A stretch of DNA of 64,000 nt from a virus (taxonomy: Duplodnaviria > Heunggongvirae > Uroviricota > Caudoviricetes), in IMG/VR virus record IMGVR_UViG_3300047202_000060. One strand, 5' to 3'. A model generated the notes under the pieces. The model was not told the origin of the DNA. It saw only the letters and a list, made by a program, of their open reading frames with translations, and made no database searches. Positions 1-64,000 of this stretch are shown piece by piece (the first letter of the stretch is position 1; every line of letters starts with the position of its first letter). The position numbers were made by a program, and so were the translations under genes.

Positions 1-137
1 CTACTGTGGGGGGGGGTTGGACTAGGGTTCTCTGGGGTTCGCTCTGAGATATAACAATTAGTGTTAGTTCGTTAATTAATGATAATGGAACATAAGACTT
101 ATATAGTTGAACCGCGTATTATTCTAGTGGTGTTATC

Positions 138-473
138 ATGTCCTCAGAAAAACAAAAACTCTGGAAGAAAAAAGACTTTCAAGAATACAAAGAAGAATAT
201 AGAAATTACATGAAGAGATATATTCGAGAGTTAAAACATTGGGCTGTCGATAAACTTGGACGAAAATGCTCTGAATGTGGTTTGGTGTCAGAATTTGACT
301 GTGTTTATGATTTCCACCATTTAGAAGAGAATAATAGTTGGAGTAAAGGATTTCAGCGTTCCGCTTCGAATTTGCGGGTCAAAGAACTCTTAAAATGGAA
401 AAAGGCAGACAGTATTCCAGAGGACGTAAAACTTCTTTGTGCTAACTGCCATAGAATTAAACACTCTGATTAA
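138..473 (+). CDS. HNH endonuclease, free-standing, one of only two sizeable plus-strand genes
   Basis: HNH signature DFHHL..N..CANCHRIKH; GGTG 6 nt before ATG; TTATATA box about 33 nt upstream. Confidence 0.6.
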   Translation: MSSEKQKLWKKKDFQEYKEEYRNYMKRYIRELKHWAVDKLGRKCSECGLVSEFDCVYDFHHLEENNSWSKGFQRSASNLRVKELLKWKKADSIPEDVKLLCANCHRIKHSD

Positions 474-487
474 TTAGTCCAGCGCGC

Positions 488-522
488 TATATAAGGGTTT
501 GCCTAGAACGAACGTCCTCAGT
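488..522 (-). promoter_or_regulatory. class I conserved inter-operon element (TATA-like box plus conserved arm), degenerate copy
   Basis: ctatataagggtttgcctagaacgaacgtcctcag; matches consensus cgtccTTATAAAcgtttgcctagaacaccCATGCTCA. Confidence 0.35.
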
Positions 523-538
523 TAATCAACTGATTAAA
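523..538. repeat. 16-bp palindrome TTAATCAACTGATTAA
   Basis: perfect inverted repeat TTAATCA/TGATTAA with 2-nt spacer; one of 17 copies. Confidence 0.6.
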
Positions 539-586
539 ATTCCGCTAAAAACGGGGGTCGCGCCACAACTTTACTGTTCGGAAAAC

Positions 587-823
587 TTAAGTGAAATCTA
601 CTTTAACTTTGTTCGGGTTCCAGAAGGGACAAATACAACCACAAAAGAATAAACGCCCCCCGTTTCCTTTAATTGGGTTCACTATGTCAGATATATGCCC
701 TATGCCTTTAAGATGTTCTGGGTCATCTAGGTTAGGAGATGACTTTGGTTCTGTGCATTTAAAGTGTAACTTTCCAATGTTCTGTCTGTTGCCACAGTTG
801 AAACAACCTTTCTCTTGCGTCAT
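587..823 (-). CDS. small Cys-rich protein with KVKVDFT junction tail
   Basis: ends in junction cassette; CxxC pairs; antisense ORF 591..827 judged spurious. Confidence 0.45.
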   Translation of the reverse strand: MTQEKGCFNCGNRQNIGKLHFKCTEPKSSPNLDDPEHLKGIGHISDIVNPIKGNGGRLFFCGCICPFWNPNKVKVDFT

Positions 824-1281
824 GTGAAGAGCACCTTTTCCTTCCTATTTAAATGTCGTTCTGTCCATTCGTCACATTCACGGTCTATTTGCCGAACGTA
901 GAATATTTCTCCCTTCTCTTTCCAATTCAAGTGAATTTCACCTTTTCTTTTGCGTTAGGGAATCTCTGAGCCTTACAGTCATTATGAAGTCCGTTCGGTA
1001 TGTGAAGAGAAATTAAGCAAAGTTTTCGTGTTCCTATGTCGAAGCTGTGAGGACATTCAGCTTTATCAATACAGCTAGGCAATTTTTGAACTTGTGCTTT
1101 CGTGATTATTGTTATGCTTTCAACCCCTCTCTAAATTGTCCGTGTGCGAACGGTTGACCGTGATGCTCTAGGTTAGGCAGACTTGAATAAACACGCCTAA
1201 GTTTGCGGACGTTCAACGGCAAACCCCCGTAACTTTCCGCTTTGCGAGTTTACGCCGAACCTGTGAGAGTTTTCGCATCTT

Positions 1282-1297
1282 TTAATCATCTGATTAA
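1282..1297. repeat. 16-bp palindrome TTAATCATCTGATTAA
   Basis: inverted repeat copy. Confidence 0.55.
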
Positions 1298-1310
1298 TTG
1301 ATACGTCCCC

Positions 1311-1347
1311 GTCCCTTATAAATCTTTGCCACGAAAGACCGTTCTCG
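1311..1347 (-). promoter_or_regulatory. class I element copy overlapping 3' end of ORF 1316..1564
   Basis: gtcccttataaatctttgccacgaaagaccgttctcg; encodes the C-terminal VFRGKDL-stop of that ORF. Confidence 0.35.
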
Positions 1348-1564
1348 AAATACCGTTTTGTATCGTACAACTCACAAGTTTAAGCCCATATTCAGCTTCT
1401 AATTGCCTAGCCCTCTTCATTACGCCGTCCTTATAGGTTTTCACGCCTAGAATGAGCAGACAGTCTTTCATCCATCCCTCATAAACTATTAAGTTTTCCC
1501 CCTCGATTTTAGTCCCGAATCCTATACGCTCAAGTTTGCGCGCCAGCTTTGCCAAATCCGTCAT
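1316..1564 (-). CDS. hypothetical protein
   Basis: 82-aa ORF, start overlaps stop of upstream gene (ATGA). Confidence 0.5.
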   Translation of the reverse strand: MTDLAKLARKLERIGFGTKIEGENLIVYEGWMKDCLLILGVKTYKDGVMKRARQLEAEYGLKLVSCTIQNGISRTVFRGKDL

Positions 1565-1791
1565 GTAAACGCCACCTTTTCTTCTAATATCCGATTAGCC
1601 CAAGAGTTAAACTCTCTATGCCACATTTCGTCTGAAATTAACTGTGGATTTTCTTTCCAATGTGGAAAAACTTTATGATGTTGTTTTTGCCACTTTTCAG
1701 CGTGTTTTCCGCATAAAAAGATGAGAGGATTAGCAGAAAATCTTTCACCTTCATTATTACAGAAAAAACATTTTGTAAAAGTGTTAATCAT
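1561..1791 (-). CDS. small Zn-binding protein, EKVAFT tail
   Basis: CFFCNN...LCGKH cysteine pairs; junction cassette at 3' end. Confidence 0.55.
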   Translation of the reverse strand: MINTFTKCFFCNNEGERFSANPLIFLCGKHAEKWQKQHHKVFPHWKENPQLISDEMWHREFNSWANRILEEKVAFT

Positions 1792-2006
1792 GTAAAATCA
1801 ACCTTCTCAGGCGTTGTGTATTTCACCTTTCGAATTATGTCCGCATGGGTAAAATATTTCATACATTCTTTTTTTGCCACACACACGGTAAAAACGTCTG
1901 GGACTGTTGAAACTGATTCAATTTTTAGTATTGTGCCTACGGGAACGTAAGGGTTATCTGATTTAAGTAACCTAACGTAATCGCCAGCTTTTAGCGTTTG
2001 ATTCAA
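1788..2006 (-). CDS. hypothetical protein, TTG start, EKVDFT tail
   Basis: TTGA overlap with upstream stop; junction cassette at both ends. Confidence 0.55.
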   Translation of the reverse strand: MNQTLKAGDYVRLLKSDNPYVPVGTILKIESVSTVPDVFTVCVAKKECMKYFTHADIIRKVKYTTPEKVDFT

Positions 2007-2314
2007 GTGAAATCAACCTTTTCGGGTTTTACTTTTGTTTTCCAATTCGGGTGAGCCTTTAAGAAGTCAAAAACAGAAGCGCACCATCTAGGCAAATTTT
2101 CTGCAAATACACACGGAATTAACTTATCTCTGTTCTCTCTGGGGCTAATCGGGAGTTTCCTATAATCTTCCCATTTTGGAACACATTTTTTGACTCGTTT
2201 GCAATGCAAACAACAGAGGGTATTTGAATGAGAACACATCTTCGTGTCCGTAGGTTCATTATCGAAGAATCCGCTATTGCATGGTTTGATAAATTTCGGC
2301 TCTTTTTCAGTCAT
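2003..2314 (-). CDS. Cys-rich hypothetical protein, EKVDFT tail
   Basis: multiple C/H pairs; junction cassettes at 2003 and 2311. Confidence 0.55.
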   Translation of the reverse strand: MTEKEPKFIKPCNSGFFDNEPTDTKMCSHSNTLCCLHCKRVKKCVPKWEDYRKLPISPRENRDKLIPCVFAENLPRWCASVFDFLKAHPNWKTKVKPEKVDFT

Positions 2315-2471
2315 GTGAACGTCACTTTTTCCTTCGTCCGTTTGACCTCTTCGACTGTCAGAATGCCCCCTTCGTCCATTGCGTTCGAAAGGAGAACGTC
2401 CCGAACGTCATTCTCGCTAGGGGGGTCATCCCCTTCGTATGTGACTAGGAACCTTTTCTTTGCCATATTTA

Positions 2472-2834
2472 TCACCTATTCCAATAAACCTCTCTCATAG
2501 TGTTTCCGATTCGTTTTATATCATCATAAGTTTTCACGTTGAACGAAAAACTTCCATCTTTGTTTTGTTTGACTAGAATCAAAATGCCCCCTTCTTGCAA
2601 ACGATTAACTTGATGAATCCTAAGTTGGGAAAATCCCCCAAATTCTTTTTTAGCTTCAACCGTGAATAATTCGCCCTCTTCTTGAATCCAAAAGTCACAG
2701 CCTAGATTCTTTTTATTTCTAAGTTTTCCATTGATGTCCGCGTATGTTTTGCCGTCATTATATTCGTCAATAACAGTAAAGCCTAGCTCTTTACACCAAT
2801 TTTTCGCAGGGTCGGTTGACTTGTCATTTTGCAT
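2472..2834 (-). CDS. hypothetical protein
   Basis: 120-aa ORF with normal composition; degenerate class I-like element TTTAGGACGCG 10 nt upstream. Confidence 0.5.
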   Translation of the reverse strand: MQNDKSTDPAKNWCKELGFTVIDEYNDGKTYADINGKLRNKKNLGCDFWIQEEGELFTVEAKKEFGGFSQLRIHQVNRLQEGGILILVKQNKDGSFSFNVKTYDDIKRIGNTMREVYWNR

Positions 2835-2867
2835 TTTTATCGCGTCCTAAATCGACTAAGTTTTCCC

Positions 2868-3356
2868 TCATAGGTTTTCGATTAATTCTTTTGCTTTCTC
2901 TTTGTCTTTCATTCGTGCAAAAAAGTGAATTGTTCTATGGCATTTCCAGCAAAGAGGAACGAAATCCTTTATATGTTTGAAGGTGTAATATGGGTGTTCA
3001 ACGTGTGGTTTGCCGTGTATTTCGTGATATTCAATAGTGTGGGTTCTTCCAAATAAATTGCCCTCTTCGTTACACAAAACGCAAGTTTTTCCCAAAATTT
3101 CTACAACCATAATTCGATATTTTTCCCTTCTACCTTTGAGATATTGAAGGTTTGCTTTTCGGTATTCTGGGTTATTTGCCATTTTTTCAAGTCGGGTTTG
3201 AGTCAATTTCTTATAACGGTCTTTGTGTTTTTGGTAATAGTCTTTTCGGTAGTCTAACATTCTTTGTTTATTCTTTTGGTAATAGTCTGCCGAATATTTC
3301 CTCATATATTTGGGGTCTTTGCGTATTCCTGTTTTCGTCATTTTGATGAACCTCAT
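2868..3356 (-). CDS. HNH endonuclease family A with YYQKHK basic repeats
   Basis: VLCNEEG...YHEIHGKPH...DFVPLCWKCHRTIH; repeat N-terminus RKDYYQKHKDRYKK. Confidence 0.65.
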   Translation of the reverse strand: MRFIKMTKTGIRKDPKYMRKYSADYYQKNKQRMLDYRKDYYQKHKDRYKKLTQTRLEKMANNPEYRKANLQYLKGRREKYRIMVVEILGKTCVLCNEEGNLFGRTHTIEYHEIHGKPHVEHPYYTFKHIKDFVPLCWKCHRTIHFFARMKDKEKAKELIENL

Positions 3357-3393
3357 ATTATATAGTGTTAGTTCATCTATTTAAGTCTTTCGG

Positions 3394-4086
3394 TTATTCG
3401 TCTTTGTCCTTTGCTTTTGCCTTTGCCTTTTGGGCTTTTTGTTCAGTTAAGAATGCTTCCACGCTTCCATTGAGTTCATCGAGCATATTTACGGTGTCTA
3501 GCATTTCGTTATAGCGTTCGTGTCCCTTCATGCTCTCAATATGACTGTTGCAAATTTCTACTGCCTTTCTACATCTCCACAACGTACTCTGAGCCATGCG
3601 TTTGTCTTTCACTCCGTCCTCTGCCATCTTTACGTGTTCCATTATGAAGTTTAGAATGAACTCTGCTTTCTTGTCCTTATAGTTTTCGAAGCCCTCTGGG
3701 GTCGTGAAAATCGGTATGATACGAATACGAGAATCAATATCATCAAACCCTTTTGTTTTCGCTTGAGCCTTTATCCCCTCAATTTCGGCAACTGCAATAT
3801 CCAACTTATCTCCATTCAAAAACCAAGATGACTCAAGATGTTTTACCGCATCAAGTTTGAACTTTAAGGTAAAGGCAATTTTGTTTCTGATAACCCTAGC
3901 CAACTTATTGAACCGTTCGTTTGCATCTCTTTGTTCTTTTGTCAACTTTTTCTTTTGTGCGTCTGTGAGATAGTGCTCACTATAAAGGTCATATTCCAGA
4001 CTCCAAATCGTGGAGCCATAAAGACCTAATTGTTCGAGTGCTTTCTCATCGATTATTAGCTTGTTCGACTTTTTCTGTTCAGACAT
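3394..4086 (-). CDS. hypothetical coiled-coil protein with KAKAKAKDKDE tail
   Basis: 230-aa ORF with normal composition. Confidence 0.5.
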   Translation of the reverse strand: MSEQKKSNKLIIDEKALEQLGLYGSTIWSLEYDLYSEHYLTDAQKKKLTKEQRDANERFNKLARVIRNKIAFTLKFKLDAVKHLESSWFLNGDKLDIAVAEIEGIKAQAKTKGFDDIDSRIRIIPIFTTPEGFENYKDKKAEFILNFIMEHVKMAEDGVKDKRMAQSTLWRCRKAVEICNSHIESMKGHERYNEMLDTVNMLDELNGSVEAFLTEQKAQKAKAKAKDKDE

Positions 4087-4099
4087 ATTTGTTCACTAA

Positions 4100-4115
4100 T
4101 TAATCATATGATTAA
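4100..4115. repeat. 16-bp palindrome TTAATCATATGATTAA
   Basis: inverted repeat copy flanking class I element. Confidence 0.55.
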
Positions 4116-4119
4116 CCGA

Positions 4120-4152
4120 CTTATAAAGTTTTCCTAAGAAACTCTATGCTCA
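4120..4152 (-). promoter_or_regulatory. class I element copy overlapping 3' end of HNH gene
   Basis: cttataaagttttcctaagaaactctatgctca; encodes NEHRVS-stop of HNH 4134..4814. Confidence 0.4.
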
Positions 4153-4814
4153 TTTAGTTCATTAATCATTTGATTAACTAATTTGAATATTTCTTCCTTC
4201 TTCTTATTGCCCAAGTTCAAAAGATAATGAGTAACATTATGACATCTACAGCATAGAGGTATAAAATCTTCTAAATGCCTCATAATGTAAGCGTAAGTGT
4301 AAGTATGAAGTTTTCCATGAATCTCATGGTAATGAATTATTCTTTTTGAATTACCACAAATCGAACAAATTTTTCCCAATTTTATTTGAACAATATTTTT
4401 CTGTTCTGAATGGTGTTCTCTTTGATATTTTTCTATTCTTTCTTTGTTTTTTCGATTATATTCTTTCTCGTATTCTTTATGTTCCAGATGCCACATTCTA
4501 CTTCTTTCCTTAGCCTTTTCTCTATGTACTTCTCGATATTGTTTAGCCCATTTATTTATTTGGTTTTTGTGTTGTTCATAATATTCTTTTTTTTGTTGTT
4601 TTACTTCTGGGAGTTGTCGGCGTTCTTTCTCACGGTTAAGAATTTTCTCACGATTTTTCTCATAATATCCTTTGCTTCTATTTCTTTCTTGTTCCAGATG
4701 TTCAAGACGATATTGTTTGGCGTATTCTTTATGTTGTTCCTTATGGGTTTGATTATATTGTTTACCATATTGTTTCATATATTGTTTTTCTTGCGTTGAA
4801 TCCTTATACGGCAT
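4134..4814 (-). CDS. HNH endonuclease family A with long K/Y/H-rich repeat N-terminus
   Basis: ICSICG...YHEIHGKLH...DFIPLCCRCHNVTH; start moved from 4844 to the Met 34 nt downstream of TTATAAA box at about 4849. Confidence 0.6.
   Translation of the reverse strand: MPYKDSTQEKQYMKQYGKQYNQTHKEQHKEYAKQYRLEHLEQERNRSKGYYEKNREKILNREKERRQLPEVKQQKKEYYEQHKNQINKWAKQYREVHREKAKERSRMWHLEHKEYEKEYNRKNKERIEKYQREHHSEQKNIVQIKLGKICSICGNSKRIIHYHEIHGKLHTYTYAYIMRHLEDFIPLCCRCHNVTHYLLNLGNKKKEEIFKLVNQMINELNEHRVS
4162..4177. repeat. 16-bp palindrome TTAATCATTTGATTAA (inside HNH 3' coding region, encodes NQMIN)
   Basis: inverted repeat copy. Confidence 0.5.
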
Positions 4815-4846
4815 TCGACTCACCACTAATATAGAACAACACACTC

Positions 4847-4870
4847 ACTTATAAACCTTTCGGTTTGGCT
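4847..4870 (-). promoter_or_regulatory. TATA/BRE-like promoter (cacTTATAAAcctttcggtttgg variant)
   Basis: same variant recurs at 11264 and 15588 upstream of HNH-B genes. Confidence 0.4.
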
Positions 4871-4902
4871 TAACAAAAAAAGAGAAAATAACTGTGGTTG
4901 GT

Positions 4903-5061
4903 TTATGGAATTTCAACTAAAGGGGCATAAACACTTTGATTATATGTATATTTTTTGCCACATTTATTGCATTTCCACTCAACCCAAGTAAAGTGCATTT
5001 TCCGTTCTAATTCATTTCCACAGTTTGGGCATTGCTTATGTTTAATAGCAAAAACTGCCAT
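4903..5061 (-). CDS. small Zn-ribbon protein (52 aa), missed by the 60-aa ORF cutoff
   Basis: MAVFAIKHKQCPNCG...CNKCGKKY; downstream of class I element at 5109. Confidence 0.35.
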   Translation of the reverse strand: MAVFAIKHKQCPNCGNELERKMHFTWVEWKCNKCGKKYTYNQSVYAPLVEIP

Positions 5062-5108
5062 TGGGTTATCCTTCTTGTTTAATTACTATAATTACTATAT
5101 CGCCGACC

Positions 5109-5141
5109 TATATAAAGTTTTGCCCAGAACTACCATGTTCA
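5109..5141 (-). promoter_or_regulatory. class I element copy
   Basis: tatataaagttttgcccagaactaccatgttca, directly after stop of 5143..5436. Confidence 0.4.
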
Positions 5142-5142
5142 T

Positions 5143-5436
5143 TTAATCGGAACCGCAAAGAACACAAGATTTTCCTAGTAACTCGATAACTTTTTGTCTA
5201 AGTTTCAGTCTTGCGTCCTTCCTTCTTTTTACTAATTCTGGGTTCTTCCTTCGCTCTCGTTCTTGTTCTCTTTTGTATTTTTGCATTTTAGGCAAATCTT
5301 TGTAATAAAGTCTATGATGATTTTTGTTTGTTAATTCTTTTCGACATTTTTCAGAACAAACCCTTTGTGTGTTCGATATTTTAGGAAAAATCCTATTACA
5401 TCTCGGACAATAACCATATCCATAATGGTTTCTCAA
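5143..5436 (-). pseudogene. truncated HNH-family paralog: Zn ribbon plus basic repeat retained, nuclease core missing
   Basis: same N-terminal architecture as 31404..31958 and 41223..41687, stops right after LLGKSCVLCGSD where the HNH core would begin. Confidence 0.4.
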
Positions 5437-6701
5437 AGTGGTTCACCACACGGTTTGATATTTTTCTCTCTAAGTTTTTGTTTTTTTTCGGCGATAATTT
5501 TTAGAATCTTATCTTTCTTTTCATTCTTCAATCTATTCTTTAGCGAAGAGAAAACTTTGTGATGAACTTCATAATCCAAATCAAGTTCTTTCAAAGCCTC
5601 AGTTGTTTTTTTGCTCGGATTTAAAAGAATATATTCCTTCATTTTCAAATAAGGGGTTTCACCTTTGCCCCCGATGTCTATTCCTTCCTCTTTAATTATT
5701 TTTTCTAAACCATAATTTTGCATTATGGCATTAAAGAATCTCGGATAATAGTTTTGTAACCATTCAAGATAACCGCTTTGTCTAGCTTGAGGACACGACC
5801 AACAGCCCGTTCGAATCTGATAAAATGTTCCACTATTCAGCTTATAGAATCCCGTTTTTTCACAATTCGTGTTAGCATAAAGTTTGTTATAGTGAAACTT
5901 CATTAACCATTGAAATTTCCAAACATCTTCAATTGTCCAATATGCAATAGGATAAGCACGAAACATTTTATGAGTTTTTGAATAGAAATAACTTCCTCTA
6001 CTGTAAATGAGAGATGACCTATACATATTTTCTTCGAGTCTTAATCCCAGAATTGCAACGTCATAATGCTTAGTAATTTGTTTCATAGGTTTCTTTTTAA
6101 GCAGATAACAACATTTCAAAGTTGCGGTAGATTTTTCTTTTGAGGCAGACGCACGACTGTAAAGAGGCAAACCATATTTTTGAACTACTGTCCTAAATGA
6201 AATACCCCTCTCAGGTGTCGCTCTGATAATTTTGACCCCTAACTCACTTTCTAATTCTTGAATCCTCTTTCGCGTTTCTGGAAATTCCACTAGAGTATCG
6301 CCCCAGATAACTTGAACCCGTTCGTCTATTATTGCGTCTTTGAAAAGTTGCACACAACATTCGCTGTCTATGCCCCCAGAATAAGCGATATAGATTTTCT
6401 TTCCTTTGTTTTCGTCAAGAATCTTTTGAACAAGAGTTTTAGAAAAACAGTATTTCTCTTCGAATGTAGAAGCAAACAGCTTTTTCCGCGCGTCAATTTT
6501 TTCGTGATATTTTTTATTGCCACAAACACAAGTCTGATAAGAATGTTGACAGTCTTTGCACACGGGGACATCTGAATATTCAAGTCCCTCTCTTTTTAAG
6601 AATCCTCTTCTTTCGGAATTATTCATTTTATGATAATTTGACTGAATCCAAAAATCCTTTTTGCCTTTCCAATTTATCCGTTCGTCTTTCCAGCTAGACA
6701 T
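5433..6701 (-). CDS. PP-loop ATP pyrophosphatase, PAPS-reductase/DndC-like family, with N-terminal Cys cluster
   Basis: SGGIDS PP-loop motif in IAYSGGIDSECCVQ; CKDCQHSYQTCVCG N-terminal; 422 aa. Confidence 0.6.
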   Translation of the reverse strand: MSSWKDERINWKGKKDFWIQSNYHKMNNSERRGFLKREGLEYSDVPVCKDCQHSYQTCVCGNKKYHEKIDARKKLFASTFEEKYCFSKTLVQKILDENKGKKIYIAYSGGIDSECCVQLFKDAIIDERVQVIWGDTLVEFPETRKRIQELESELGVKIIRATPERGISFRTVVQKYGLPLYSRASASKEKSTATLKCCYLLKKKPMKQITKHYDVAILGLRLEENMYRSSLIYSRGSYFYSKTHKMFRAYPIAYWTIEDVWKFQWLMKFHYNKLYANTNCEKTGFYKLNSGTFYQIRTGCWSCPQARQSGYLEWLQNYYPRFFNAIMQNYGLEKIIKEEGIDIGGKGETPYLKMKEYILLNPSKKTTEALKELDLDYEVHHKVFSSLKNRLKNEKKDKILKIIAEKKQKLREKNIKPCGEPL

Positions 6702-6737
6702 TTTCTAATCACCCGTTGATAAATAAGAATACAAACG

Positions 6738-6763
6738 AGTATTTAAAGGTTATGGTTTGAACC
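6738..6763 (-). promoter_or_regulatory. class II promoter element (aaccataaccTTTAAATA in gene orientation)
   Basis: gagtatttaaaggttatggtttgaacc; GGGTGAT SD 6 nt before ATG at 6701. Confidence 0.4.
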
Positions 6764-6923
6764 CCAAATATTCTAATTCTTCGGGGGAATATTGTTTTAG
6801 CCATTTTTTAAAATGACGTTTAGCGTGACAATTTTTGTCAAGTAAAATAATTTCACCATTCAAATATCTTGTTTGAATGTTTTCAAAGTTCTCAACTCCA
6901 ATAAAAAGGGGTAGTTTTGGGTT

Positions 6924-7820
6924 TTAGCTCTCTTCCTTCTGCTTTTTCAGCTTCTCGACATCTATCTCGTCCGAATCTTCGAAGAAGCTACGGAACAGGT
7001 TCCTTTCCTCTTTTGCGGTGTAAAGTGAGCTTGCAATGTCTATGATGTCCTCTTCCGACATCTTTGCTTTATAGAGTTTGCCGTAGTTTATTAGGTTTCC
7101 TGTCGTGAGGGGCGTTCGAAGTTTTCCGTTCTCGTATTCGGTTCGGGTCTTTTTGCCAATTTCAACGAACTTCGATGCAAATTCGTATGCTTTGCCATCA
7201 TTGCCAGCGAATTTCTTTATCAAATCACGCTCTTTCTGGGGGCTAAGGTAGTCAATTATCAAACCTTCGAAGCGTCTAATCGTTGCAATGTTTTCGATGA
7301 ACGTCCCAGAGTAGCCCGATTTTTCGCTAGGGTTATACGAGATGACTAGGTAGTGCTGTGCTGTGCGCTGAAATTCCTTCTTGTATTCTGGAATCCAGAC
7401 CGAACCCCTAAAGTCCGCTAGGCTTTCCAGAAGTGAAATTATCGATGGTTCCGCATAGTTGAACCCGTCTATGTAAAGTAAACCCTTCGGCGAATTGAGC
7501 CATTGAATTATTATTCCTTCTCTTGTTTCCGTGTTGCCTTTGCTCAATGTGTCACACGCCAGCAAATCCCATTTTGTCACATCTCTCGTGAGCACAATTT
7601 CGAAAAGTGGAACCTCTAACAACTCTGCCAATTTATGAACCAAAGTTGTTTTGCCCGTCCCCGTTTCGCCGACTAATCGCAAGTTTCCGACAACCTCAAG
7701 AATCGCCCGTGACTTTTCAATGTAGTTATGTTCGTCCACGAACTCTATGCCTTTGACGTAGATGCCAGCACCTTCAAGTGCTGATTCAACCTTCGCATGG
7801 ATTTTTTCAAATTCAGACAT
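6924..7820 (-). CDS. MoxR/CobS-like AAA+ ATPase
   Basis: Walker A GETGTGKTT; AAA_5-like layout; paired with the vWA gene upstream. Confidence 0.7.
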   Translation of the reverse strand: MSEFEKIHAKVESALEGAGIYVKGIEFVDEHNYIEKSRAILEVVGNLRLVGETGTGKTTLVHKLAELLEVPLFEIVLTRDVTKWDLLACDTLSKGNTETREGIIIQWLNSPKGLLYIDGFNYAEPSIISLLESLADFRGSVWIPEYKKEFQRTAQHYLVISYNPSEKSGYSGTFIENIATIRRFEGLIIDYLSPQKERDLIKKFAGNDGKAYEFASKFVEIGKKTRTEYENGKLRTPLTTGNLINYGKLYKAKMSEEDIIDIASSLYTAKEERNLFRSFFEDSDEIDVEKLKKQKEES

Positions 7821-7852
7821 TTTTATTACCTATCTGAGTATAACGTCCGCGT

Positions 7853-7890
7853 CCTTAATAAACCTTTGCACAGAAAGTACGTGTTCATTC
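7853..7890 (-). promoter_or_regulatory. class I element copy (TTAATAAA variant)
   Basis: ccttaataaacctttgcacagaaagtacgtgttcattc; box about 34 nt upstream of ATG 7820. Confidence 0.4.
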
Positions 7891-7893
7891 AAG

Positions 7894-7909
7894 TTAATCA
7901 TCTGATTAA
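7894..7909. repeat. 16-bp palindrome TTAATCATCTGATTAA
   Basis: inverted repeat copy. Confidence 0.55.
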
Positions 7910-7958
7910 AATTCCAGAAAAATCGAGTTCCGCCGAACCGCAAGTTGCCCTAAAAAAC

Positions 7959-8393
7959 TTAGATAGTCTTTTGTTTTACAAATTCTTGAATTTCGTTTAA
8001 TTCCATTTTACAAATCTGATGAAGAAAGTGAAAACCTTTATGGCAAATATGGCAGAGAGGAATAAAATCCTCTTTGTGGTTTGCATAATACGATAAGCTA
8101 ATCGGGTGTTTTTTCCAATGAATTTCGTGAAGCATTAACCCCTGTTTCGAATCACATGATAAACACTTATCTGGAAATAATGCTTTTACCTTTTCACGAA
8201 ATAGCTTTTTCCTTTTGGATTCTTTTTCACGATTTTTTGAATAGTATGTTTGGTTTCTAAGTTTTCCAGCTTCGTGATTTTCTACGTAGTTGTTTCTGTG
8301 TCTTGCGTTTATTTTTTCTTTGTTTCGTGCGTGATAATCTCTTTGGGCTTTCCTTTGTTTTTCTTTGTCTTTATATGGCAATTCCATCACCAC
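7959..8393 (-). CDS. HNH endonuclease family A
   Basis: CLSCDS...LHEIHWKKH...DFIPLCHICHKGFH; basic N-terminus. Confidence 0.65.
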   Translation of the reverse strand: MVMELPYKDKEKQRKAQRDYHARNKEKINARHRNNYVENHEAGKLRNQTYYSKNREKESKRKKLFREKVKALFPDKCLSCDSKQGLMLHEIHWKKHPISLSYYANHKEDFIPLCHICHKGFHFLHQICKMELNEIQEFVKQKTI

Positions 8394-8417
8394 AACCTTT
8401 ATATAATACTATTCTAC

Positions 8418-8439
8418 TATTTAAAGGTTATGGTTTGGC
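8418..8439 (-). promoter_or_regulatory. class II promoter element
   Basis: ctatttaaaggttatggtttggc, 25 nt upstream of ATG 8393. Confidence 0.4.
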
Positions 8440-10205
8440 TATTTCTGGGTTTCCACGTTAAGGTAAACTTGAAGGAAGGCTTTTGGTAACTCAGAAATTT
8501 CCTTAATACGGGTTCGTGAAACCTTTAAGTTACGAACTTTGTTTGCAAAAGTTTCCACATTATCAGCATCACAGAATCCAATAAAGCATACTTCAATTCC
8601 ACTACGGGTGTACTGTTCGATTAAGTTCTCTGCTTTTTGCTCGTCATCACCGTTAAAACAGAAATCGCTTGCTATTACAAGAATCTTTCTGCGTTCGCCC
8701 TTTATGGAATTGAACATTTTTAAATGTGCCTCAAGCAAAACGGAAACTTCAGTTCCCCCAGCATTTACGGAAATCGCCCCGATTCTTGCTCGTGTGTTTT
8801 CGAATGTTTCGAAATGTGACTTTACTCGTTGACTATCAGCACCGAACGCGGAAATTGAGAAACCATAATCATCAACGTAATGACCGAAAACTTCGTTAAG
8901 AATTGTCGTTATTTTCTGTGCTTGGTTTCTATCAACTGAACCCGAATAATCGAATAGAAAAGCTATAGCTACTTGTTCTTTTTCGAACTTCGTGGTCGTT
9001 CGCAAATACACATTACGAACGGTTCCGCGAAAAGAGTTAGTGTAGATTCGTGGAACTATCGGTGACATCATTTTGCCCCTTTTCTGGAATATCTCCCGTG
9101 ACACTCGTGGTTTCATTCTAGTTTTCAAAAGGTTAAGTAATTCTGTAATTTCTGGTTTACACTCATCGAGTAACTTTGAGTATGCTTCAAAGTCAGGCTC
9201 AGGACTAGGTATTTCGATTCCCGTGCCTTCGCCAGCACCCGAACCTTTCTGTAAATCTTCAAGATGTTTCTTTTTGTCCTCTTCTTGTTGTTCTTCCTTC
9301 TCTGCTTGTTCCAGAAGTTGTTTCAATTTATCCGAAATTTTGCCCTTTATGTTTCCCCCTCTACGAGAAACAACGTATTCTTTTGTGGTATAGTCAGCTT
9401 TAAGGTGTTTAGCTACTAAATCATAAATTGCTTGGCATGAACGAATGATGTCCAACTTAACGCGCTGATATTTGGTTCCCTCTAGGATTTTCAGGGCTTC
9501 CTCTGTGTCCTTTCGAGTATCGGGGCTAAGTTTGTCCCACAATTCTGTGCATTTAGCTTCATATAGACCTTCATTGCACAAAATTGCAACCATGTAAACC
9601 CCTTCTTGTTGTCCAGCTTGAATTGGCATGGTTATATTTGTGTTTTCTCCCAAGCTTTCACCTTTCGGGAGAATTGAAGATGTCCGTATCTGAGGCTTTT
9701 CTATCGTGTTGTCAATCATATCCTTCAATATCAAGTTCGCCAAAAGAAGCCTTTTTCCGACATCGAACCTATATCTGAGGATAATAAAGTGATTAATGCG
9801 TTTATCTTCGACCAAATTGCAAACTTCATGAGCCAGCTTATAGTAACCACGCTGGCGTTTGATTTTCGTTGTCCAATTGTTGAAAAACTCCCAATTTGGC
9901 TTTGTAAGGATTAAATGACCGCATTCGTGAGCCATATCTCCGTCCAGAATCTTTCTGAACAATCTCGGAGAAGTTTTCACGAAATCGGGATAACTTTGCA
10001 AACTTAGAGAAATTTCAAAATTTTCCATGTTAAAAGCAGAAGTTGGTTGTTCTGGAATATACTTGACACGAATCCGTTTGTCCTTTGTTATGGCAATGGC
10101 TAAGTTTCGCATCTCATCGAGAATTTTTGAGAATGCCCCATTATCTTTCTGTGGTTTCTTCTTTTGGTAACTCATTCTCTCACGCCACAATAAGAAGCTA
10201 ACCAC
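8439..10205 (-). CDS. vWA-domain protein (CobT/NorD-like) with N-terminal HExxH motif
   Basis: MIDAS motif DYSGSVD in AIAFLFDYSGSVD; MAHECGHLIL HExxH; 588 aa; follows the AAA+ gene. Confidence 0.65.
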   Translation of the reverse strand: MVSFLLWRERMSYQKKKPQKDNGAFSKILDEMRNLAIAITKDKRIRVKYIPEQPTSAFNMENFEISLSLQSYPDFVKTSPRLFRKILDGDMAHECGHLILTKPNWEFFNNWTTKIKRQRGYYKLAHEVCNLVEDKRINHFIILRYRFDVGKRLLLANLILKDMIDNTIEKPQIRTSSILPKGESLGENTNITMPIQAGQQEGVYMVAILCNEGLYEAKCTELWDKLSPDTRKDTEEALKILEGTKYQRVKLDIIRSCQAIYDLVAKHLKADYTTKEYVVSRRGGNIKGKISDKLKQLLEQAEKEEQQEEDKKKHLEDLQKGSGAGEGTGIEIPSPEPDFEAYSKLLDECKPEITELLNLLKTRMKPRVSREIFQKRGKMMSPIVPRIYTNSFRGTVRNVYLRTTTKFEKEQVAIAFLFDYSGSVDRNQAQKITTILNEVFGHYVDDYGFSISAFGADSQRVKSHFETFENTRARIGAISVNAGGTEVSVLLEAHLKMFNSIKGERRKILVIASDFCFNGDDEQKAENLIEQYTRSGIEVCFIGFCDADNVETFANKVRNLKVSRTRIKEISELPKAFLQVYLNVETQK

Positions 10206-10206
10206 A

Positions 10207-10240
10207 CTTATAAACCTTTCTTAAGAAACAACATACTCAT
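10207..10240 (-). promoter_or_regulatory. class I element copy
   Basis: cttataaacctttcttaagaaacaacatactcat upstream of vWA gene start 10205. Confidence 0.4.
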
Positions 10241-10245
10241 TCTGC

Positions 10246-10261
10246 TTAATCAACTGATTAA
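10246..10261. repeat. 16-bp palindrome TTAATCAACTGATTAA
   Basis: inverted repeat copy. Confidence 0.6.
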
Positions 10262-10312
10262 AAAAACGCCAAAAACGATGGATGTTAACGGGCGTGAAGG
10301 AGCGTGAAGTCA

Positions 10313-10328
10313 TTAATCAACTGATTAA
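10313..10328. repeat. 16-bp palindrome TTAATCAACTGATTAA
   Basis: inverted repeat copy. Confidence 0.6.
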
Positions 10329-10693
10329 ATGAATTAGCCTCATATCTGGTTCCGTTTGGCAAAAGCATCCATTGTGAAAGACGTGCTGGAAAAGTCAGTA
10401 CGTTAATTCTAGGGAAAAACTTATAAGCAACCACGCCTATATATTCACAAAGCTTCACAAGAGGTTTGAAAATGTTTCCGTTTGACACAATAAGTTTCAT
10501 TTTGGCTCTCATCGTACTTGCAAAGGTCGCTAGAACTTTCCGTCACCCTATAGGTTTACCACCAAAGTCAATTAATTATGAGCCAGAAGATTAAACTAAA
10601 AATACCCCATACATACGCCCATTTTTTTTCTAAATTTTGATTTTGGACAGCATGATGTTCTCTTTCCTTTCCCCTAGCCTTTTCCCTGATTAT

Positions 10694-10709
10694 TTAATCA
10701 CTTGATTAA
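10694..10709. repeat. 16-bp palindrome TTAATCACTTGATTAA
   Basis: inverted repeat copy. Confidence 0.55.
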
Positions 10710-10803
10710 AAAAGCTTCGACTTCAGACTTCAGTCCCCATCGCATTCGCCCTAGCATCAAGAACGTTTTTTTCCCTAGCCTATTTACCTGTTAAATGGAA
10801 GTG

Positions 10804-11235
10804 TCAAAGTAGGGGTATATAACCTAGCCACTCATAAACTTTGTTGTTTATTTCTGTCATACCTTCACCTGTCCAGACATTATGCCATATAGATGTATGA
10901 AGTTCTTCTGGAATGTAGATAACAAAATTCTTATCTATATGATGGGCTTCTAAATCAGCAAACGGTTCGTTTAACGAAATAAAACCTAAACCACGTCTTT
11001 TGTGCTGATGTTTTATCCATATTTCTCTAGTTTGTTCTGGATGATTTTTTATCCAAGTTTTTGCTTGCTTTTTCACTTTCTCTTTATTAAGTTGATAATA
11101 TTTTTTATAACGTTTTTTCGCTTGTTCTTTATGTGTTTGAGCATATTTTACATTTTCAATTTTTTTTCTTAATATTACATCTGGACGTTTGCGATATTCT
11201 TGCATATATTCTTTTCTTTGTTTTTTCGTCCACAT
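10804..11235 (-). CDS. HNH endonuclease family B (HHID..IPxELHxxIWHN type) with basic repeat N-terminus
   Basis: GLGFISLNEPF..EAHHIDKNF..IPEELHTSIWHN..EINNKVYEWLG. Confidence 0.65.
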   Translation of the reverse strand: MWTKKQRKEYMQEYRKRPDVILRKKIENVKYAQTHKEQAKKRYKKYYQLNKEKVKKQAKTWIKNHPEQTREIWIKHQHKRRGLGFISLNEPFADLEAHHIDKNFVIYIPEELHTSIWHNVWTGEGMTEINNKVYEWLGYIPLL

Positions 11236-11263
11236 TTTGAATCAATATATGTAGAGAAAACTA

Positions 11264-11287
11264 ACTTATAAATCTTTCGGTTTGTAG
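11264..11287 (-). promoter_or_regulatory. TATA/BRE-like promoter
   Basis: aacttataaatctttcggtttgtagg, box 30 nt upstream of ATG 11235. Confidence 0.4.
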
Positions 11288-11298
11288 GAGTAGAGGGG

Positions 11299-11490
11299 TC
11301 AAGTAAAGAGAACAACTTCTGGAATCATACGCTCATATTCTGCAATTACAGTATCGACTTTTTTCTTCTTTGCCAAACAAGCCTTAGCCATAGGAAAGTT
11401 TTTTTGTTGTTTTTGCAGTTCGGCAGACCTAGTTAATCTGTTGCTTAATGCTCGAAGTCTATGAAGAGTCTTTCTTGAGAACTTATTCAC
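11299..11490 (-). CDS. hypothetical protein, GTG start, VVLFT tail
   Basis: junction cassette at 11487 gives GTG start; track ORF 11299..11538 trimmed. Confidence 0.45.
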   Translation of the reverse strand: MNKFSRKTLHRLRALSNRLTRSAELQKQQKNFPMAKACLAKKKKVDTVIAEYERMIPEVVLFT

Positions 11491-11789
11491 GTAAACTGCA
11501 CCTTCACTTTTATTCTGTCTATTTGACTGATTCTCCAATGAGCTTTATCCCCTTCTTTAACCCAACCCCAAAGTGTGCCCGAAATTTCAAGCCAAGCCCA
11601 TTCCTCTCCGATTTTGCGTATAGAAGCGCATTTTGGGCATATAATATAAATATATTCATTGCCATTTTTTATCCAAAGTGAATCAAGTTTCTTCTTTGCA
11701 TATTTCGACAAACCTACAAGTTGCAAATAGGAAGAATGTTTTTGTTCCGTCTTTGTTCCACAAATGGGACAAATATTAAGTTCTTTCAT
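11487..11789 (-). CDS. Zn-ribbon protein, KVKVQFT tail
   Basis: CPICG...CPKC; cassette at both ends. Confidence 0.55.
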   Translation of the reverse strand: MKELNICPICGTKTEQKHSSYLQLVGLSKYAKKKLDSLWIKNGNEYIYIICPKCASIRKIGEEWAWLEISGTLWGWVKEGDKAHWRISQIDRIKVKVQFT

Positions 11790-12043
11790 GTAAATTGGAC
11801 AACCTCTTTTAAATCGATCTCTTCACAACCTTCTGCCCGACTTTCCCCATGATGACATTTTTCGCAAGCACAACTACTATGTTCAAACGGACATTTTCCT
11901 GTTACTTTAAATTCTCCCGATTCCGTCCATCCTTCACCTTTACAAGTAAAAATTCTGCCACAGCTACCGCATTTCTTAGTTATAGCGTGTGGATATTGCT
12001 TCAAGTGAAACTCACCTTCTCCTTCTGAAAGCCTTTTTGACAA
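11786..12043 (-). CDS. Cys-rich small protein, EVVQFT tail (real start may be TTG at about 12005)
   Basis: CGSCG...CPFEHSSCACEKCHHG; cassette at 11787 and 12001. Confidence 0.5.
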   Translation of the reverse strand: MSKRLSEGEGEFHLKQYPHAITKKCGSCGRIFTCKGEGWTESGEFKVTGKCPFEHSSCACEKCHHGESRAEGCEEIDLKEVVQFT

Positions 12044-12198
12044 TCATATATATCATAATTATGACTAAGAGAATTACGTATTTCCTTTTTTCCACAATTA
12101 CGACAAATACAATATCCTTTTTGTTCCAAATATGAAGGTATCTTGCATTTTCCCTCGCAATGAAATGGTTTACGGCAAGTGCAACATATTCTTCTCAT
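12001..12198 (-). CDS. Cys-rich small protein, EKVSFT tail
   Basis: CCTCRKPFHCEGKC...CICRNCG. Confidence 0.5.
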   Translation of the reverse strand: MRRICCTCRKPFHCEGKCKIPSYLEQKGYCICRNCGKKEIRNSLSHNYDIYDCQKGFQKEKVSFT

Positions 12199-12566
12199 GT
12201 GAATTCTACTTTCTCCTTAGAGCACAAAGTTTGAAGTTGTTTATATCCTTCACAGATTTCTAGCGTCATGTCAATAATTTCGAATCCTGTCGGGTTTCCT
12301 AACGGGTCTTCCACTTGAATACCTCGCCCATAACAAGTACCCGAAGCTATTATGTGTTCGTCTTTCCAGATTTCATAATCGTATTGATAACTGTCGTTTT
12401 CTTTGTCAATATCTCCGAATCCCCCAATTGGAAGAATAATATCTAACTTTTTATCCCAGAGTTTTTCCCGTTTAAGAATGAACATGATGTTTCCCCTTAT
12501 AGTCTTGTCTGAAATTTCTTCGAATATATCTTCAAGTTCAGCTTCAAACTCAGGTTCTTTAGTCAC
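12195..12566 (-). CDS. hypothetical protein, paralog of 13462..13818, GTG start, EKVEFT tail
   Basis: EFEAELEDIFE...FILKREKLWD...YDYEIWK shared with 13462..13818. Confidence 0.55.
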   Translation of the reverse strand: MTKEPEFEAELEDIFEEISDKTIRGNIMFILKREKLWDKKLDIILPIGGFGDIDKENDSYQYDYEIWKDEHIIASGTCYGRGIQVEDPLGNPTGFEIIDMTLEICEGYKQLQTLCSKEKVEFT

Positions 12567-12802
12567 GTAAACTCAACCTTTTCTTTAGAGGTTTTTGTGT
12601 CTCTTTGTCTTAGCCATTTTTCAAAATAGAAATTCCAACTATGCCGACTTGTAGAGGCACTAGAGAGAGAAGTAAAGTCTCTCATAAAGTCTTTTCTTTC
12701 CTCAGACTTTTCCCATTCTTCTTCGTGAATAGAACAAAGAAAGACATTATCTGGAATTATATATGTTTGATCTTTCTCATATTTACAAACGGGACATGTC
12801 AT
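12563..12802 (-). CDS. small Zn-finger protein, EKVEFT tail
   Basis: MTCPVCKYE...CSIHEEEW. Confidence 0.5.
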   Translation of the reverse strand: MTCPVCKYEKDQTYIIPDNVFLCSIHEEEWEKSEERKDFMRDFTSLSSASTSRHSWNFYFEKWLRQRDTKTSKEKVEFT

Positions 12803-13056
12803 GTGAATTGAACCTCTTCTTTAGCTACTCTTTTATCCCAGAGATTAGGTAGTTCCCTGATAAAAACAGCCCATGTTGCATGATGTCCATTTTTGCCATT
12901 CGGATATTTCTTTACAATCTCTTTTCCATACTTGTGATTGAAACTTAACCACTTTACGTGACATTTTGCACATAAAGCTCTTTTTATAACGTCATCTTCC
13001 TCATTGTATTCTGGAATTGTAACACCACACTTTAGGCAATCCGTTCTCAATTTCAT
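12799..13056 (-). CDS. Zn-ribbon protein, EEVQFT tail; track ORF trimmed to cassette ATG
   Basis: MKLRTDCLKCG...CAKCH; ATG inside cassette at 13054-13056 overlapping upstream stop. Confidence 0.5.
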   Translation of the reverse strand: MKLRTDCLKCGVTIPEYNEEDDVIKRALCAKCHVKWLSFNHKYGKEIVKKYPNGKNGHHATWAVFIRELPNLWDKRVAKEEVQFT

Positions 13057-13307
13057 GTAAATTGTACCTTCTCTTGTTCTGTATTTTTGAGAAGTTTCAT
13101 TATCAAGCCTAAAGCTATCTTTGCTGTTTTCGCATTTTTTACTACTTCGTTTTTTCTGAAAACTCTCAGAAACATTTTGTCCCAAACAATATAACAATAC
13201 GTGCAAAGAAAACAAACTTCTTCTGTCGGGGGTTCTTTCAAATGTCCGTAGCAAAGTTTGTGAGGGGGTAGTTCTGTTATTTCTTGTCCGCATCTGTCAC
13301 AATTCAT
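13053..13307 (-). CDS. Zn-ribbon protein, EKVQFT tail
   Basis: MNCDRCGQE...CFLCTYC. Confidence 0.5.
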   Translation of the reverse strand: MNCDRCGQEITELPPHKLCYGHLKEPPTEEVCFLCTYCYIVWDKMFLRVFRKNEVVKNAKTAKIALGLIMKLLKNTEQEKVQFT

Positions 13308-13465
13308 GTGAACAACACCTTCTCTTTTCGTTCGGGTTCTTTTCTACACAGAATCTTATAGAGAAAATCGGGGTTGTTAGCACCACATCCGCGTTCGTGA
13401 CAAGTTTTATAGCAGAAGTTTGCACACCCAGAGCAATGGCATTTTTCACAGTCAGGATTATTCAA
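13304..13465 (-). CDS. unannotated 53-aa Cys-rich protein with TTG start and EKVLFT tail
   Basis: LNNPDCEKCHCSGCANFCYKTCHERGCG...KEKVLFT; TTGA overlap at 13462, ATGA overlap at 13304. Confidence 0.45.
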   Translation of the reverse strand: MNNPDCEKCHCSGCANFCYKTCHERGCGANNPDFLYKILCRKEPERKEKVLFT

Positions 13466-13818
13466 GTAAATTCTACCTTCTCCTTACAGCAAAGTTCTAT
13501 AAGTTCTTTATATCCCGTCATCACTTCCAGAGTCATATCTTGAATTTCTGAAATGTTAAAATCTGTTATCACAGTCCCGTAACAAGTTCCAGCGCAAACA
13601 CATTTATTGCCTTTCCAAATTTCATAGTCAGACTGATAAGCGTCATTCGTGACATCTATATCTTTGAATGCCCCAATAGGAAAGATTATTTCAAATCGAC
13701 TGTCCCAGAGATGTTCACGTTTCAAAATAAATATGATATTTTTTTCTACTGAAACGTCTGAATATCTCTCGAAAATATCCGAAAGTTCTGCCTCAAACTC
13801 TGCCTCTTCAGGTATCAT
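13462..13818 (-). CDS. hypothetical protein, paralog of 12195..12566, EKVEFT tail
   Basis: EFEAELSDIFE...FILKREHLWD...SDYEIWK. Confidence 0.55.
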   Translation of the reverse strand: MIPEEAEFEAELSDIFERYSDVSVEKNIIFILKREHLWDSRFEIIFPIGAFKDIDVTNDAYQSDYEIWKGNKCVCAGTCYGTVITDFNISEIQDMTLEVMTGYKELIELCCKEKVEFT

Positions 13819-14096
13819 GTAAAATCAACCTTCTCTTTTATTGTGAATTTCGTACTCATAAAACTCTTCCATCTTTTAGACCACGTTCTAGTAAAGTCCG
13901 ACATCTTCACTTCTCCTTTACTGTGGTAGAAATGATTCCACAACAACAAACAATCGGGGCAAAGAATTACTTGTTCTAAGTTTCTTCCAATTTCGTCAAC
14001 GGGAGCAACTATTCTTTTGTCATCAGTAAATTTTCCACACTTTCCACATTTGACAATTTTTTGAGGAACCCATTTAGGATAAGGGGGGCTAGTCAT
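13815..14096 (-). CDS. Zn-ribbon protein, EKVDFT tail
   Basis: CGKCGKF...CPDC. Confidence 0.5.
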   Translation of the reverse strand: MTSPPYPKWVPQKIVKCGKCGKFTDDKRIVAPVDEIGRNLEQVILCPDCLLLWNHFYHSKGEVKMSDFTRTWSKRWKSFMSTKFTIKEKVDFT

Positions 14097-14374
14097 GTGA
14101 ATTGAACGACCTCTCTATCAGATTCTACCCATGCGGATTTATTACCAATATAAAGAAATATTCTTCCGCAAACAACTGTGAAAACAAAATCTATATCTGA
14201 ACGGTTTGTGAGAGATGTTTCATCTGTTGACTTCTGGAAACAATCTTCACACACGAAATAAGACCACTTGCCCCTAGTGAAATGTTCGGGCAGACCTTTG
14301 TGTATAGTTTTGCTATTTTCAGGCTCATCTTTTCTTGAAATTTTGTCAGAACCGCAGAAAGGGCATCTTGTCAT
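14093..14374 (-). CDS. Zn-ribbon protein, paralog of 17790..18065, EVVQFT tail
   Basis: MTRCPFCGSDK...YFVCEDCFQK vs MNRCPICGSTN...YYICQDCFES. Confidence 0.55.
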   Translation of the reverse strand: MTRCPFCGSDKISRKDEPENSKTIHKGLPEHFTRGKWSYFVCEDCFQKSTDETSLTNRSDIDFVFTVVCGRIFLYIGNKSAWVESDREVVQFT

Positions 14375-14646
14375 GTGAAGTTCACCTGTTCAGACTTTAC
14401 TATTACCCATATTTCGCTAATATCGTATGCAAGAAGGTCTTTTCCTAAACGAATGAGATATTGAACGTATGTAGAATTTACGTCCTTAATGTCTGTCAAT
14501 GAGCCTATGCTTTCGACAAATCCTATTTTGCCTTTGTTTTCGCCCTTCATTATTCGCACGTTATCGCCCTCTCTCAGTTTAACCCGTTGCTTAACGAGTT
14601 GGTCAATCTTAGCACGATAACGCTTGTCACCTTCCATTGCAGACAC
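14371..14646 (-). CDS. KOW-like small protein, EQVNFT tail
   Basis: GDNVRIMKGENKGKIGFV resembles KOW motif. Confidence 0.4.
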   Translation of the reverse strand: MSAMEGDKRYRAKIDQLVKQRVKLREGDNVRIMKGENKGKIGFVESIGSLTDIKDVNSTYVQYLIRLGKDLLAYDISEIWVIVKSEQVNFT

Positions 14647-14670
14647 CTAGTTACACTAGCTACATCGTGC

Positions 14671-14704
14671 TATTAAAACCTTTGCCTAGAACAACCATGC
14701 TTAG
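14671..14704 (-). promoter_or_regulatory. class I element copy
   Basis: tattaaaacctttgcctagaacaaccatgcttag; contains stop of 14701..14970. Confidence 0.4.
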
Positions 14705-14970
14705 TAAGATTCCATATCGTAAAGTTGCCTAATGGGGTTGTCGTTCGGTATTGTGATTTTCGTAGTCATAGTGACGTGTAAGTGAGGGTTACACTTGTAG
14801 CTATCGACTTTCTCTTGCCAATGTTCGTTCGGGTCTGCCTTTGACTTTTTGCTCCAACTGTTCAAAATCCCCATTGCCTCATAGTAATAGCTAGATTTCA
14901 TTTGACAGTTTGAACATCTGCCGTCTGAACCAAAATGGTGTTCTCGACAAACTTTGGTTATTTCGCTCAT
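14701..14970 (-). CDS. Cys-rich hypothetical protein
   Basis: CREHHFGSDGRCSNCQ. Confidence 0.5.
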   Translation of the reverse strand: MSEITKVCREHHFGSDGRCSNCQMKSSYYYEAMGILNSWSKKSKADPNEHWQEKVDSYKCNPHLHVTMTTKITIPNDNPIRQLYDMESY

Positions 14971-15008
14971 TAGTAAATCACTTTGTTGTTAATAGAATAA
15001 CGCCGACT

Positions 15009-15043
15009 CTTATAAATCTTTAGGTAAAATCACCATGCTCGAT
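15009..15043 (-). promoter_or_regulatory. class I element copy encoding C-terminus of HNH-B gene
   Basis: cttataaatctttaggtaaaatcaccatgctcgat encodes IEHGDFT-stop. Confidence 0.4.
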
Positions 15044-15556
15044 TAACCATTCGAACGCTTTATCGTTTATCTCAGTCATTCTCTGTCCTGTATGAATATT
15101 ATGCCATATTGAACGATGTAATTCTTTAGGAATATAGACAACTAACTCGAAGTCTATATGATGCGCTTCTGAACCGACAAATAAATCATTAAGAGGATTA
15201 AATCCTAAATTTCGTTCTCTCTTTGAGTGTTGCTTTCGCCAATATCCCTTAAATTGCTCTGAGTGTTCAAGACGATATTCTCTCTTATAATTTGGGTGTT
15301 TAATACACCATTTTTTCTTACGTTCTCTCTCATATTCTGGGTGAGTTTGAGAATATTGTTTGTTGTATTCATTTATTTGTTTCTTGCGATTTAATTTGGA
15401 TTTTTTGTTAATTTCTCTTGCACGTTCTGGATTTTCTATTTGCCATCTTATCGCAGTTGCACTTAATTGAGTTTTGTGGACTTGACGATATTGTTTGTCA
15501 TGTTCTTTATTTCGCTTATGCCATTCCATCATATAGTTAGGGTCTTTACGTAGCAT
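15020..15556 (-). CDS. HNH endonuclease family B with basic repeats; start moved from 15574
   Basis: NLGFNPLNDLF..EAHHIDFELVVYIPKELHRSIWHN..AFEWLIEHGDFT; TTATAAA box at about 15590. Confidence 0.6.
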   Translation of the reverse strand: MLRKDPNYMMEWHKRNKEHDKQYRQVHKTQLSATAIRWQIENPERAREINKKSKLNRKKQINEYNKQYSQTHPEYERERKKKWCIKHPNYKREYRLEHSEQFKGYWRKQHSKRERNLGFNPLNDLFVGSEAHHIDFELVVYIPKELHRSIWHNIHTGQRMTEINDKAFEWLIEHGDFT

Positions 15557-15587
15557 TCTATTCACAAATAACAATAATGTGTTTCAG

Positions 15588-15609
15588 GCTTATAAATGTT
15601 TCGGTTAGC
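15588..15609 (-). promoter_or_regulatory. TATA/BRE-like promoter
   Basis: ggcttataaatgtttcggttagc. Confidence 0.4.
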
Positions 15610-15868
15610 AAACGTAACCTTTTAACTTCTCTTTCCTCTCAACGGGGTTTTCTACCATTTCTTCCGAAAATTCCAATTCATCCAAAGCCTGTTTTTCTGC
15701 ATTATATCGCGTACAAAAAATCGGGGTCGGGTTGTTGGCAATGAATAGAATCGCTGTTCCCTTCATTCTGTCAAGTTCTTCTTTCGGGTTCTTCTTTCTC
15801 TTCGAAGGTTCTATGTAAATTGACGACTCAATTGTTGGCATTTTACTTTCTCCAATGAATAACTCCAC
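15605..15868 (-). CDS. hypothetical protein
   Basis: 87-aa ORF. Confidence 0.4.
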   Translation of the reverse strand: MELFIGESKMPTIESSIYIEPSKRKKNPKEELDRMKGTAILFIANNPTPIFCTRYNAEKQALDELEFSEEMVENPVERKEKLKGYVC

Positions 15869-16242
15869 GTATGCAGATTAATTTTTCATCGTCAGGTATT
15901 TGTTTCATGTCTAGGATTTCCTTTATCCTTTCTATCTGTGCTTTATATGTTGGCATTTCATTCACCGCTAAGTTTTGCTTCCTGATTCCACGCTAGGTTG
16001 AACATTATTCTTTCGTCTTTGTCCAGCTTTTTCTCTGCTTGAACGTAAGCTGTCTGCTTGTCCTTTGCGTTCTCGAACCAATTGCGTTTTGTCGTCACGA
16101 TTTTATATTTAGGTTGTGGCATTATGTTTTCTCCCGTACTTCTTTAAGATTCGCTTTTTTATCTTTTCTGCATAATAAACAGCGACAACCATCGTACACA
16201 TAAATGCTACTGTGAGAAGTCCAGCTAAGATTTCTGTTTGCA

Positions 16243-16515
16243 TTATTTGTCCCTCTTTGCTTTTCCGCTTAAGTATTCTTCTTTCGTGGAAGTGAGATAA
16301 GACTCAAGTGTGTGGATAACCGTAACCGTTTTAACGACTCTCTGGTTACTTTCGAGATATTTTATCTTTTCAAGAACAGCTTTTCGCAACTCTTTTGGAT
16401 TTTTCCCGTAAGCATAAGTAGAAAATTCGTAGTCACTTCCCCCGTCTGCTTTTGGAATTAAGAAACGTATTTTTGCTTGCCACTTCTCATAAGTTTCTGT
16501 AATCATTTCAACCAT
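16243..16515 (-). CDS. hypothetical protein, first gene after class I element
   Basis: ATG 33 nt downstream of TTTATAA box. Confidence 0.5.
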   Translation of the reverse strand: MVEMITETYEKWQAKIRFLIPKADGGSDYEFSTYAYGKNPKELRKAVLEKIKYLESNQRVVKTVTVIHTLESYLTSTKEEYLSGKAKRDK

Positions 16516-16534
16516 CTGAGAAAGTATAGTATCG

Positions 16535-16573
16535 CCGTCCCTTATAAACGTTTGCCTAGAACACCCATGCTCG
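16535..16573 (-). promoter_or_regulatory. class I element, near-consensus copy
   Basis: ccgtcccttataaacgtttgcctagaacacccatgctcg. Confidence 0.45.
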
Positions 16574-16584
16574 TTTCGGGGTAG

Positions 16585-16600
16585 TTAAACAGTTGATTAA
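16585..16600. repeat. imperfect 16-bp palindrome TTAAACAGTTGATTAA
   Basis: one mismatch in left arm. Confidence 0.4.
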
Positions 16601-16825
16601 AATTTCTCAGGACAAGCCCCCCGCCCAACCTCGGCTTGGTATAGACGGTCTAGGTAAACTCTACCTTCTCTCGCTCACAACATATTTTTTTAAGTAAAAT
16701 CCATTCCCTATGATTGAGGGGTTCGTTTATCGTTCTTTCAATCATATTGTCAAAATATTCTACGTCATTTTTGTGTTTCTCAATGAAAAAACGAATTGTC
16801 CCTTCTGTAAGTCCATAAGTATTTT

Positions 16826-17122
16826 TCAAGTAAAGTTTACCTTCTCTGGGGTAACTTTGTGCTTTTCGTTAGGCAAATATTCCAGCGAAGTTATCAGTAT
16901 TTCTTTATCACAGTAATTCGCCAAATCTTGAAAGTGTTCTAGTTTGCTCTCGTCTATTTCGTCAAACGAACATGCCTCACGATTGCCGTCATCGTCTATA
17001 TAATCTGTTTCGAGAAGCATACAACAAAGTGGACAATCGGAAGAGCCAGCTACGATTCCTCTAAACTGAATCGCTAATGGGTCTTTAGATTCTTTAAGCC
17101 ATCTCAGACTTACTTTCTGCAT
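16826..17122 (-). CDS. hypothetical Cys-rich protein, EKVNFT tail
   Basis: CPLCCMLLETDY; cassette at 16840. Confidence 0.5.
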   Translation of the reverse strand: MQKVSLRWLKESKDPLAIQFRGIVAGSSDCPLCCMLLETDYIDDDGNREACSFDEIDESKLEHFQDLANYCDKEILITSLEYLPNEKHKVTPEKVNFT

Positions 17123-17194
17123 ATTGTTTTTCCCTCTCTATAATTATCTGGTATTCTTTCGCAGTTTTGAAATAGTAGTTGCTTATCTCTTCGC

Positions 17195-17428
17195 TCAAGT
17201 AAATTGCACCTTCTCAGGTACTATATCGTTTTTTAGTTCTCCTTTCCAAACAAGCCAAGTCGGATTATGTTCATTCGGATATTTTTCTTCTAATCTTTTT
17301 TGATTTTTTGCAAAAAACTTGTGCCAATAATTAACACATCTTTTGCAAAGAAAGGAATCAACGTGTCTGTCTTCTTTTTCGTTTGTCAAAAATTTTGCAC
17401 TACAATGCTCACAAGTTTTTTTTCTCAT
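17195..17428 (-). CDS. Zn-finger protein, EKVQFT tail
   Basis: CEHCSAKF...CKRCVNYWH. Confidence 0.5.
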   Translation of the reverse strand: MRKKTCEHCSAKFLTNEKEDRHVDSFLCKRCVNYWHKFFAKNQKRLEEKYPNEHNPTWLVWKGELKNDIVPEKVQFT

Positions 17429-17789
17429 TCCAACTTTTCTCCATTTCGATAATTGTCTGCCACTCTTTTGCCGTCTTGAAATAATAGCTACTTACTTCTT
17501 CGCTCAAGTAAATTGCACGACCTCTTTTCTAGGCACTTTACCCTTAATATCGCACACCGAATAGCTATCACATTTTTGACATTTACGTTCTGAATATTCT
17601 GTGCATACAATCACTTTCACAACGGTTATACCCGTTTTCAAGTTAGCTTGCATCTGCATTCTTCTCAACTGAACGACACCTTTTCTTTGTTCTCTAAGAT
17701 GTAGATTAAGGCTTGAGCAATTATTTCCTGATTAGTTTGAACATTTCCTGTCGGAATAGATTTTAGATTTCTGATTATTTGTTCTCGGT

Positions 17790-18065
17790 TCAAGTGAATT
17801 GCACAATCTCCTTTAGCGGTTTTCCAATCGGAATCCAGATTTGGTTTCCCCTAAGAAATAAATAAGATTGTCCATTAACAAACGCACAAACAAATTCGCC
17901 TTTATAATTGTTTCTCTTCCAACTTTCAAAACAGTCTTGGCAAATGTAATACATCCATCCATCTTTAACATAATGACGGGGCAATCCCGTATAAAGTGTG
18001 TTCTCTTTTTTCTCTACAATTTTCTCTTCCAAGTTTGTAGAACCACAAATAGGGCATCTGTTCAT
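17790..18065 (-). CDS. Zn-ribbon protein, paralog of 14093..14374, EIVQFT tail
   Basis: see 14093..14374. Confidence 0.55.
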   Translation of the reverse strand: MNRCPICGSTNLEEKIVEKKENTLYTGLPRHYVKDGWMYYICQDCFESWKRNNYKGEFVCAFVNGQSYLFLRGNQIWIPIGKPLKEIVQFT

Positions 18066-18222
18066 CCTATTATTCTCCTTTTTAATCCAAAATTAATGAA
18101 AGGCATATTTAGAAGGTAAAAAACGAATAGAAGAAACTCGGATTGAGTATAATAAGCAATACTATCGCTCACAATTAGAATCCATTCTTGATATACTTTC
18201 CAGAAATTCATTTTTCTCGCCT

Positions 18223-19083
18223 TTAGAGAAAGACCCGTTCAGCGTGAATATGTCCGTTTCCTTTACTGTCAAACTCGTAAGGTTTGCCCGACTGAACGAA
18301 TGCTGGAAAGTAGATTTTCATAGATTGTTCCGTGTTTTCTTTGTCAATCCACAGAAACTCACCTTTACGCAAACCCATAAGAGCGTTAACCACTCGTTCA
18401 CCCTTTTCTGTCCCGAACATACGCTTTAGCTTCTGCCTGTCGTTATCACCTGAGATTGAGCCAATAAGCATATATTTTGTACGCTCCACTATTCGAGTAG
18501 AAATATCGCTTAAACGTTGTCCTATTCCTATGAAGAATTGTCCGTAATTTCGACTTTCAGACCAAATCTTAAGCCAAAACTCAGATCGCTTATAGGAACC
18601 GAACAAGTTCTGAATCTCTTCAAGAACGTAAATTCGACTAAGTTTTGGTTGTCCGTTATTTTCGTTCATTGACTCTCGTTGAATATAGTAATCTTGCCCG
18701 ACCAAGTTTTCTATCAAGCTAACATTCATTGTTGTTGACACGAATCCCAAATCAAGCAGAACAATTTTTTCGTCCTCTGGAATACTAGGCTTCTTTGTTA
18801 CATCAACATAAGGTATTCGGTCAAATTTTTGCTTCCAAACGTTAGCAGAATCTCCTATACGAAGTATAACTTTTCCATCTTTGTATTTTTGTGAATTCAT
18901 TATGAATCTAACTATATGCATTGCAACAGTTGTCTTACCTGTGCCCCCCAAACCAATTATGAGCAGTTTTCCGTTCTCAGTCAAACTTTGCATTATGTTT
19001 TCAAGTAACTTTTCGCTCATTTTTTGAGCGTCAGATTGCTCAGATATTTCTATTGCAATTTTATTTTCGGTTTCTTCCGTCAT
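18223..19083 (-). CDS. P-loop NTPase (possible DNA-translocating or packaging-type ATPase)
   Basis: Walker A IIGLGGTGKTT; hydrophobic-D Walker B candidate VLLDLGF; 286 aa. Confidence 0.5.
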   Translation of the reverse strand: MTEETENKIAIEISEQSDAQKMSEKLLENIMQSLTENGKLLIIGLGGTGKTTVAMHIVRFIMNSQKYKDGKVILRIGDSANVWKQKFDRIPYVDVTKKPSIPEDEKIVLLDLGFVSTTMNVSLIENLVGQDYYIQRESMNENNGQPKLSRIYVLEEIQNLFGSYKRSEFWLKIWSESRNYGQFFIGIGQRLSDISTRIVERTKYMLIGSISGDNDRQKLKRMFGTEKGERVVNALMGLRKGEFLWIDKENTEQSMKIYFPAFVQSGKPYEFDSKGNGHIHAERVFL

Positions 19084-19089
19084 CTTTTA

Positions 19090-19278
19090 TCAAACCCATC
19101 TAATTTCGATTTCGACTTTGCAATTAGGACACCATTCGTGAGTTACATATATGTTTTTGTTAAGTGAATGTGGAAACCCGTTTTTCATTTCGAAAGCTGG
19201 AAGATCGTAATAGCATTTAGGGCAAATTAATTTTTTTGGTTCGTCTTTATATTGATATATTACTTCCATTTTAATCAC
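19090..19278 (-). CDS. Zn-ribbon protein
   Basis: CPKCYYD...CPNCK. Confidence 0.45.
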   Translation of the reverse strand: MIKMEVIYQYKDEPKKLICPKCYYDLPAFEMKNGFPHSLNKNIYVTHEWCPNCKVEIEIRWV

Positions 19279-19545
19279 CTAAAGTGGAATTGCTGTCGGA
19301 TAACCAGCAGAAGTTAATATTACGTTCATAATGTGTATTAGTACAAAAGCTAACATCGTTCCCCCAACAAGCCAAAAAACTGCAAGCTTCTTTGTGCGAA
19401 ACATGGAAAATCGCTCGTTATAGGCATCTCTAATAAGCATCTGTTTACGTAGTTTTTCTTCACGCTTCTGCACTTCATACTGAATATTAAAAGAAGTATC
19501 TGGACTAACACTCAAATCACGCATCTTTATTTTCTTCTTTGCCAT
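19279..19545 (-). CDS. small membrane protein
   Basis: C-terminal hydrophobic helix LAVFWLVGGTMLAFVLIHIMNVIL. Confidence 0.5.
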   Translation of the reverse strand: MAKKKIKMRDLSVSPDTSFNIQYEVQKREEKLRKQMLIRDAYNERFSMFRTKKLAVFWLVGGTMLAFVLIHIMNVILTSAGYPTAIPL

Positions 19546-19582
19546 ATTGTCAATCTACCCTAAGTTAATAATGGCATTTGTT

Positions 19583-19616
19583 CTATATAAACGTTTGCCC
19601 AAAATACCCATGCTCA
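19583..19616 (-). promoter_or_regulatory. class I element copy abutting junction cassette
   Basis: ctatataaacgtttgcccaaaatacccatgctca. Confidence 0.4.
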
Positions 19617-19829
19617 AGTAAACTGAACCTTCTCTTTGTCTTTCATTAGAAATTTTGAAAACTCTTTTTGCCATTCACTATCAGGTTTTCCACGAAGACT
19701 TGGTATTTTCTTATGCCATATTTTTTCGCATTCTGGACAAATATGAGTTGACGATACTATTCCACTATGATAAGAGAAATGTTCATTTACTCTTTCTCCT
19801 CTTCCGCATCTTCCGCAATATTCAGTCAC
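19614..19829 (-). CDS. Zn-ribbon protein, GTG start, EKVQFT tail
   Basis: CGRCGRGE...CPEC. Confidence 0.5.
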   Translation of the reverse strand: MTEYCGRCGRGERVNEHFSYHSGIVSSTHICPECEKIWHKKIPSLRGKPDSEWQKEFSKFLMKDKEKVQFT

Positions 19830-20002
19830 GTAAACTCGACCTTCACTTTCTCAAATGGCATTCGCGCAAAAGGACATTCAATTTCGCTGTCTGGAATATT
19901 TTCATATTGCATACACTTTTTCCCCTCTTTATGAGGACAATTAGGGGCAGTATTCTTGAAGTCACCACAATCAGGTATTAGCTCATGAAGAATACCCTTC
20001 AA
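19826..20002 (-). CDS. unannotated 58-aa Cys-rich protein, TTG start, EKVKVEFT tail
   Basis: LKGILHELIPDCGDF...CPHKEGKKC...ECPFARMPFEKVKVEFT. Confidence 0.4.
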   Translation of the reverse strand: MKGILHELIPDCGDFKNTAPNCPHKEGKKCMQYENIPDSEIECPFARMPFEKVKVEFT

Positions 20003-20274
20003 GTAAATGCTACCTTTTCAGTTTTCTTCTTTTCCTTTTCTTCCTCATGGCGTTCGTCATCCAATTCTCCCAAATAAGAATCAATAGTATCCCAATTAAT
20101 ACCTATAGTTGCATCATGCTTATTTTCCATTCTATCGAGAATTTCTTCTGCTTCCTTCTTAGAGATTTTTATTCCACGTTCTTTTGCTTGTTCCAGAACA
20201 TCTGGAACCGACCAAATAATCACGCAAACGTGTTCGTTCGGGTCAATACGTTTTATCTCGTCTTTGCCTAACAT
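19999..20274 (-). CDS. acidic hypothetical protein, EKVAFT tail
   Basis: 91-aa ORF. Confidence 0.5.
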   Translation of the reverse strand: MLGKDEIKRIDPNEHVCVIIWSVPDVLEQAKERGIKISKKEAEEILDRMENKHDATIGINWDTIDSYLGELDDERHEEEKEKKKTEKVAFT

Positions 20275-20403
20275 TTTCCCTCAATACCCCTTCTAGTTCT
20301 GCTTTTATGCCTTTCCAAACTTGTTGAAGTTCAGGTCTGCCGTTCCAAAATTCTATGCGTTCTTCGGCATACTTTATTCGTTTAGCAACGTATTCGATTA
20401 TTG

Positions 20404-20676
20404 TCACGTAAATTGCACGATCTCCTTTTCTCTTTCTTTGTTGTTCGTTAAGTCAGTTTCAATTTTCATACCAAAAAATTCTATCTCTTCTTGTGCCTTT
20501 CTCAGCAAAATATCCAAGTTATCTGCAACCTTTGATTCTATCATGCCTCTTTCGTCCCCAAAAGAATAGACAAATCTGTTTATGCCTTTCTCAATCTGAA
20601 TCCAATGTTCATGTGTTCGAGAACCATTCTTATTCCAAAGAGGTTCTTGTGCAAGATAAACTGTGTTATATATCAT
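20404..20676 (-). CDS. hypothetical protein, EIVQFT tail
   Basis: 90-aa ORF. Confidence 0.5.
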   Translation of the reverse strand: MIYNTVYLAQEPLWNKNGSRTHEHWIQIEKGINRFVYSFGDERGMIESKVADNLDILLRKAQEEIEFFGMKIETDLTNNKEREKEIVQFT

Positions 20677-20897
20677 GTGAAAGACACCTTCTCTTTAACT
20701 GTTATTCCCCGAAATTCAAGATACATTTCTTCCCATTTTGAGTCCCATGAATCAGGAAAAGAATCAATTATTGACATAAAGTGATTAATCCAATATGCGT
20801 GACACTTCGGACAAACTCTTATAAGGTTTTCACTTGTACTTCCCATAGAAATTAACTTGACAGATTTTTTATGACATCTACCACACTTCTCGCTCAT
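20673..20897 (-). CDS. Zn-ribbon protein, EKVSFT tail
   Basis: CGRCHKK...CPKCH. Confidence 0.5.
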   Translation of the reverse strand: MSEKCGRCHKKSVKLISMGSTSENLIRVCPKCHAYWINHFMSIIDSFPDSWDSKWEEMYLEFRGITVKEKVSFT

Positions 20898-21145
20898 GTG
20901 AATTGTACCCTCATATTTTGTTTTGACCTTTCAAGAATCTTTTTACACATCTCCATAAAACAATCGAGATGAACCCATACGCTTTCATAATTGACTTCGA
21001 CCCTTACTGAATCCTCATCTTTTTTAATCCATTTTCTGCAATGAGCGCAACAATTTCCAGCAAATTCATAGTCAGCTTGCCCTTTCGTCAAATCGATTTC
21101 TATCTCGTTCATTTCTACCACTTTTTCTTGTTCTCTTCTAGGCAT
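20894..21145 (-). CDS. hypothetical protein with CxxC/HxxC, MRVQFT tail
   Basis: CCAHCRKW...HLDC. Confidence 0.5.
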   Translation of the reverse strand: MPRREQEKVVEMNEIEIDLTKGQADYEFAGNCCAHCRKWIKKDEDSVRVEVNYESVWVHLDCFMEMCKKILERSKQNMRVQFT

Positions 21146-21306
21146 TTCTTCTTAACGGGACAATCTCGATATATCTCTGGAAGACAGCACAAGAGAGAGA
21201 AACATCTTTCGTATTTCTTTGGTATTTCCATAAAGATGTAGATGTCACCGACACTTATAAAGGTTTGTTAAGAATAAACATACACAAAAAAAAGAAAATG
21301 GGAAAA

Positions 21307-22203
21307 TTATGGAGATGTCGAATTGCTTGGAAGTTGGAAGAACGGAATTACACCGCTTCCGTAATAGGTCGGTAGTTTGCCGTCCCATTGTTGCAAATAG
21401 AGGTATTGAAGATACTCTGGGCTAACATTTAGTTGCTGTGCGATTAATTGTAATGCTTGAGCGTCTGCATTTGCCTTTGTCAAAGTTGCATATGCGTATG
21501 CGTCTGCCGAAATTCTTGTCATGTTTGCTTGTGCTTCTTGTTTGAGAATTTCTTGTTCTTGCTGATAGCGAATTATTTCAAGATTGTTCTTCTCTTCGTT
21601 TGCTTTTTGCTCGGCTGTCACTTTGTTCTCAATTGCTTCGTTGAACTTTGCTGAAAATTCAAAGTTTTCTAGCTGAACATCGATAACGGTTATGTGATAT
21701 TGCGAAATTCGTGAACGAAGTGTATCTAAGAAGAGAATCTTTACTGCATCTCGTTTTTGAAGCAATTCCTCTGCTTTGAAACTAGAGACTGAGGCTTTTA
21801 GACTTTCTTGCATGTTGTTGATTATTACTCGTGTTTCCCAATCGGTGCGAAGTGTTCTGTAAATGTCTTCTACAAATCCCGATTCGATATGATAGTTTAT
21901 CGAAACTGTAGTCATAACCTCTTGCAAATCGTTTGTTCCACATGACATGTTTGCTAACTCTGCCTTATGAATCTGCAAGTCTATGTTCACTATGTCCTGT
22001 CCAAACCACGGATTAACCCAATGAATGCCTTCACCTGTCGTACCCGTGATTTGTCCAAATTGTGTAGAAACACCTATGTAACCACTCGGTACTGTTCTGA
22101 TTCCAAGAATAGCGGTTCCAATCAAAAGCATACAAAGAACTACAAAGATAAGAATTCGAACGATACTCCATTCGCCGTCTTTATTCTTTAATATATTTCT
22201 CAT
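21307..22203 (-). CDS. SPFH/band-7 (prohibitin/HflK-like) membrane protein
   Basis: N-terminal TM helix, then PSGYIGV...band-7 core, long coiled-coil tail. Confidence 0.7.
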   Translation of the reverse strand: MRNILKNKDGEWSIVRILIFVVLCMLLIGTAILGIRTVPSGYIGVSTQFGQITGTTGEGIHWVNPWFGQDIVNIDLQIHKAELANMSCGTNDLQEVMTTVSINYHIESGFVEDIYRTLRTDWETRVIINNMQESLKASVSSFKAEELLQKRDAVKILFLDTLRSRISQYHITVIDVQLENFEFSAKFNEAIENKVTAEQKANEEKNNLEIIRYQQEQEILKQEAQANMTRISADAYAYATLTKANADAQALQLIAQQLNVSPEYLQYLYLQQWDGKLPTYYGSGVIPFFQLPSNSTSP

Positions 22204-22237
22204 TTATTCTCGACCTTACTGAAAGTAAGGTATCAGC

Positions 22238-22274
22238 GTTCCTTATAAAGTTTTGCCTAGAAAGAACATACTCA
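22238..22274 (-). promoter_or_regulatory. class I element copy
   Basis: cgttccttataaagttttgcctagaaagaacatactca. Confidence 0.4.
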
Positions 22275-22328
22275 TAATACGTCACGTAGCAACCCCTTGT
22301 TGATGGACGGGGGCAAAGTGATACTTAT

Positions 22329-22344
22329 TTAATCAACTGATTAA
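22329..22344. repeat. 16-bp palindrome TTAATCAACTGATTAA
   Basis: inverted repeat copy. Confidence 0.6.
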
Positions 22345-22472
22345 AATTCCTCTTTTTTGACATGTCTAATGCGATAGGCATGGACAAACTTTACAGAAAT
22401 TTAAAGGAATATGCCCTATTGTGGATAACTCTATTAAAAAAGAGAAAAGTGAGCACGACTCAAAAGACGTGC

Positions 22473-23912
22473 TTATGGCGTAAAGGTCACGGTTATTGAG
22501 GGAACACCGTTAACCCTGATTCCTAGTTCATGTATCGTTGTGTAATAACGATTAGAACCATCGGAATATTGCACTTGTGTTGATACGTCTTGACGAAGCG
22601 TTCCTGTCACGGTGAAAGTATCTGTTCCGTAGATTTGCACGATTCTGTTATAGACATCACTTGGCAGTTGGAAGCTAACCGAAGAGGGTACATCTCCCGT
22701 ATAAATCATAGAGAACGTATTAGCATATCGCATATCGAGAGAGCAAATTACCATCGTGACACTTATAGTGTACTGTGGCGGTGGAATCGGTATCGGATTG
22801 AAGACAGCAATAACACTAATATCATGTATCATAGTTATGTCTGCTGGATTTATTGTTGCAATTCCATAGGAATCAATTACCCAATGGTCAAAATACCATC
22901 CTTCACTTGGATAAGCTGTTACGGTTATCTCTGTTCCTTCAACATAGCTATGAACACCTATTGGGTCGGCTGTCCCGAATCCAGATTGAGTACCGTCACA
23001 TGCTTCCACGGTAACTGTCAACGTGTAGTATTTCGGTGGTGGTGGTGGAATCGGAATCTCGCAGAAAACAGCTTCTAGCGTATGATTTGAGCATTGCTCT
23101 TGTGGATTGCACATCTCTATGCTTATTGGATTTGTTGTGTTGCTCACGTAGTTTCCATCGAGAACCCATCTCTTGAAATAGTTTCCAGAATCGGGAATAG
23201 CTGTTACAGTTGCTATATCGCCAGCGTCATAGAGATATACGCCTACTGTCGGATTAGTTATGCCGTTTCCCTGAGTGGTGATTGTCAAAGAATACTTTGG
23301 AATAATCTGTATTTCTTCAAACCACACTTCCAAGTTTTCTGGGTTAGTCATATTGATTGTTATTGGATTGTCCGTTGTTTTCTTGCCCTCAAATTCAAAA
23401 TGGTCAAATTCATATCCGTTGTTCGGGGTAGCCAAGATTGTCAGTACGGTGTTCTCCAAATAATAACCTTCTGTACAGTTAACCGTACCATCTCCCGTTT
23501 GATGAATATTGATCGTCAGCTTGTATGTTGGAATCTTCTCAAAGTTCGGTGTCAATTCTATATCAGTTGTTATGTGAAGTTGAATCGGATTGTTTGTGTT
23601 TTCAGATGTCCATCCCAAAGCTTTGACAAACCATCTATCAAAGTAATATTCGGTATCTGGTATTGCGGTGACGTTTACGATAGTACCATAACCATAATGG
23701 TATGTACCAGAATCGGGACTTGTTTCTCCATGACTAGCTGACTTAATCTGTAGTTTATACGTTGTTTGTGTAAGAAGTGTTACATCATAGCCAGAATGTG
23801 TTCTAGTAGAACCCCCTTCATTGATAATCATAGCAAATGCTGGTGCTATTGTCATTGCGATTGCTAGAAAGAACGCTATTAGAATTGCGAACATTATTCT
23901 TTTCTGTTTCAT
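22473..23912 (-). CDS. secreted or membrane-anchored repeat glycoprotein (four tandem ~90-aa beta-rich repeats)
   Basis: signal peptide MFAILIAFFLAIAMTIAPAFA; repeated GxYxYxxG..VTAxPxxGYxFxxW..NPI motif; five N-x-S/T sequons; PPPPP linkers. Confidence 0.5.
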   Translation of the reverse strand: MKQKRIMFAILIAFFLAIAMTIAPAFAMIINEGGSTRTHSGYDVTLLTQTTYKLQIKSASHGETSPDSGTYHYGYGTIVNVTAIPDTEYYFDRWFVKALGWTSENTNNPIQLHITTDIELTPNFEKIPTYKLTINIHQTGDGTVNCTEGYYLENTVLTILATPNNGYEFDHFEFEGKKTTDNPITINMTNPENLEVWFEEIQIIPKYSLTITTQGNGITNPTVGVYLYDAGDIATVTAIPDSGNYFKRWVLDGNYVSNTTNPISIEMCNPQEQCSNHTLEAVFCEIPIPPPPPKYYTLTVTVEACDGTQSGFGTADPIGVHSYVEGTEITVTAYPSEGWYFDHWVIDSYGIATINPADITMIHDISVIAVFNPIPIPPPQYTISVTMVICSLDMRYANTFSMIYTGDVPSSVSFQLPSDVYNRIVQIYGTDTFTVTGTLRQDVSTQVQYSDGSNRYYTTIHELGIRVNGVPSITVTFTP

Positions 23913-23945
23913 TTTCTCAACCTTACTAGAATACTAGAGCAATCA

Positions 23946-23980
23946 CCTTAATAAACCTTTGCTTAGAAACATCATGCTCA
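23946..23980 (-). promoter_or_regulatory. class I element copy
   Basis: ccttaataaacctttgcttagaaacatcatgctca, about 37 nt upstream of 23912. Confidence 0.4.
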
Positions 23981-23990
23981 TTTGGGGCAG

Positions 23991-24006
23991 TTAATCACCA
24001 GATTAA
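23991..24006. repeat. imperfect palindrome TTAATCACCAGATTAA
   Basis: degenerate inverted repeat. Confidence 0.3.
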
Positions 24007-24380
24007 TTAGGGAAATGAGGGGTTAATTGAGAGGATTTCCTCACCGACTTCGGCTCGTTCCCAAGCTATCTTTTCAGCGTCTATTCGCCTTTTAGCCTTA
24101 ACTTCAAACTTGCGTTTGCTAGTTACGACTGTCCATTTCATTTTGGGTCTTTCTCCATTTATGATTAGAGAGAATTATCCACGCTATAAAACAACCTTCA
24201 AAAACAAGCATTCCTAAAATTCCGAAAGTTAAAACCGCGCTTGCAGTTGGGTTTATCAAGTAAAGTTTACCTTCTCCTTATTCTCGATTATATAAATTAG
24301 CGCAACGGCAAGTATTCGTTGATTTTCTTGAACATTTCCAGAAGGAATTTCTTTAAGCAACTTTACTATTTCTGCTTTGG

Positions 24381-24605
24381 TCACTTCTTGAACCTCTTTC
24401 GCAAGTAGTTTATCCCTATGACAATCATACCTAGAACAATTAGAATGCCTATGACAATCGCAACCACGTTAGCAACTAATGAGCCTATTAAAACAGCTAG
24501 GAGAAGAGCATCAATTGAGATTTTGCTAGTCATATCCAGAATTACAAATGTGAGTAAAGAGCCGATGAACATGCCAAAGAGTCTATGTTTCAGTTTTGTT
24601 TCCAT
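24381..24605 (-). CDS. small membrane protein (two TM helices)
   Basis: hydrophobic stretches. Confidence 0.45.
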   Translation of the reverse strand: METKLKHRLFGMFIGSLLTFVILDMTSKISIDALLLAVLIGSLVANVVAIVIGILIVLGMIVIGINYLRKRFKK

Positions 24606-25029
24606 TTTTACAACTTCCTATCCACATTGAAAAAGCAATTTTAAATCTCAAAAATCTGTGAAGTGTTTTGTGACATTGATAACACAAAGGAATAAAGTCT
24701 TTTATGTGTTCCAAAATATATCTAGGCGAATTAATGTGGGGGTTCAAAGTTATGTCGTGAAAACATATTCGCTTTGGAGTTTCTCCACAAATAACACATT
24801 TTGTTCCCAGAACCTTTTTTATTTTTGTTCTGAGGTCATCTCTGTGTATTTTTGCGTGTTGACAAATTTGTATCTTGTTGTCTTTGTAATATTTCTGTTT
24901 TTCTTTATGAGTCTGATTTTTATGAGTGTCCCTATATTCTTTCATTTTCTTCAAAATAATGGTTCTGTTTTTGTAATAGGATTTTAGAGTTACAGTATTA
25001 TGTCTTAGTCTTTTCTCTTCTTGATTCAT
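24583..25029 (-). CDS. HNH endonuclease family A
   Basis: VLGTKCVICGE...NSPRYILEHIKDFIPLCYQCHKTLH; basic N-terminus. Confidence 0.6.
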   Translation of the reverse strand: MNQEEKRLRHNTVTLKSYYKNRTIILKKMKEYRDTHKNQTHKEKQKYYKDNKIQICQHAKIHRDDLRTKIKKVLGTKCVICGETPKRICFHDITLNPHINSPRYILEHIKDFIPLCYQCHKTLHRFLRFKIAFSMWIGSCKNGNKTET

Positions 25030-25216
25030 ATTTTCGCCTTTTTTTCTAACCAGAGAGAAAAAGATACAGCTAAGGCATAAGATTTGGCATTGCCTATTCC
25101 CTTTCGAAAATCTGAACTGACAAATTCTTGAAAGAGTTTATCAAAATCTGGAATTACTTTTCCCATTGCTTGAATTTCTTCGGCAACTATCTTCTTTGCT
25201 CGGCGTTCGTCAGTAT

Positions 25217-25651
25217 TTATAGTTTAATCCCCCTTTTATCTGCCTCAATCCATTCGTGACATTTTTGACATACAGTAACTATTATTAACGGATAATCGTA
25301 GTCTGGGTGATGGTGTTCGAGATTTATGGTTTGTCTGTCATCTTCGGGGCAAAGTTCACATTCCTTTTCTAAAGGAACATTTCTCTTTGCCTTTAATCGT
25401 GCATTCTGTTTAAGATGGTTTCGTTTTGCATAAGCGTTAGCTAATTCCCGAACTTTATATGGGTTTTCTTCTTTCCACTTTGCTCGTCCTTTTCGATAAA
25501 TTTCTGGATTAGCTAATCTATACTGTTTTTCCTCTTCCTTATGCTCGGCGTATCGCTTTTTTCTATATGCTCTTTCCTGTGGTTTATGGGTTAATCTGTA
25601 TAATCTATGTCTTTCTCGTTCTTTTGCCCTAAATTCTTCGTCCGCGTTCAA
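25217..25651 (-). CDS. HNH endonuclease-like (divergent) with basic repeat N-terminus
   Basis: CELCPEDDRQTINLEHHHPDYDYP...VCQKCHEWIE. Confidence 0.5.
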   Translation of the reverse strand: MNADEEFRAKERERHRLYRLTHKPQERAYRKKRYAEHKEEEKQYRLANPEIYRKGRAKWKEENPYKVRELANAYAKRNHLKQNARLKAKRNVPLEKECELCPEDDRQTINLEHHHPDYDYPLIIVTVCQKCHEWIEADKRGIKL

Positions 25652-25854
25652 TATTCAACAGCCTCATGTTCTGTTTCTTCAATTGTTGTATTTCCGTTTT
25701 CGTCTGCAACAATCGCGCAAAGTTTTCCGTTTTGGTTAGTATAAGCAATTATTCTTTTTGCCATTTTAATATCCCTTCTTAGTCATCCATGCAAATATGA
25801 AACCGATAACCACAATCGCAATGAGAGCAACGACAAACAAATAGGCTATGTTCA

Positions 25855-26121
25855 TTATGCTTCCCTTCCAAGTTTGAGTTTTATGTATTGAATTGCGTCC
25901 TCAAGTTTTGCTCTGAACGTCCAATAGGCAAGCCTTACGTTTAGCTTGAATTTCTTTATCCATTCGGGTTCGTAACCGTCCATCGTGTATTCTGCATCTA
26001 GGTCGGGTTCAAACATATCTTTTTCGTCAGCATCGCAAAACGGGCAACTAGCACCGCTAGGATAATCGAAGTTATGCTCTTCGCAATGAAGCCAATGATG
26101 TCCTTCATATATGTCTGGCAT
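25855..26121 (-). CDS. hypothetical Cys/His protein
   Basis: HWLHCEEH...CPFCD. Confidence 0.4.
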   Translation of the reverse strand: MPDIYEGHHWLHCEEHNFDYPSGASCPFCDADEKDMFEPDLDAEYTMDGYEPEWIKKFKLNVRLAYWTFRAKLEDAIQYIKLKLGREA

Positions 26122-26241
26122 TTTAAAATCTCCTAAACAATTTCAAGTAATCTGCTAAATCGCTGAGTTTTGCTCGAAGTACCCAATACTTATATGTGAA
26201 CCATTTTCTGAACGACTTGTAATAATATCTGAATTTATTGT

Positions 26242-26487
26242 TCATTGTCTATTCCTCTTTTTGTCAGTAACCCAACTAAATGTCCAGCCAACTACCCAGA
26301 GCATAATGAATATCGGGAAGAAAAGTAGAACCCATTTCCTCTTTTTTGCCTCTTCTATTCGTTGTCTTTCGCGTTCCTCAACCGCTTTGCGAACTTTAGC
26401 TTTTTGCCATCTGTAACGTTCTTCTGCTTTTCGCTGTTCGCGTTCAAGAAGCCTAGCACCAATCTCTTCTGGGTCAGACATTTTCAT
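26242..26487 (-). CDS. small protein with C-terminal TM helix
   Basis: WVLLFFPIFIMLWVVGWTF. Confidence 0.45.
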   Translation of the reverse strand: MKMSDPEEIGARLLEREQRKAEERYRWQKAKVRKAVEERERQRIEEAKKRKWVLLFFPIFIMLWVVGWTFSWVTDKKRNRQ

Positions 26488-26510
26488 TCACTTTACCCTA
26501 TACTATAACA

Positions 26511-26549
26511 CCGTCCTATTTAAACCTTGTGGTAGAACGTTCATACTCA
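26511..26549 (-). promoter_or_regulatory. class I element copy (TGGTAGAAC variant)
   Basis: ccgtcctatttaaaccttgtggtagaacgttcatactcaa, box 29 nt upstream of ATG 26487. Confidence 0.4.
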
Positions 26550-26610
26550 ATTATGGTCTGCCACATTTTCGGGGTCTTGAAGTAATACTCACTTATCTCT
26601 TCCGTCATTG

Positions 26611-26626
26611 TTAATCACTTGATTAA
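26611..26626. repeat. 16-bp palindrome TTAATCACTTGATTAA
   Basis: inverted repeat copy at 3' end of KaiC-like gene. Confidence 0.55.
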
Positions 26627-27558
26627 ATTACCTTTACCAGACCGTCTTTGGAGATGTCATACCGCTTATAGTGAGCGTCATATTTACACATACGACATTT
26701 GAGTATGCGGAAGAAATAGACTGTTTCGCCTTGTTTTGCACCTGTGTCTTGTTTGATTGCCCCGTCCCAAGAGGAAACCTTTTTGTAGTCCAATTCGGTC
26801 ACTATATCAACAATATGGCTTAAAGCTAGTCCACCAGCCAAATTCATGCCATCTGCGTCCTCTGTTGAACGCTGACTAATTATTACTGAAGTCACGCCCC
26901 GTCTTTGGTTGTATCTGCAAAGTTCGCTAAGTCTGTTCTTTATCTGTCCTCTAGTATCTTCCAGCATCGAGAGGCTATCAACCGCTAGGAAAGTAACTTT
27001 GTCAGTTTCAACTAATGAGCGATATGCAGTTATGAAAGTGTCCCAATCTCTGAGCATCGCATTCTTCACGTTGTCCAAGATGTAGAGGTTAGACTTTACT
27101 CTGTCCCAATCCAGACCTAGAAGTTTCGCCGTTTCCATGAACCGTGTCTGCAAATCGTACCGCGCGTTATCGCTTTGCCAGATTTCTTCAGCCGTTGCAA
27201 AGCAGACTTTGTTTCCGTCATTCGCCAGCTTCAGAATTAGCTCACGAATGAACAGAGATTTTCCAGAGTTAGGCAGACCGCTTAGAAGAACATTCGACCC
27301 GAAAGGAATTCCGTTTATCGGTTTGTCATCTTTGTCTAGGAACATGTTGTCTAGAAAAGTTCCCGTCCTAATTGCCGTCAAAGTTTTCGCGTTAGCATCG
27401 TTCGAAGTTGGTCTATCAACTAGAGCGTTTTTGGTAACTTCTAGAGGTTTGTTGAATGGTTCCTCTTCACCTTTTGCTTGGCTCATAATTTCGGTCATTC
27501 GCCTAATTGTGGCTTCTGCCCTTTCTCTAAGTTCTTTATTCTTTTCTTCTTCAGACAT
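26623..27558 (-). CDS. RecA-superfamily ATPase (KaiC/RadB/DnaB-C-like)
   Basis: Walker A LLSGLPNSGKS; Walker B FLAVDSLSMLED; 311 aa. Confidence 0.55.
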   Translation of the reverse strand: MSEEEKNKELRERAEATIRRMTEIMSQAKGEEEPFNKPLEVTKNALVDRPTSNDANAKTLTAIRTGTFLDNMFLDKDDKPINGIPFGSNVLLSGLPNSGKSLFIRELILKLANDGNKVCFATAEEIWQSDNARYDLQTRFMETAKLLGLDWDRVKSNLYILDNVKNAMLRDWDTFITAYRSLVETDKVTFLAVDSLSMLEDTRGQIKNRLSELCRYNQRRGVTSVIISQRSTEDADGMNLAGGLALSHIVDIVTELDYKKVSSWDGAIKQDTGAKQGETVYFFRILKCRMCKYDAHYKRYDISKDGLVKVI

Positions 27559-27871
27559 TTATATCACCAATTTCTGTTATCGTGATTTTTCCTCTATTAA
27601 ATCTGTCCTTTACTGTGTAAACTGTAACTAGAACCCAATACGCAATTGTCGGAAGAGAAAACCCGAACGAAACCCAATAGCTAGTTTGTCCACTTTGAAT
27701 GAATTCGATATAGGCTTGCTGAACGCAGAGCATCGCGCTTAAAGTCAGCAATGCCCCTAGCCAATCGTAACCCTTCAAGATGTTTTTGTTTTTCAATACG
27801 GCTCTAATCAGCAAACTTGTGCCAACTAGAAACAGTACGTTAGAAATGTTAAAGAGAAGAGGGGCTATCAT
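27551..27871 (-). CDS. membrane protein (three TM helices)
   Basis: hydrophobic profile. Confidence 0.45.
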   Translation of the reverse strand: MIAPLLFNISNVLFLVGTSLLIRAVLKNKNILKGYDWLGALLTLSAMLCVQQAYIEFIQSGQTSYWVSFGFSLPTIAYWVLVTVYTVKDRFNRGKITITEIGDINV

Positions 27872-28077
27872 TTCAATCCCCTAATATTGGTAAATTTGAA
27901 AAATCTCCAATTAATCTTTTTGTCCTCAAAGTCTATCTGCAAATAGATAAACTGTTCTACCTTCGGATTTGGAACTATATCTAATTGGAAGTAAAAAGCT
28001 AGATTAGAAAGTATTGCGTAAAACCTTTCGCCTAAACGAAAAGTTCCTGTAAATTTTGCTTCGAACATTTTAACCAC
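27868..28077 (-). CDS. hypothetical protein
   Basis: 69-aa ORF. Confidence 0.35.
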   Translation of the reverse strand: MVKMFEAKFTGTFRLGERFYAILSNLAFYFQLDIVPNPKVEQFIYLQIDFEDKKINWRFFKFTNIRGLK

Positions 28078-28318
28078 TTCTCCGCATGGGTCTTAATAGA
28101 TGTATAACTGCCACAACAAATAGAAAGAGAACAGTCCCCATGATTATAGCAAATTCTCTAGTCATATCAATCACAGTCTAAGAGTTTTTCGTATTACTTC
28201 TTGAACTTCGGGTTTAGTTATCCAAGTAATAAAAGCCATAAATGTCCCAAGACTAGACATGCCGATAATTATTGACCAATCCCTAATTTCTCTTTTCCAA
28301 TTTATTTTTCTCTTCATA

Positions 28319-28519
28319 TCAATCACTTTTTTCCTTTTTGTTCTTATCCTCTAATTCTTCAAGTATTCTATAAACGATATTGAAGTCTTCTTCCGTTATA
28401 ATTCTTGTTTCCTTTGCAAACTTAAAGTACACTCCTCTTGACCAACTTAAACGCTCTTTAAGTTGTTCCTTAATTTTTTCAATTTCCTCTCGTTTCATTT
28501 CAATCACTTCGGAAGCCAA
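28319..28519 (-). CDS. hypothetical charged helical protein
   Basis: 66-aa ORF. Confidence 0.35.
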   Translation of the reverse strand: MASEVIEMKREEIEKIKEQLKERLSWSRGVYFKFAKETRIITEEDFNIVYRILEELEDKNKKEKSD

Positions 28520-28875
28520 TCTCGAAGCATTTCTGGATAACTCATCCAGAAGTTATTCATCTTTTCTATTATTTTGACTAGAACCTTATACATTTCTGTT
28601 GCTTTCTCAACGGCATTTTCGTTTGCAAATCCATCTCTGAATATTTCCTTCTCTTCTGTATTTTGCTTTAGAGATGGAGTTTCAATCCATTGTGCAACAT
28701 TAACTACAACTACGTGTGCAACAGTATAATCTTTGGTAACTTCGGTTATCAAACGCACTTCAAAATGATTCGACATTCGTTCATGAATTATTGTTTGCTT
28801 AGATTTCACCATGCTAGTCATCTTCTCTGTGCTTTTTCTTGTTCTTTCGTCCTTTCCACTCAGGATTCGGAACAA
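28504..28875 (-). CDS. hypothetical protein
   Basis: 123-aa ORF. Confidence 0.4.
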   Translation of the reverse strand: MFRILSGKDERTRKSTEKMTSMVKSKQTIIHERMSNHFEVRLITEVTKDYTVAHVVVVNVAQWIETPSLKQNTEEKEIFRDGFANENAVEKATEMYKVLVKIIEKMNNFWMSYPEMLRDWLPK

Positions 28876-29115
28876 ACATTGTGGTTAATTCGTCTTTACC
28901 GTATCTTTGCATTGGTTGAGTAACCCAAATCTTCTCATCCCGAGTATTTATCTTTTTCTTATCTTTTTCTCTGTCCATTTCAATCACCATTCAAAATAGA
29001 TTGTAATTCCTCTTTTGAAACCTTAGCAATTTTTCTAATTGCCTCTTCCGAATAACCTATTTTTCGGAGTTTTGCAAATTCTTGTTTGTTCATCTCTATC
29101 ATTAGCTAGTTAGTA

Positions 29116-29745
29116 TTATTTGTTACTTATAAACTTTGCCCCAGAACTATCGTGCTCGATTAACCACTCGAACGCTTTATCGTTTATCTCGAACATACCA
29201 CGACCAGACCAGATATTATGACGAATTGAATTATGAAGTTTTTCGGGAATATAGACTACACACTCAAAGTCAATATGGTGTCCGTGGGAACCTTCGAATG
29301 GTTCATTAAGAAAATCGTGCCCTAGACCACGGCGTTTATACTTTTGTTTTCTAGTTTGTTTTCCTCTCCATTCTGGATGGTTTTTACGCCAATTTGTCGT
29401 CCTTTGGTCACACTCTTCTTTATGAGCGTTATAATATTGGGTTTTAGATTTTTTATCATGAAGTTTTAATTCTTCTGGGGTTAATCTTTTTAGTGGATGT
29501 GGACGATAACTCTTTTTATGATTTCTCTTATTAGATTCTCTAACCTTTTCGGGATTATTTTTTCGCCAATTTCTCAGCATAATCCTTTTTTGTTCTGGAT
29601 GATTCCTCTTCCATTTTATACTCCGTTGTTTGCATTCTTCTTTGTGAGTTTCATAATAGTGTTTTGTCCATTGCCTTTTATGTTGTTTTAGTTCTTCTTC
29701 TGTAAAGATTTTTCTAACAAATTGACCTTTAGAATTTCTACCCAT
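29116..29745 (-). CDS. HNH endonuclease family B with basic repeats
   Basis: GLGHDFLNEPF..HGHHIDFECVVYIPEKLHNSIRHN..AFEWLIEHDSSGAKFISNK; C-terminus encoded by class I element. Confidence 0.65.
   Translation of the reverse strand: MGRNSKGQFVRKIFTEEELKQHKRQWTKHYYETHKEECKQRSIKWKRNHPEQKRIMLRNWRKNNPEKVRESNKRNHKKSYRPHPLKRLTPEELKLHDKKSKTQYYNAHKEECDQRTTNWRKNHPEWRGKQTRKQKYKRRGLGHDFLNEPFEGSHGHHIDFECVVYIPEKLHNSIRHNIWSGRGMFEINDKAFEWLIEHDSSGAKFISNK
29126..29158 (-). promoter_or_regulatory. class I element copy inside HNH-B 3' end
   Basis: cttataaactttgccccagaactatcgtgctcg. Confidence 0.4.
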
Positions 29746-29775
29746 GATTTCACAACAAATAAAGAGGGAAAAGTT

Positions 29776-29795
29776 GCTTATAAAGGTTATGGTTC
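29776..29795 (-). promoter_or_regulatory. class II promoter element
   Basis: gcttataaaggttatggttcc, 32 nt upstream of 29745. Confidence 0.4.
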
Positions 29796-30120
29796 CTTCT
29801 TATCCCCAATTATTGGAATACCCCGTTTGCGAAGTTTTTGTTTCTCATTTTCTACAGCTTCAAAATCAACAATTCCAGCAAGCCATCCTTCCTCATAACC
29901 TTCCTCATACGCTGTCCATTCGCGTTCTTCTGCTGTTTCTTTGCTCATAGATGTCCATCCGAAGGTATATCTGGGTCTTTCTTTTCGACCCGTTCCACAG
30001 TTATCTTGGCTCTTAGAGCCGTTCCTTCTACCATAAGAAAGGTAGAGTGTCTTAGGTCGTCAGCATTAGCGTTCGATATTTCTATCGTTCCACTTGCCGT
30101 GACCCGATATTTTTTATACT

Positions 30121-30516
30121 TCAACCGAATATTGCTCCTAGTCCAGCACCTACGATAACGACTACTATGAAGCTAGTCACTAGACAAAGTATGATACCGA
30201 AGATTGCAGAGATCACTAACGGAACAATTGTCAAAGTCATCATGTTTGTATAGTTTGAACCCGTGAATACTATTCCCAAGAGCCAATCGTAGAACATCTT
30301 TGACCAAATCCAATAGAGATAAACGCCGACAAATGGAATAAATGAAGCAAATGCTATGAAGCCTGTGACTATTGTGAGAACAAGTCCAGCTAAGAATCCC
30401 GTGAGAGGAGCATTCGGACAGATGAGAGCACCGATTATTCCGACTACAATTGCCAGAATTATCGTTAAAACCCACGAACTTCCATAGGTTTTTGTTACGA
30501 TACTTTTTTTATCCAT
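30121..30516 (-). CDS. polytopic membrane protein
   Basis: four hydrophobic helices. Confidence 0.5.
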   Translation of the reverse strand: MDKKSIVTKTYGSSWVLTIILAIVVGIIGALICPNAPLTGFLAGLVLTIVTGFIAFASFIPFVGVYLYWIWSKMFYDWLLGIVFTGSNYTNMMTLTIVPLVISAIFGIILCLVTSFIVVVIVGAGLGAIFG

Positions 30517-30545
30517 ATTTTTTCACTATTCCTATACTATATCAG

Positions 30546-30583
30546 CGTCCTATATAAACGTTTACTAAGAAACACCATGCTCA
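30546..30583 (-). promoter_or_regulatory. class I element, near-consensus
   Basis: cgtcctatataaacgtttactaagaaacaccatgctca; provides TGA stop of 30581..30898 and box 34 nt upstream of 30516. Confidence 0.45.
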
Positions 30584-30898
30584 GGGATTCCAATACTTAT
30601 CATCAACACTATCTAATAAAGTAGAAACATAATCGTCTATTATTCTCTCGATAACATAATGAATCATTTCGTGATTAATGGTACTGACTACGTGTTTAGG
30701 TGTTGTTTTTCCGTAAATATACATACCGTTTTTAGTATCAGTAGTACCAAGAGAAGAACAATAAAAGTTATTCCATTCCCATCTTGAAACAGAAACCCTC
30801 TTTGTCCTAAATCGTTTTCTTGCAATCTCAAGCGTCACAAACCCATCGAAAATATCTACCCTTTTAGGATAATAGAAGTGAAATTCCCTTCGACCCAA
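30581..30898 (-). CDS. mini HExxH metalloprotease-like protein (paralog set of four)
   Basis: TINHEMIHYVIER. Confidence 0.45.
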   Translation of the reverse strand: MGRREFHFYYPKRVDIFDGFVTLEIARKRFRTKRVSVSRWEWNNFYCSSLGTTDTKNGMYIYGKTTPKHVVSTINHEMIHYVIERIIDDYVSTLLDSVDDKYWNP

Positions 30899-30901
30899 AG
30901 T

Positions 30902-31435
30902 TTAACTCTTCCTTATATATTTTTGCATCTCTTCTGTTGTTCCCTTTCGAATCTCACCGTTCTTTTCCATTATTGAGTACGCCCAGACATCAAGTTGCAT
31001 TAAATCAACTTTGTTTCCCAAGCACCATTCAAGAGCCGAGAAAACAATTGGTCTTTCCATACTGTCATATTCGTCAGATTCCAAAAGCCAGCGTTTGCCT
31101 TTAGGATATTCATAGGCATACTTCTCATCCCAGATATTGCGAATAACAACTTTCCATCTTTTAGGAAGAGGAATATCTTTCGGCAAGTAAGCAAACTTTG
31201 TTCCTTCCATCCCGATAAACATCGTTCGGTTAATCGGATTCCAATAGCATCGAGTAATATCTCCCTTTCTGTTACGTCCTTCATGAGTATATTTCTCCCA
31301 GAGTCTAGCTTCAAACAAGCGTACCTCAATCACATCTTCTTTTGTCACCGACTTAAAAGCTTTTATTGCATCCTCTTTAGAGAGACTTGAGGGAACGAGA
31401 ACGTTATGAATATTCAGAGTAACCATACTTATCAT
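30902..31435 (-). CDS. hypothetical protein
   Basis: 177 aa; ATG 28 nt downstream of TTTATAA box lying inside upstream HNH ORF; antisense ORF 31000..31329 judged spurious. Confidence 0.5.
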   Translation of the reverse strand: MISMVTLNIHNVLVPSSLSKEDAIKAFKSVTKEDVIEVRLFEARLWEKYTHEGRNRKGDITRCYWNPINRTMFIGMEGTKFAYLPKDIPLPKRWKVVIRNIWDEKYAYEYPKGKRWLLESDEYDSMERPIVFSALEWCLGNKVDLMQLDVWAYSIMEKNGEIRKGTTEEMQKYIRKS

Positions 31436-31958
31436 CTTTGTAAGAAGAATAGTTATCGTCCCTTATAAACGTTGTCCCAGAACCATCGTGTTCGTTTTCT
31501 GGGTGATGAAGTTCTCTATGACATCTGCAACAGAGAAGTTGTATTTTACCATCTAAAACCAATTTAAGAAAAACTTTTGTCATATATAAATTACAATCAT
31601 CATGTTTTTCCTTAGTTTTTGGGTCAAGATGGTGAAATTCGAATACTGCCAAACAACCAATATATCCACATTTTTGACATTTGCCACCGAGTAATTTTAT
31701 CAACTCTTTTTTTCGTTTGTGTTTTCTCCCGATAACATATTCTCTAACCCATTTTTTGTTTCTTTTCTGCCAACATCTTTGTGATTCACGAACTTTCTCC
31801 AAATTGTTTAAACGATATTTTCTTCTATTTTGTGCAACTTTTTCTTTATTATTTTCATTCCACTTCTTTGACCTACAATTTTTAGAACAATATTGTTGTA
31901 TTCTATGATAATATGGATTCTGAATAAATTCTGTGCCACACACTTTACATTTTGGCAT
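31404..31958 (-). CDS. HNH endonuclease family A with N-terminal Zn ribbon and basic repeats
   Basis: MPKCKVCG...CSKNC; LLGGKCQKCGY...FHHLDP...LLCCRCHRELH; NEHDGSGTTFIRDD encoded by class I element. Confidence 0.6.
   Translation of the reverse strand: MPKCKVCGTEFIQNPYYHRIQQYCSKNCRSKKWNENNKEKVAQNRRKYRLNNLEKVRESQRCWQKRNKKWVREYVIGRKHKRKKELIKLLGGKCQKCGYIGCLAVFEFHHLDPKTKEKHDDCNLYMTKVFLKLVLDGKIQLLCCRCHRELHHPENEHDGSGTTFIRDDNYSSYKDDKYGYSEYS
31457..31494 (-). promoter_or_regulatory. class I element copy embedded in-frame in HNH ORF
   Basis: cgtcccttataaacgttgtcccagaaccatcgtgttcg. Confidence 0.4.
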
Positions 31959-32008
31959 AATAGAATGTATGTCGAACTACTATATAAGTCTTATGTTTTG
32001 CTCAATAA

Positions 32009-32542
32009 TCAACTAACGTAATCCTTACTTGCATCCGAATATCCGCAATTTTTACATTGAAACCCATATCGAGTTATAATCATTGTTCCTTTACACTTAG
32101 GACACGCCCTCGTCCAAACATCAACATTGAAAATATTAGACTTATTAGATTTTCTTTGCCGTGATGGTATTTGTTGCTTATCGAAGTCGCCTAACGCAAA
32201 CTTCTTGTGTGCATCCGATTCTTCTTGTTTCTCTAATACATTAGTATGAGAACCATAAAAAATTTTACAATGTTCCTTCCACTCTTTATCTGTCATACTT
32301 TCTGGGTCTTGTTTATTAGTAGATGAATCGCTTACTTCAAATATATAAGTGAAAAATGCTATTACAAAACATCCAACACCTAACCATGTAAAAACATCAG
32401 AAATATGTATTTTGTTTTGGGCATCTCTAAATCCAGCTTCCGAATTTACTGCACTATTTACATCCCAAGATACCATAGCTATCATAGCTATAAGGAAGCA
32501 CAACATCCCCAGACCACATATTATTGGTGTTATTTTCATCAT
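32009..32542 (-). CDS. membrane protein with C-terminal Zn ribbon
   Basis: two N-terminal TM helices; CPKCKGT...CKNCGY. Confidence 0.5.
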   Translation of the reverse strand: MMKITPIICGLGMLCFLIAMIAMVSWDVNSAVNSEAGFRDAQNKIHISDVFTWLGVGCFVIAFFTYIFEVSDSSTNKQDPESMTDKEWKEHCKIFYGSHTNVLEKQEESDAHKKFALGDFDKQQIPSRQRKSNKSNIFNVDVWTRACPKCKGTMIITRYGFQCKNCGYSDASKDYVS

Positions 32543-32667
32543 CTATCTCTCCTATGTGCGCTTGCTTTCATTTCTCGTGCTATGTAGATGTCTAAGCATT
32601 CTTTGTAGTGACCGCATGAACCGTCACAGGTAGATTTCAAATCTCCTAAACATTTAGGATTATCCAT
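32539..32667 (-). CDS. unannotated 42-aa Cys-rich leader ORF
   Basis: MDNPKCLGDLKSTCDGSCGHYKEC; AGGAGA SD for next gene inside its 3' end. Confidence 0.3.
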   Translation of the reverse strand: MDNPKCLGDLKSTCDGSCGHYKECLDIYIAREMKASAHRRDR

Positions 32668-32696
32668 ATCATTCACTACCTAGAAGTATAGCTCCC

Positions 32697-32731
32697 CCCT
32701 ATATAAAGTTTGCCCCAGAAACACCACGCCC
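32697..32731 (-). promoter_or_regulatory. class I element copy preceded by poly-G
   Basis: cctatataaagtttgccccagaaacaccacgccc. Confidence 0.4.
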
Positions 32732-32797
32732 AAAACCCTATGGGTATCGCTGGTTTGCATGGACTTTCCCATCACCTCACCCATACTTTGCTCTTTT

Positions 32798-32813
32798 TTA
32801 ATCAGTTGATTAA
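32798..32813. repeat. 16-bp palindrome TTAATCAGTTGATTAA
   Basis: inverted repeat copy. Confidence 0.55.
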
Positions 32814-32916
32814 ATATACGATTCCCGTGTATGTCGCTTCCAAACTACTTCGAACTTTTTCGTTCACCGCAACCTTTATAAGTCGCCATCTCAACCAGCT
32901 TATTTAGTGATAGAGA

Positions 32917-33240
32917 ATGCTTCGATATTGGATAAATCGTTGGCGAAAAATCGGATTGAAAGTTAGCAAACGATTCGAAGGAAGAACAAAAGAGATGCAA
33001 ATTCTTGGTTCTATTATCGGAAAAAAATGTAAAATATGTGGAAGAATGAAAAATATAAGATACCACGAAATTCATGGAAAAAAACACGAACATTCTACAA
33101 GATATATTCTTAATCACGCTTTAGATTTTGTTCCTTTATGCCAAAGGTGTCATAGTACACTTCATTATGCTAAAAGAGTTGAGAAATTGCCCGAAATTCG
33201 CCGAAAGAGATTAGTTCGATTGCTTTCGATTTTAACTTGA
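32917..33240 (+). CDS. HNH endonuclease family A, plus-strand insertion
   Basis: CKICGRMKNIRYHEIHGKKHEHS..LDFVPLCQRCHSTLH. Confidence 0.6.
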   Translation: MLRYWINRWRKIGLKVSKRFEGRTKEMQILGSIIGKKCKICGRMKNIRYHEIHGKKHEHSTRYILNHALDFVPLCQRCHSTLHYAKRVEKLPEIRRKRLVRLLSILT

Positions 33241-33690
33241 TGGACTTTTAACGATGGCAGGAACGCCCGCCTTTCAATCTGCCCCGAAATTTACTCTGAT
33301 TGTCAAGTTCGATTCAGTTCGGTAGTCAGATGGCTCTCACCCAACCCCTCGACAGGGTAGCTTGGATTTTTAATCAGGTGATTAATAGTTGAACTTTCAG
33401 TTGTAAAAAAAGTGTAACTAAAAAGGTCACGCAAAAAAACCCCAGAAAAAAAACCTTGAGGCTCACTCGACTTTTACATAAAGCGCACATAGGCGAAAAA
33501 TGACATAAAATTTGTTTTTGGTAGCCAGTTTTTTTTCGGCGGCTTTTGGCACGGGTTCCGAGCCGTTTTCGTTTCTCCGTTTCAGCGGTCTCTCAAACCA
33601 AATTACTAAGATTCTCGGAAAAGAAAATAATGGAAAACGTCTTTTTTGCCAGCGGTTTTTAGCCTCTAGGGGAAGCTCTAGGTAGGGGAG
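33241..33690. other. 450-nt ORF-free region with GC-rich islands and poly-A/T runs; candidate origin or non-coding RNA locus
   Basis: no ORF of 60 aa or more on either strand; strand switch; GC islands gccagttttttttcggcggcttttggcacggg and ttgccagcggtttttagcc. Confidence 0.3.
33370..33385. repeat. 16-bp palindrome TTAATCAGGTGATTAA
   Basis: inverted repeat copy. Confidence 0.55.
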
Positions 33691-33975
33691 TCATTGCCAT
33701 ATTTCCCTTAATATCTCGTGGTAGTACAATCCGAGACTCTCTAAGTATCTGTCGTATTTTTTAGGTTTTGTCTTGCTCATGTTAGTAATTATCCAATGAA
33801 GAAACTCATGGTTGAGAACACAACACATATCTTCTACACTAAGCCATTTTTCTTGGTCGGTAATCTCCATTTTTGCAGAACCTTTCTTAACCCATATCTT
33901 GGCGCGCCTGTGATTTTTAGGCGTACTCTTTCTCACTTTAATAACGAGATTGTCTAGGTTTATCTCTTCGGTCAA
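33691..33975 (-). CDS. mini HExxH metalloprotease-like protein
   Basis: VLNHEFLHWIITN; junction cassette at 33965. Confidence 0.45.
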   Translation of the reverse strand: MTEEINLDNLVIKVRKSTPKNHRRAKIWVKKGSAKMEITDQEKWLSVEDMCCVLNHEFLHWIITNMSKTKPKKYDRYLESLGLYYHEILREIWQ

Positions 33976-34135
33976 GTAAATTGCACAGTCTCCTTAAATT
34001 TATCCCTCAAAAAAAGTGAGAGTGCTTTATCGGTATTTTCATTATAGATTTTTTCATATTTCTTTATCCACTCTTCACATTCTTTAGTTGTCATAGCTAC
34101 TCCTTTTTTGTATTTTTTAGTGTAATATTTCCAAC

Positions 34136-34516
34136 TCAAGTAAACTGCACCTTTTCCCGAACAAACTCTTCTTTTGAAGACATCTTTAGGACTTTGGAAA
34201 ATCCTCTAACAGAATGTGGTCTGTTTGAAATCCCATTAGGAACAATACTTTCTATCATTATTTCACCACAAACAGTTTCTACTAATGGCTTTCCGTTTTC
34301 CTTTGCTGTATATTCAATATAAAGCCTAAACTTTGAGTTCTTTTGCCAAGCCTTATATAGACTCGAAACATCGTCCATATCGAGAAAGATTTCCCATTCG
34401 TCACAACCAACAGGGACGGGAAAACTCATCGCTTTCTTAATTGACATCTCTACTGCTACAACACTATCAAATTTCTTCTTACCCTGAGCCAGATAAGCCT
34501 TTGTAAGTTTACTCAA
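34136..34516 (-). CDS. hypothetical protein, EKVQFT tail
   Basis: 126-aa ORF. Confidence 0.5.
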   Translation of the reverse strand: MSKLTKAYLAQGKKKFDSVVAVEMSIKKAMSFPVPVGCDEWEIFLDMDDVSSLYKAWQKNSKFRLYIEYTAKENGKPLVETVCGEIMIESIVPNGISNRPHSVRGFSKVLKMSSKEEFVREKVQFT

Positions 34517-34646
34517 GTGAACTGCACCTTTATACGCCGTCTAAATTTCTTTGCTTGTTTTATCCATTTCCTTCTTCTACAAAGTAACCGCATATATTCT
34601 TCTACATCATCAAAAACATCAATATATGAATCATTAGGGATTTCTC

Positions 34647-34895
34647 TCATGTGAATTGCACCTTCTCCTTCTCTGGTGGAAATGCCAATTCAAAACTTTT
34701 CAAATATTTTATCGTTGTATAATTAAGATGATGACATTTTGGACATTCATAAATAAAGATTGATTCCCAATTACGACCTACCTCTTCTCCAATGGCAACC
34801 ATCTTTTCACTATCATAAGGACAAATACAAAACTCATCCATATCTACATTCAAGTAAACTGCACCTTCACAGGTTTCTTCTGTTCTTCTTTCCAC
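34647..34895 (-). CDS. Zn-ribbon protein, EKVQFT tail
   Basis: CICPYD...CPKCHH. Confidence 0.5.
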   Translation of the reverse strand: MERRTEETCEGAVYLNVDMDEFCICPYDSEKMVAIGEEVGRNWESIFIYECPKCHHLNYTTIKYLKSFELAFPPEKEKVQFT

Positions 34896-35059
34896 TCTTT
34901 AGCTAAATATTTCCATTTCATAATACGTGAAGCTCGTTGTCTTTCTTTATACCATACTATTGCCTTTCTTTTTCGTTCTCTTTCATTCCTTTTAGCCACT
35001 ATTACCATTGCACAAGTCAAACCACAAACTATAGCTACCATAGAAAGCAAAACTATCAT
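34850..35059 (-). CDS. small TM protein, VKVQFT tail
   Basis: N-terminal hydrophobic helix then basic tail. Confidence 0.45.
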   Translation of the reverse strand: MIVLLSMVAIVCGLTCAMVIVAKRNERERKRKAIVWYKERQRASRIMKWKYLAKEWKEEQKKPVKVQFT

Positions 35060-35250
35060 GAGAATTTCACCTTTTCCTTTTCTTTTAGATTCTCATAACA
35101 TCGCCTTGCTTTTCTACGAGTTAACCCACCTTTATATCTTGCCTTGCAAACTTTACAGAAGCATTTTCTAAGAGGCGTATCAACAGAGCATAATTTGTCT
35201 CCATTGCATTCGAAAGTTCTTCCACAGTCCCAACAAATCATTTCAATCAT
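35056..35250 (-). CDS. Zn-ribbon protein, EKVKFS tail
   Basis: CWDCGRTFEC...CFCKVC. Confidence 0.5.
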   Translation of the reverse strand: MIEMICWDCGRTFECNGDKLCSVDTPLRKCFCKVCKARYKGGLTRRKARRCYENLKEKEKVKFS

Positions 35251-35501
35251 GTGAACTCAACCTTCTCTGAGTCTCCTAGCGTTAAGAAAACGTGATTATT
35301 TTTCGGCTCAAACATTGTGCCGTCCATTTTTCTATTCCAGACACACACCAATGATTCTTTACTTATAGAGTCACATCTTCGAACGAATTGAGCACCGCAT
35401 TCATTACAAAGCATATTCACTTCTTTCTTGCATATATCTCGTGAGTGACATATAGGACATCTAGTGAAGTTTAGTTTTAACTCTATTGGTATTTTACTCA
35501 A
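35247..35501 (-). CDS. Zn-ribbon protein, EKVEFT tail
   Basis: CPICHSRDIC...CNECG. Confidence 0.5.
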   Translation of the reverse strand: MSKIPIELKLNFTRCPICHSRDICKKEVNMLCNECGAQFVRRCDSISKESLVCVWNRKMDGTMFEPKNNHVFLTLGDSEKVEFT

Positions 35502-35746
35502 GTGAACGACACCTTCATGGGTCTATTTATTCTTTTCACAGTCACCTTTAGACCTAGATAATTCGATAAATACATTGAGTGTTCATACGCATCATCATCA
35601 CAAAATTGGGCGGTATTAAGTTTTCCTTGTATTTGATAGAAAAAAACGAACTCTGCCTCTTTAGGGCATTGGTCGTTATGACCGTGCATTGCTATACATC
35701 TAACTGGTCCATTTTTTCTTATGCTATCAATAATTGTTCCTATCAA
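35498..35746 (-). CDS. hypothetical protein, MKVSFT tail
   Basis: 82-aa ORF. Confidence 0.5.
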   Translation of the reverse strand: MIGTIIDSIRKNGPVRCIAMHGHNDQCPKEAEFVFFYQIQGKLNTAQFCDDDAYEHSMYLSNYLGLKVTVKRINRPMKVSFT

Positions 35747-36036
35747 GTGAATTGCACCTTTTCCTGTTTTTTATCTAAGGTTGTTATAACTGGAATAGTT
35801 TCTGTTGGTGCTCGAACATCTGGATATTCTTTACTCTCGACAACTACGTATAAAATTGCCCTCATATAGTTGTGCGTTATTTCGACAACTTTAGCATCTG
35901 CTGGGAACCTGTTCTCTATAATCATGAAATTGTCTTTGCCATTATGACTAACAAAACTTTGCATTGAACGTTTGGTAGGCTTTAATCCCATATCTTCACA
36001 AGAACAATCTAAGAAAGGCATAAAAACTCTTCTCAT
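35743..36036 (-). CDS. hypothetical protein, EKVQFT tail
   Basis: 97-aa ORF. Confidence 0.5.
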   Translation of the reverse strand: MRRVFMPFLDCSCEDMGLKPTKRSMQSFVSHNGKDNFMIIENRFPADAKVVEITHNYMRAILYVVVESKEYPDVRAPTETIPVITTLDKKQEKVQFT

Positions 36037-36236
36037 GTGAACTGCACCTTAACAATTTTACTATCAAGAACACACCATTTATACATCTCACATTTTTCAG
36101 TACATGGCATATACTTTGATGGGTAACATTTATATCGTCCTTCCTTTTGGGCTTTAACCCATATTTGAGCATCTTTCTCATTCATGTGAACTGGACCTTC
36201 TCCCTTTTGCCCATAAGTGCTATATAAACCGTGCAA
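36033..36236 (-). CDS. hypothetical protein, VKVQFT tail
   Basis: 67-aa ORF; further cassette copies at about 36345 and 36525 mark unlisted ORFs under 60 aa. Confidence 0.45.
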   Translation of the reverse strand: MHGLYSTYGQKGEGPVHMNEKDAQIWVKAQKEGRYKCYPSKYMPCTEKCEMYKWCVLDSKIVKVQFT

Positions 36237-36616
36237 TGTTCTTTTAATCTACAAGAGTTTATACAGTATTTTTCCTTATCACTCGAATCATGTACTGTGC
36301 ATCCAGAAATACGCCAATCATTTTTTACAACTTTATAATGTATCAAGTAAATTGTACCTTCTCATTTTCTTCTATTTTTATCAAATGCTTCTTTTCTTTT
36401 TCTCCATAATGGTTAATTTGAGCCTTTGTTCCATGAGCACAAAATAATCTGCCAAACTTATCAGACTTTATTACGCATCCTTTGACAGTAAATGTGCAAC
36501 AAGTACATCTATAAGTTGTCATGTAAATTGAACCTTCTCTCTTTGATAATGTTTAGCAAGCCGTCTAAACCAGCGAAGCCGCCTGAAAATAAGTGGGTAG
36601 TTTATATCCTTTCTCA

Positions 36617-36853
36617 TCATGAAAATTGCACCTTTACTCCTAATACAATTACCTCTTTTACTTCTCTAGCTGTTACAGTTATTCCTTTCCACTCTGGGTG
36701 CTCAATTACTCGAACAAAAAGAATTGTCTCATCCGTGCTCATAAATGGACTAATTATATAACGAGAACCTATGGAAGTTACTTTGCCATGAAGTGTTTCT
36801 TCGCCACGCTCAAACACTACTACATCGCCAGTTTTTATCTTATCTATTTTCAT
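36617..36853 (-). CDS. hypothetical protein, VKVQFS tail
   Basis: 78-aa ORF. Confidence 0.45.
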   Translation of the reverse strand: MKIDKIKTGDVVVFERGEETLHGKVTSIGSRYIISPFMSTDETILFVRVIEHPEWKGITVTAREVKEVIVLGVKVQFS

Positions 36854-37168
36854 GTGAATTGAACCTTCTCCCTTTCTTTTATGACATCATAAAATCTTAT
36901 TGCGGCTCACATTCTACAAAGTTCGAAGTCATCTCTTTTGCCATCACAGCCGTTTGAGTCGAAGCATTCGCTGACATATGGACAGATGCCATTCTTCTTG
37001 AAAAATTCTAGTTCTTCATACTTATTCATGTGAACTGCACCTTTATTAATTCAGTTTTCTCTCTTTGTTTTTTCTGCATCCAAACTGCAAGCGCAACGTA
37101 CCAAGATGCTTTTCTAACTATATATGCGTCATAGAATGCTGAACCTTTAACAAAACATCTAGGGTCGC

Positions 37169-37363
37169 TCATGTAAATTCAACCACTTCTTTTGTGCATT
37201 GTTCAAACGAATATTCTTTCTGGCATTTCATACACCAGATTTTTCTAGGAATAACAAGATTTAAACCAGAACCGTCATTTAATGGTCTAAGGAAATACCC
37301 ACCTACCCCTTGAAGTCCTTCCTCATCGCCACACTTGGGACATTTCCACTTGTTGCCGCTCAT
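37169..37363 (-). CDS. Zn-ribbon protein, EVVEFT tail
   Basis: CPKCGDEE...CMKCQ. Confidence 0.5.
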   Translation of the reverse strand: MSGNKWKCPKCGDEEGLQGVGGYFLRPLNDGSGLNLVIPRKIWCMKCQKEYSFEQCTKEVVEFT

Positions 37364-37629
37364 GTAAACTCTACCTTCTCTTTTCCAGATATTAAGTCAC
37401 AAACCTCAAACTCTTTATTAGCTTTTCTCAAAGTTTTTATAAGGGGTCTATAGTGTTCTTCACAGAGATAAACCCATATAGCATAAAGAACAATTTGACG
37501 GTCCGCATCATAAACGTAATCAAATACTACTCTATATCTAGCTTTCTTTCCACATTTAGCAGACCCACATTTAGATTTTTTCTCATCATTGTCTGGTTCT
37601 CTTTTCACATCATACATTTGCGTAATCAT
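37360..37629 (-). CDS. hypothetical protein, EKVEFT tail
   Basis: 89-aa ORF. Confidence 0.5.
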   Translation of the reverse strand: MITQMYDVKREPDNDEKKSKCGSAKCGKKARYRVVFDYVYDADRQIVLYAIWVYLCEEHYRPLIKTLRKANKEFEVCDLISGKEKVEFT

Positions 37630-37768
37630 TCTCTAACAAACCCCGCGCCCTTACATCTTCTACAGGGAACCCTAATCCACCTATCAGGTTGACTTGCAGT
37701 TAGAAAAGGATTTCTCATAATGAGATAACCTATTCCCTTACAACATGGACATTCCCTTAATGGTCTCA

Positions 37769-38017
37769 TCATGTAAACGTCACCTTCTCCTTAGCTTTCC
37801 AACGCGCCTTTTCCTGTTCTGCTCCTTCGGCTACCCCGTCATCATGCCCTGAGTCATAGCCGTTAGTATATCCTTCTTCCTTTCCCTTATCATATCCCTC
37901 TTGAAATGCTTCTTTCTTAGACTCTATAATCGCCAAATCTACTAGGTCTTGCAAATCTTGGTCTAAGTTGTCCATGATTTGTTTTAATGTCTTGGACTTT
38001 CGAAGATGGATACTCAT
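37769..38017 (-). CDS. acidic Gly/Tyr-rich hypothetical protein, EKVTFT tail; start trimmed from 38047
   Basis: ATG 31 nt downstream of TATATAAA box. Confidence 0.45.
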   Translation of the reverse strand: MSIHLRKSKTLKQIMDNLDQDLQDLVDLAIIESKKEAFQEGYDKGKEEGYTNGYDSGHDDGVAEGAEQEKARWKAKEKVTFT

Positions 38018-38046
38018 TTTACATCTGGGAATACTAAGGCGAACCA

Positions 38047-38081
38047 CCTATATAAACTTTGCGCTAGAACCACCTTACTCA
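38047..38081 (-). promoter_or_regulatory. class I element copy
   Basis: cctatataaactttgcgctagaaccaccttactca. Confidence 0.4.
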
Positions 38082-38181
38082 TTTTTCCGCAACCTTTATA
38101 AGGTAGAGTTGACTACTTGTGCGTTAGTGCGGGCATTAAGATTTTTTTTCAATGCATGGTCCCCGCCACACGAACGAATTT

Positions 38182-38197
38182 TTAATCATCTGATTAA
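38182..38197. repeat. 16-bp palindrome TTAATCATCTGATTAA
   Basis: inverted repeat copy. Confidence 0.55.
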
Positions 38198-38250
38198 AAG
38201 AATTCATGGTTAATGCCTATTTACACCTTTCGCAACCTTAATAAGCAACC

Positions 38251-38694
38251 TCATAAAATATTAACAATGTGATTCTTTTTCTCAAGAACAAACTTGACTA
38301 CAAAATGCCACTTCTTTGCAATTACATCATAGACATAGAATGACTTATGAATGTTATCAAGAGCCTTTTTAGTTTCACGCCCTTCAATGTTATTCAGCAC
38401 TTGATGAAGAACTTCATGCTCAAGAATCTCTTCTGCACATTCCGCATAATCCTCACATTCTGGACGAGCAAAAAGTTTTATTTGAAAAAATCCCGTATAG
38501 CCACCCGCAACACAATCCTTAAAATATATATTAATTTCGGATTTATTACAAATCCCTACATAGATTCCTACAGAGTTTTCTTTTGTTATAGCAGATTTGA
38601 TTTTTAGCCAATAATCTCGAAAAGCGGGTAAGGAAACACGTATAAAATCAAATAGAACCCGTTTCTTTCTCTTTAAATCTGTCATTTCTACCAA
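38251..38694 (-). CDS. mini HExxH metalloprotease-like protein
   Basis: EILEHEVLHQVLNN. Confidence 0.45.
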   Translation of the reverse strand: MVEMTDLKRKKRVLFDFIRVSLPAFRDYWLKIKSAITKENSVGIYVGICNKSEINIYFKDCVAGGYTGFFQIKLFARPECEDYAECAEEILEHEVLHQVLNNIEGRETKKALDNIHKSFYVYDVIAKKWHFVVKFVLEKKNHIVNIL

Positions 38695-38711
38695 AGAAAG
38701 AAAAGAAAAAC

Positions 38712-38732
38712 AAGTATTTAAAGGTTATGGTT
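38712..38732 (-). promoter_or_regulatory. class II promoter element
   Basis: agtatttaaaggttatggttg. Confidence 0.4.
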
Positions 38733-39027
38733 GATATTCATCTAATTTTGCGGCTCTAAATGTAATAGCTATTTTTGCAGTTTTACTATACGCTTTTTCT
38801 ACATTTACTTTTGCTGGAATAAACACAAAACTTCTACGTCTTTGCGGGTCTGCTGGTGAAGGATTATTCAATTCTTCAATTAAAATACCGCCCGTGAACG
38901 TCAATATTTCTAATTTATATCCACAATGAGGACAACAAACAGGTGGATTAGCATTTTGAAGTGTAGCTCTTCCGTGACTAATGGCTATTCTTCTTTCTTC
39001 TTTTACCGTGTATGTTTCTTTAGGCAT
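38725..39027 (-). CDS. Zn-ribbon protein
   Basis: CCPHCGYKLE. Confidence 0.45.
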   Translation of the reverse strand: MPKETYTVKEERRIAISHGRATLQNANPPVCCPHCGYKLEILTFTGGILIEELNNPSPADPQRRRSFVFIPAKVNVEKAYSKTAKIAITFRAAKLDEYQP

Positions 39028-39686
39028 TATGGTTCACGCCGTTTCTCTTTGCCTCTTGACTTATACTTGCCACCTTCACGGATTGACTTACGTTTTAACT
39101 TTCGTATTTTATCTTCCTCTTCCTCGAATTCTTTCCAATCTTCCATACTTGCTCGTTCCCAAGCATCCATTTCGTCTTGTAACTCTTTACTCATTGGTCC
39201 ATCTTTTGTCATTCGTTCCTTCATCTTTTTTGGACCTAAAGGACAATCTTCCATACCACACCATTTAAGATGGTCTGGATTACCCATTTGATGATTTTGA
39301 TAACAGCAAGGATTACATTCTTGACAAGCTAATTCACTACCGAACCACGCACAATGAGCATGAATTGGTTTAAAGAGTTCTCCTTCTTCTGTCTTTAACG
39401 CTTCTAATCCTTTTTTTAATTCCTTTTTCTCTCTAGGAGAAATTTCTTCTCGTGGCTGATTTAGATAATCGATCAATTCTTGGTTAAATTTAACTGGATA
39501 TATTTCTTGCTTAGTTGGAATTAACGGCTGTGGAAATTGAAGAGTTAACATTGGTGCTGATGTAGGACATTGATGAACAAGCCCATAATGGTAAACTGCC
39601 CCGCAATTTTGGCATTTTAACATATGCTTCGGGTCACGACATCCAGTTCCACAATTAGTGTCGCTCAAGTTGGATTCAACACCCAA
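39027..39686 (-). CDS. Cys-rich multi-Zn-finger protein with basic tail
   Basis: CGTGCRD...CQNCG...CQECNPCC...; KKELKKG. Confidence 0.5.
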   Translation of the reverse strand: MGVESNLSDTNCGTGCRDPKHMLKCQNCGAVYHYGLVHQCPTSAPMLTLQFPQPLIPTKQEIYPVKFNQELIDYLNQPREEISPREKKELKKGLEALKTEEGELFKPIHAHCAWFGSELACQECNPCCYQNHQMGNPDHLKWCGMEDCPLGPKKMKERMTKDGPMSKELQDEMDAWERASMEDWKEFEEEEDKIRKLKRKSIREGGKYKSRGKEKRREP

Positions 39687-39963
39687 TCATCAGTAAGATA
39701 TGCCATAAAGAATAATGTGTTGTCAATATCTTCGTCCGTAATTTCTTCATCAGACATTAAAACTCTTCCTCTCCGACCATAGCATTCATCAACATATGCC
39801 AAATACACTTTTGACATATAGCGTAATCATTTTTATACATACATTGTGGACATGTTTTTCGTGCTATTTTATTAGCTTTTTCCTGTTGCTCTTTTTTTGT
39901 TAAAGGAATATACGATTTCATGTCAAATCACACTTAAGTTATGACAAAACGCCTATTTAAAGG

Positions 39964-40596
39964 TTACGGAACTTTGTCTTCTGGATTCCAATGAGTTTGT
40001 TCATATTTTAAAAGCCAACTTTTATAACTTTCTTCTGTTCTACGCATTTTCTTTGTTTGTGATGTTGATTGATGGTTTATTACAATGTGAATTGCTGGTG
40101 CGTGTACTATATCTATTTCTCCATCTTTATCAAAAACTCTCCTATGATCTGTTGACCAATGCACGGTTTCTGTTTTTCTAATACACGCATATCTTAGATG
40201 TAATGCATAAGGTTTATACATTAGCCAATGCATACGATAGACTTTTTCATTAAAGTTTTCAAGTGTTTTACGAACGTCATCTCCCCATTCAACTATATAT
40301 TCATCTGAATCTATAATTAGACCCCAATCTCCATTATTGAGATATTTAAGAGATTCCGTCCGAGACTCGTGTTGATGCATAACGGACAATTGAATATAAG
40401 AAACTTTAGATTTGGAAATTTTGGCAAATTCTTCTATTACTTTATCTGTTCCATCATCTGAGTGGTCTGGACCTTCAATACCGTGCCATCTGCCGTCAAA
40501 ACACATTATCTCGTCCACTTTACCATCTATACTTTGAAGACACGGTAATATAACTTCTGAACATTGATATGTCATAATTATTGCTACAAGTTTCAT
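39964..40596 (-). CDS. glycosyltransferase family 2-like
   Basis: N-terminal KLVAIIMTYQCSE; acidic DSDEY motif; 210 aa. Confidence 0.5.
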   Translation of the reverse strand: MKLVAIIMTYQCSEVILPCLQSIDGKVDEIMCFDGRWHGIEGPDHSDDGTDKVIEEFAKISKSKVSYIQLSVMHQHESRTESLKYLNNGDWGLIIDSDEYIVEWGDDVRKTLENFNEKVYRMHWLMYKPYALHLRYACIRKTETVHWSTDHRRVFDKDGEIDIVHAPAIHIVINHQSTSQTKKMRRTEESYKSWLLKYEQTHWNPEDKVP

Positions 40597-40865
40597 TAGT
40601 CAATTACCCCTTTTATATGTAATTTTCGATGCATACAATCACCATACATGTGATTTGCTTCTCTTGGTTCTATTTCTACTCGTATATCTTTTCTTCCATT
40701 AAATTGATTTTCAAGTGCCTTTTTATGGTGGGTTGCTATCTGTTCTTTTAAATCAACAGAATAAAGTTGTGGAATCCAAATTACATCTTTTCCCTCATAT
40801 TCTCTAAACCAAACCCAAACAAGCCAAATAGGAATTTTAGTCGTAGTAAAGTCGCTTCCTATCAA
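40596..40865 (-). CDS. hypothetical protein
   Basis: 89-aa ORF. Confidence 0.4.
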   Translation of the reverse strand: MIGSDFTTTKIPIWLVWVWFREYEGKDVIWIPQLYSVDLKEQIATHHKKALENQFNGRKDIRVEIEPREANHMYGDCMHRKLHIKGVID

Positions 40866-41223
40866 CGCCTAACTCTAGTAAAGCTTTCTTTACAACATCT
40901 ACGAATTCCAAGTTTTGACGCGCTCTAGGACATTTCTCTTGTATCTCATTCCAATAATGGTCCCAGCCGTGTTCCAGACTAAAGAGTATTAATGCCGCGC
41001 AAGCTAAAGTGTTTGAACGAGACATTCCAGCCATACACCTAATAATCACTCTTTCTCCGCACCCCAATAAGTTTGCAATCAGAATAATCTTTCGTTTTAC
41101 AACCTCAATCGTGTTTTCTGCTGAATCATTTAAATCTCTCACATCTACGATAATTGTACCTTCTGGTGTGTAACTTTCGAGCATATTGCAAGTTCCTAGA
41201 TTGTTCCATATCCAATATACCAT
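40837..41223 (-). CDS. dual-specificity (CX5R) protein phosphatase-like
   Basis: P-loop IRCMAGMSRSNT matches HCxxGxxRS signature. Confidence 0.6.
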   Translation of the reverse strand: MVYWIWNNLGTCNMLESYTPEGTIIVDVRDLNDSAENTIEVVKRKIILIANLLGCGERVIIRCMAGMSRSNTLACAALILFSLEHGWDHYWNEIQEKCPRARQNLEFVDVVKKALLELGVDRKRLYYD

Positions 41224-41687
41224 TATTTCTCATTCCTCACTTTAGATTCTCTTAATCTCGTTATATCATTCCAAGAAAGACCCAAAAATCTCATACAAAA
41301 ATGGGTGAAACTATGACAAGACTTGCATAGTGGAGCAAAATCTTCTTGATGGTTTATTATGTATAATCTTGAAGAACTATGAGGATTTCCGTGTATTTCG
41401 TGAGCGTGTATTCTGTAATTATTTGGACTATACCCACAAATCAAGCATTTATTCCCCAAAAGCGAGACAATTTTTTTATTATACTTCTCGTTAGTTCTTC
41501 TTGCATTTATACGATGCCGCTCTAAATAACGAATTCTATGATTGGCATCGTAAGATTCTGTCCTCTTTCTTTTACAATCTTTACAAAGATATTCATAATT
41601 TCGTTTTCTGTATTCTGTCCAGTTTGTTCCTAAGATAAGGGCACACCCACAATCCTTGCATTTGTCTTCACGCCATTTATTTGCCAT
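41223..41687 (-). CDS. HNH endonuclease family A with N-terminal Zn ribbon
   Basis: CKDCGC...CKDCKRK; LLGNKCLICGY..HAHEIHGNPH..DFAPLCKSCHSFTH. Confidence 0.6.
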   Translation of the reverse strand: MANKWREDKCKDCGCALILGTNWTEYRKRNYEYLCKDCKRKRTESYDANHRIRYLERHRINARRTNEKYNKKIVSLLGNKCLICGYSPNNYRIHAHEIHGNPHSSSRLYIINHQEDFAPLCKSCHSFTHFCMRFLGLSWNDITRLRESKVRNEK

Positions 41688-41718
41688 CTAAACATCACCA
41701 TTATATAATACACAGATG

Positions 41719-41745
41719 GAGTATTTAAGTCTTACGGTTTAAGCC
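41719..41745 (-). promoter_or_regulatory. class II promoter element
   Basis: gagtatttaagtcttacggtttaagcc, box 34 nt upstream of 41687. Confidence 0.4.
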
Positions 41746-41969
41746 GCTTCCCGTGGAGAATTTAAATAGTCTTTTAACGCACTATTTTGGTTAATGTCCT
41801 TCTGAGTATAGCCATAGTAGGTGTCAAATACCAAACCTGTTCTACATGTGGGATTAATGCACATCCACTTACAATCGACTCTACGACCTTCTTTTTCCTC
41901 ATTAACTCTAATAAGGAATGAGTCACATTTTGGGCACTTAAGTAATATAGGGTCTTCTTCATCACTCAT
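41739..41969 (-). CDS. Zn-ribbon protein
   Basis: CPKCDSF...CINPTC; overlapping same-strand ORF 41774..41965 judged spurious. Confidence 0.5.
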   Translation of the reverse strand: MSDEEDPILLKCPKCDSFLIRVNEEKEGRRVDCKWMCINPTCRTGLVFDTYYGYTQKDINQNSALKDYLNSPREAA

Positions 41970-42098
41970 CTTTTAATTGCTCCTTCCAACACCTTTTACA
42001 TAACCATGAAAATGCATGATTCTCTGGAATCCAAGTGATATAAATCTCTTGTATAAGAATATCGTTTCCGCAACGATCACAAGATTTAATACAAACAC

Positions 42099-42338
42099 TC
42101 ATGGGTATCTCTTCTTAAATTCTTCTTCCCATTGTTTACGTTTTTCTATTTTCTTTGCGTGTTGCTTACAGTATTCACCATTAGGACCATAACCACGTTT
42201 ACGACTACATTGAAAATAATGCCAACCCGACCAATCGACTACTTCCTCTATACATCGAGTAGGGTCTTCTGGAATACCTTTAGGATTACCACCCCATTTG
42301 TCATAAACTCGTTTCTTTTGTTCAGACATATTTTTCAC
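42099..42338 (-). CDS. hypothetical basic protein
   Basis: 79-aa ORF, box 23 nt upstream. Confidence 0.45.
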   Translation of the reverse strand: MKNMSEQKKRVYDKWGGNPKGIPEDPTRCIEEVVDWSGWHYFQCSRKRGYGPNGEYCKQHAKKIEKRKQWEEEFKKRYP

Positions 42339-42359
42339 TACATATTAGATAGGTATAAA

Positions 42360-42394
42360 CCTTAATAAACTTTGTGGTAGAAAGCCCATATTCA
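42360..42394 (-). promoter_or_regulatory. class I element copy
   Basis: ccttaataaactttgtggtagaaagcccatattca; supplies TGA stop of 42392..42658. Confidence 0.4.
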
Positions 42395-42658
42395 TTTGCC
42401 CCTTCTATATTTTCTTTTCCAAAAAATCTGTACTAAACATAACACCATACTTGCAATGCAAAGGAATGATGAAATCAAAGCTCCTAGACCATAATTTCCA
42501 ATAGCAAAAAGGATATAACCTATAGTTAGTGCGAATAAGAAATTTATAGACAGACCACTAAGATTCTTTCTATTTTTGTATGCTGTAATGATTTGTGGTA
42601 TATTAGCCACAAAAAAGAGAACATTCCCTATATCTATGAGTGTTAGAAACGGAATCAA
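42392..42658 (-). CDS. small membrane protein (three TM helices)
   Basis: hydrophobic profile. Confidence 0.45.
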   Translation of the reverse strand: MIPFLTLIDIGNVLFFVANIPQIITAYKNRKNLSGLSINFLFALTIGYILFAIGNYGLGALISSFLCIASMVLCLVQIFWKRKYRRGK

Positions 42659-43077
42659 ATTTTCTCCTCTCTCGTTATATCTTTCAAAATTTCCTCAAGT
42701 TCTCTCTTAGTATGAATTATTTTATTACAAAGCGACTCTAGGAATATATTTTTAAGAGCGACAGGACACAGAAGTATCGTATATAAACCAAGTTGCCTAG
42801 CATATTCTAATTCCATCATCGTGCCACCGCAGAAGGTTTCTAAATCTGTAACAACCAAAAGGATGTCACATTCCCTGATCTTTCGAAAATCATATGCCGT
42901 AATTACGCCTTTATACTCTTCGGTATAATTTGGCGGTATTATCGGGCTATCCCCAAATCCAGCACCAAATACTTCAATCTTATATTTAGCAAACATTTTC
43001 TTGAATTTGGCAATTCGTTCAAAGGCTTCTGTAACACACACATCAATAGCACTTGCGTAGTATAAATGGAAGGTCAT
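42655..43077 (-). CDS. nucleoside 2-deoxyribosyltransferase-like (Rcl/DNPH1-like fold) protein
   Basis: VFGAGFGD...CDILLVVTDL...GGTMMELEYARQLG resembles NDT signature; weak. Confidence 0.4.
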   Translation of the reverse strand: MTFHLYYASAIDVCVTEAFERIAKFKKMFAKYKIEVFGAGFGDSPIIPPNYTEEYKGVITAYDFRKIRECDILLVVTDLETFCGGTMMELEYARQLGLYTILLCPVALKNIFLESLCNKIIHTKRELEEILKDITREEKI

Positions 43078-43304
43078 TTCTTATTCCTCAAAAGTTTTTC
43101 TATTTCCTTTTGGCATTCCAGACACTTTACTTTGAAATCTTCTGTAGTTAACCATTGATTTAACCAATTACATCTTCGTTTCCAAATTCCTTTTACTAAC
43201 TTGTCTTCAAAACAACATGGGGGAACAGAACCTTTTGCAGTTTTCCAGAGTTCTGTTGCTTCTTCTACCCTTCCTTTCTCAATTCTTTCACGTATTGTGG
43301 TCAT
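43074..43304 (-). CDS. hypothetical Cys-containing protein
   Basis: 76-aa ORF. Confidence 0.4.
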   Translation of the reverse strand: MTTIRERIEKGRVEEATELWKTAKGSVPPCCFEDKLVKGIWKRRCNWLNQWLTTEDFKVKCLECQKEIEKLLRNKK

Positions 43305-44278
43305 TTTCGATTCCTCAATCTTCTAAAGAATGCAACTATTCTATTCTCTTTGTATTCAGCTTCTACTATCTTTTTTACTATTGTATTAGTCTCTTTCTGT
43401 TCAATATGATGATCTTGACAATAATCGCAGTAAAGACGGTAAAAATCATATTCGGGGGCACTACACATATGTTTTTCCATTTCCTTTTTAATGTATGTCG
43501 CAACTACTGGCATAGCATCACGTTTTATTGAGAATTTTTCTCCCAAATCTGCATAGGCTTTATCAACCGCACCCATAGCTTCACTCAAAGGCAAAGGTGG
43601 ATATACTGGTCTGCCTTTCTCAAGTTTAGGTTGTCCCCTCGACTTAGCAGTATCCAATTTTTCTTTAGCATATAACGGGTTTCCTTCGGCAGTAAGTGTT
43701 TTCAAAACAACTCCTTCTCTGTGTTCTTTTTTACAAAGTTCCAGCATTTCATCTCTATAATTGTAAAGTGATTCCATACTGGTAAATCGTCCTTCTCCAA
43801 AGAGTTGAACACACTTCATACCATAATGGAAACAAATTTGATGAATCTGTTGATAATTAAGAAAATGATTTCCGTCAAAAATATCGAAGACTATATATTC
43901 TGTTTCTATATGATTTTCTATTCGTGTTGGAGACAATCCTTTTCTCAGAAGTTCTCCAAAAACTGTATGAGTTGGATTTTCTATAAGATATTCCAAAATT
44001 GCTTGTCGTTCCTTAGAATACTGAAAATCTCTTGTAATAGAATCTTCTGCTTTTTCCCTATTTCGACTAGAAACAACTAAATATCTTATTATTGGCTTAT
44101 GAAAGATTTTTCTCAATGATGTTTTCAGTCCAGTTATTGGCTTCATCCAGATAGCTAGACATGAACCATCACGCTTTTCGGTCCAGTAAATATAATGACC
44201 TAGAAGCACTCTACCTTCATTTGGAAGATGCTGAATTTTCTCTAATTCCATATAACGCCAAACTTTCATGAGTACCAC
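43301..44278 (-). CDS. ATP-dependent polynucleotide ligase, Rnl1-like RNA ligase candidate
   Basis: motif I KRDGS in TEKRDGSCL (compare T4 Rnl1 KEDGSL), motif IV REGVVLK, motif V LYAKEK. Confidence 0.6.
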   Translation of the reverse strand: MVLMKVWRYMELEKIQHLPNEGRVLLGHYIYWTEKRDGSCLAIWMKPITGLKTSLRKIFHKPIIRYLVVSSRNREKAEDSITRDFQYSKERQAILEYLIENPTHTVFGELLRKGLSPTRIENHIETEYIVFDIFDGNHFLNYQQIHQICFHYGMKCVQLFGEGRFTSMESLYNYRDEMLELCKKEHREGVVLKTLTAEGNPLYAKEKLDTAKSRGQPKLEKGRPVYPPLPLSEAMGAVDKAYADLGEKFSIKRDAMPVVATYIKKEMEKHMCSAPEYDFYRLYCDYCQDHHIEQKETNTIVKKIVEAEYKENRIVAFFRRLRNRK

Positions 44279-44568
44279 ATTTCTTTCTTCATTATCATCA
44301 TTTGTTTAAAGTGACAAGAAGTACATTCCCAAATTGTAAGATAGATTATTATACTGTGTTCGGGTGAATCAAATGTTTCGCTTATCTGGGCATCAATAAC
44401 CTTGCTATAAACATGACCATCACATCTGAAAATGGCATTACCTAGAGATTCCAATATATAGAGAAATCTATCTCTCAATGTGGCTGGACGTTCAATCTTA
44501 CAGAAAATAACTTCGCTAGGCTGAGAGAAGATAGCTTTATTTCTTCTCATAATCATTTCTTTGAACAT
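44266..44568 (-). CDS. hypothetical protein
   Basis: 100-aa ORF. Confidence 0.4.
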   Translation of the reverse strand: MFKEMIMRRNKAIFSQPSEVIFCKIERPATLRDRFLYILESLGNAIFRCDGHVYSKVIDAQISETFDSPEHSIIIYLTIWECTSCHFKQMMIMKKEMWYS

Positions 44569-44570
44569 AT

Positions 44571-45278
44571 TTACTTTTCCTTCTTTTTGGTTTCTTTCAT
44601 TTTCTTTTTAAGTTCGGCTATATGAGCGTCTTTCTTCTTTATATCTTCTATAAGTTTCGCGGTTTCAGGGTCAATCAACGGTATCATTTCTTCTTTTGTT
44701 GGCATTAAAGTTTGCGGTGTCTTTATTTGAGCCAAACTTGCTCGGCGTTCAGCTTCCATTACGGCACGTACCTTCTTCTGTTGCTCATATAATTCCGCTT
44801 TTCTAGTTTCCTGAAAGTCTGCTTTGGTCTTTTCCAAAATTTCATGTCTGTAAATATCTGCATTAGTTATAGTATCTGGAATTACTCTCATATTATCAGG
44901 CACACCCATTTCAAGTTTTCGTTCACGTTTTTGAGTTGCTTGGGTAGCCCTAGTTTGATAATTACGACACTTTTGACACATTGATTCTTGTGGAACCATA
45001 ACATTTTCAACTTCTGTATTCGACTCCATTTTTAATCTCCTTTCCTTTTCTTCGAAACTTCTAGTTGAACCTTCTATCTTTGTGCCCATATTATTCCATT
45101 CGGCTGGAATAGTTCTATGAAATATTTTATTACATTTAGGACAAGCAAAAACACCATCAGAAGGTTTCATCAACACAGTTCTATCATCAGAACAAGTATG
45201 TTTCTTGAAAACGTAAACCTTCAACATAGATACCCAATAATCTTGTCCACATGACATACATTTTTGTTTTTGTTTCAT
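44571..45278 (-). CDS. Zn-ribbon plus coiled-coil protein
   Basis: CMSCG...CPKCNK; C-terminal lysine-rich coiled coil. Confidence 0.5.
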   Translation of the reverse strand: MKQKQKCMSCGQDYWVSMLKVYVFKKHTCSDDRTVLMKPSDGVFACPKCNKIFHRTIPAEWNNMGTKIEGSTRSFEEKERRLKMESNTEVENVMVPQESMCQKCRNYQTRATQATQKRERKLEMGVPDNMRVIPDTITNADIYRHEILEKTKADFQETRKAELYEQQKKVRAVMEAERRASLAQIKTPQTLMPTKEEMIPLIDPETAKLIEDIKKKDAHIAELKKKMKETKKKEK

Positions 45279-45307
45279 ATTAAATCACTATTAAGATAAT
45301 AACTTAC

Positions 45308-45343
45308 CTCTATTTAAACTTTGCGTAAGAAAGACTATGCTCA
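45308..45343 (-). promoter_or_regulatory. class I element copy abutting junction cassette
   Basis: cctctatttaaactttgcgtaagaaagactatgctca, box 32 nt upstream of 45278. Confidence 0.4.
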
Positions 45344-45516
45344 AGTAAACTGCACCTTCACTTTAGCATTTTTAGGTCCGAAATAATATTTCTCAAACAT
45401 TATCTTTACACACCTGTCCATCTTCAATCTTTTACCCTCTCCAAATGAATGAATTACAGCTTCGACATATCTCGTATGCCATTTTATCTTTTTCATAAGC
45501 ATAGCAATCGATTCTG

Positions 45517-45837
45517 TCATGTAAATTGCACCTTCTCTCTATCATGCATAAACCTGTAATATTCATGAGCAAGCCATACAAACCATCTCATACAAGCTCT
45601 ACAATTGCTACCGCATTTTGTAGTAGGCGGTGCAACGCCATTATACGATTTTGTTTGCCCCATCGTCCCGCCATTCTCGGAGTCCATATCCTTTCTTGGG
45701 TTTAATGAAGACAAGTGGACCATGTGTAAAAGACATTTCTCTAGCTTCCCGCTGTACTCTTGGTATAAATTGAATTTTATCTTGTACACTCCATTCTGTT
45801 TTTTGGTTGGTTTGAATATCTTTCTTGAGAAGACCAT
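45517..45837 (-). CDS. hypothetical Cys-containing protein, EKVQFT tail; N-terminal extent uncertain
   Basis: overlaps 45641..46387 by about 197 nt in another frame; internal Met at about 45663. Confidence 0.4.
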   Translation of the reverse strand: MVFSRKIFKPTKKQNGVYKIKFNLYQEYSGKLEKCLLHMVHLSSLNPRKDMDSENGGTMGQTKSYNGVAPPTTKCGSNCRACMRWFVWLAHEYYRFMHDREKVQFT

Positions 45838-46387
45838 CAGCTATAATTTCGCCGCAACATATTTCACCATATTGAATAAGTTTATCGGTTACAGTCTGCA
45901 TCAATTCCTTGTATTCTTCTGGTGTAAATATCATTGAAAGATTAAGTGCTGTTCCAGTTATATGTACTGGAATATCCTTTTCATTAAAAAGAATCTTCGT
46001 TCTCTCTTGCCATTTTCTCCACCACCATTGAACCCATACATGAATAAATTCGGCTATTTCTTTAGTACCTTGTAAGTCTTCATGTAATCCATATAAACGA
46101 TTTGTAATTAATATAGAAAGAACATCTTCCAAATCACGAACTTCTGCAAAAGAGTGTTCTCCCTGATGGATTTTTAATTCTTGATTTTCGGATTCATCTA
46201 ATTTTTGGTGATTTCTCTCAAGATAACCTATATAATTTCGAAAATCTTGAATGCAAATTTCATAAACTTTGCGATCTTCGCCATTAAGACTTAATGATGG
46301 ACAAATCTTATCCAACTCGTTAAAAATCAAAGTATTAATCCAGAAGGTCATATCTGGGCTAAGAGTCATTAATACCGCCTCTTCCAA
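45641..46387 (-). CDS. hypothetical protein
   Basis: 248 aa with normal composition; antisense ORF 45605..45937 judged spurious. Confidence 0.5.
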   Translation of the reverse strand: MEEAVLMTLSPDMTFWINTLIFNELDKICPSLSLNGEDRKVYEICIQDFRNYIGYLERNHQKLDESENQELKIHQGEHSFAEVRDLEDVLSILITNRLYGLHEDLQGTKEIAEFIHVWVQWWWRKWQERTKILFNEKDIPVHITGTALNLSMIFTPEEYKELMQTVTDKLIQYGEICCGEIIADGLLKKDIQTNQKTEWSVQDKIQFIPRVQREAREMSFTHGPLVFIKPKKGYGLREWRDDGANKIV

Positions 46388-46662
46388 AAAGTTCTTTCTA
46401 ATCTATCTCTTTGGGTAGAATCGAATGTAGAATTATTTTTAGGTTGCAAAAGAATACTTGGGTCTGCATATCCAAAAATATTATCAAATTTATCAGAAAT
46501 CAGTTTTCCCTCAAGTTTATTTATAGCACTATGAATTGTCTCATGAGTAATACCCATTATAATCAAGTCTTCAATCCATTTATTAACATCACCAATATAG
46601 ATTGTCTCTCTACTATCTGTCAACATTATCCAACCATTATTCAAAAATTGAATATCATTCAT
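46369..46662 (-). CDS. mini HExxH metalloprotease-like protein
   Basis: IMGITHETIHSAINKLEG. Confidence 0.45.
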   Translation of the reverse strand: MNDIQFLNNGWIMLTDSRETIYIGDVNKWIEDLIIMGITHETIHSAINKLEGKLISDKFDNIFGYADPSILLQPKNNSTFDSTQRDRLERTFWKRRY

Positions 46663-46920
46663 TTAGACATCTCCTATTATTTTACCTAGTCTTTTACGAA
46701 CTTCCTTTGAGATATGAATTGTGCAACCATTAAGATTCTCTTCTACTTGCCCGTCTTTGTAATAGTATCGAATAACAGACCAATCAGTTACTTCAATACC
46801 ATTCCCATCTGGTTTAATTTCATAACGCTTTAATGAACCAACTTTTCCAATACCATGACTTTTTAGAAACTTGTTTGCCTCTTTAACTGTTTCGTTTGAT
46901 TCAATATTCATTTCATTCAT
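46663..46920 (-). CDS. hypothetical protein
   Basis: 85-aa ORF. Confidence 0.4.
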   Translation of the reverse strand: MNEMNIESNETVKEANKFLKSHGIGKVGSLKRYEIKPDGNGIEVTDWSVIRYYYKDGQVEENLNGCTIHISKEVRKRLGKIIGDV

Positions 46921-47173
46921 TTTTCCTCATCAACCATTTTCTTACTTTTTCAGATTCTTTATTTCTTATAGATTCAAGACGTTTATCAAACTGTTCATCA
47001 TTATCCCACCAATCGTCAGTAAACCTTCGACAAAATACACAGTAATGTTCAAAGTAATATGGATACATCAATTTATATATTCCTATTTTAGAATATACTT
47101 TACTGAGCGAGAAACTCCCTATTCTCCCATGATGGTCAACAGAAGATAGAAAAACCAATATTGGATTTCTCAT
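46913..47173 (-). CDS. hypothetical protein
   Basis: 86-aa ORF. Confidence 0.4.
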   Translation of the reverse strand: MRNPILVFLSSVDHHGRIGSFSLSKVYSKIGIYKLMYPYYFEHYCVFCRRFTDDWWDNDEQFDKRLESIRNKESEKVRKWLMRKNE

Positions 47174-47676
47174 TACTCAACATCTCCATTCTCTTGTATT
47201 TTTATATCCTCGTATTCAGCTACTCTCTTTCTCCAATATCTTTTCTCAGTTATAAAGAATATCTTGAGGTCTTTTCTACCCAAACTCCATCCGCGCCGCT
47301 CAAATTCTGCTTCCATAAGTGAAAGTAAACCATAAAGTCGTTCGTAACTGGAATAACTTCTCGGCATCTCAAACATCTTCGTCAATACTTCTCGAACAAA
47401 AGAAGATACTTCCTTATCAAGTGGATTCCATATCTTTGTTTTATGTTCATCTGGCGTATGATATGTTCGATGAGTATGTTTCAACATCCACGTACATATG
47501 AAGTTTATATCGCCGTCCCGTTTGAGAGGATTTTCTTTTCCTCTAATCTTTAGCCACGAAAAAAGCATATCCATAAGAACAGAATTTTCATCTGGACTTC
47601 TCCAAGCTGGGTATCCCCTTATTTCGCGTAAAAGCGCGTCATACAAAGGACGTTGATTTCTGTCAATATAGGGCAT
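47173..47676 (-). CDS. hypothetical protein
   Basis: 167 aa; GGTGG SD inside preceding 45-aa leader ORF. Confidence 0.5.
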   Translation of the reverse strand: MPYIDRNQRPLYDALLREIRGYPAWRSPDENSVLMDMLFSWLKIRGKENPLKRDGDINFICTWMLKHTHRTYHTPDEHKTKIWNPLDKEVSSFVREVLTKMFEMPRSYSSYERLYGLLSLMEAEFERRGWSLGRKDLKIFFITEKRYWRKRVAEYEDIKIQENGDVE

Positions 47677-47840
47677 TTAAACCACCCAAACTCCATCTCT
47701 ATATATTCGAATTTGCCTTGCGTAATTAATTCCTAGAAAACTCTTCCATAAAAGCATCACAGTTACATTACCAACGAAATGAGTTTCGGAATGTTTCTTT
47801 GTTAGAGTCATATTTTTAATCACTTATTACTATATTAGTT

Positions 47841-47877
47841 GTCCTATTTAAAGTTTGCGATAGAAAGAACGTGTTCA
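47841..47877 (-). promoter_or_regulatory. class I element copy
   Basis: gtcctatttaaagtttgcgatagaaagaacgtgttca. Confidence 0.4.
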
Positions 47878-47898
47878 ATTTTCAGGCGAAAAAAGTAA

Positions 47899-47914
47899 TT
47901 AATCAACTGATTAA
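47899..47914. repeat. 16-bp palindrome TTAATCAACTGATTAA
   Basis: inverted repeat copy. Confidence 0.6.
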
Positions 47915-47978
47915 AATTCTGATTTCTATGACCTTTCTCACGAGTTCACCATGCTTTCTCCATGCGTTATAATAATAG

Positions 47979-48272
47979 TCATAGAATAAATTCGGTTCGC
48001 TTTGCTCTCTCTTGCTTGTGATATTTTCTATGGCACTTTTTATGAGCCAACACTTTATACTCTGGAACATAAGTAACATGATGAATTTCTACTTTGTCTT
48101 TGCCATGTAAAGGAAAATCTTTGGCTCTAAAAGGTTCCCTACAAAAGTAACAATGAGTACCGTCAACATTAAGCATAAGTTGAATAATTTCTATCATTCG
48201 CTCTTTGAAAAGGAAAGTACGATATGCTTTGTTCAGTCTCTTCTTTCTCGATTTTGTTTTCCTCAACAGCAT
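47979..48272 (-). CDS. HNH endonuclease, short form
   Basis: CYFCREPF...IHHVTYVPEY..HKKCHRKYH. Confidence 0.5.
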   Translation of the reverse strand: MLLRKTKSRKKRLNKAYRTFLFKERMIEIIQLMLNVDGTHCYFCREPFRAKDFPLHGKDKVEIHHVTYVPEYKVLAHKKCHRKYHKQERAKRTEFIL

Positions 48273-48907
48273 TCTTCCAATATCTTAAATGCGTATCTAA
48301 TTGGAAGTGAAAGAGTTATATCTGCTGGCAAACTTCGATATTCGAATCCATGCACTTTAATCTCGAATTCTCCCAAGTTTCTTCCCGCTAAGAAAATTAT
48401 TCTCTCAAAACGCTTATCCATAGCCTTGACAATTTTTACTATTGAAAGCTGAACTCTTTTGCCATCTATAGTATAACGACTAAAGTGAATGTGTAATCCA
48501 GCAGTACCATAACCCGAATCCAATCCAGTAGCGTGACTTCCACTTGTTCCTTCATAGATATTCGCCGTCAAGTCTAAAAGAGTATTATAGTGATATTTTA
48601 TCGATAGTCGGTTTATGAATTTTTCGTCAACGATTCGTTTATGAAGATTCTCAAAATGCATATTCAATTTATATGCTTTCTCTTCCAACTCTATAAAGCG
48701 AGTTTGAAAATCTTTCAAAAGAGCTTCGGGAGTTGTTTGTGGTTCTGTCCTAATTTCCACAAGAAAGCCAAACTCGTCGTAGGGAAATCCGTAAAGGGCT
48801 GGCTCAACTACTTCATCGGTACGATTATCAATTAGCCAGTATTCTCGTTCTATTCCTATCTTATCAATATATTTATTCAATTTCTTCTTCTTTATTTGGT
48901 TCTTCAT
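48263..48907 (-). CDS. hypothetical protein (possible ligase or esterase fold, unassigned)
   Basis: GTAGLHIHFS; no confident family. Confidence 0.4.
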   Translation of the reverse strand: MKNQIKKKKLNKYIDKIGIEREYWLIDNRTDEVVEPALYGFPYDEFGFLVEIRTEPQTTPEALLKDFQTRFIELEEKAYKLNMHFENLHKRIVDEKFINRLSIKYHYNTLLDLTANIYEGTSGSHATGLDSGYGTAGLHIHFSRYTIDGKRVQLSIVKIVKAMDKRFERIIFLAGRNLGEFEIKVHGFEYRSLPADITLSLPIRYAFKILEECC

Positions 48908-49199
48908 CTTCTTTTACTCCTCTATATTTATATTCGGTTTCTACTGGATTATCTCCAAGTCGTACTTTGTCTGAAAGAATATCTTCCATAGTTAATTTCG
49001 GACTATCGCCAACTTCCCAATCCTTCTCTGCAATTTTGTCCCAGCATACTCTACAGATTCCAACTTTCTCTTTAGGAAGTTGAACAAATATAACGCAAAC
49101 TTCATCAGGAGTTTTACATCGTTTGTGAATCTTGAGTTTCTGAACGTCACACATATTTAGTTCCCCTGATTTTTCTTCTCTCTCCACGGCATAGGACAA
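48873..49199 (-). CDS. hypothetical acidic protein
   Basis: 108-aa ORF. Confidence 0.4.
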   Translation of the reverse strand: MSYAVEREEKSGELNMCDVQKLKIHKRCKTPDEVCVIFVQLPKEKVGICRVCWDKIAEKDWEVGDSPKLTMEDILSDKVRLGDNPVETEYKYRGVKEDEEPNKEEEIE

Positions 49200-49414
49200 T
49201 TAGGATTTCGACAATATAACCATTGTTTTAATTCTTCGTTTGGTGCATCGTTCCATTCTGATAATTCTTGACCACATTCAGGACATTTAGGATTTTTCTG
49301 CAACATCTTTTTTCTCCGTCCATTCTCTGCAACTTCCCCACCATCTATGAGTACACTTTTCATTCCCACAAGTTGCACAGCAATTATATGGTCTAAAGCG
49401 AATTGAACGATCAT
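49157..49414 (-). CDS. Zn-ribbon protein
   Basis: CPECGQE...CRNPNCP. Confidence 0.45.
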   Translation of the reverse strand: MIVQFALDHIIAVQLVGMKSVLIDGGEVAENGRRKKMLQKNPKCPECGQELSEWNDAPNEELKQWLYCRNPNCPMPWREKKNQGN

Positions 49415-49538
49415 TCATTCTGGTCCCTTTCCTATATATTCAACAGGATATATTGCCCATCCTGTCCATTCTTTAGCAACACGTTTCACCCATTCCTCAT
49501 AATCCTTATCACGCTGTTTAGCCAATTCATCAGATTGT

Positions 49539-49796
49539 CTATTCATTTTCTACTACCTTCTTTGGTCGCCCACGCTTTGTCTTTAGTTCAGCCCCCATCA
49601 TCTTTGGGTATTGTTTGATATAGCATTTCATATTAAACATTGCCAAACAGACACGGAAAGTACATCCACATTTAGGACATTCAAGCAAACCCTGTGGACC
49701 TTTATTGTCTTTCTTTAATACCAATTCCGTATTTATGCAATGAGGACACTTTATAGTTACTGGCATTAAATATCCTCTCCCATTGCGTCTTCCCAA
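49539..49796 (-). CDS. Zn-ribbon protein
   Basis: CPHCINT...CPKCGC. Confidence 0.45.
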   Translation of the reverse strand: MGRRNGRGYLMPVTIKCPHCINTELVLKKDNKGPQGLLECPKCGCTFRVCLAMFNMKCYIKQYPKMMGAELKTKRGRPKKVVENE

Positions 49797-49917
49797 GCAT
49801 TGTATCTCTCTTCTAAGAATTCCTGAATATATTCAGATACTTTCTTATATTCTTCATTAGATAGCTTTTTCCTCAATATGGTGTCTATCTCAGTATCTAT
49901 TTCTGTATCTGGTGACA

Positions 49918-50166
49918 TTACTCTTCAACCTCTATTTCTTTGGTACTAAGTTTAATGTATTTGCTAAATGCTTCATGTATATCTCTGATTGCGTCTTGCA
50001 TTATCCACAGATTGTAGGAATCGGCTAATCTCTTTGCCGCCCATCTTCTCAAACTCTCATAATCTCGTATTACCTTTGTCTTATTATAGCAACTAGAACA
50101 TCTACCATTTTGAAGTACCTCTTTGTAATGAAGTTCACATCCGCAATGTGGACATTTATCTGCCAT
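49918..50166 (-). CDS. Zn-ribbon protein
   Basis: CPHCGCE...CSSCYNK. Confidence 0.45.
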   Translation of the reverse strand: MADKCPHCGCELHYKEVLQNGRCSSCYNKTKVIRDYESLRRWAAKRLADSYNLWIMQDAIRDIHEAFSKYIKLSTKEIEVEE

Positions 50167-50186
50167 CTTTATAACCTCTGTAACTA

Positions 50187-50480
50187 TTATACAACCGTCC
50201 TATTAGCGGCAACATCGACTACTTTTCGACCCCATTGAAGTCTATTCCACAAACGTTCGTTTAAATAACCTAATCCAAAACAGAAACCTTCAATTAATAC
50301 GGCTATCCCCAATGAATTTAAAGTATTCTGGATTATTCCTACATTTGGAGCTATTTGGCTAAGGATAGAATCGAAAACTATCAAATCGAAAGATACTTCC
50401 AGTACCTTAGCCGTAACTCCCTTTAGTAAAGTTCGCTTGTGGGTTTCGCAGACCTTATGTTCGTGTTGGCATTCGGACAT
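50187..50480 (-). CDS. hypothetical protein
   Basis: 97-aa ORF. Confidence 0.4.
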   Translation of the reverse strand: MSECQHEHKVCETHKRTLLKGVTAKVLEVSFDLIVFDSILSQIAPNVGIIQNTLNSLGIAVLIEGFCFGLGYLNERLWNRLQWGRKVVDVAANRTVV

Positions 50481-50832
50481 TCTGTTGCCTCTTTTTCCAT
50501 GCTTTAAATGGTCGTTTACTAGCTACGTCTTTCATTATTTCTGAATCCGTTTTTGGTTTAACTTTGCATATTATAACTTCTCCAACTTTGAACCTTTGCC
50601 AATAATGCTCTGGGCATACGTAGAACTTGCCGTAACCTTGTCGGCGGTCAGGTCTATAATCTCGTCTGCAACGCATACATTTACGAAGACCTTTCTTTTT
50701 CTCGGTCAAGATGTAAACCTTTGAATCTCCACTCTTACAGAATGGACATGGTGTTAATCCCAAGTCAGTCAAGTGGCTTTTAAGTCGCAACATATGATGA
50801 CAATTAGGTTCTGGACATGGTGGACATCCCAT
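50455..50832 (-). CDS. multi-Zn-finger protein
   Basis: CPPCPEPNCHH...CPFCKSGD...CMRCRRDY. Confidence 0.45.
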   Translation of the reverse strand: MGCPPCPEPNCHHMLRLKSHLTDLGLTPCPFCKSGDSKVYILTEKKKGLRKCMRCRRDYRPDRRQGYGKFYVCPEHYWQRFKVGEVIICKVKPKTDSEIMKDVASKRPFKAWKKRQQNVRMPTRT

Positions 50833-51004
50833 ATCTATTCACTCCTCTTTGCTTTTTTTGCTGTTTCAGTATCGCACTTAAAGTAGCATTGAATAACAGT
50901 TTCGTCAACGAACTTCTTAATTTCATCTTCTATTGCCCATCTTTCAGGTTGATTTGCTTGTATTCTTTTAGCTATTCGTTCTGCTAGTTTGTCCCACATA
51001 GTTA

Positions 51005-51274
51005 TCACTTTGTTGCTCTATTAGCGGCTGTTAAAGTACCATGTTGTTTGCCATTCCCGTTTTTGACTGTGCAATAAAGACATTCCTCAATAACAAATAA
51101 CTTCCCGTCAATATGTTGTGTGTACTTCATACGTTTATGCCGTCCACAAGTAAGACATGGTTCTTCTGCATCGACTATAATGATTCGTCCACCCATATCC
51201 CTAATTTTCTGTTTTTCGTTTTCGGTTATGTTTTCAAGAGGAATTCGCATACAACTTCTGATTTGTTTAATCAT
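51005..51274 (-). CDS. Zn-ribbon protein
   Basis: CLTCGRH...CLYCTVKN. Confidence 0.45.
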   Translation of the reverse strand: MIKQIRSCMRIPLENITENEKQKIRDMGGRIIIVDAEEPCLTCGRHKRMKYTQHIDGKLFVIEECLYCTVKNGNGKQHGTLTAANRATK

Positions 51275-51370
51275 TTTTCTTCCTCTTTTCTGAATTTATA
51301 TATTTTATACGCAAGATACGTTGGAAATCCAAGTAACATTCCAAATGTCCAAATTACCATAATTATCATT

Positions 51371-51616
51371 TCAATCACCAAGTCTTAGAAGTTCTTCTTT
51401 TGGTTCCTCAGTTTTTTTCTTTGATTGTGCAACCTTCATTGAAATGAAATAGAGCACTTGTCTTCCAATTTCATGTCTTTCACGTTCAGGCAAATTATCC
51501 CAATCATGAAGAACATCTTTAGGAATCCAAATAGATACAAGAACATTTTCGCTTGGAGTTGGGTCTTCAAGTGGCTTTAAAAGCCCAAATCCAACATATT
51601 CTTTTTCATGTGTCAT
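51371..51616 (-). CDS. hypothetical protein
   Basis: ATG 34 nt downstream of TATATAAA box. Confidence 0.45.
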   Translation of the reverse strand: MTHEKEYVGFGLLKPLEDPTPSENVLVSIWIPKDVLHDWDNLPERERHEIGRQVLYFISMKVAQSKKKTEEPKEELLRLGD

Positions 51617-51646
51617 TTTTTCTACCTTGAATATAACTATTCATTC

Positions 51647-51683
51647 GTCCTATATAAACTTTGTGTAAGAAACTCCATACTCA
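51647..51683 (-). promoter_or_regulatory. class I element, near-consensus
   Basis: cgtcctatataaactttgtgtaagaaactccatactca. Confidence 0.45.
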
Positions 51684-51684
51684 A

Positions 51685-52110
51685 CTACCATCTAGGTTTA
51701 TTTCGCTTTGTTGATGGTTCGAGACAAGTATTATTATTTGCTCCCCACAAGGAAATAAAATGAGTCACGTAAGTTCTCTCATAATCTTTGAAATGCACAT
51801 CTTTAAGCCAATCAATATGCATCCTTCTAAAAACCCGAATAATAGAAACTTCTGTAAATTCATGAACATAAGTTCCCAAATCCTGAGCATGTTGCGGTGA
51901 AATTTCTATTTTTTCAATTGGATAATACACTCCCTCTTCCGATGGATAAACAGGTCTAAAATGTTCATTACATTTATGACTTGAACGACAATGAAGACAT
52001 CTTTCCCATTTATATTCGTGACATTCATGAATACAGGAAAATTGAAATCCCCATATATCATACTTATTTTGTTGGTTATTCAACCAATATTCCCTCGGAC
52101 CGTAATGCAT
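51685..52110 (-). CDS. Cys/His-rich hypothetical protein
   Basis: CIHECHEYKWERCLHC. Confidence 0.45.
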   Translation of the reverse strand: MHYGPREYWLNNQQNKYDIWGFQFSCIHECHEYKWERCLHCRSSHKCNEHFRPVYPSEEGVYYPIEKIEISPQHAQDLGTYVHEFTEVSIIRVFRRMHIDWLKDVHFKDYERTYVTHFISLWGANNNTCLEPSTKRNKPRW

Positions 52111-52174
52111 CTATAACATCTTTTCTACAATATGGAAGAAAAACACGATGATAATAAAACGCCCAATCAAACAT

Positions 52175-52954
52175 TTATGATACCGTCCTCTCTGTTTGTA
52201 AATAAATTAAACTCATTTGAATAGACTCATCTGGAAGTTGTTGGTTGTTTAACCATTCAAATGCTTTGTTATTCATTTTTTTCATACCTCTACCCGTTTT
52301 AAGACAATGATATTGGTTATGTAATTCTTTTGGAATAAAAACAACGTGAGATTTATCAATATGATGCCTTACTGCCCCAATAAATGAAATATTAAGAGGA
52401 ATATAGCCTAATCCACGTCTTCTATGTCTTTCTCTTGCTTGTATTTCCGCAAATCGTTCTGGATTGTTAATTATCCATTCCTTATGTTTCTCTCTTATCT
52501 GAGAACGATGTTTCTTTGCCCATTTACTATTTCTTTTTAAAATCATATTTCTTGATAGAGGATTTTTATGATAACGAGTTTTTTCTCGTTCTCTAAATTG
52601 CGGCATATGTTCCCTATTCCATTTTAACGCCTTCTCAATTTGTTCTTCTCTATGATTGTTATAATATTCTTTACGTTGTTTCTTATGAGTTTGATAATAC
52701 TCTCTTTGCCGTAAGTTTATTTGTTTTCTAATTTCTGGATTTCTTCGGCGTTCTCGATGTGCTTCTACATCTCGTTTTTTATTTTCTGAACGGCTACGAT
52801 ATTCTTTATAATATTGTCTATATTCAGGAGATTTCCGTTTTATTCTAGCAATTTCTTTATCTCGTGCTCTGATTTGTTCAAGATGGGTTTGACGATATTT
52901 TCTACAAGAATCTCGATTATGCTCTTTTCTTTCCTCCTCTGATAAAAACATCAT
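52175..52954 (-). CDS. HNH endonuclease family B with very long basic repeat N-terminus
   Basis: GLGYIPLNISF..RHHIDKSHVVFIPKELHNQYHC..AFEWL; repeats REYYQTHKKQRKEYYNNHREE. Confidence 0.6.
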   Translation of the reverse strand: MMFLSEEERKEHNRDSCRKYRQTHLEQIRARDKEIARIKRKSPEYRQYYKEYRSRSENKKRDVEAHRERRRNPEIRKQINLRQREYYQTHKKQRKEYYNNHREEQIEKALKWNREHMPQFREREKTRYHKNPLSRNMILKRNSKWAKKHRSQIREKHKEWIINNPERFAEIQARERHRRRGLGYIPLNISFIGAVRHHIDKSHVVFIPKELHNQYHCLKTGRGMKKMNNKAFEWLNNQQLPDESIQMSLIYLQTERTVS

Positions 52955-53481
52955 TTTATCTCCTTATGTGGGCAAACGCCATAAAACCCTTTAGCAAGAT
53001 TACAATTATGACACAAAACTTGGTATCCTTCGGGATAACCATTTCGCTTGAGCCAAAGATAAAAATCTGTTCCTTTAACCGTCTGTTTTCTATGCTTATT
53101 TCCACCACCATTAATGTGGTCAATTGACAAGAACTTTATCTCGGTTTCGCCACAGCAGATACACTTAGAAACGCCATTGCTATAATGAGTTAACACTTCT
53201 AATCTAATTTTTTGCCTGTTTTTTTGGCAAGTAATTCTTCGTTGTTCTTTATGAGTTTTAGCCCATTCATTATTTTTTCTGCATATTGCTCCCTTATGTT
53301 TCTGATAATATTCTCTTTTTTTCCTACAATATTCTTCACGGTGTTTTATCCACTTCTCTTTTTGTCGTTCCCTGATTTCTTCCCTATGGTTTTCATAATA
53401 CTCTTTTCCCTTTTGATTATAATACTCTTTATGAGACCGTTGATATTTATGTTGGGCTTGATATTTCTCAGGTTCTTCCAA
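52951..53481 (-). CDS. HNH endonuclease with basic repeat N-terminus, coupled (ATGA) to downstream HNH-B gene
   Basis: CICCGETE..IDHINGGGN..VLCHNCNLAKG; repeats KEYYNQKGKEYYENHREE. Confidence 0.6.
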   Translation of the reverse strand: MEEPEKYQAQHKYQRSHKEYYNQKGKEYYENHREEIRERQKEKWIKHREEYCRKKREYYQKHKGAICRKNNEWAKTHKEQRRITCQKNRQKIRLEVLTHYSNGVSKCICCGETEIKFLSIDHINGGGNKHRKQTVKGTDFYLWLKRNGYPEGYQVLCHNCNLAKGFYGVCPHKEIK

Positions 53482-53513
53482 CTCATTTCACCATATTATA
53501 TAATAGTAGTTCT

Positions 53514-53538
53514 AGTATATAAATGTTATGGTTTGGTC
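53514..53538 (-). promoter_or_regulatory. class II promoter element
   Basis: agtatataaatgttatggtttggtc, box 34 nt upstream of 53481. Confidence 0.4.
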
Positions 53539-53544
53539 ATTTTA

Positions 53545-53877
53545 TCACTCAACAAGTACACCGTTCTTTGCCAACTCTTTGATTACATCTTCTCGCGTTT
53601 GAGGTAACACGATTTGCTTGTAATACCATATCCAATCTATCAAAACGTGAAACTTTGCCACTTCAATCAATCGCTGTCGGCGCAATTCATCTGGATAATC
53701 TTTACTATTAAAATGCGCCATAATTGCTTGAACATAATGACGGTTGACCCAATGTGTTCGTCCGTTAGTTCCATTAAATGACCCATCTATCCACTTATGA
53801 ACTTCGTCAAAGTAATTATGTCCAAAAAGTTCTATATCTATTTCACCATGAATTTGGGGTGCTGGCATATCTTTCAC
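53545..53877 (-). CDS. hypothetical protein
   Basis: 110-aa ORF. Confidence 0.45.
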   Translation of the reverse strand: MKDMPAPQIHGEIDIELFGHNYFDEVHKWIDGSFNGTNGRTHWVNRHYVQAIMAHFNSKDYPDELRRQRLIEVAKFHVLIDWIWYYKQIVLPQTREDVIKELAKNGVLVE

Positions 53878-53939
53878 TAAGGGATAATATAGACTAAAAG
53901 CAGTATTTAAAGCTTGCGGAAAAAGATAGGGTGGTAGTT

Positions 53940-54824
53940 TTAACTTTGATGATAACTACCTTTTGGTGAAGGAAACGACATCTTACGTTCCTCTTCTTCC
54001 ATCTTCTGTTTACGTTGTTCCTCACATTTCTTGCTATCAGTTGTCTTGTCAAAAATGAACTGGAAAAAGTTCTCGTCCAAGAATTGGTAGATACTATCAA
54101 TCGGTATGAAAAATCCCATCCAAGTGATTATATCTACACCGAAACCAAGTTGCACACTTGCTACTCTAGCGGTATTTCCTATATACTCATAGGAGTCCGA
54201 CAGAAAAACTGGTCCACCAGAATTGCCGAATATGACGTTAGCAGAAGTCATCCAGTATTCTTTTGCATCTATTTGGTCGCCTTTAGACGATAAGTTTCCA
54301 AACGTGAAGAACGGATTGTGTGCCATCGAGCAACCACAACTTATCATTGAAGTTCCGATTTTTATGTCATCTCCCTTGTCCTTCGGATAGAGTTTCGCAA
54401 TATACTCTACTTTTTCAGAACATTTTACTTTAAGTAGAGCAACATCAAGTGGTTTGTCATAAGCAACTATTTCGGCATCCAAAGTTGTACCACCTACACA
54501 TCGGCTCAACTTCTCATACTTGAAAAGTTCTACACGCACAAGTTCGTTAGCTTCAACTGTGATGTCTTTCTTTGCAATGCTAGACCATTTCTTGACGAAT
54601 TTGATTGCGTCTTCAACAACGTGGTGGCAAGTCACAATGTAAGACTCATATTCTTTGTCTTCATCTGATTTGTCGAGAGTATCTGGGGTTACACTAGAGT
54701 AAATAACAACACCAGTTCCAGCGGCATGTTCCGTCAAAACTCTAACAATAGGATAAAGGATATGCTTATGGATTTCTTTCAGTTTTTCAGCAGATATATC
54801 CATCATAATCACCAATAGATACAT
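53940..54824 (-). CDS. trypsin-like (S1/HtrA-like) serine protease
   Basis: catalytic His context TCHHVV; Ser motif GNSGGPVF; 294 aa. Confidence 0.6.
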   Translation of the reverse strand: MYLLVIMMDISAEKLKEIHKHILYPIVRVLTEHAAGTGVVIYSSVTPDTLDKSDEDKEYESYIVTCHHVVEDAIKFVKKWSSIAKKDITVEANELVRVELFKYEKLSRCVGGTTLDAEIVAYDKPLDVALLKVKCSEKVEYIAKLYPKDKGDDIKIGTSMISCGCSMAHNPFFTFGNLSSKGDQIDAKEYWMTSANVIFGNSGGPVFLSDSYEYIGNTARVASVQLGFGVDIITWMGFFIPIDSIYQFLDENFFQFIFDKTTDSKKCEEQRKQKMEEEERKMSFPSPKGSYHQS

Positions 54825-54855
54825 TAGACAGTTCTGGTATATAAAGGTTATGGTT

Positions 54856-54877
54856 TTATTTATCCAAAGCTTTGCCC
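54856..54877 (-). promoter_or_regulatory. class II promoter element
   Basis: ggtatataaaggttatggtttt, box 33 nt upstream of 54824. Confidence 0.4.
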
Positions 54878-55192
54878 TTGATGGTCAACATTGCACTTAT
54901 TCTGGTCATCATCATCTTCTTCTTCCTTTTCTTCTTCATCATCTTCATCATTTTCTGGTGTCTCTTCACCAAAAGGATTATAATCAGGTGGCGGTGGTGG
55001 AACTGGTTCATCTATATCTTGTTCAAGTTGACCCATAAAATGAAGAGCACAAAGATAAATTTTTACCATTTCAAATCGTCCATGTAATTCTCGTTTAACA
55101 TAACATTCGAATATACTATCAGATGATTTTCCGCAATACTCACAAATTGGACCAGAAACAACTTGACTTTTAGGTTCTTCGTCTTCCGACAT
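54860..55192 (-). CDS. acidic Zn-ribbon protein with poly-D/E tail
   Basis: CEYCGKS..C..CALH; EDDEEEKEEEDDDD. Confidence 0.45.
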   Translation of the reverse strand: MSEDEEPKSQVVSGPICEYCGKSSDSIFECYVKRELHGRFEMVKIYLCALHFMGQLEQDIDEPVPPPPPDYNPFGEETPENDEDDEEEKEEEDDDDQNKCNVDHQGQSFG

Positions 55193-55221
55193 AATAACAC
55201 CAAGAAGGTTAAAGGTAAAAC

Positions 55222-55246
55222 GAGTATATAAACCTTATGGTTACGG
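55222..55246 (-). promoter_or_regulatory. class II promoter element
   Basis: cgagtatataaaccttatggttacgg, box 32 nt upstream of 55192. Confidence 0.4.
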
Positions 55247-56410
55247 ATGAGGATGAGCCTGTTGTGAGTCTGGCTTATAATTCGATTCTGGTATTGGAAC
55301 ATCATTTAAAGTAAGTTGAGTTTTCGATACTCCAATTTTATTGAATATATCAAGCAATGCATTACATAATTTCTCATCATCAAATAGTTCTAAAACTCTT
55401 TTACGCCCAGCTTCCACCATTTTATGATAGAATTCTTTATCTGTTTTTAATCGTTCGATAAGTTCGATTTGTTTAACATAGTCAATTGGTGTAGTATAAA
55501 GTTCTGGAAATATATCATGTACTGAATCAGATGAACCAACACAGGGTATGCAAGTTATTGCACATTCCATAGCAAATCTCGACCAACCGCCATAACCAAT
55601 ATTATTATCCAGACCTATCGAGTTAGTTCTCCAAAGCAAATCCGCATATGGTTCATATTCTAATCGTTCATACACTATACTATTAACTGGAAGTGGTGTA
55701 TTTCTACGGAAATTTTCTACAAAATGTCTATCAAGAGTACCATTGAAAACTGTTACAGGATAATTTTTAGGTCTTATAACATTTTCAAGAGAAGCAGAAA
55801 TTGATGAACTTTTAGGAGAATGAAGCATCATAGCTATATTATTTCCTTTATGATTTTCGGAATATTTTCGTAAATTGTATCTACAAAGTTGTGGAATAAA
55901 CAATTTAAATACTGGTTTAGTAGTATATTTTTGAAGTTGAAAATTATTAGTTACCACGAGATGTGCATCTGGAATTTCAAGTATGCCTGTATCTTTGAAA
56001 AATTCTTCTGGTCCCTGATTGGGTGGATTTGGCATTATTGATGTATCCCACCACATTCCTTTAGGGTCGAACAACCATAAAAATTCATCATCATATTGGG
56101 CAATCATTTTGGCTTCTGGCTTCATAAATGGTTTTACAAATTGTGGCAAAGTCCACCAACTAATGCCTGATGGTTCATGTCTTGTTGACCGTCTTACTAT
56201 ATAAGCAAAAACTACGTCAGCTTGTTTTAGAGGATTCCAATATGGGTCATTTTTGAAATCGGAGTGAATTTTCTTATACAACGGCGCGGCATTTATCGAT
56301 ATTACTTCTATTCCGAGTTTTGCTTTAAACTTTTCAAGAGCGATATTCCATTGAAAGTAATTATAACTGTCGAAATAAGCTACGATACATAATTTCGTTT
56401 CTTCCACCAC
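55241..56410 (-). CDS. hypothetical protein of glycan module, AHPHP tail
   Basis: 389 aa; no confident family. Confidence 0.45.
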   Translation of the reverse strand: MVEETKLCIVAYFDSYNYFQWNIALEKFKAKLGIEVISINAAPLYKKIHSDFKNDPYWNPLKQADVVFAYIVRRSTRHEPSGISWWTLPQFVKPFMKPEAKMIAQYDDEFLWLFDPKGMWWDTSIMPNPPNQGPEEFFKDTGILEIPDAHLVVTNNFQLQKYTTKPVFKLFIPQLCRYNLRKYSENHKGNNIAMMLHSPKSSSISASLENVIRPKNYPVTVFNGTLDRHFVENFRRNTPLPVNSIVYERLEYEPYADLLWRTNSIGLDNNIGYGGWSRFAMECAITCIPCVGSSDSVHDIFPELYTTPIDYVKQIELIERLKTDKEFYHKMVEAGRKRVLELFDDEKLCNALLDIFNKIGVSKTQLTLNDVPIPESNYKPDSQQAHPHP

Positions 56411-57531
56411 CTTTTAAGATATTTTATAATATTAGAAGTTGCATTTCCATTCCCAAAGATATTTTCAATAGAAAGTATAAAACTTCTAGGCTTGTTCAAT
56501 TCATTTGCTATATCTTTACATTCAATCAACTTGTTTGCACCACATTTAATAGTTTCGACCCATACAGTATTTCGTCTGAGCGTCAAACAGGGAACTTTAA
56601 GAAGAAATGCTTCTCTTTGAATACCGCCAGAATCAGTAAGAATGTACTGTGCCCCAAGCATAAGTTTTATCATATCACCATAGCCAAGCGGTTCACAGGT
56701 ATGAATAAGCGTATTTTTAATCAGTTGATTAATTAGACCATTCTCTTCTAAAGCCTTACGAGTCCGTGGATGTATAGGAAAAATAATAGATGTTTTTGAT
56801 TGCACTAGAATATCAATTATCTCTTTAAGACGAACTAAATTATCAATATTTTCGACTCTGTGAAGTGTGACTACATTATAATTTCTTGTTTTATGCAAAT
56901 ATTTTGGTAGATTTTGAAGAAGAACATCATATCCGATGTCTCCTGTAAATACGACTTTGCCGAGAATATGTTCTTTCTTTAAGTTATTTATCGAATCTGT
57001 TGTTGGAGCAAAAAGAATTTCGGAACAGTTGTCAATGATTATTCTATTTATTTCTTCTGGAAAATTGTTCATAGAAAGTTCTCTATGAAAGTTTACCTCA
57101 TCATAGGTTTGTTCTCTAAGTCCAGCCTCGATATGTGCAATTGGAATGTTTAGCTTTTTAGCCGCCAACGCCGCTCCTAATGTAGAGTTTGTATCTCCAA
57201 TAACCAGCACTAAATTTGGCTTATATGCAACTAGAGCCTTTTCAGACTCGACCATAATCTTCGTTAGCTGTTCCATAGGAGAACCAGAACCTACACCGAA
57301 GTTCAAATCTGGATGATTGTCTAGTTCTTCCTCGAAAACCCCAGACATCTCATAGTCGTAATGCTGTCCAGTATTCCACACTTGAAGTTCTAACCAATCC
57401 TCTTTTTTAAGTTGATGAATAACTACCGATGAACGAATTAGCTGAGGACGAGTCCCAATAATAAATGCGAGTTTCATTTTATGGATGTGAATATTATTTC
57501 CCATTTCATTGTTCATGTCATACGCCGCCAT
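56380..57531 (-). CDS. wecB: UDP-N-acetylglucosamine 2-epimerase (non-hydrolysing, WecB-like)
   Basis: GTRPQLIR, NTGQHYDYEMS and DSGGIQREAF match WecB hallmarks; 383 aa. Confidence 0.8.
   Translation of the reverse strand: MAAYDMNNEMGNNIHIHKMKLAFIIGTRPQLIRSSVVIHQLKKEDWLELQVWNTGQHYDYEMSGVFEEELDNHPDLNFGVGSGSPMEQLTKIMVESEKALVAYKPNLVLVIGDTNSTLGAALAAKKLNIPIAHIEAGLREQTYDEVNFHRELSMNNFPEEINRIIIDNCSEILFAPTTDSINNLKKEHILGKVVFTGDIGYDVLLQNLPKYLHKTRNYNVVTLHRVENIDNLVRLKEIIDILVQSKTSIIFPIHPRTRKALEENGLINQLIKNTLIHTCEPLGYGDMIKLMLGAQYILTDSGGIQREAFLLKVPCLTLRRNTVWVETIKCGANKLIECKDIANELNKPRSFILSIENIFGNGNATSNIIKYLKRWWKKRNYVS
56717..56732. repeat. palindrome TTAATCAGTTGATTAA inside epimerase CDS (encodes NQLI)
   Basis: only copy deep inside a long gene. 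Confidence 0.3.
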
Positions 57532-58046
57532 TTATCTCTCATTTCTATATATATTGTTGGTTTGATTTTCAAACCTTTTGGTATCCATACAAAATCTTGT
57601 TCATTAATTTTTTTAAGAGGGTTTTCCGAATATTCCTCATCTGTAAGTACATTTCCAAAAGGTGGATTTCTTCGAATTCCAAAATTAACCTTTTTCTGTA
57701 CTTCTGGGTCATTTAAATGTATTATCCCAAGGTCTGAAAGATGTTCATAAAATGCAATAGCACGAATATTTGTTGGAAGAAGATACATCGAAATATTACA
57801 TTGTCGAGCATAAAAACATAATACTGTAATCAAAAGTCTTCCCCAACCTTGTGAACGGTATCCTTGCTTTATATTTAAAGTTGTAGGTTGAATCTGTCCA
57901 TCCGTTAAATAAACATTAATAGTTCCAATTTCTTCTTTATCCAAAAAGATTTTAATAGTAGAAAATTTAGCAGAACCTACAGTTTGAACTATTGACAGAC
58001 CAACAGGTAAACCGCTAGGATATGAAATATTATAAAGACCTTTCAT
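57513..58046 (-). CDS. GNAT-family acetyltransferase-like
   Basis: QGYRSQGWGRLLI resembles GNAT motif A. Confidence 0.45.
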   Translation of the reverse strand: MKGLYNISYPSGLPVGLSIVQTVGSAKFSTIKIFLDKEEIGTINVYLTDGQIQPTTLNIKQGYRSQGWGRLLITVLCFYARQCNISMYLLPTNIRAIAFYEHLSDLGIIHLNDPEVQKKVNFGIRRNPPFGNVLTDEEYSENPLKKINEQDFVWIPKGLKIKPTIYIEMRDKWRRMT

Positions 58047-58759
58047 TTAGAATCACCTTTTATCTCTAAGCAGTATGAGGCAAATCCAACTTTATGTTTC
58101 CAAAATTGTAGTGTATCCGTTTTACCAGATTTCCAAAGATAATATGCTGTTCCAATTATACCCTTGAAATGTTCATCATTACTTTCCCTTATAAGTTTCT
58201 GAATGTAAAAGTGTAAAAAACCCATTATATTATCTTTGAGATAATCACTATGACCTAAAATAGTAGTATAAACACTAAATTGTCCAACTCTACGAAAAGC
58301 TATGTAACCAACTAACTTTTTCTCTTTAGTAAATATTCCAATCCAAATTTTATAATGAAGCGGACATTTATAGACATTGAGAGAATTGAAACTACATAAA
58401 TCTCTTGTCAATTCTTCAACAGAACTTTGATACCATTTTCCCATTGGTCTGCCTTGACGTTCTGTTTTACTGTGATTTATATCATGGATTTCCTGAATGT
58501 GTTCTGATGGAACAAAAATTTCACAATAATATCCCTTTCTTTCTGTATCTCTGTAGTATTCTCGTGTCCGTTTTGATATTTGTTTCCATAATTCATTCCA
58601 ACTTATTGATATGGGCAACCATGCGGCTGGATTTGTATTTGTTAATTTTATAAAAGGCAAAGCGTCATCAACAAATATTTTGCTACAATTTTGATACTCA
58701 TCCCTCATTAAATCAATAGTTATAGCAGGAATATTTTCTATATTTTCGTTTTCCATCAT
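58043..58759 (-). CDS. hypothetical protein, paralog of 58765..59523
   Basis: ELWKQISKRTREYYR..GYYCEIF..DINHSK..KWYQSSVEEL shared with 58765..59523. Confidence 0.5.
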   Translation of the reverse strand: MMENENIENIPAITIDLMRDEYQNCSKIFVDDALPFIKLTNTNPAAWLPISISWNELWKQISKRTREYYRDTERKGYYCEIFVPSEHIQEIHDINHSKTERQGRPMGKWYQSSVEELTRDLCSFNSLNVYKCPLHYKIWIGIFTKEKKLVGYIAFRRVGQFSVYTTILGHSDYLKDNIMGFLHFYIQKLIRESNDEHFKGIIGTAYYLWKSGKTDTLQFWKHKVGFASYCLEIKGDSK

Positions 58760-58764
58760 ATCAC

Positions 58765-59523
58765 CTATGGATGTGGACGGGCTTGTCTTTCATCTGGATT
58801 GTATTTTTCATTTGATATATAACTCCCCTTTGATATTATTTTATATGGACAAAATCCAGCAGTATGTTTCCAAGCATTTAATCCTTCTCGACCACTATCA
58901 TATATCCAATATGATGTTCCAGCAATACCCTTGAAACGTTCATCGTTAGTTTCTCTTATTAACTTTTGAATATAAAAATGTAAGAAAAACATTATCCCAT
59001 CGTGAAGATAGTCACCGTGACCAAGAATACTTTCATAAGTGCTGAACTGTCCAATTCTGGTTAATGCTATATAACCAACTAATTTCTTCTCTTTAGTAAA
59101 CACTCCAAACCAAACTTTATAGTGGTACAAACATTCTCCCTCATCATATGGAGATTTATAATTTCTAAACTCATTTTTTAATTCTTCAACTGAATGTTGA
59201 TACCAACTTTGCATTGATACACCTTGACGAATAGCTTTACTATGATTTATGTCATAGATGTCTTTACAATATTCTTTAGGATTAAAAAGTTCACAATAAT
59301 ACCCTTTTCTTATACAACGCTTATACTTTCTCATAACCTCTTTTTCTCTATGTTCTCCGCTAGTTCGTTTAGAAGTCAATGTCCACAATTCATCCCAACT
59401 CATTGAAGTTGGTATCCATGCCGCTAACTTTCTTTGATATATTTCAAAAAGAGATGTATGTCCTTCTAACATATGAAGACATTCTTCACCATTGTCTGGC
59501 ATTAAATCAACAACTTCAATCAT
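58765..59523 (-). CDS. hypothetical protein, paralog of 58043..58759, ARPHP tail
   Basis: tandem duplicate of 58043..58759. Confidence 0.5.
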   Translation of the reverse strand: MIEVVDLMPDNGEECLHMLEGHTSLFEIYQRKLAAWIPTSMSWDELWTLTSKRTSGEHREKEVMRKYKRCIRKGYYCELFNPKEYCKDIYDINHSKAIRQGVSMQSWYQHSVEELKNEFRNYKSPYDEGECLYHYKVWFGVFTKEKKLVGYIALTRIGQFSTYESILGHGDYLHDGIMFFLHFYIQKLIRETNDERFKGIAGTSYWIYDSGREGLNAWKHTAGFCPYKIISKGSYISNEKYNPDERQARPHP

Positions 59524-59531
59524 AATATCAC

Positions 59532-60446
59532 CTACGGATGTGGCTTTGGTTGATTTACGTCTGGATTATAATTTTCTGAAAACAAAGAAGGTGTCTCATT
59601 TAAACTATTGCGATATATTTTTCCATCTAAAGAAATATGCCGAAGATAAATATCAGTTGCACAATAGACTTTTAAACCCATTTCACGTATTTTGTCTGTA
59701 AATGGAACAACTATATCATAACCTTGTACACTCATTCTAGCCCCATCAAAAATCACTTTAGGTTTTATCATAAATACATGCCCTGTAATTAAACATTCTA
59801 TAATTGGGTCATTTTTTGCCATATCAGAAAGTTCTTTATCTGAAATATATTTTACCCCTGAACCGCCTCTATTTCCTTTTTCTGCTCCCAAAAAAAGTGG
59901 AGCGGCTAATTTTCCGTGACGGGGATAACGCTGATGATGAACACCGCCAACCCAACCAGCATCTTTCTTCAAGTCAAAAACTTCCAAATATCTAAGTATA
60001 ACATTAGAAGGTGGAAGAGCATCAGACATGAAAACCATAAAATAATCATGTTCCTTTGTCAAATGAGAAAAGAGAAAATGATAAACATCACATAATCGTT
60101 GTGCTCTCATAATAGCTTCTCCCATATTTTCAAGATTATTTTTGCCGCTAGTATATCTTTGATTTGCTTGTGCTTGAGTTAATTTTCCAAATCTTTCCAA
60201 ACCATAATGCTTTTGATACAACTCAAACGAGTGATAATTATATTTGACTTTAATTTCTTCATAATGTTTTTGAAGTTTTTCCCAAGTTGTATCATTGCTA
60301 TCATTTTCAATCCAAACCAAATCAATTAATTCCTTCGGATAATCAAGCGCGAGAAGAGATTCAACATACTGGTCTATTGAGTGATCTTCATTATTGAATG
60401 GAGAACAAATCAATATTAGTTTATCAGGTTTTTTAGTTTCAGACAT
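59532..60446 (-). CDS. GT2-like glycosyltransferase, paralog of 62235..63575, KPHP tail; start trimmed from 60587
   Basis: LILICSPFNNEDHS...WIENDSNDTTW; shared WVGGVHHQRYPRHGK; ATG 10 nt after stop of 60457..61245. Confidence 0.45.
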   Translation of the reverse strand: MSETKKPDKLILICSPFNNEDHSIDQYVESLLALDYPKELIDLVWIENDSNDTTWEKLQKHYEEIKVKYNYHSFELYQKHYGLERFGKLTQAQANQRYTSGKNNLENMGEAIMRAQRLCDVYHFLFSHLTKEHDYFMVFMSDALPPSNVILRYLEVFDLKKDAGWVGGVHHQRYPRHGKLAAPLFLGAEKGNRGGSGVKYISDKELSDMAKNDPIIECLITGHVFMIKPKVIFDGARMSVQGYDIVVPFTDKIREMGLKVYCATDIYLRHISLDGKIYRNSLNETPSLFSENYNPDVNQPKPHP

Positions 60447-60456
60447 ATTTTCACCA

Positions 60457-61245
60457 TTATGGATGTGGATATTGTTTTCCTTCTGATTTTTTAGATTTAG
60501 ACTCAGATTCAAACTTAGATTTAGGTGGAACAAAATTACATGTATGATTACACGGATGCAATAACAATTGACAAATAATTCTTCCATCTTTCGCTGTTAC
60601 ATTTTTTATTTGATCTATTAAAGAAGAAAGTGCACGTCCTTTACAATCACTCAAATAATTAAATTTGGCTGTTCTGAGAATCCAATATGCTTCATAAAGA
60701 CCTAAATCCGCAAGATTTAATGTGTATAAATCTATATTATGATATTTCATTGGAGCATTTGGCAAATAGAATTCTTTAAAAATTTGATAACCTACTACTT
60801 TAGGCGGTGGATAATCTCCACCATGAGAAGCTAATCCATGAATTTGAATACCATTTTCTCTAAGATATTTTATCTCTCTATCCAATATCATCTTATGAGT
60901 CATAGTAGGATTTTGAATACATTCACTTAGAGTATCAAAATGAAGTCCAACTTCATGACCCATATCTTGCAATTGTTTACACTTTAAAATAAAATCTGGT
61001 TCTCTATAATATGGTCTAGTATGTAAAACAAAGAAAGTGGAATGAATACCCATTTCTTGTTCTAATGCTCCAAGTTCTAAACCCCAATCTATACTCATAT
61101 CTAAATCATGACGTAAAATGCAAATTTTGAGGTCTTTTCTATCTTTATATTGTTCCCAATCTTGACATCTTATGATTGTAAAGTTATCATCTATCAATTT
61201 TTGTAAGATTTCTCGACATTCTTTAATATTTAAATACCGATTCAT
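60457..61245 (-). CDS. hypothetical protein (possible carbohydrate esterase), YPHP tail
   Basis: 262 aa; RHDLDMSIDW; weak. Confidence 0.4.
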   Translation of the reverse strand: MNRYLNIKECREILQKLIDDNFTIIRCQDWEQYKDRKDLKICILRHDLDMSIDWGLELGALEQEMGIHSTFFVLHTRPYYREPDFILKCKQLQDMGHEVGLHFDTLSECIQNPTMTHKMILDREIKYLRENGIQIHGLASHGGDYPPPKVVGYQIFKEFYLPNAPMKYHNIDLYTLNLADLGLYEAYWILRTAKFNYLSDCKGRALSSLIDQIKNVTAKDGRIICQLLLHPCNHTCNFVPPKSKFESESKSKKSEGKQYPHP

Positions 61246-61248
61246 TTT

Positions 61249-62226
61249 TTATCCTTCCCTCAATGGGTCATACTCTTCACAATAAGCTAACCCATGAATG
61301 TGAGTTTTCTCATCAGCTATGGTATTTCTACCACCAATAACGTAAAGTTTACCATTTAGAACTGCACATTCTGTTCCATCTCTAGGATAATTACAGGATA
61401 ATTTCTTTTCCCAAGAGTTCTCAATTGGGTCATAAACGTAATTGGATGTATAAAATCCATTGTTCGTATGACAAATTCCTACGGGATTAGGAACAGAAGT
61501 TGGTACTTTTTTAGAATCTGGGTCATAACCACATACGACATATATTTTTCCATTTATAACTGGATTTTCTCTAGTTGTTCCATATACTTTAATTGGTAAC
61601 GGAGTTTTTGTTGTCCAATCATCTGTCGTTAAATCATACATCTCATTTGTATTCAGAGCCACTACATTAACAACAGTTTTACCATCTCTATAATTTTTTT
61701 GTCGAATAACCCCGCCGATTACGTATATCTTAGTACCTATGATTGCACAGGTTCCCCATTTTCTAAGTGTTGGAATCTCTGACTTTTTTATATATGTATC
61801 TGTGGTAATATCGTATTCATAATGTATTTTATTACAAAACAAATGAATTTTGTTATTATATCTTACACCCATTAAACCATGTTCAAATCCAGATGGTAAA
61901 TCAGCTTTTTCTGTCCAACTATCAGATACAGGATTATAAACTTCAACTACAAGAGTCGGTTCATATGTTGTTGTATTTCCACCGAAAACATATATCAACC
62001 CATCCACTTCTATCGCTAATTCTCCCCAACGTGCAGTAGGCATATCTGCTCTTCGTCCCCACGAGTTTGTTTGTGGGTCATAAACAAATGTTTCCTTTCT
62101 TGAATCATTCGAAGAATCGAAATATCCACCGAAAACATATAACTTGCCATCACAAACCGCACAAGTACCATCAGCCTTAAATGGCATTGGCATTGGAGTT
62201 TTTATTGTCCAACATTCGTTTGTCAT
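61249..62226 (-). CDS. Kelch-repeat beta-propeller protein
   Basis: six GK(L/I)YV(F/I)GG blades. Confidence 0.65.
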   Translation of the reverse strand: MTNECWTIKTPMPMPFKADGTCAVCDGKLYVFGGYFDSSNDSRKETFVYDPQTNSWGRRADMPTARWGELAIEVDGLIYVFGGNTTTYEPTLVVEVYNPVSDSWTEKADLPSGFEHGLMGVRYNNKIHLFCNKIHYEYDITTDTYIKKSEIPTLRKWGTCAIIGTKIYVIGGVIRQKNYRDGKTVVNVVALNTNEMYDLTTDDWTTKTPLPIKVYGTTRENPVINGKIYVVCGYDPDSKKVPTSVPNPVGICHTNNGFYTSNYVYDPIENSWEKKLSCNYPRDGTECAVLNGKLYVIGGRNTIADEKTHIHGLAYCEEYDPLREG

Positions 62227-62234
62227 ACCATCAC

Positions 62235-63575
62235 CTACAAAGATATAGGCGGATGAGGAAATGCTCTTTTATCTTCCTCTTTAACCTTTTTCTTAGCCTC
62301 GTCTTCTTTTCGCAATTGTATGCATTCTGGCATTTCTTCAATTCTTCTTTGAGCTTCATTAATACAAACATCTAATCGTTCTTTATTTTCCATTATACTT
62401 CTATAACGATAATAAACAGTATCTTTCCATGTTTCTGTTGTTAAAATTCTACCAGAAAGAGGACATATTTTAGCTTTGAAAAGAGATGGCTTCTTTATCA
62501 TATTAAATGAATTTATTGCTGAGAAAATATTAGTTTTTTTAGCAACTTTTGTAAGAATTATAACAAACTGTTCGTTCTCTTCCAAATCAAACCGTTCAAG
62601 CATTACTTTCTTTTCATCACTTGCTTCAAACTCCAATTCCTCATCTGAAAGTTCTAAGCTCAAATCATGACGATAAATTTTTCCATTACAGGAAATATGT
62701 TCAAAATAAATATAACTATCACAATACATTTTATATCCCATACGTTCCATATCTTGGTCTGCCGCCAATGAGAAATCAGTAGGATATTTTCTGAATTTTA
62801 AACCTTTCTCCACTACGGTTTTTCTAATAAGCCAAATATGAGCAGTTGAGCAAACATCATTAAATATTCCATTACCCTGTCGTTGTCGTTCAAGAATTTC
62901 ATCTTCTAACAAAAACCCAACAACATATGGAAACTTCAGTTTTTCTCTATAATCCAAATAGCACAATGGATTTGCATTTGGTGGAATTTCGGAGAATTTT
63001 ATATATGGACTACATATCCCATAGTTATAAGCATTTGGCGGATGATTAGGATTATCACAAAGACATTTTCTATGACGTGGAAATCGTCTATGCATAACTC
63101 CACCAACCCAACCACAATCAGAATAATCTTCCATAACTTTAAGAAATCGTTTTAGAAAATCAGGCTTACCTAAAGCATCTGGAAACCAAAACATAGTAAA
63201 GTCATTATCTTTTGTTTGGTCAAGCATAAAATTTAGAACTTTCATAAAATGAAAGAGAATTTCACTCATTAATTTTTTATCTTGAACATTTCTTTTACCA
63301 GCCATATGACTTCCAAACTCTTCTTTTGGTATTGGTGGATAATTTCCATCAACTTTTAAAATACTAAATGAATGATAATTATAGCGTTTTTTTATCAGTC
63401 TATAATATGATTTGAGAAGATTCCAACTATTATCGCTACTATTGTTTTCAACCCACAATAGATCAATTAATTCTTTTGAATAATCAAGTTTCAATAAACT
63501 TTCTATATATAGAGGAATTGATTGTTCTTCATTACAAAACGGAGAAACGATCAAAATTCTATAAGGCTCAGACAT
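62235..63575 (-). CDS. GT2-like glycosyltransferase, paralog of 59532..60446, FPHPPISL tail
   Basis: ILIVSPFCNEEQS...WVENNSSDNSW; WVGGVMHRRFPRHRK. Confidence 0.45.
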   Translation of the reverse strand: MSEPYRILIVSPFCNEEQSIPLYIESLLKLDYSKELIDLLWVENNSSDNSWNLLKSYYRLIKKRYNYHSFSILKVDGNYPPIPKEEFGSHMAGKRNVQDKKLMSEILFHFMKVLNFMLDQTKDNDFTMFWFPDALGKPDFLKRFLKVMEDYSDCGWVGGVMHRRFPRHRKCLCDNPNHPPNAYNYGICSPYIKFSEIPPNANPLCYLDYREKLKFPYVVGFLLEDEILERQRQGNGIFNDVCSTAHIWLIRKTVVEKGLKFRKYPTDFSLAADQDMERMGYKMYCDSYIYFEHISCNGKIYRHDLSLELSDEELEFEASDEKKVMLERFDLEENEQFVIILTKVAKKTNIFSAINSFNMIKKPSLFKAKICPLSGRILTTETWKDTVYYRYRSIMENKERLDVCINEAQRRIEEMPECIQLRKEDEAKKKVKEEDKRAFPHPPISL

Positions 63576-64000
63576 TATGTTTTCTCCTTTATCTTTTTAG
63601 CTGGATTTCCGACCCAAACTTCGTTAGCTGGAACATCTTTAGTCACTACAGACCCACAACCTATTAGAGCATTTTCTCCAATTGTTATGCCACAACGAAT
63701 AGTGGAATTTGCACCAATAGATGCTCCTTTCTTTATTATGGTCTTAATTATTTTCCAATACTCAATTTTAGCTTTTGGAAAACGGTCATTAGTAAAAACA
63801 ACGTGGGGACCAACAAAAACTTCGTCTTCAATTGTTACACCTTCAGGTATAAAAACCCCGCATTCGATTTTACAATTATCGCCTATTATAACATTATTAC
63901 CTATCTCGACATAAGAACCAATAACACAATTTTTTCCTATTGTACAATTGAGAAGATTACAATAATGCCAGACTTTTGTACCTTCACCTATTTCCGACAT
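63575..64000 (-). CDS. hexapeptide-repeat (left-handed beta-helix) acetyltransferase
   Basis: tandem [LIV]G hexapeptides NCVIGSYVEIGNNVIIGDNCKIE; ATG exactly at window end. Confidence 0.65.
   Translation of the reverse strand: MSEIGEGTKVWHYCNLLNCTIGKNCVIGSYVEIGNNVIIGDNCKIECGVFIPEGVTIEDEVFVGPHVVFTNDRFPKAKIEYWKIIKTIIKKGASIGANSTIRCGITIGENALIGCGSVVTKDVPANEVWVGNPAKKIKEKT

What the first reader, a model, noticed from the sequence alone, without database searches (positions are those of the whole stretch)
138..53481. About 18 HNH endonuclease genes in 64 kb, with a shared K/Y/H-rich repeat N-terminal module
Two nuclease-core families are present. Family A has EIHGKxH...DFxPLCxxCH. Family B has HHID...IPxELHxxIxHN...EWL. 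There are also divergent copies. Each is fused to a variable number (1-10) of degenerate repeats of the type KEYYxxHKEE / WxKNHPExxRE. One example is KEYYNQKGKEYYENHREEIRERQKEKWIKHREEYCRKKREYYQKHK. The repeat module is shared across different nuclease cores. That implies an exchangeable, probably nucleic-acid-binding, repeat domain. I do not recognise it as a named domain.
Basis: seen in the sequence. Interest (0 to 1): 0.75.

Follow-up and report, generated by a model that had tools for sequence, protein, structure and literature searches.

The report
Nuclease genes sharing a 15-residue helical repeat
This 64 kb stretch of a probable archaeal virus carries 15 intact small endonuclease genes and one decayed copy; most are fused to an unnamed but very widespread 15-amino-acid helical repeat that looks like a plug-in DNA-targeting arm, though DNA binding has not been shown.

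Summary
The window holds 15 intact nuclease-type genes and one truncated remnant (not about 18), about 12% of the DNA. Family A (6 genes plus the remnant) and five divergent genes are detectable HNH/His-Me nucleases. Family B (4 genes, HHID...IPxELH...H...N, no Cys) could not be linked to HNH by any profile or fold search.

The K/Y/H-rich N-terminal region is a true repeat, not low complexity. The unit is 15 residues (minor form 11): [KR]-x-[YW]-[RY]-x-x-[NH]-[KP]-E-x-[IVL]-[KR]-E-x-x. It scores in 11 of the 16 genes (43 units) and in no other reading frame of the window. AlphaFold2 models each unit as one 14-residue helix broken at the N/H.

A repeat-only profile finds 23,733 protein clusters (2,282 at E<=1e-10). 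The best 149 keep the 15-residue register (922 spacings of 15, 50 of 11). They are fused, on either side, to HNH, endonuclease VII, GIY-YIG or Family-B-like cores. No Pfam, NCBIfam or PDB entry covers the repeat.

Related viruses have different endonucleases, including a LAGLIDADG, or none at matching intergenic sites. This fits free-standing homing endonuclease genes. DNA binding by the repeat is inferred only.

The parts
138..473 (+). Divergent Zn-type HNH gene (FHHL...LLCANCHRIKH). No scoring repeat unit.
   Evidence: HNH PHROGs phrog_2255 at E=7.8e-13 and phrog_3106 at E=4.9e-10. Pfam HNH 17.1 bits, below the cutoff. The orthologue L003:627-1052 is 69% identical and has 31 extra residues, about two units, in the N-terminal repeat region.
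2868..3356 (-). Family A HNH gene. Two repeat units at nt 3201-3290.
   Evidence: BLASTP and phmmer family links. HNH PHROGs 8048 and 144. Units. BRE/TATA-like motif upstream.
4134..4844 (-). Family A HNH gene. Seven scoring units at nt 4422-4763, the longest array in Family A. The true start is probably the ATG at 4814 (MPYKD...).
   Evidence: The TATA-like box lies 4 nt from the GTG start, which argues for the downstream ATG. Homologues P0023 and P0026 start MPYKDP.
5143..5436 (-). Truncated Family A remnant: Zn ribbon, degenerate basic region and the first CxxC, then a stop. No nuclease core follows in any frame.
   Evidence: Three-frame translation of 4840-5450. BLASTP to Family A N-terminal halves. 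Weak NinG hit.
7959..8393 (-). Family A HNH gene between the VWA and AAA genes. Two units at nt 8208-8342.
   Evidence: In relative L003 the matching intergenic slot holds a LAGLIDADG endonuclease.
10804..11235 (-). Family B gene. Three units exactly 15 residues apart at nt 11017-11151.
15020..15574 (-). Family B gene. Seven units at nt 15239-15529, with spacings of 15 and 11. The true start is probably at 15556 (MLRKDP).
   Evidence: P0019 is the same protein called at 178 aa.
24583..25029 (-). Family A HNH gene. One scoring unit at nt 24883-24927, plus degenerate ones.
25217..25651 (-). Divergent HNH-type gene (HHHPDYDYP...VCQKCHEW). Four units at nt 25439-25606.
   Evidence: phrog_2340 'endonuclease' at E=4.7e-11..
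29116..29745 (-). Family B gene, used as the reference. Five units in two blocks at nt 29353-29664.
   Evidence: AF2 mean pLDDT 90, with helices 35-48, 50-63, 65-79, 109-122 and 124-138 broken at the conserved H/N. Homologues P0002-P0022.
31404..31958 (-). Divergent Zn-type HNH gene with an N-terminal Zn ribbon. Three units at nt 31734-31868.
   Evidence: phrog_3106 at E=6.7e-15; that match also covers the repeat region..
32917..33240 (+). Family A HNH gene without repeats, on the opposite strand.
   Evidence: Pfam DUF968 at E=0.0013 and HNH at E=0.3.
41223..41687 (-). Family A HNH gene with an N-terminal Zn ribbon. Only degenerate basic repeats.
   Evidence: phrog_2255 at E=4.6e-6..
47979..48272 (-). 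Small divergent HNH gene (IHHVTY...AHKKCHRKYH). No repeats.
   Evidence: phrog_1271 HNH endonuclease at E=1.8e-5.
52175..52954 (-). Family B gene with the longest repeat region: six scoring units over about 155 residues at nt 52439-52903.
52951..53481 (-). DH-N-N type HNH gene (CCGE...SIDHINGGG...VLCHNCNLAKG). Three units at nt 53227-53451. It overlaps the next gene by 4 nt.
   Evidence: No Pfam or PHROG hit. It matches a profile built from Pfam-positive HNH flanks at E=3.8e-6, against a set of only 15 sequences. Units.

Best explanation
The window is part of a large virus or mobile element with archaeal-type expression signals. It has been colonised by at least five kinds of small, free-standing, homing-type endonuclease genes.

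Most of these genes are two-part proteins. One part is a compact catalytic core: Zn-type HNH variants, or the Cys-less Family B core. The other part is an N-terminal array of 1 to about 10 copies of a 15-residue unit, [KR]-x-[YW]-[RY]-x-x-[NH]-[KP]-E-x-[IVL]-[KR]-E-x-x.

Shown here: each unit is predicted to be one 14-residue helix, with the break at the invariant N/H. The period is rigid, 15 residues or 11, which differ by about one helical turn. The copy number changes between orthologues. The same module is attached to unrelated nuclease folds throughout the sequence databases.

Inferred: on a helical wheel the helix has three faces. One is aromatic/aliphatic (positions 11, 14 and 3). One is basic (positions 8, 12, 1 and 4). 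One is acidic (positions 9, 13 and 5). Net charge is about +2 per unit. I infer that the array is an extended, kinked chain of helices that lies along DNA. It would anchor the otherwise non-specific catalytic core next to a long target site. Array length and the variable positions 4, 11, 14 and 15 would tune what is bound. This is the role NUMOD and helix-turn-helix modules play in other homing endonucleases.

Also inferred: the genes persist by cutting genomes of related viruses that lack them and being copied in during repair.
For: Repeat reality and period. In the top 149 library proteins there are 1,183 units, with spacing of 15 in 922 cases and 11 in 50.

Structure: AF2 mean pLDDT 90, and 96-98 over most of the arrays; each helix break falls at the conserved H/N.

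Charge and conservation: +2.0 net charge per unit. Position 3 is Y/W in 95% of units, position 7 is N/H in 98%, and position 9 is E/D in 90%.

Modularity: the repeat-only profile finds 23,733 clusters at E<=1e-3 and 2,282 at E<=1e-10. The top 149 carry Pfam HNH (38), HNH_5 (36), HNH_4 (12), Endonuclease_7 (11), GIY-YIG (5) and HNH_3 (3). The array lies N-terminal in 107 and C-terminal in 31. Flank clusters give 72 HNH, 9 EndoVII, 12 GIY-YIG and 7 Family-B-like. P0028 is a GIY-YIG with this repeat and a Zn finger.

Copy-number change: a 31-residue indel between 69%-identical orthologues. Units within a protein are 46% identical, against 28% between proteins.

Mobility: relatives L003/L004 have 7 such genes in 16.6 kb at partly different places. 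The VWA-AAA slot holds a Family A HNH here and a LAGLIDADG_1 endonuclease in L003, at 28.3 bits, above the cutoff. L002 has none. There is one decayed copy. Most of the genes have their own BRE/TATA-like element.

Nuclease identity of the non-B cores: HNH PHROG hits and profile hits.

Against: The AF2 alignment had only 24 sequences, pTM was 0.50, and I could not inspect coordinates. How the helices pack is therefore unknown.

Units carry about 2.6 acidic residues each. Periods of 15 and 11 residues are also those of right-handed coiled coils, so an oligomerisation or spacer role is possible.

Five of the 16 genes work without the repeat.

Homing itself is inferred from comparative gene content. 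Gene order differs between the relatives, so the 'same site' argument is approximate.

Family B is not demonstrably a nuclease.
Confidence: 0.6

Rival explanations
1. The repeat array is a protein-protein module, a coiled-coil-like or belt-like oligomerisation or spacer arm. It would dimerise the nuclease so that both strands are cut, or set the distance between an N-terminal Zn ribbon and the catalytic core. It would not itself read DNA.
For: The unit lengths, 15 and 11 residues, are those of pentadecad and hendecad coiled coils (established knowledge), and they are the only common spacings. The conserved positions 3, 4, 7, 11 and 14 fall on one stripe of a notional continuous helix (my calculation). 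Forty-two of the 149 library proteins have an N-terminal Zn ribbon that could be the real DNA reader. Some phage records annotate such proteins as 'coil containing protein'.
Against: Proline occupies position 8 in 30% of units, and in nearly every unit of many arrays. AF2 breaks the helix at every unit. Both points argue against a continuous coiled coil. A net charge of +2 per unit would repel in a homo-oligomer. Array length varies from 1 to 14 units, even between orthologues, which suits a tunable binder better than a fixed oligomer interface.
Confidence: 0.2
2. The endonucleases are not selfish homing genes but domesticated viral tools. They might degrade or nick host or competitor DNA, or act in replication or packaging. 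The repeat would target them to a general DNA feature, such as modified, single-stranded or structured DNA or RNA, not to specific sequences.
For: They are embedded in operon-like gene strings, often overlapping their neighbours by 1-32 nt. Relatives also keep a high density of them. The conserved aromatic and N/H stripe is the kind of surface that stacks on and hydrogen-bonds to exposed bases in single-strand binders (established knowledge of PUF and PPR proteins).
Against: Presence, absence and replacement at matching positions, including replacement by a LAGLIDADG homing endonuclease, together with a decayed copy, form the usual signature of selfish endonuclease genes. Fifteen paralogous tools of five types is more than a conserved function would be expected to need.
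Confidence: 0.15
3. The region is only a compositionally biased, disordered linker with no specific structure or function.
For: It is rich in K, E, R, Y and H. Pfam gives only spurious low-complexity-type hits such as HC2, APOC4 and APC_u15.
Against: Composition-preserving shuffles destroy the signal. The period is exact (922 of about 1,030 spacings are 15 residues). Three positions are 90-98% conserved. There is no DNA-level tandem repeat, so the pattern is kept at the protein level. AF2 pLDDT is 96-98.
Confidence: 0.03

Closest known systems
Free-standing HNH homing endonuclease genes of large phages (for example T4 mob genes, SPO1/SP82 I-HmuI-type enzymes)
   Same: Small nuclease genes sit between conserved genes, with many copies per genome. 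Presence and absence vary among relatives, and there are decayed copies. The catalytic core is fused to a separate targeting region. About 12% of the DNA here is comparable to or denser than T4, which as I recall has about 15 such genes in 169 kb.
   Different: The element has archaeal-type promoters. The targeting region is a 15-residue repeat, not NUMOD, HTH or AP2 modules. One core type, Family B, has no detectable link to HNH. No cleavage or homing data exist.
NUMOD1/3/4 and IENR modules, and the I-TevI / I-HmuI DNA-binding domains
   Same: They are short modular units, often in tandem, shared between HNH and GIY-YIG homing endonucleases. They give an extended DNA contact next to a non-specific catalytic domain. 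This is the role proposed here.
   Different: There is no sequence match to any NUMOD model. Unit length and motif differ. The NUMOD role in DNA binding is supported by solved endonuclease-DNA structures, as I recall them; this repeat has none.
STPR domain of Bombyx FMBP-1 (PDB 5d23), tandem 23-residue one-helix repeats bound to DNA
Same-repeat proteins in isolated viruses, annotated only as HNH endonuclease, endonuclease VII or hypothetical: Streptomyces phages Samisti12 and EGole, Pseudomonas phage JBD44, Rhizobium phage 16-3 p100, Methanosarcina virus MetMV
   Same: tblastn matches to the repeat-plus-HNH protein P0045 in 121 phage records. In 8 of them the match covers at least 80% of the query, and so the repeat region too. 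This shows the module exists in cultured phages and in one archaeal virus.
   Different: None of the records names or discusses the repeat. Family B is absent from that collection.
Pro-punctuated amphipathic 11/22-residue helical repeats of apolipoproteins, and pentadecad/hendecad coiled coils
   Different: The sequence motif and the partners (nucleases) differ, and the net charge is strongly positive. No homology is implied.

Membership tests
HNH / His-Me finger nucleases (Family A and the five divergent genes) | Significant match to curated HNH profiles | tested here: met
   HNH-annotated PHROGs hit 138-473, 2868-3356, 31404-31958, 41223-41687 and 47979-48272. 25217-25651 hits phrog_2340, annotated 'endonuclease' (E from 6.7e-15 to 3.4e-5). 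52951-53481 hits a profile built from Pfam-positive HNH flanks at E=3.8e-6, against a 15-sequence set. Pfam HNH itself stays below its gathering score.
HNH / His-Me finger nucleases (Family A and the five divergent genes) | Catalytic His at the end of strand 1, a downstream N/H on the helix, and often paired CxxC Zn ligands | tested here: met
   Read directly from the sequences. In Family A the invariant columns are C92, C95, H111, H118, C136, C139, H140 and H144. 52951-53481 has CCGE...DHING...CHNCN.
HNH / His-Me finger nucleases (Family B: 10804, 15020, 29116, 52175) | Profile or fold similarity to a known His-Me finger | tested here: inconclusive
Free-standing homing endonuclease genes | Presence, absence or replacement at matching positions among related genomes | tested here: met
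   Window order: VWA - FamA HNH - AAA - ... - HNH remnant - FamA HNH - 230-aa gene - FamA HNH. L003 order: VWA (with an intein-like insert) - LAGLIDADG - AAA - DH-N-N HNH - ... - DH-N-N HNH - 230-aa gene. L002 has the same three marker genes and no endonuclease. Caveat: gene order is not identical.
Free-standing homing endonuclease genes | Site-specific cleavage of the allele that lacks the gene, followed by gene conversion | not testable with these tools
   Needs enzyme assays or co-infection experiments.
NUMOD / IENR / HNH_repeat accessory modules | Match to Pfam NUMOD1, NUMOD3, NUMOD4 or HNH_repeat models | tested here: not met
   None of these families appears for the 16 window proteins at E<=1, or for the 149 best repeat proteins at E<=1e-3.
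Pentadecad / hendecad coiled coil | 15- or 11-residue period with a continuous, uninterrupted helix | tested here: not met
   The period criterion is met. However, proline occupies position 8 in 30% of units, and AF2 breaks the helix at every unit. Oligomeric state was not testable.
TALE / PUF / PPR-type code repeats | Repeats of about 33-36 residues with two or three helices, plus one or two hypervariable specificity positions | tested here: not met
   The unit here is 15 residues and one helix. Among near-identical unit pairs, differences concentrate at positions 15, 14, 4 and 11 (0.44-0.68 per pair), against 0.03-0.2 at most of the other positions. This is suggestive but is not a demonstrated code.

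The most novel reading that the evidence does not exclude
The 15-residue unit could be a previously undescribed class of one-helix modular DNA-recognition repeat. It would be used by HNH, endonuclease VII, GIY-YIG and Family-B endonucleases in bacteria, archaea, their viruses and some eukaryotic elements. Each unit would contact a fixed number of base pairs, with the variable positions 4, 11, 14 and 15 setting sequence preference, so that target sites could be read from, or engineered through, the array. Separately, Family B could be a new nuclease fold or a very divergent His-Me finger.
Probability: 0.25. Interest if true: 0.85.

Novelty: new variant of a known kind. Interest (0 to 1): 0.58.

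Why it matters
Homing endonucleases are built from a blunt catalytic core and a separate DNA-targeting part. The known targeting parts (LAGLIDADG saddles, NUMOD, HTH, Zn fingers) have been mined for genome engineering.

Here a very common accessory repeat, found in more than 23,000 protein clusters, has no entry in Pfam, NCBIfam or the PDB. It is shared by at least three unrelated nuclease superfamilies.

If it binds DNA in a unit-by-unit manner, it would be a new and very compact recognition scaffold. It would also allow target-site prediction for thousands of unannotated mobile nucleases. If it only binds the DNA backbone or acts as a spacer, naming it would still improve the annotation of phage, archaeal-virus and giant-virus genomes, where these proteins are now called 'hypothetical' or simply 'HNH endonuclease'.

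The window also documents an unusually dense endonuclease load, about 12% of the DNA, in a probable archaeal virus lineage from peat.

Tried and rejected
- Pfam, NCBIfam, PHROGs and PADLOC on the window proteins and on the 149 best library hits: no model for the repeat.
- PDB sequence searches with the full Family B profile, the core-only profile and the repeat-only profile: only chance hits.
- hhalign and hmmsearch of Family B against Family A, HNH and EndoVII profiles: negative.
- The word-indexed search with the 45-residue repeat profile found only 2 proteins because the query is too short. The exhaustive search was needed.
- megablast of 20 kb of the window, and tblastn of the Family B protein, against isolated phages: no match.
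- The KaiC-like neighbour gene in viral contigs, and the Family B core in species-representative genomes: no relatives found. The host remains unidentified.
- Literature searches by keyword and by peptide strings: no description of the repeat.
- DNA-level tandem repeats as the origin of the protein repeat: rejected. TRF finds none with the 45-nt period.
- Low-complexity linker: rejected.

Full report
**Setting**

The window has about 36% G+C, and almost all of its genes are on the minus strand. It matches a 140,745-bp JGI metagenome contig. Many genes, including most of the nuclease genes, are preceded at about 15-40 nt by a BRE/TATA-like element (AAnnTTTAWAWR). Internal genes of gene strings use a GGTG Shine-Dalgarno sequence that overlaps the previous stop codon. 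Together these features suggest an archaeal virus or other archaeal mobile element. Context genes include a PAPS-reductase-like protein, an AAA_5 ATPase, a VWA protein, an SPFH protein, a KaiC-like ATPase, an RNA ligase and glycosyltransferases. No tRNA gene was found. There is no nucleotide match to isolated phages.

**Checking the observation: the genes**

Motif scans, all-against-all BLASTP and phmmer of the nuclease cores against every six-frame segment give 15 intact genes and one truncated remnant.

- Family A has six intact members. Its invariant residues are CxxC ... H ... H ... D-F-x-P-L-C-x-x-C-H ... H.
- Family B has four members. Its invariant residues are R, L, N, F, HH, P, L, H, H and N, with no cysteine ligands.
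- Five genes are divergent: 138-473 and 31404-31958, which are related to each other, 25217-25651, 47979-48272 and 52951-53481.
- The ORF 5143-5436 ends just after the first CxxC, and no core follows in any frame.

These genes occupy 12% of the window.

**Are the cores HNH nucleases?**

Pfam HNH does not reach its threshold for any of them. HNH-annotated PHROG profiles do hit the Family A members tested and three of the divergent genes. A fourth, 25217-25651, hits a PHROG annotated simply 'endonuclease'. The gene 52951-53481 matches a profile built from Pfam-positive HNH domains.

Family B matched nothing in any test:
- Pfam, even at E<=10
- PHROGs
- hhalign
- hmmsearch
- PDB sequences

The predicted strand-strand-helix topology and the invariant His/His/His/His/Asn pattern fit a His-Me finger. 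Family-B-like cores also occupy the nuclease slot in other repeat proteins. Membership is still unproven. I put it at about 0.6.

**Checking the observation: the repeat**

I started from five obvious units in the 29116-29745 product and let a 15-column matrix converge on the 16 window proteins.

- With leave-one-protein-out matrices, 9 proteins score 2-5 units (one protein scores a single unit), with summed scores of 8-86. Their shuffles average 0.02-0.2 units.
- A six-frame scan of all 64 kb finds strong units only in these genes.
- Adding the metagenomic homologues gives 136 units. Spacings are exactly 15 residues in 69 cases and exactly 11 in 15.
- The final tally in the window is 43 units in 11 genes. 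Five genes have none or only degenerate traces.
- No 45-nt DNA tandem repeat exists, so the pattern is maintained at the protein level.

**Anatomy of the unit**

In 1,183 units from the wider set, the conserved positions are as follows:

| Position | Residues | Frequency |
|---|---|---|
| 1 | K/R | 81% |
| 3 | Y/W | 95% |
| 7 | N/H | 98% |
| 8 | K, P or R | 42%, 30%, 18% |
| 9 | E/D | 90% |
| 11 | hydrophobic, mostly I/V/L | 78% |

Net charge is +2.0 per unit, from 4.6 basic and 2.6 acidic residues.

AlphaFold2 on the 29116-29745 product with 24 sequences gives mean pLDDT 90, and 96-98 over most of the arrays. It predicts one 14-residue helix per unit, and every break falls exactly at the conserved H/N. 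The N/H-[P/K]-E motif would then act as a helix N-cap (inference).

Placing the consensus on a helical wheel (my calculation) gives three faces:
- an aromatic/aliphatic stripe at positions 11, 14 and 3
- an adjoining basic stripe at positions 8, 12, 1 and 4
- an acidic stripe on the remaining face at positions 9, 13 and 5

**Distribution**

A word-indexed search with the repeat profile failed because the query is too short. The exhaustive HMMER search of 1.84 billion cluster representatives found 23,733 proteins at E<=1e-3, 2,282 at E<=1e-10 and 10 at E<=1e-30.

In the best 149:
- The median is 8 units per protein, with a range of 3-14. Spacing is 15 residues in 922 cases, 11 in 50 and 30 in 36.
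- Pfam finds HNH (38), HNH_5 (36), HNH_4 (12), Endonuclease_7 (11), GIY-YIG (5), HNH_3 (3) and Helitron_like_N (1). Nothing covers the repeat itself.
- NCBIfam likewise hits only the nuclease parts.
- Clustering the non-repeat flanks gives 72 C-terminal HNH domains, 17 N-terminal Zn ribbons, 9 endonuclease VII, 12 GIY-YIG (10 N-terminal, 2 C-terminal) and 7 Family-B-like cores.
- The array is N-terminal of the other domain in 107 proteins and C-terminal in 31.

Repeat-only proteins also exist, such as P0029 (68 aa) and P0066. Cultured phages and Methanosarcina virus MetMV encode such proteins, annotated only as HNH endonuclease, endonuclease VII or hypothetical. The source names returned for cluster members were all 'hypothetical' or 'uncharacterized' protein. 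No PDB chain contains the repeat, and I found no paper describing it.

**Evolutionary behaviour**

The orthologue of 138-473 in L003 is 69% identical. It has 31 extra residues, about two units, in the repeat region. Units within a protein are more alike (46%) than units from different proteins (28%). In near-identical unit pairs the differences concentrate at positions 15, 14, 4 and 11. Arrays therefore grow and shrink by whole units, and one surface diversifies.

**Mobility**

Two peat-metagenome contigs, L003 and L004, share marker genes at 63-81% identity and carry seven repeat-nuclease genes in 16.6 kb.

- Between the VWA and AAA genes, the window has a Family A HNH. L003 has a free-standing LAGLIDADG_1 endonuclease there, scoring above Pfam's cutoff.
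- Upstream of the 230-aa gene, the window has a Family A gene plus a remnant. L003 has DH-N-N type genes there.
- The IMG/VR relative L002 has the three marker genes and no endonuclease.
- In another relative, a Family B gene sits directly upstream of the VWA gene.

Taken with the decayed copy, this is the usual signature of free-standing homing endonuclease genes. Gene order differs among these genomes, however, and no cleavage data exist.

**Most likely mechanism**

The genes are selfish, homing-type endonucleases. Each has a small catalytic core that is positioned by a modular array of basic one-helix units lying along DNA. Array length and the variable face would set the target.

- Shown: the repeat is real, its period and predicted secondary structure, its modular distribution, its changes in copy number, and the polymorphism of gene content.
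- Inferred: DNA binding, target specificity, homing, and nuclease activity of Family B.

Rivals:
- An oligomerisation or spacer arm. The 15- and 11-residue periods suit right-handed coiled coils, but proline in 30% of units, the predicted breaks and the positive charge argue against it.
- Domesticated nucleases that target a general DNA or RNA feature.
- A disordered linker, which is rejected.

**Comparison with known systems and novelty**

The whole works like the phage free-standing HNH, GIY-YIG and endonuclease VII genes with accessory DNA-binding modules. The module is not NUMOD, IENR or HNH_repeat (tested, not met). It is not a TALE/PUF-type repeat. It resembles STPR only by analogy. I rate it a new variant of a known kind: a widespread accessory repeat that is, as far as these libraries show, unnamed, plus an uncharacterised core (Family B), in an unusually endonuclease-rich probable archaeal virus.

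Noticed in passing
window, 35 minus-strand ORF ends, e.g. 587-823, 1561-2475, 11299-14374, 16650-17668, 19999-20897, 34136-38047, 45341-45520: Thirty-five small ORFs end with the peptide (E)KVxFT. At DNA level this is a conserved junction, GAGAAGGTGnnnTTYACWTGA. It combines a GGTG Shine-Dalgarno sequence, an unusually conserved TTYAC spacer and an ATG or TTG start that overlaps the TGA stop. It is probably a translational-coupling or re-initiation signal read through as protein. Relatives L002 and L003 use it too (EKIKFT, EKVLFT, EVIEFT).
   Followed up: partly
window, upstream of many genes, e.g. 4848-4863, 8418-8429, 11265-11280, 15589-15604, 29777-29788, 32871-32882: Archaeal BRE/TATA-like elements ((C)CGAAA/AACC + TTTAWAWR) lie about 15-40 nt upstream of start codons, implying short or absent leaders. 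With near-total single-strand gene orientation, this points to an archaeal virus or mobile element. The host was not identified.
   Followed up: partly
L003:1237-4005 and L003:3993-4589: In the related peat contig the VWA protein is 922 aa, against 588 aa here. The difference is an intein-like insert (C...GSN|C) containing a LAGLIDADG_3-like segment at 21.6 bits, just under the Pfam cutoff. A free-standing LAGLIDADG_1 gene follows it. The window's VWA gene (8439-10205) lacks the insert, at ...HEV|CNLVEDK.
   Followed up: partly
window 55241-56410, 58765-59523, 59532-60587 (and 62235-63575): Three ORFs in and next to the glycosyltransferase gene cluster end with the same tail, [NK]PDxxQxxPHP*. 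A fourth has AFPHPPISL*. Each is followed by TAGGTGAT and the next start codon. The meaning of the shared C-terminal motif is unknown.
   Followed up: no
window 12195-12566 and 13462-13818; many CxxC...CxxC ORFs at 11487-14374, 17195-18065, 20673-21145, 35056-37629: There are runs of small paralogous ORFs. Two of them are acidic proteins sharing a near-identical N-terminal peptide (EFEAELEDIFE / EFEAELSDIFE). Many others are 50-100 aa zinc-ribbon proteins.
   Followed up: partly
P0064 (1204 aa), P0049 (532 aa): The same 15-residue repeat occurs in a protein with Helitron_like_N and DUF6570 domains, and in another long protein with near-identical KRYAAKHPEVxRAAA units. The module therefore also travels with Helitron-type elements. 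The source organisms are not known.
   Followed up: no
window 4785-4814 and 8355-8384; P0006, P0010, P0012, P0015, P0018, P0020, P0023, P0026, P0057: Many repeat-nuclease proteins of different core types begin with the same cap, MPYKDP(E/N)K. It looks like a truncated first unit with Asp as the helix cap.
   Followed up: no
L006:6001-9377: In a further relative (ENA ERZ27250039, 29 kb contig) a Family B gene overlaps the start of a 919-aa VWA gene. The VWA neighbourhood therefore seems to be a recurrent landing place for endonuclease genes.
   Followed up: no

What the first reader, a model, noticed from the sequence alone, without database searches (positions are those of the whole stretch)
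488..51683. About 22 copies of a roughly 35-nt TATA-containing inter-operon element (class I)
In gene orientation the element reads TGAGCATGGTGTTCTAGGCAAACGTTTATAAGGGACGGCG. It sits so that the TTTATAA box is 25-35 nt upstream of the first ATG of a transcription unit. Examples are 16515, 26487, 30516, 31435, 38017, 45278 and 51616. Box-to-ATG spacing, an A-rich BRE-like tract before the box, and leaderless or near-leaderless first genes fit archaeal promoters. The roughly 25 conserved nucleotides downstream of the box go beyond a basal promoter. They could be a shared operator, terminator, or recognition site.
Basis: partly seen in the sequence, partly recalled or inferred. Interest (0 to 1): 0.75.

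Follow-up and report, generated by a model that had tools for sequence, protein, structure and literature searches.

The report
Repeated promoter cassette of archaeal virus
A 38-base sequence repeated 23 times in this uncultivated, probably archaeal, virus genome is a shared promoter cassette: an archaeal TATA box plus extra conserved blocks that probably bind a regulator, which is a known way for viruses to switch on a set of genes together.

Summary
Twenty-three copies of a 38-nt element lie on the minus (coding) strand between 483 and 51683, plus one weak plus-strand copy at 10395-10432. They score 34-51 bits on a matrix built from those same 23 copies; shuffled sequence reaches 10.7 at most. 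Consensus: TGAGYATGGTnnTTCTnnGnAAAnGTTTATAWRGGnCG.

It is an archaeal-type promoter cassette: an A-rich BRE and a TATA box, with an ATG 39-46 nt after the box in 19 of 22 copies. A Shine-Dalgarno-like tetramer is present when the distance is 37 nt or more (16/17) and absent when it is 34 nt or less (0/5). That places initiation about 26-32 nt after the box.

GGnCG follows the box. The element recurs in at least three related viruses whose ATPases are only 53-61% identical. There is no RNA fold, Rfam match or sigma-70 or terminator signal.

The most likely mechanism is a co-regulated promoter class whose TGAGYATGG box binds a viral or host regulator. The closest known cases are the SIRV2-type early-gene regulatory consensus and the halovirus HF2 intergenic repeats. 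I rate it a new member of a known kind, of moderate interest.

The parts
483..520 (-). Class I promoter cassette, orphan copy. No minus-strand ORF of 25 aa or more follows. It faces the plus-strand HNH-like gene 138-473.
   Evidence: PWM 41.9 bits; ORFs and sequence
1310..1347 (-). Class I promoter cassette. ATG at 1289, 33 nt after the first T of the TATA box, no SD. A palindrome lies between the TATA box and the ATG.
4115..4152 (-). Class I promoter cassette. ATG at 4086 (230-aa ORF). Flanked by palindromes on both sides. The upstream HNH gene 4134-4844 stops inside it.
5104..5141 (-). Class I promoter cassette. ATG at 5061.
7850..7887 (-). Class I promoter cassette. ATG at 7820 (MoxR-like AAA ATPase, 298 aa).
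10202..10239 (-). Class I promoter cassette. ATG at 10175 (VWA-domain protein).
10395..10432 (+). Weak, divergent plus-strand copy (CTTATAAG box). It precedes a 40-aa hydrophobic ORF whose ATG is near 10473, followed by a T8 run.
   Evidence: PWM 16.4 bits; sequence
14666..14703 (-). Class I promoter cassette. ATG at 14637.
15004..15041 (-). Class I promoter cassette. ATG at 14970. The 3' end of the upstream gene 15020-15574 overlaps it.
16536..16573 (-). Class I promoter cassette, the best match to the consensus. ATG at 16515.
   Evidence: PWM 51.4 bits
19579..19616 (-). Class I promoter cassette. ATG at 19545. Its TGA is the stop codon of the upstream ORF.
21249..21286 (-). Class I promoter cassette. 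ATG at 21231 (38 aa). The gene call on the near-identical contig L001 starts at the equivalent of 21145.
22237..22274 (-). Class I promoter cassette. ATG at 22203 (Band_7 / HflK-like protein, 298 aa).
23943..23980 (-). Class I promoter cassette. ATG at 23912 (479-aa InlB B-repeat protein).
26512..26549 (-). Class I promoter cassette downstream of the KaiC-like ATPase gene. ATG at 26487.
29121..29158 (-). Class I promoter cassette. ATG at 29102. It overlaps the 3' end of gene 29116-29745.
30546..30583 (-). Class I promoter cassette. ATG at 30516. Its TGA is the stop codon of the upstream ORF.
31457..31494 (-). Class I promoter cassette. ATG at 31435.
32695..32732 (-). Class I promoter cassette. 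ATG at 32667.
38044..38081 (-). Class I promoter cassette. ATG at 38017. It heads a run of about 17 tiny genes (38047 down to 34136) joined by overlapping stop and start codons.
42357..42394 (-). Class I promoter cassette. ATG at 42329.
45306..45343 (-). Class I promoter cassette. ATG at 45278 (235 aa).
47840..47877 (-). Class I promoter cassette. ATG at 47811.
51646..51683 (-). Class I promoter cassette. ATG at 51616.
522..537 (.). 16-bp palindrome TTAATCANNTGATTAA directly upstream of the class I copy at 483. Candidate operator for a dimeric regulator.
   Evidence: 19 sites against 1.4 expected
1282..1297 (.). Palindrome between the TATA box and the ATG of the class I copy at 1310.
4100..4115 (.). 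Palindrome between the TATA box and the ATG of the class I copy at 4115.
4162..4177 (.). Palindrome upstream of the class I copy at 4115.
7894..7909 (.). Palindrome upstream of the class I copy at 7850.
10246..10261 (.). Palindrome upstream of the class I copy at 10202.
10313..10328 (.). Palindrome between the divergent copies at 10202 (-) and 10395 (+).
16585..16600 (.). Palindrome (1 mismatch) upstream of the class I copy at 16536.
22329..22344 (.). Palindrome upstream of the class I copy at 22237.
23991..24006 (.). Palindrome (1 mismatch) upstream of the class I copy at 23943.
26611..26626 (.). Palindrome upstream of the class I copy at 26512.
32798..32813 (.). Palindrome upstream of the class I copy at 32695.
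38182..38197 (.). Palindrome upstream of the class I copy at 38044.
47899..47914 (.). Palindrome upstream of the class I copy at 47840.

Best explanation
Each copy is a composite archaeal-type promoter that heads a transcription unit of this large, uncultivated and probably archaeal virus.

Reading in gene orientation, the blocks are:
1. a conserved upstream box TGAGYATGG(T), which ends 16 nt before the TATA box;
2. a TTCT block;
3. an A-rich BRE (GnAAAnG), the site for transcription factor B;
4. the TATA box TTTATAWR, the site for TBP;
5. a conserved GGnCG;
6. an A/T-rich stretch.

Host RNA polymerase would start about 26-32 nt after the first T of the box. That gives mRNAs that are leaderless or carry a leader of about 8-16 nt with a GTGA/AGGT ribosome-binding site.

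The upstream box lies beyond the reach of TBP and TFB. It is therefore most likely the binding site of a sequence-specific regulator, virus-encoded or host. That regulator would make these 23 units one co-regulated (temporal) class, distinct from a second promoter class in the same genome (AAACCRTAAC-TTTAAATA). The 16-bp palindrome TTAATCANNTGATTAA found next to about half of the copies would be a second operator-type input.

Shown here: the copies, their orientation, their geometry relative to start codons, their conservation in related viruses, and the absence of RNA structure. Inferred: the archaeal host, the start site, and the existence and identity of the factor that binds the box.
For: 1. 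There are 23 same-strand copies scoring 34-51 bits on the matrix built from them, against 10.7 bits at most in shuffles. The box GAG[CT]ATGG occurs 5 times on the gene strand, every time at the fixed offset from a TATA box, and never on the other strand.

2. The core matches archaeal promoters. TTTA is present in 22-23 of 23 copies, and A at -3 and -4 from the box in 23 of 23. This is the feature that PMC11065993 describes as the strong TFB-binding BRE.

3. Geometry. An ATG lies 39-46 nt after the first T of the box in 19 of 22 copies. A Shine-Dalgarno-like tetramer at -16 to -6 is present in 16 of 17 copies at 37 nt or more and in 0 of 5 copies at 34 nt or less, against a background of 18%. 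This is what a start site about 26-32 nt after the box would produce.

4. Selection rather than recent copying. The same cassette occurs in L040 (7 strong and 4 weaker copies), L016 (2) and L049 (3), with weaker versions in L017, L020 and L042. The ATPases of these viruses are only 53-63% identical. Copies are as alike between genomes (0.656) as within the window (0.645), and the flanks are unrelated (0.32-0.33).

5. A second class, AACCRTAASNTTTAWA, has 11 matches on the minus strand against 0.15 expected. It lacks the box. Both classes also occur together in L040.

6. No sign of bacterial signals. Sigma-70-like sites number 57 against 53.7 +/- 8 in shuffles, and terminator-like sites 16 against 11.6 +/- 4.1.

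7. Archaeal affinity. The ATPase profile's best solved relatives are Pyrococcus PH0284 and Sulfolobus SSO2452, and its best NCBIfam model is thermo_KaiC_2. The RNA ligase's best hit among viruses is BK063668, a Caudoviricetes record with host given as Methanofastidiosa. That virus uses a similar core, AAC(C/G)RAAAGCTTTATATA, with its own conserved upstream inverted repeat.

8. Precedents. The early genes of SIRV2 and other archaeal viruses share a consensus regulatory sequence around a near-identical BRE and TATA box (PMC11065993). Halovirus HF2 class I and II intergenic repeats are experimentally proven promoters with conserved flanking motifs (PMC8707807).
Against: - There is no transcript 5'-end data.
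- The host was not identified: two scans of 185,579 species genomes found no relative.
- No recognisable DNA-binding regulator turned up among the 50 window proteins scanned against Pfam.
- The box is asymmetric, so it does not look like a classical dimer operator.
- In HF2, mutating the analogous upstream alpha motif did not change basal promoter activity (PMC8707807). A conserved upstream block therefore need not affect initiation as such.
- The region around the predicted forward start site is only weakly conserved.
- The hits in relatives were found with the window's own matrix, so the agreement of conservation profiles (r = 0.84) is partly circular.
Confidence: 0.6

Rival explanations
1. 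Self-sufficient strong promoter. The upstream box, the TTCT block and GGnCG are extended contacts or DNA-shape features that strengthen assembly of the host TBP/TFB/TFE/RNA polymerase complex. On this reading there is no dedicated regulator, and the copies are alike simply because all are selected to be maximally strong.
For: The spacing to the TATA box is strictly gapless in all 35 aligned copies. The BRE has the strong-promoter A at -3. HF2 repeats are active in cells that lack viral genes (PMC8707807). No regulator gene was found.
Against: By established structural knowledge (not tested here), TFB-BRE contacts reach only about 7-9 bp upstream of the TATA box, whereas the box lies 16-25 bp upstream. 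The same genome has a second promoter class with a similar core and the same geometry but no box. Related viruses keep the core but carry different upstream sequences.
Confidence: 0.15
2. Bidirectional promoter. The nearly symmetric TATA box also fires backwards, with GGnCG (read as CGnCC) acting as the reverse BRE. The conserved 'upstream box' would then be the initiator region of an antisense transcript that runs into the preceding gene.
For: On the opposite strand the box (CCATRCTCA) lies about 25-35 nt from the TATA box, where a start site would fall (read directly from the sequences). In HF2 the start-proximal gamma motif is the conserved, essential block, and some repeats fire in both directions (PMC8707807). 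The forward start region is weakly conserved.
Against: CGnCC is not the A/purine-rich BRE type, whereas the forward BRE is. No ORF, and no conservation beyond about 3 nt, lies past the box. The forward geometry with start codons and SD sites is fully explained without this reading.
Confidence: 0.1
3. Recombination or homing substrate. The repeats persist as shared homology, or as target sites of the many HNH endonuclease genes in this genome, and so promote shuffling of small-gene cassettes. This would resemble the promoter-stem-loop repeats of T4-type phages (recalled from memory, not checked here).
For: About ten HNH-like genes are present. Three of them (4134-4844, 15020-15574, 29116-29745) end inside a class I element. 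Gene content downstream of the copies differs between relatives.
Against: Most copies have no HNH neighbour. There is no genome-specific homogenisation of copies. Conservation is position-specific, which is the pattern of a binding site, not block-wise. This would be a side effect of the repeats rather than an alternative to promoter function.
Confidence: 0.05
4. Bacterial phage promoter, for a phage-encoded RNA polymerase or a modified sigma factor, rather than an archaeal one.
For: Long conserved promoters are typical of phage-encoded polymerases (general knowledge). The host is unproven.
Against: The second hexamer never ends in the invariant T of a -10 box (TATAAG or TATATA), and nothing resembling -35 lies 17 nt upstream (read directly from the sequence). 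Sigma-70-like sites are not enriched. No RNA polymerase gene was found among the 50 window proteins scanned against Pfam. The protein affinities are archaeal.
Confidence: 0.05
5. Terminator, 3'-UTR element or structured RNA belonging to the upstream transcription unit.
For: The element often starts at or near the stop codon of the upstream gene. Its TGA (TAA in one copy) is that stop codon in 5 of 23 copies.
Against: RNAalifold predicts 0 pairs on 32 copies. Single-copy fold z-scores run from -0.4 to +1.8. There is no Rfam match. T5+ runs within 120 nt upstream occur at 7 of 23 copies, against about 5 runs expected. The element itself contains no T5 run.
Confidence: 0.03

Closest known systems
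Consensus regulatory sequence of early (anti-defence) genes in archaeal viruses, for example SIRV2, SIFV2 and SMV2 (Nat Commun 2024, PMC11065993)
   Same: Many genes in one viral genome share an extended motif around a near-identical BRE and TATA box. The downstream genes are mostly small and hypothetical. The core is similar between viruses while the flanks are virus-specific. Inverted repeats nearby are read as repressor sites.
   Different: The lineage is different: Sulfolobales viruses there, against an uncultivated low-GC virus of about 140 kb from anoxic sediments here. There is no sequence similarity in the flanks and no Aca8-like wHTH gene was found. Early timing is not known here. The copy number is high (23 in 52 kb), and some copies head long operons and larger genes (MoxR, VWA, Band_7).
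[quoted passage not shown]
   Same: Two classes of repeated intergenic elements in a tailed archaeal virus, each carrying a promoter. Both have a block architecture (upstream alpha, TATA-containing beta, start-proximal gamma), are conserved in related viruses and are proposed to bind viral temporal regulators.
   Different: There is no sequence relationship: the HF2 beta and gamma motifs are not enriched in the window and do not coincide with the elements. The HF2 repeats are longer (58 bp) and far fewer (7 and 2), and they were tested experimentally. Here the strongest extra conservation is upstream of the BRE rather than at the start site.
Repeated promoter of Caudoviricetes sp. vir521 (BK063668, host given as Methanofastidiosa)
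   Same: It has a similar core, AAC(C/G)RAAAGCTTTATATA, a conserved block directly upstream of the BRE, and a related RNA ligase (31% identity).
   Different: Its upstream block is an inverted repeat (TACTATnnnnATAGTA), not TGAGYATGG. Its genes lie closer to the box. Only one window protein has a homologue there.
Extended early-promoter consensus of large virulent phages such as T4, and promoter-stem-loop repeats (from general knowledge, not checked here)
   Same: Dozens of near-identical strong promoters stand in front of small ORFan genes in a large viral genome.
   Different: Those are bacterial sigma-70 promoters with -35, -10 and UP elements. That architecture was tested here and is absent.

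Membership tests
Archaeal BRE/TATA core promoter | TATA box of the TTTAWAWR type on the coding strand | tested here: met
   TTTA in 22-23 of 23 copies, followed by T/A, A, W, R. All 23 copies are oriented with the genes.
Archaeal BRE/TATA core promoter | A/purine-rich BRE directly upstream of the box, with A at -3 | tested here: met
   A at -3 and -4 in 23 of 23 copies; G or C at -6/-7. The criterion is as described in PMC11065993.
Archaeal BRE/TATA core promoter | Geometry compatible with initiation about 25-30 nt after the box | tested here: met
   ATG at 39-46 nt in 19 of 22 copies. SD-like tetramer in 16 of 17 copies at 37 nt or more and 0 of 5 copies at 34 nt or less.
Archaeal BRE/TATA core promoter | Mapped transcription start, and dependence on TBP and TFB | not testable with these tools
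   No RNA data or biochemistry is available.
Archaeal BRE/TATA core promoter | The host is an archaeon | tested here: inconclusive
   Indirect support only: archaeal-type KaiC/RadA-like ATPase and RNA ligase, and a best virus hit with host given as Methanofastidiosa. Genome scans found no host or provirus.
Archaeal-virus early-gene consensus regulatory sequence (PMC11065993) | Several genes of one genome share an extended motif around a near-identical BRE and TATA box | tested here: met
   23 copies with 38 conserved nt.
Archaeal-virus early-gene consensus regulatory sequence (PMC11065993) | Downstream genes are small, hypothetical and poorly conserved | tested here: met
   Nine of the 10 first genes tested have no PHROG match, and the tenth matches only families of unknown function. 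Pfam is mostly empty. Exceptions are the MoxR, VWA, Band_7 and InlB-repeat genes.
Archaeal-virus early-gene consensus regulatory sequence (PMC11065993) | Immediate-early expression | not testable with these tools
   No infection time course exists for this virus.
Archaeal-virus early-gene consensus regulatory sequence (PMC11065993) | A cognate repressor (Aca-like) and its operator | tested here: inconclusive
   A candidate operator is present: the palindrome TTAATCANNTGATTAA, with 19 sites against 1.4 expected, mostly next to class I copies. No wHTH or RHH gene was recognised among the 50 window proteins scanned against Pfam.
Halovirus HF2 intergenic repeats (sequence family) | HF2 beta (TCTTTAAGTC) and gamma (CGTCTNNTAGAG) motifs | tested here: not met
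   14 matches against 9.0 expected and 2 against 1.7 expected, none inside a class I element. The resemblance is functional only.
Bacterial sigma-70 promoter | -35 and -10 hexamers with a 16-18 nt spacer | tested here: not met
   57 sites against 53.7 +/- 8 in shuffles. The element has no terminal T in a -10-like hexamer and no -35 (read directly from the sequence).
Intrinsic terminator or structured RNA | Conserved hairpin, covariation, U-tract | tested here: not met
   0 consensus pairs; z-scores of -0.4 or higher; no Rfam match.

The most novel reading that the evidence does not exclude
The TGAGYATGG box, 16-25 bp upstream of the TATA box, is the recognition site of a virus-encoded transcription factor. 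That factor would recruit the host TBP/TFB/RNA polymerase to, or bar it from, 23 or more promoters at once. It would act as a sigma-factor-like promoter-class switch in an archaeal virus, with the class II promoters and the TTAATCANNTGATTAA palindrome providing the other stages of a temporal cascade.
Probability: 0.3. Interest if true: 0.6.

Novelty: new member of a known kind. Interest (0 to 1): 0.4.

Why it matters
Three practical consequences follow.

1. The element gives a ready-made transcription map of about 23 class I and about 12 class II units in 55 kb. The map belongs to a family of 90-140 kb viruses from anoxic sediments, peat, digesters and landfill leachate that has no cultured member and almost no annotatable genes.

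2. By the logic of PMC11065993, genes behind a shared viral regulatory consensus are prime candidates for early or anti-defence functions. The cassette therefore marks which of the many ORFans to test first.

3. The strictly positioned box upstream of the BRE is a clean substrate for asking how transcription is activated or timed in archaea, where few activator sites are defined.

It does not reveal a new kind of system.

Tried and rejected
- **Short TATA-centred pattern.** GTTTAWAWAGGRAC gave 9 hits against 6.3 expected, so the TATA part alone is not distinctive.
- **Scan of IMG/VR for the degenerate element.** No hits.
- **Known-phage DNA search** of 52-64 kb, and tblastn with the ATPase and the NTPase. 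No match.
- **Host search.** ATPase profile and epimerase against 185,579 species genomes: nothing confirmed.
- **RNA and bacterial signals.** Rfam gave none, tRNAs none, and tandem repeats were trivial. RNAalifold and single-copy folds showed no structure. Sigma-70 and terminator scans showed no enrichment.
- **Stop-codon idea.** The TGA of the box (TAA in one copy) is the upstream stop codon in only 5 of 23 copies, and ORFs starting at the internal ATG are short and out of register. Rejected.
- **Palindrome in the box.** GARC-N6-GTTC fails because the fourth pair is G in only 8 of 23 copies.
- **Shared CATGG box with relative L008.** The spacing differs by one base (15 against 16 nt), so homology is left open.
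- **Search for the regulator.** Pfam on 50 proteins, PHROGs on 10 and NCBIfam on 10 gave only zinc ribbons and weak hits.
- **Presence/absence comparison.** Window proteins were compared between carriers and non-carriers of the element. It is uninformative because the loci are partial.
- **HF2 motifs.** Absent.

Full report
**Observation**

That is because the string differs by a one-base indel from the real sequence. The copy next to the cited coordinate 16515 reads ...ACGAGCATGGGTGTTCTAGGCAAACGTTTATAAGGGACGGCG... on the minus strand. The copies next to 26487 and 51616 are clear variants of it.

The repeat finder recovers a family of 20 copies of 41 nt. A weight matrix built from 23 copies scores them 34-51 bits. 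In 30 simple base-order shuffles of the window the best score was 10.7 bits, and no shuffle had more than one hit above 8. The 23 scores are training-set scores. The independent support is the gap to the shuffles, the single extra plus-strand hit and the hits in other genomes.

All 23 strong copies are on the minus strand, which carries nearly all ORFs. They lie between 483 and 51683. One weak copy (16.4 bits) is on the plus strand at 10395-10432, and there is none in 52-64 kb.

In gene orientation the consensus is T-G-A-G-Y-A-T-G-G-T-n-n-T-T-C-T-n-n-G-n-A-A-A-n-G-T-T-T-A-T-A-W-R-G-G-n-C-G. Mean pairwise identity is 0.65 inside the 38 nt and 0.32-0.33 in the flanks.

One correction is needed. 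The roughly 25 extra conserved bases lie upstream of the TATA box in gene orientation, not downstream.

**Context**

The window belongs to an uncultivated virus. Its KaiC-like ATPase (26623-27558) is on a 140.7-kb metagenome contig and on three shorter near-identical contigs. Homologues at 44-63% identity sit on contigs of 21-112 kb that are full of small same-strand genes.

There is no DNA match to 50,697 phage records, no tRNA gene and no Rfam family.

The affinities are archaeal:
- The ATPase profile's best solved relatives are Pyrococcus PH0284 and Sulfolobus SSO2452.
- Its best NCBIfam model is thermo_KaiC_2.
- The RNA ligase matches TIGR01209.
- The ligase's best hit among virus records is Caudoviricetes sp. 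vir521, with host recorded as Methanofastidiosa: 31% identity over 86% of the query.

Two scans of 185,579 species genomes found no host or provirus. An archaeal host is therefore inferred, not shown.

**What the element is**

The core matches an archaeal promoter. TTTA is present in 22-23 of 23 copies, followed by T/A-A-W-R. A is present at -3 and -4 in all 23 copies, which is the BRE feature described as strongly TFB-binding in PMC11065993.

The geometry is tight. Nineteen of 22 copies have an ATG 39-46 nt after the first T of the box.

The best internal test concerns the ribosome-binding site. A Shine-Dalgarno-like tetramer (GTGA, AGGT, GGTG and similar) lies at -16 to -6 in 16 of 17 copies whose ATG is at least 37 nt from the box. 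It is present in none of the five copies at 30-34 nt. The background frequency is 18%. This is what initiation about 26-32 nt after the box would produce: short SD-bearing leaders in most units and leaderless mRNAs in a few.

Bacterial signals are not enriched. Sigma-70-like sites number 57 against 53.7 +/- 8 in shuffles, and terminator-like sites 16 against 11.6 +/- 4.1. The box itself also lacks the invariant final T of a -10 hexamer.

An RNA role is not supported:
- RNAalifold predicts no pair on 32 aligned copies.
- Single-copy fold z-scores run from -0.4 to +1.8.
- T5+ runs within 120 nt upstream occur at 7 of 23 copies, against about 5 runs expected from the background rate.
- The TGA of the box (TAA in one copy) is the stop codon of the upstream gene in only 5 of 23 copies.

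**A second class and a palindrome**

The same strand carries a second repeated promoter, AAACC(A/G)TAAC-C-TTTAAATA. It has 11 matches against 0.15 expected. It shares the box-to-ATG geometry but lacks the upstream box.

A 16-bp palindrome, TTAATCANNTGATTAA, has 19 sites against 1.4 expected. Most lie either within about 115 nt upstream of a class I copy or between its TATA box and ATG.

**Comparison with relatives**

The class I cassette is not private to this genome. It occurs in L040 (7 copies at 28-46 bits and 4 weaker), L016 (2 copies at 46-48 bits) and L049 (3 copies at 34-40 bits). Weaker versions occur in L017, L020 and L042. The ATPases of these viruses are only 53-63% identical to the window's. 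L040 also has class II.

Copies are as similar between genomes (0.656) as within the window (0.645). The similarity therefore reflects selection on a consensus, not recent duplication or gene conversion.

More distant relatives keep the core (AACCGYAAAGTTTAWATAG) but carry other upstream sequences:
- the palindrome directly abutting the BRE in L004 and L007;
- GCATGG-A-rich in L008;
- GGACG after the box in L026 and L037.

The vir521 genome has its own repeated TACTATnnnnATAGTAAC(C/G)RAAAGCTTTATATAC. The overall pattern is a conserved core with virus-specific flanks.

**Mechanism**

I take each copy to be a promoter used by the host TBP, TFB and RNA polymerase. The TGAGYATGG box lies 16-25 bp upstream of the TATA box. 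By established structural knowledge, which I did not test here, that is beyond the reach of TFB-BRE contacts. Its spacing is gapless in 35 copies, and it never occurs away from a TATA box.

The most economical reading is a binding site for a sequence-specific regulator that defines a co-regulated, probably temporal, class. The palindrome would be a second operator-type input. My confidence in the promoter reading is about 0.85. For the regulator-site reading it is about 0.55.

The rival readings are:
- a self-sufficient strong promoter with extended contacts;
- a bidirectional promoter in which the box is the initiator of an antisense RNA (it lies about 25-35 nt from the symmetric TATA box on the other strand);
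- a recombination or homing substrate, since three HNH genes end inside a copy;
- a bacterial phage promoter;
- a terminator or RNA element.

**Comparison with what is known**

The two closest cases are the following.
- The consensus regulatory sequence shared by early or anti-defence genes of SIRV2 and other archaeal viruses (PMC11065993). It has the same logic, the same kind of downstream genes, virus-specific flanks and nearby inverted repeats.
- The class I and II intergenic repeats of halovirus HF2, which are proven promoters with conserved alpha, beta and gamma blocks that are retained in related viruses (PMC8707807).

There is no sequence relationship to HF2, and no Aca8-like gene was recognised here. 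The element is a new member of a known kind, found in a lineage with no cultured representative.

**Limits**

There are no transcript data, no host and no regulator candidate. The window covers only 64 kb of a 140.7-kb contig. The hits in relatives were found with the window's own matrix.

Noticed in passing
window, minus strand; clusters at 587-2475, 11487-14096, 16650-17793, 19614-21145, 34136-38047 and 45341-45837: Stereotyped gene junction. Forty-one of 211 minus-strand ORFs of 40 aa or more end in K-V-x-F-T/S (mostly EKVxFT*), against 0.12 expected by chance. The DNA reads GAG AAG GTG NNN TTY ACW TGA, and in 39 of 41 the next gene's ATG, TTG or GTG overlaps the TGA stop. Lys is AAG in 37 of 41 (genome 30%) and Val is GTG in 22 of 41 (genome 13%), which points to a nucleotide-level Shine-Dalgarno constraint. 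The Phe wobble position is free (22 TTT, 19 TTC). Relative L004 has an analogous junction, AAGGTGATTCTAGTTTGA.
   Followed up: partly
window, minus strand: matches at 4850-4865, 6742-6757, 8420-8435, 11267-11282, 15591-15606, 29779-29794, 38717-38732, 41724-41739, 53518-53533, 54840-54855 and 55227-55242: Second promoter class, AAACC(A/G)TAAC-C-TTTAAATA, with 11 matches against 0.15 expected. It lacks the class I upstream box. It also occurs in L040, and appears as AACCGYAAAGTTTAWATAG in L004, L007 and L008. It is the only repeated promoter type in the 52-56 kb block.
   Followed up: partly
window 522-537, 1282-1297, 4100-4115, 4162-4177, 7894-7909, 10246-10261, 10313-10328, 10694-10709, 22329-22344, 26611-26626, 32798-32813, 33370-33385, 38182-38197, 47899-47914, 56717-56732; L004 and L007: Perfect 16-bp palindrome TTAATCANNTGATTAA, with 19 sites at up to 2 mismatches against 1.4 expected. 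It is mostly associated with class I promoters. L004 has at least 13 copies in 21 kb, where it directly abuts the BRE, and copies also occur beside promoters in L007. It is probably the operator of a dimeric regulator conserved across the family.
   Followed up: partly
window 2868-3356, 4134-4844, 7959-8393, 24583-25029, 41223-41687 (minus strand); 138-473 (plus strand); second family 10804-11235, 15020-15574, 29116-29745, 52175-52954: About ten free-standing HNH-type endonuclease-like paralogues, with CxxC...HEIHGKPH...CxxCH...H motifs in the first family. Several sit behind class II promoters. Three end inside a class I element. The plus-strand copy at 138-473 converges on the orphan class I copy at 483-520. 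The pattern looks like homing-endonuclease cassettes.
   Followed up: partly
window 10205-10804: A 600-bp region with no minus-strand gene of 80 aa or more. It holds three palindromes, a divergent pair of class I promoters, and the only clear plus-strand unit apart from the HNH-like gene at 138-473: a 40-aa hydrophobic ORF (ATG near 10473) followed by a T8 run.
   Followed up: partly
window 52000-64000: Block of glycosylation and surface-modification genes: UDP-GlcNAc 2-epimerase, Anp1/GT2-like glycosyltransferases, a Kelch-repeat protein and a trypsin/HtrA-like peptidase. It contains no class I promoter, and two internal repeats at 58141-58541 and 58908-59311 are 71-75% identical.
   Followed up: no
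L052 (BK063668, Caudoviricetes sp. vir521) 5881, 8535, 10674, 20845, 27695, 27833: A published virus genome with host recorded as Methanofastidiosa carries its own repeated promoter with an upstream inverted repeat, TACTATnnnnATAGTAAC(C/G)RAAAGCTTTATATAC. The ATG lies about 33-35 nt after the box.
   Followed up: no
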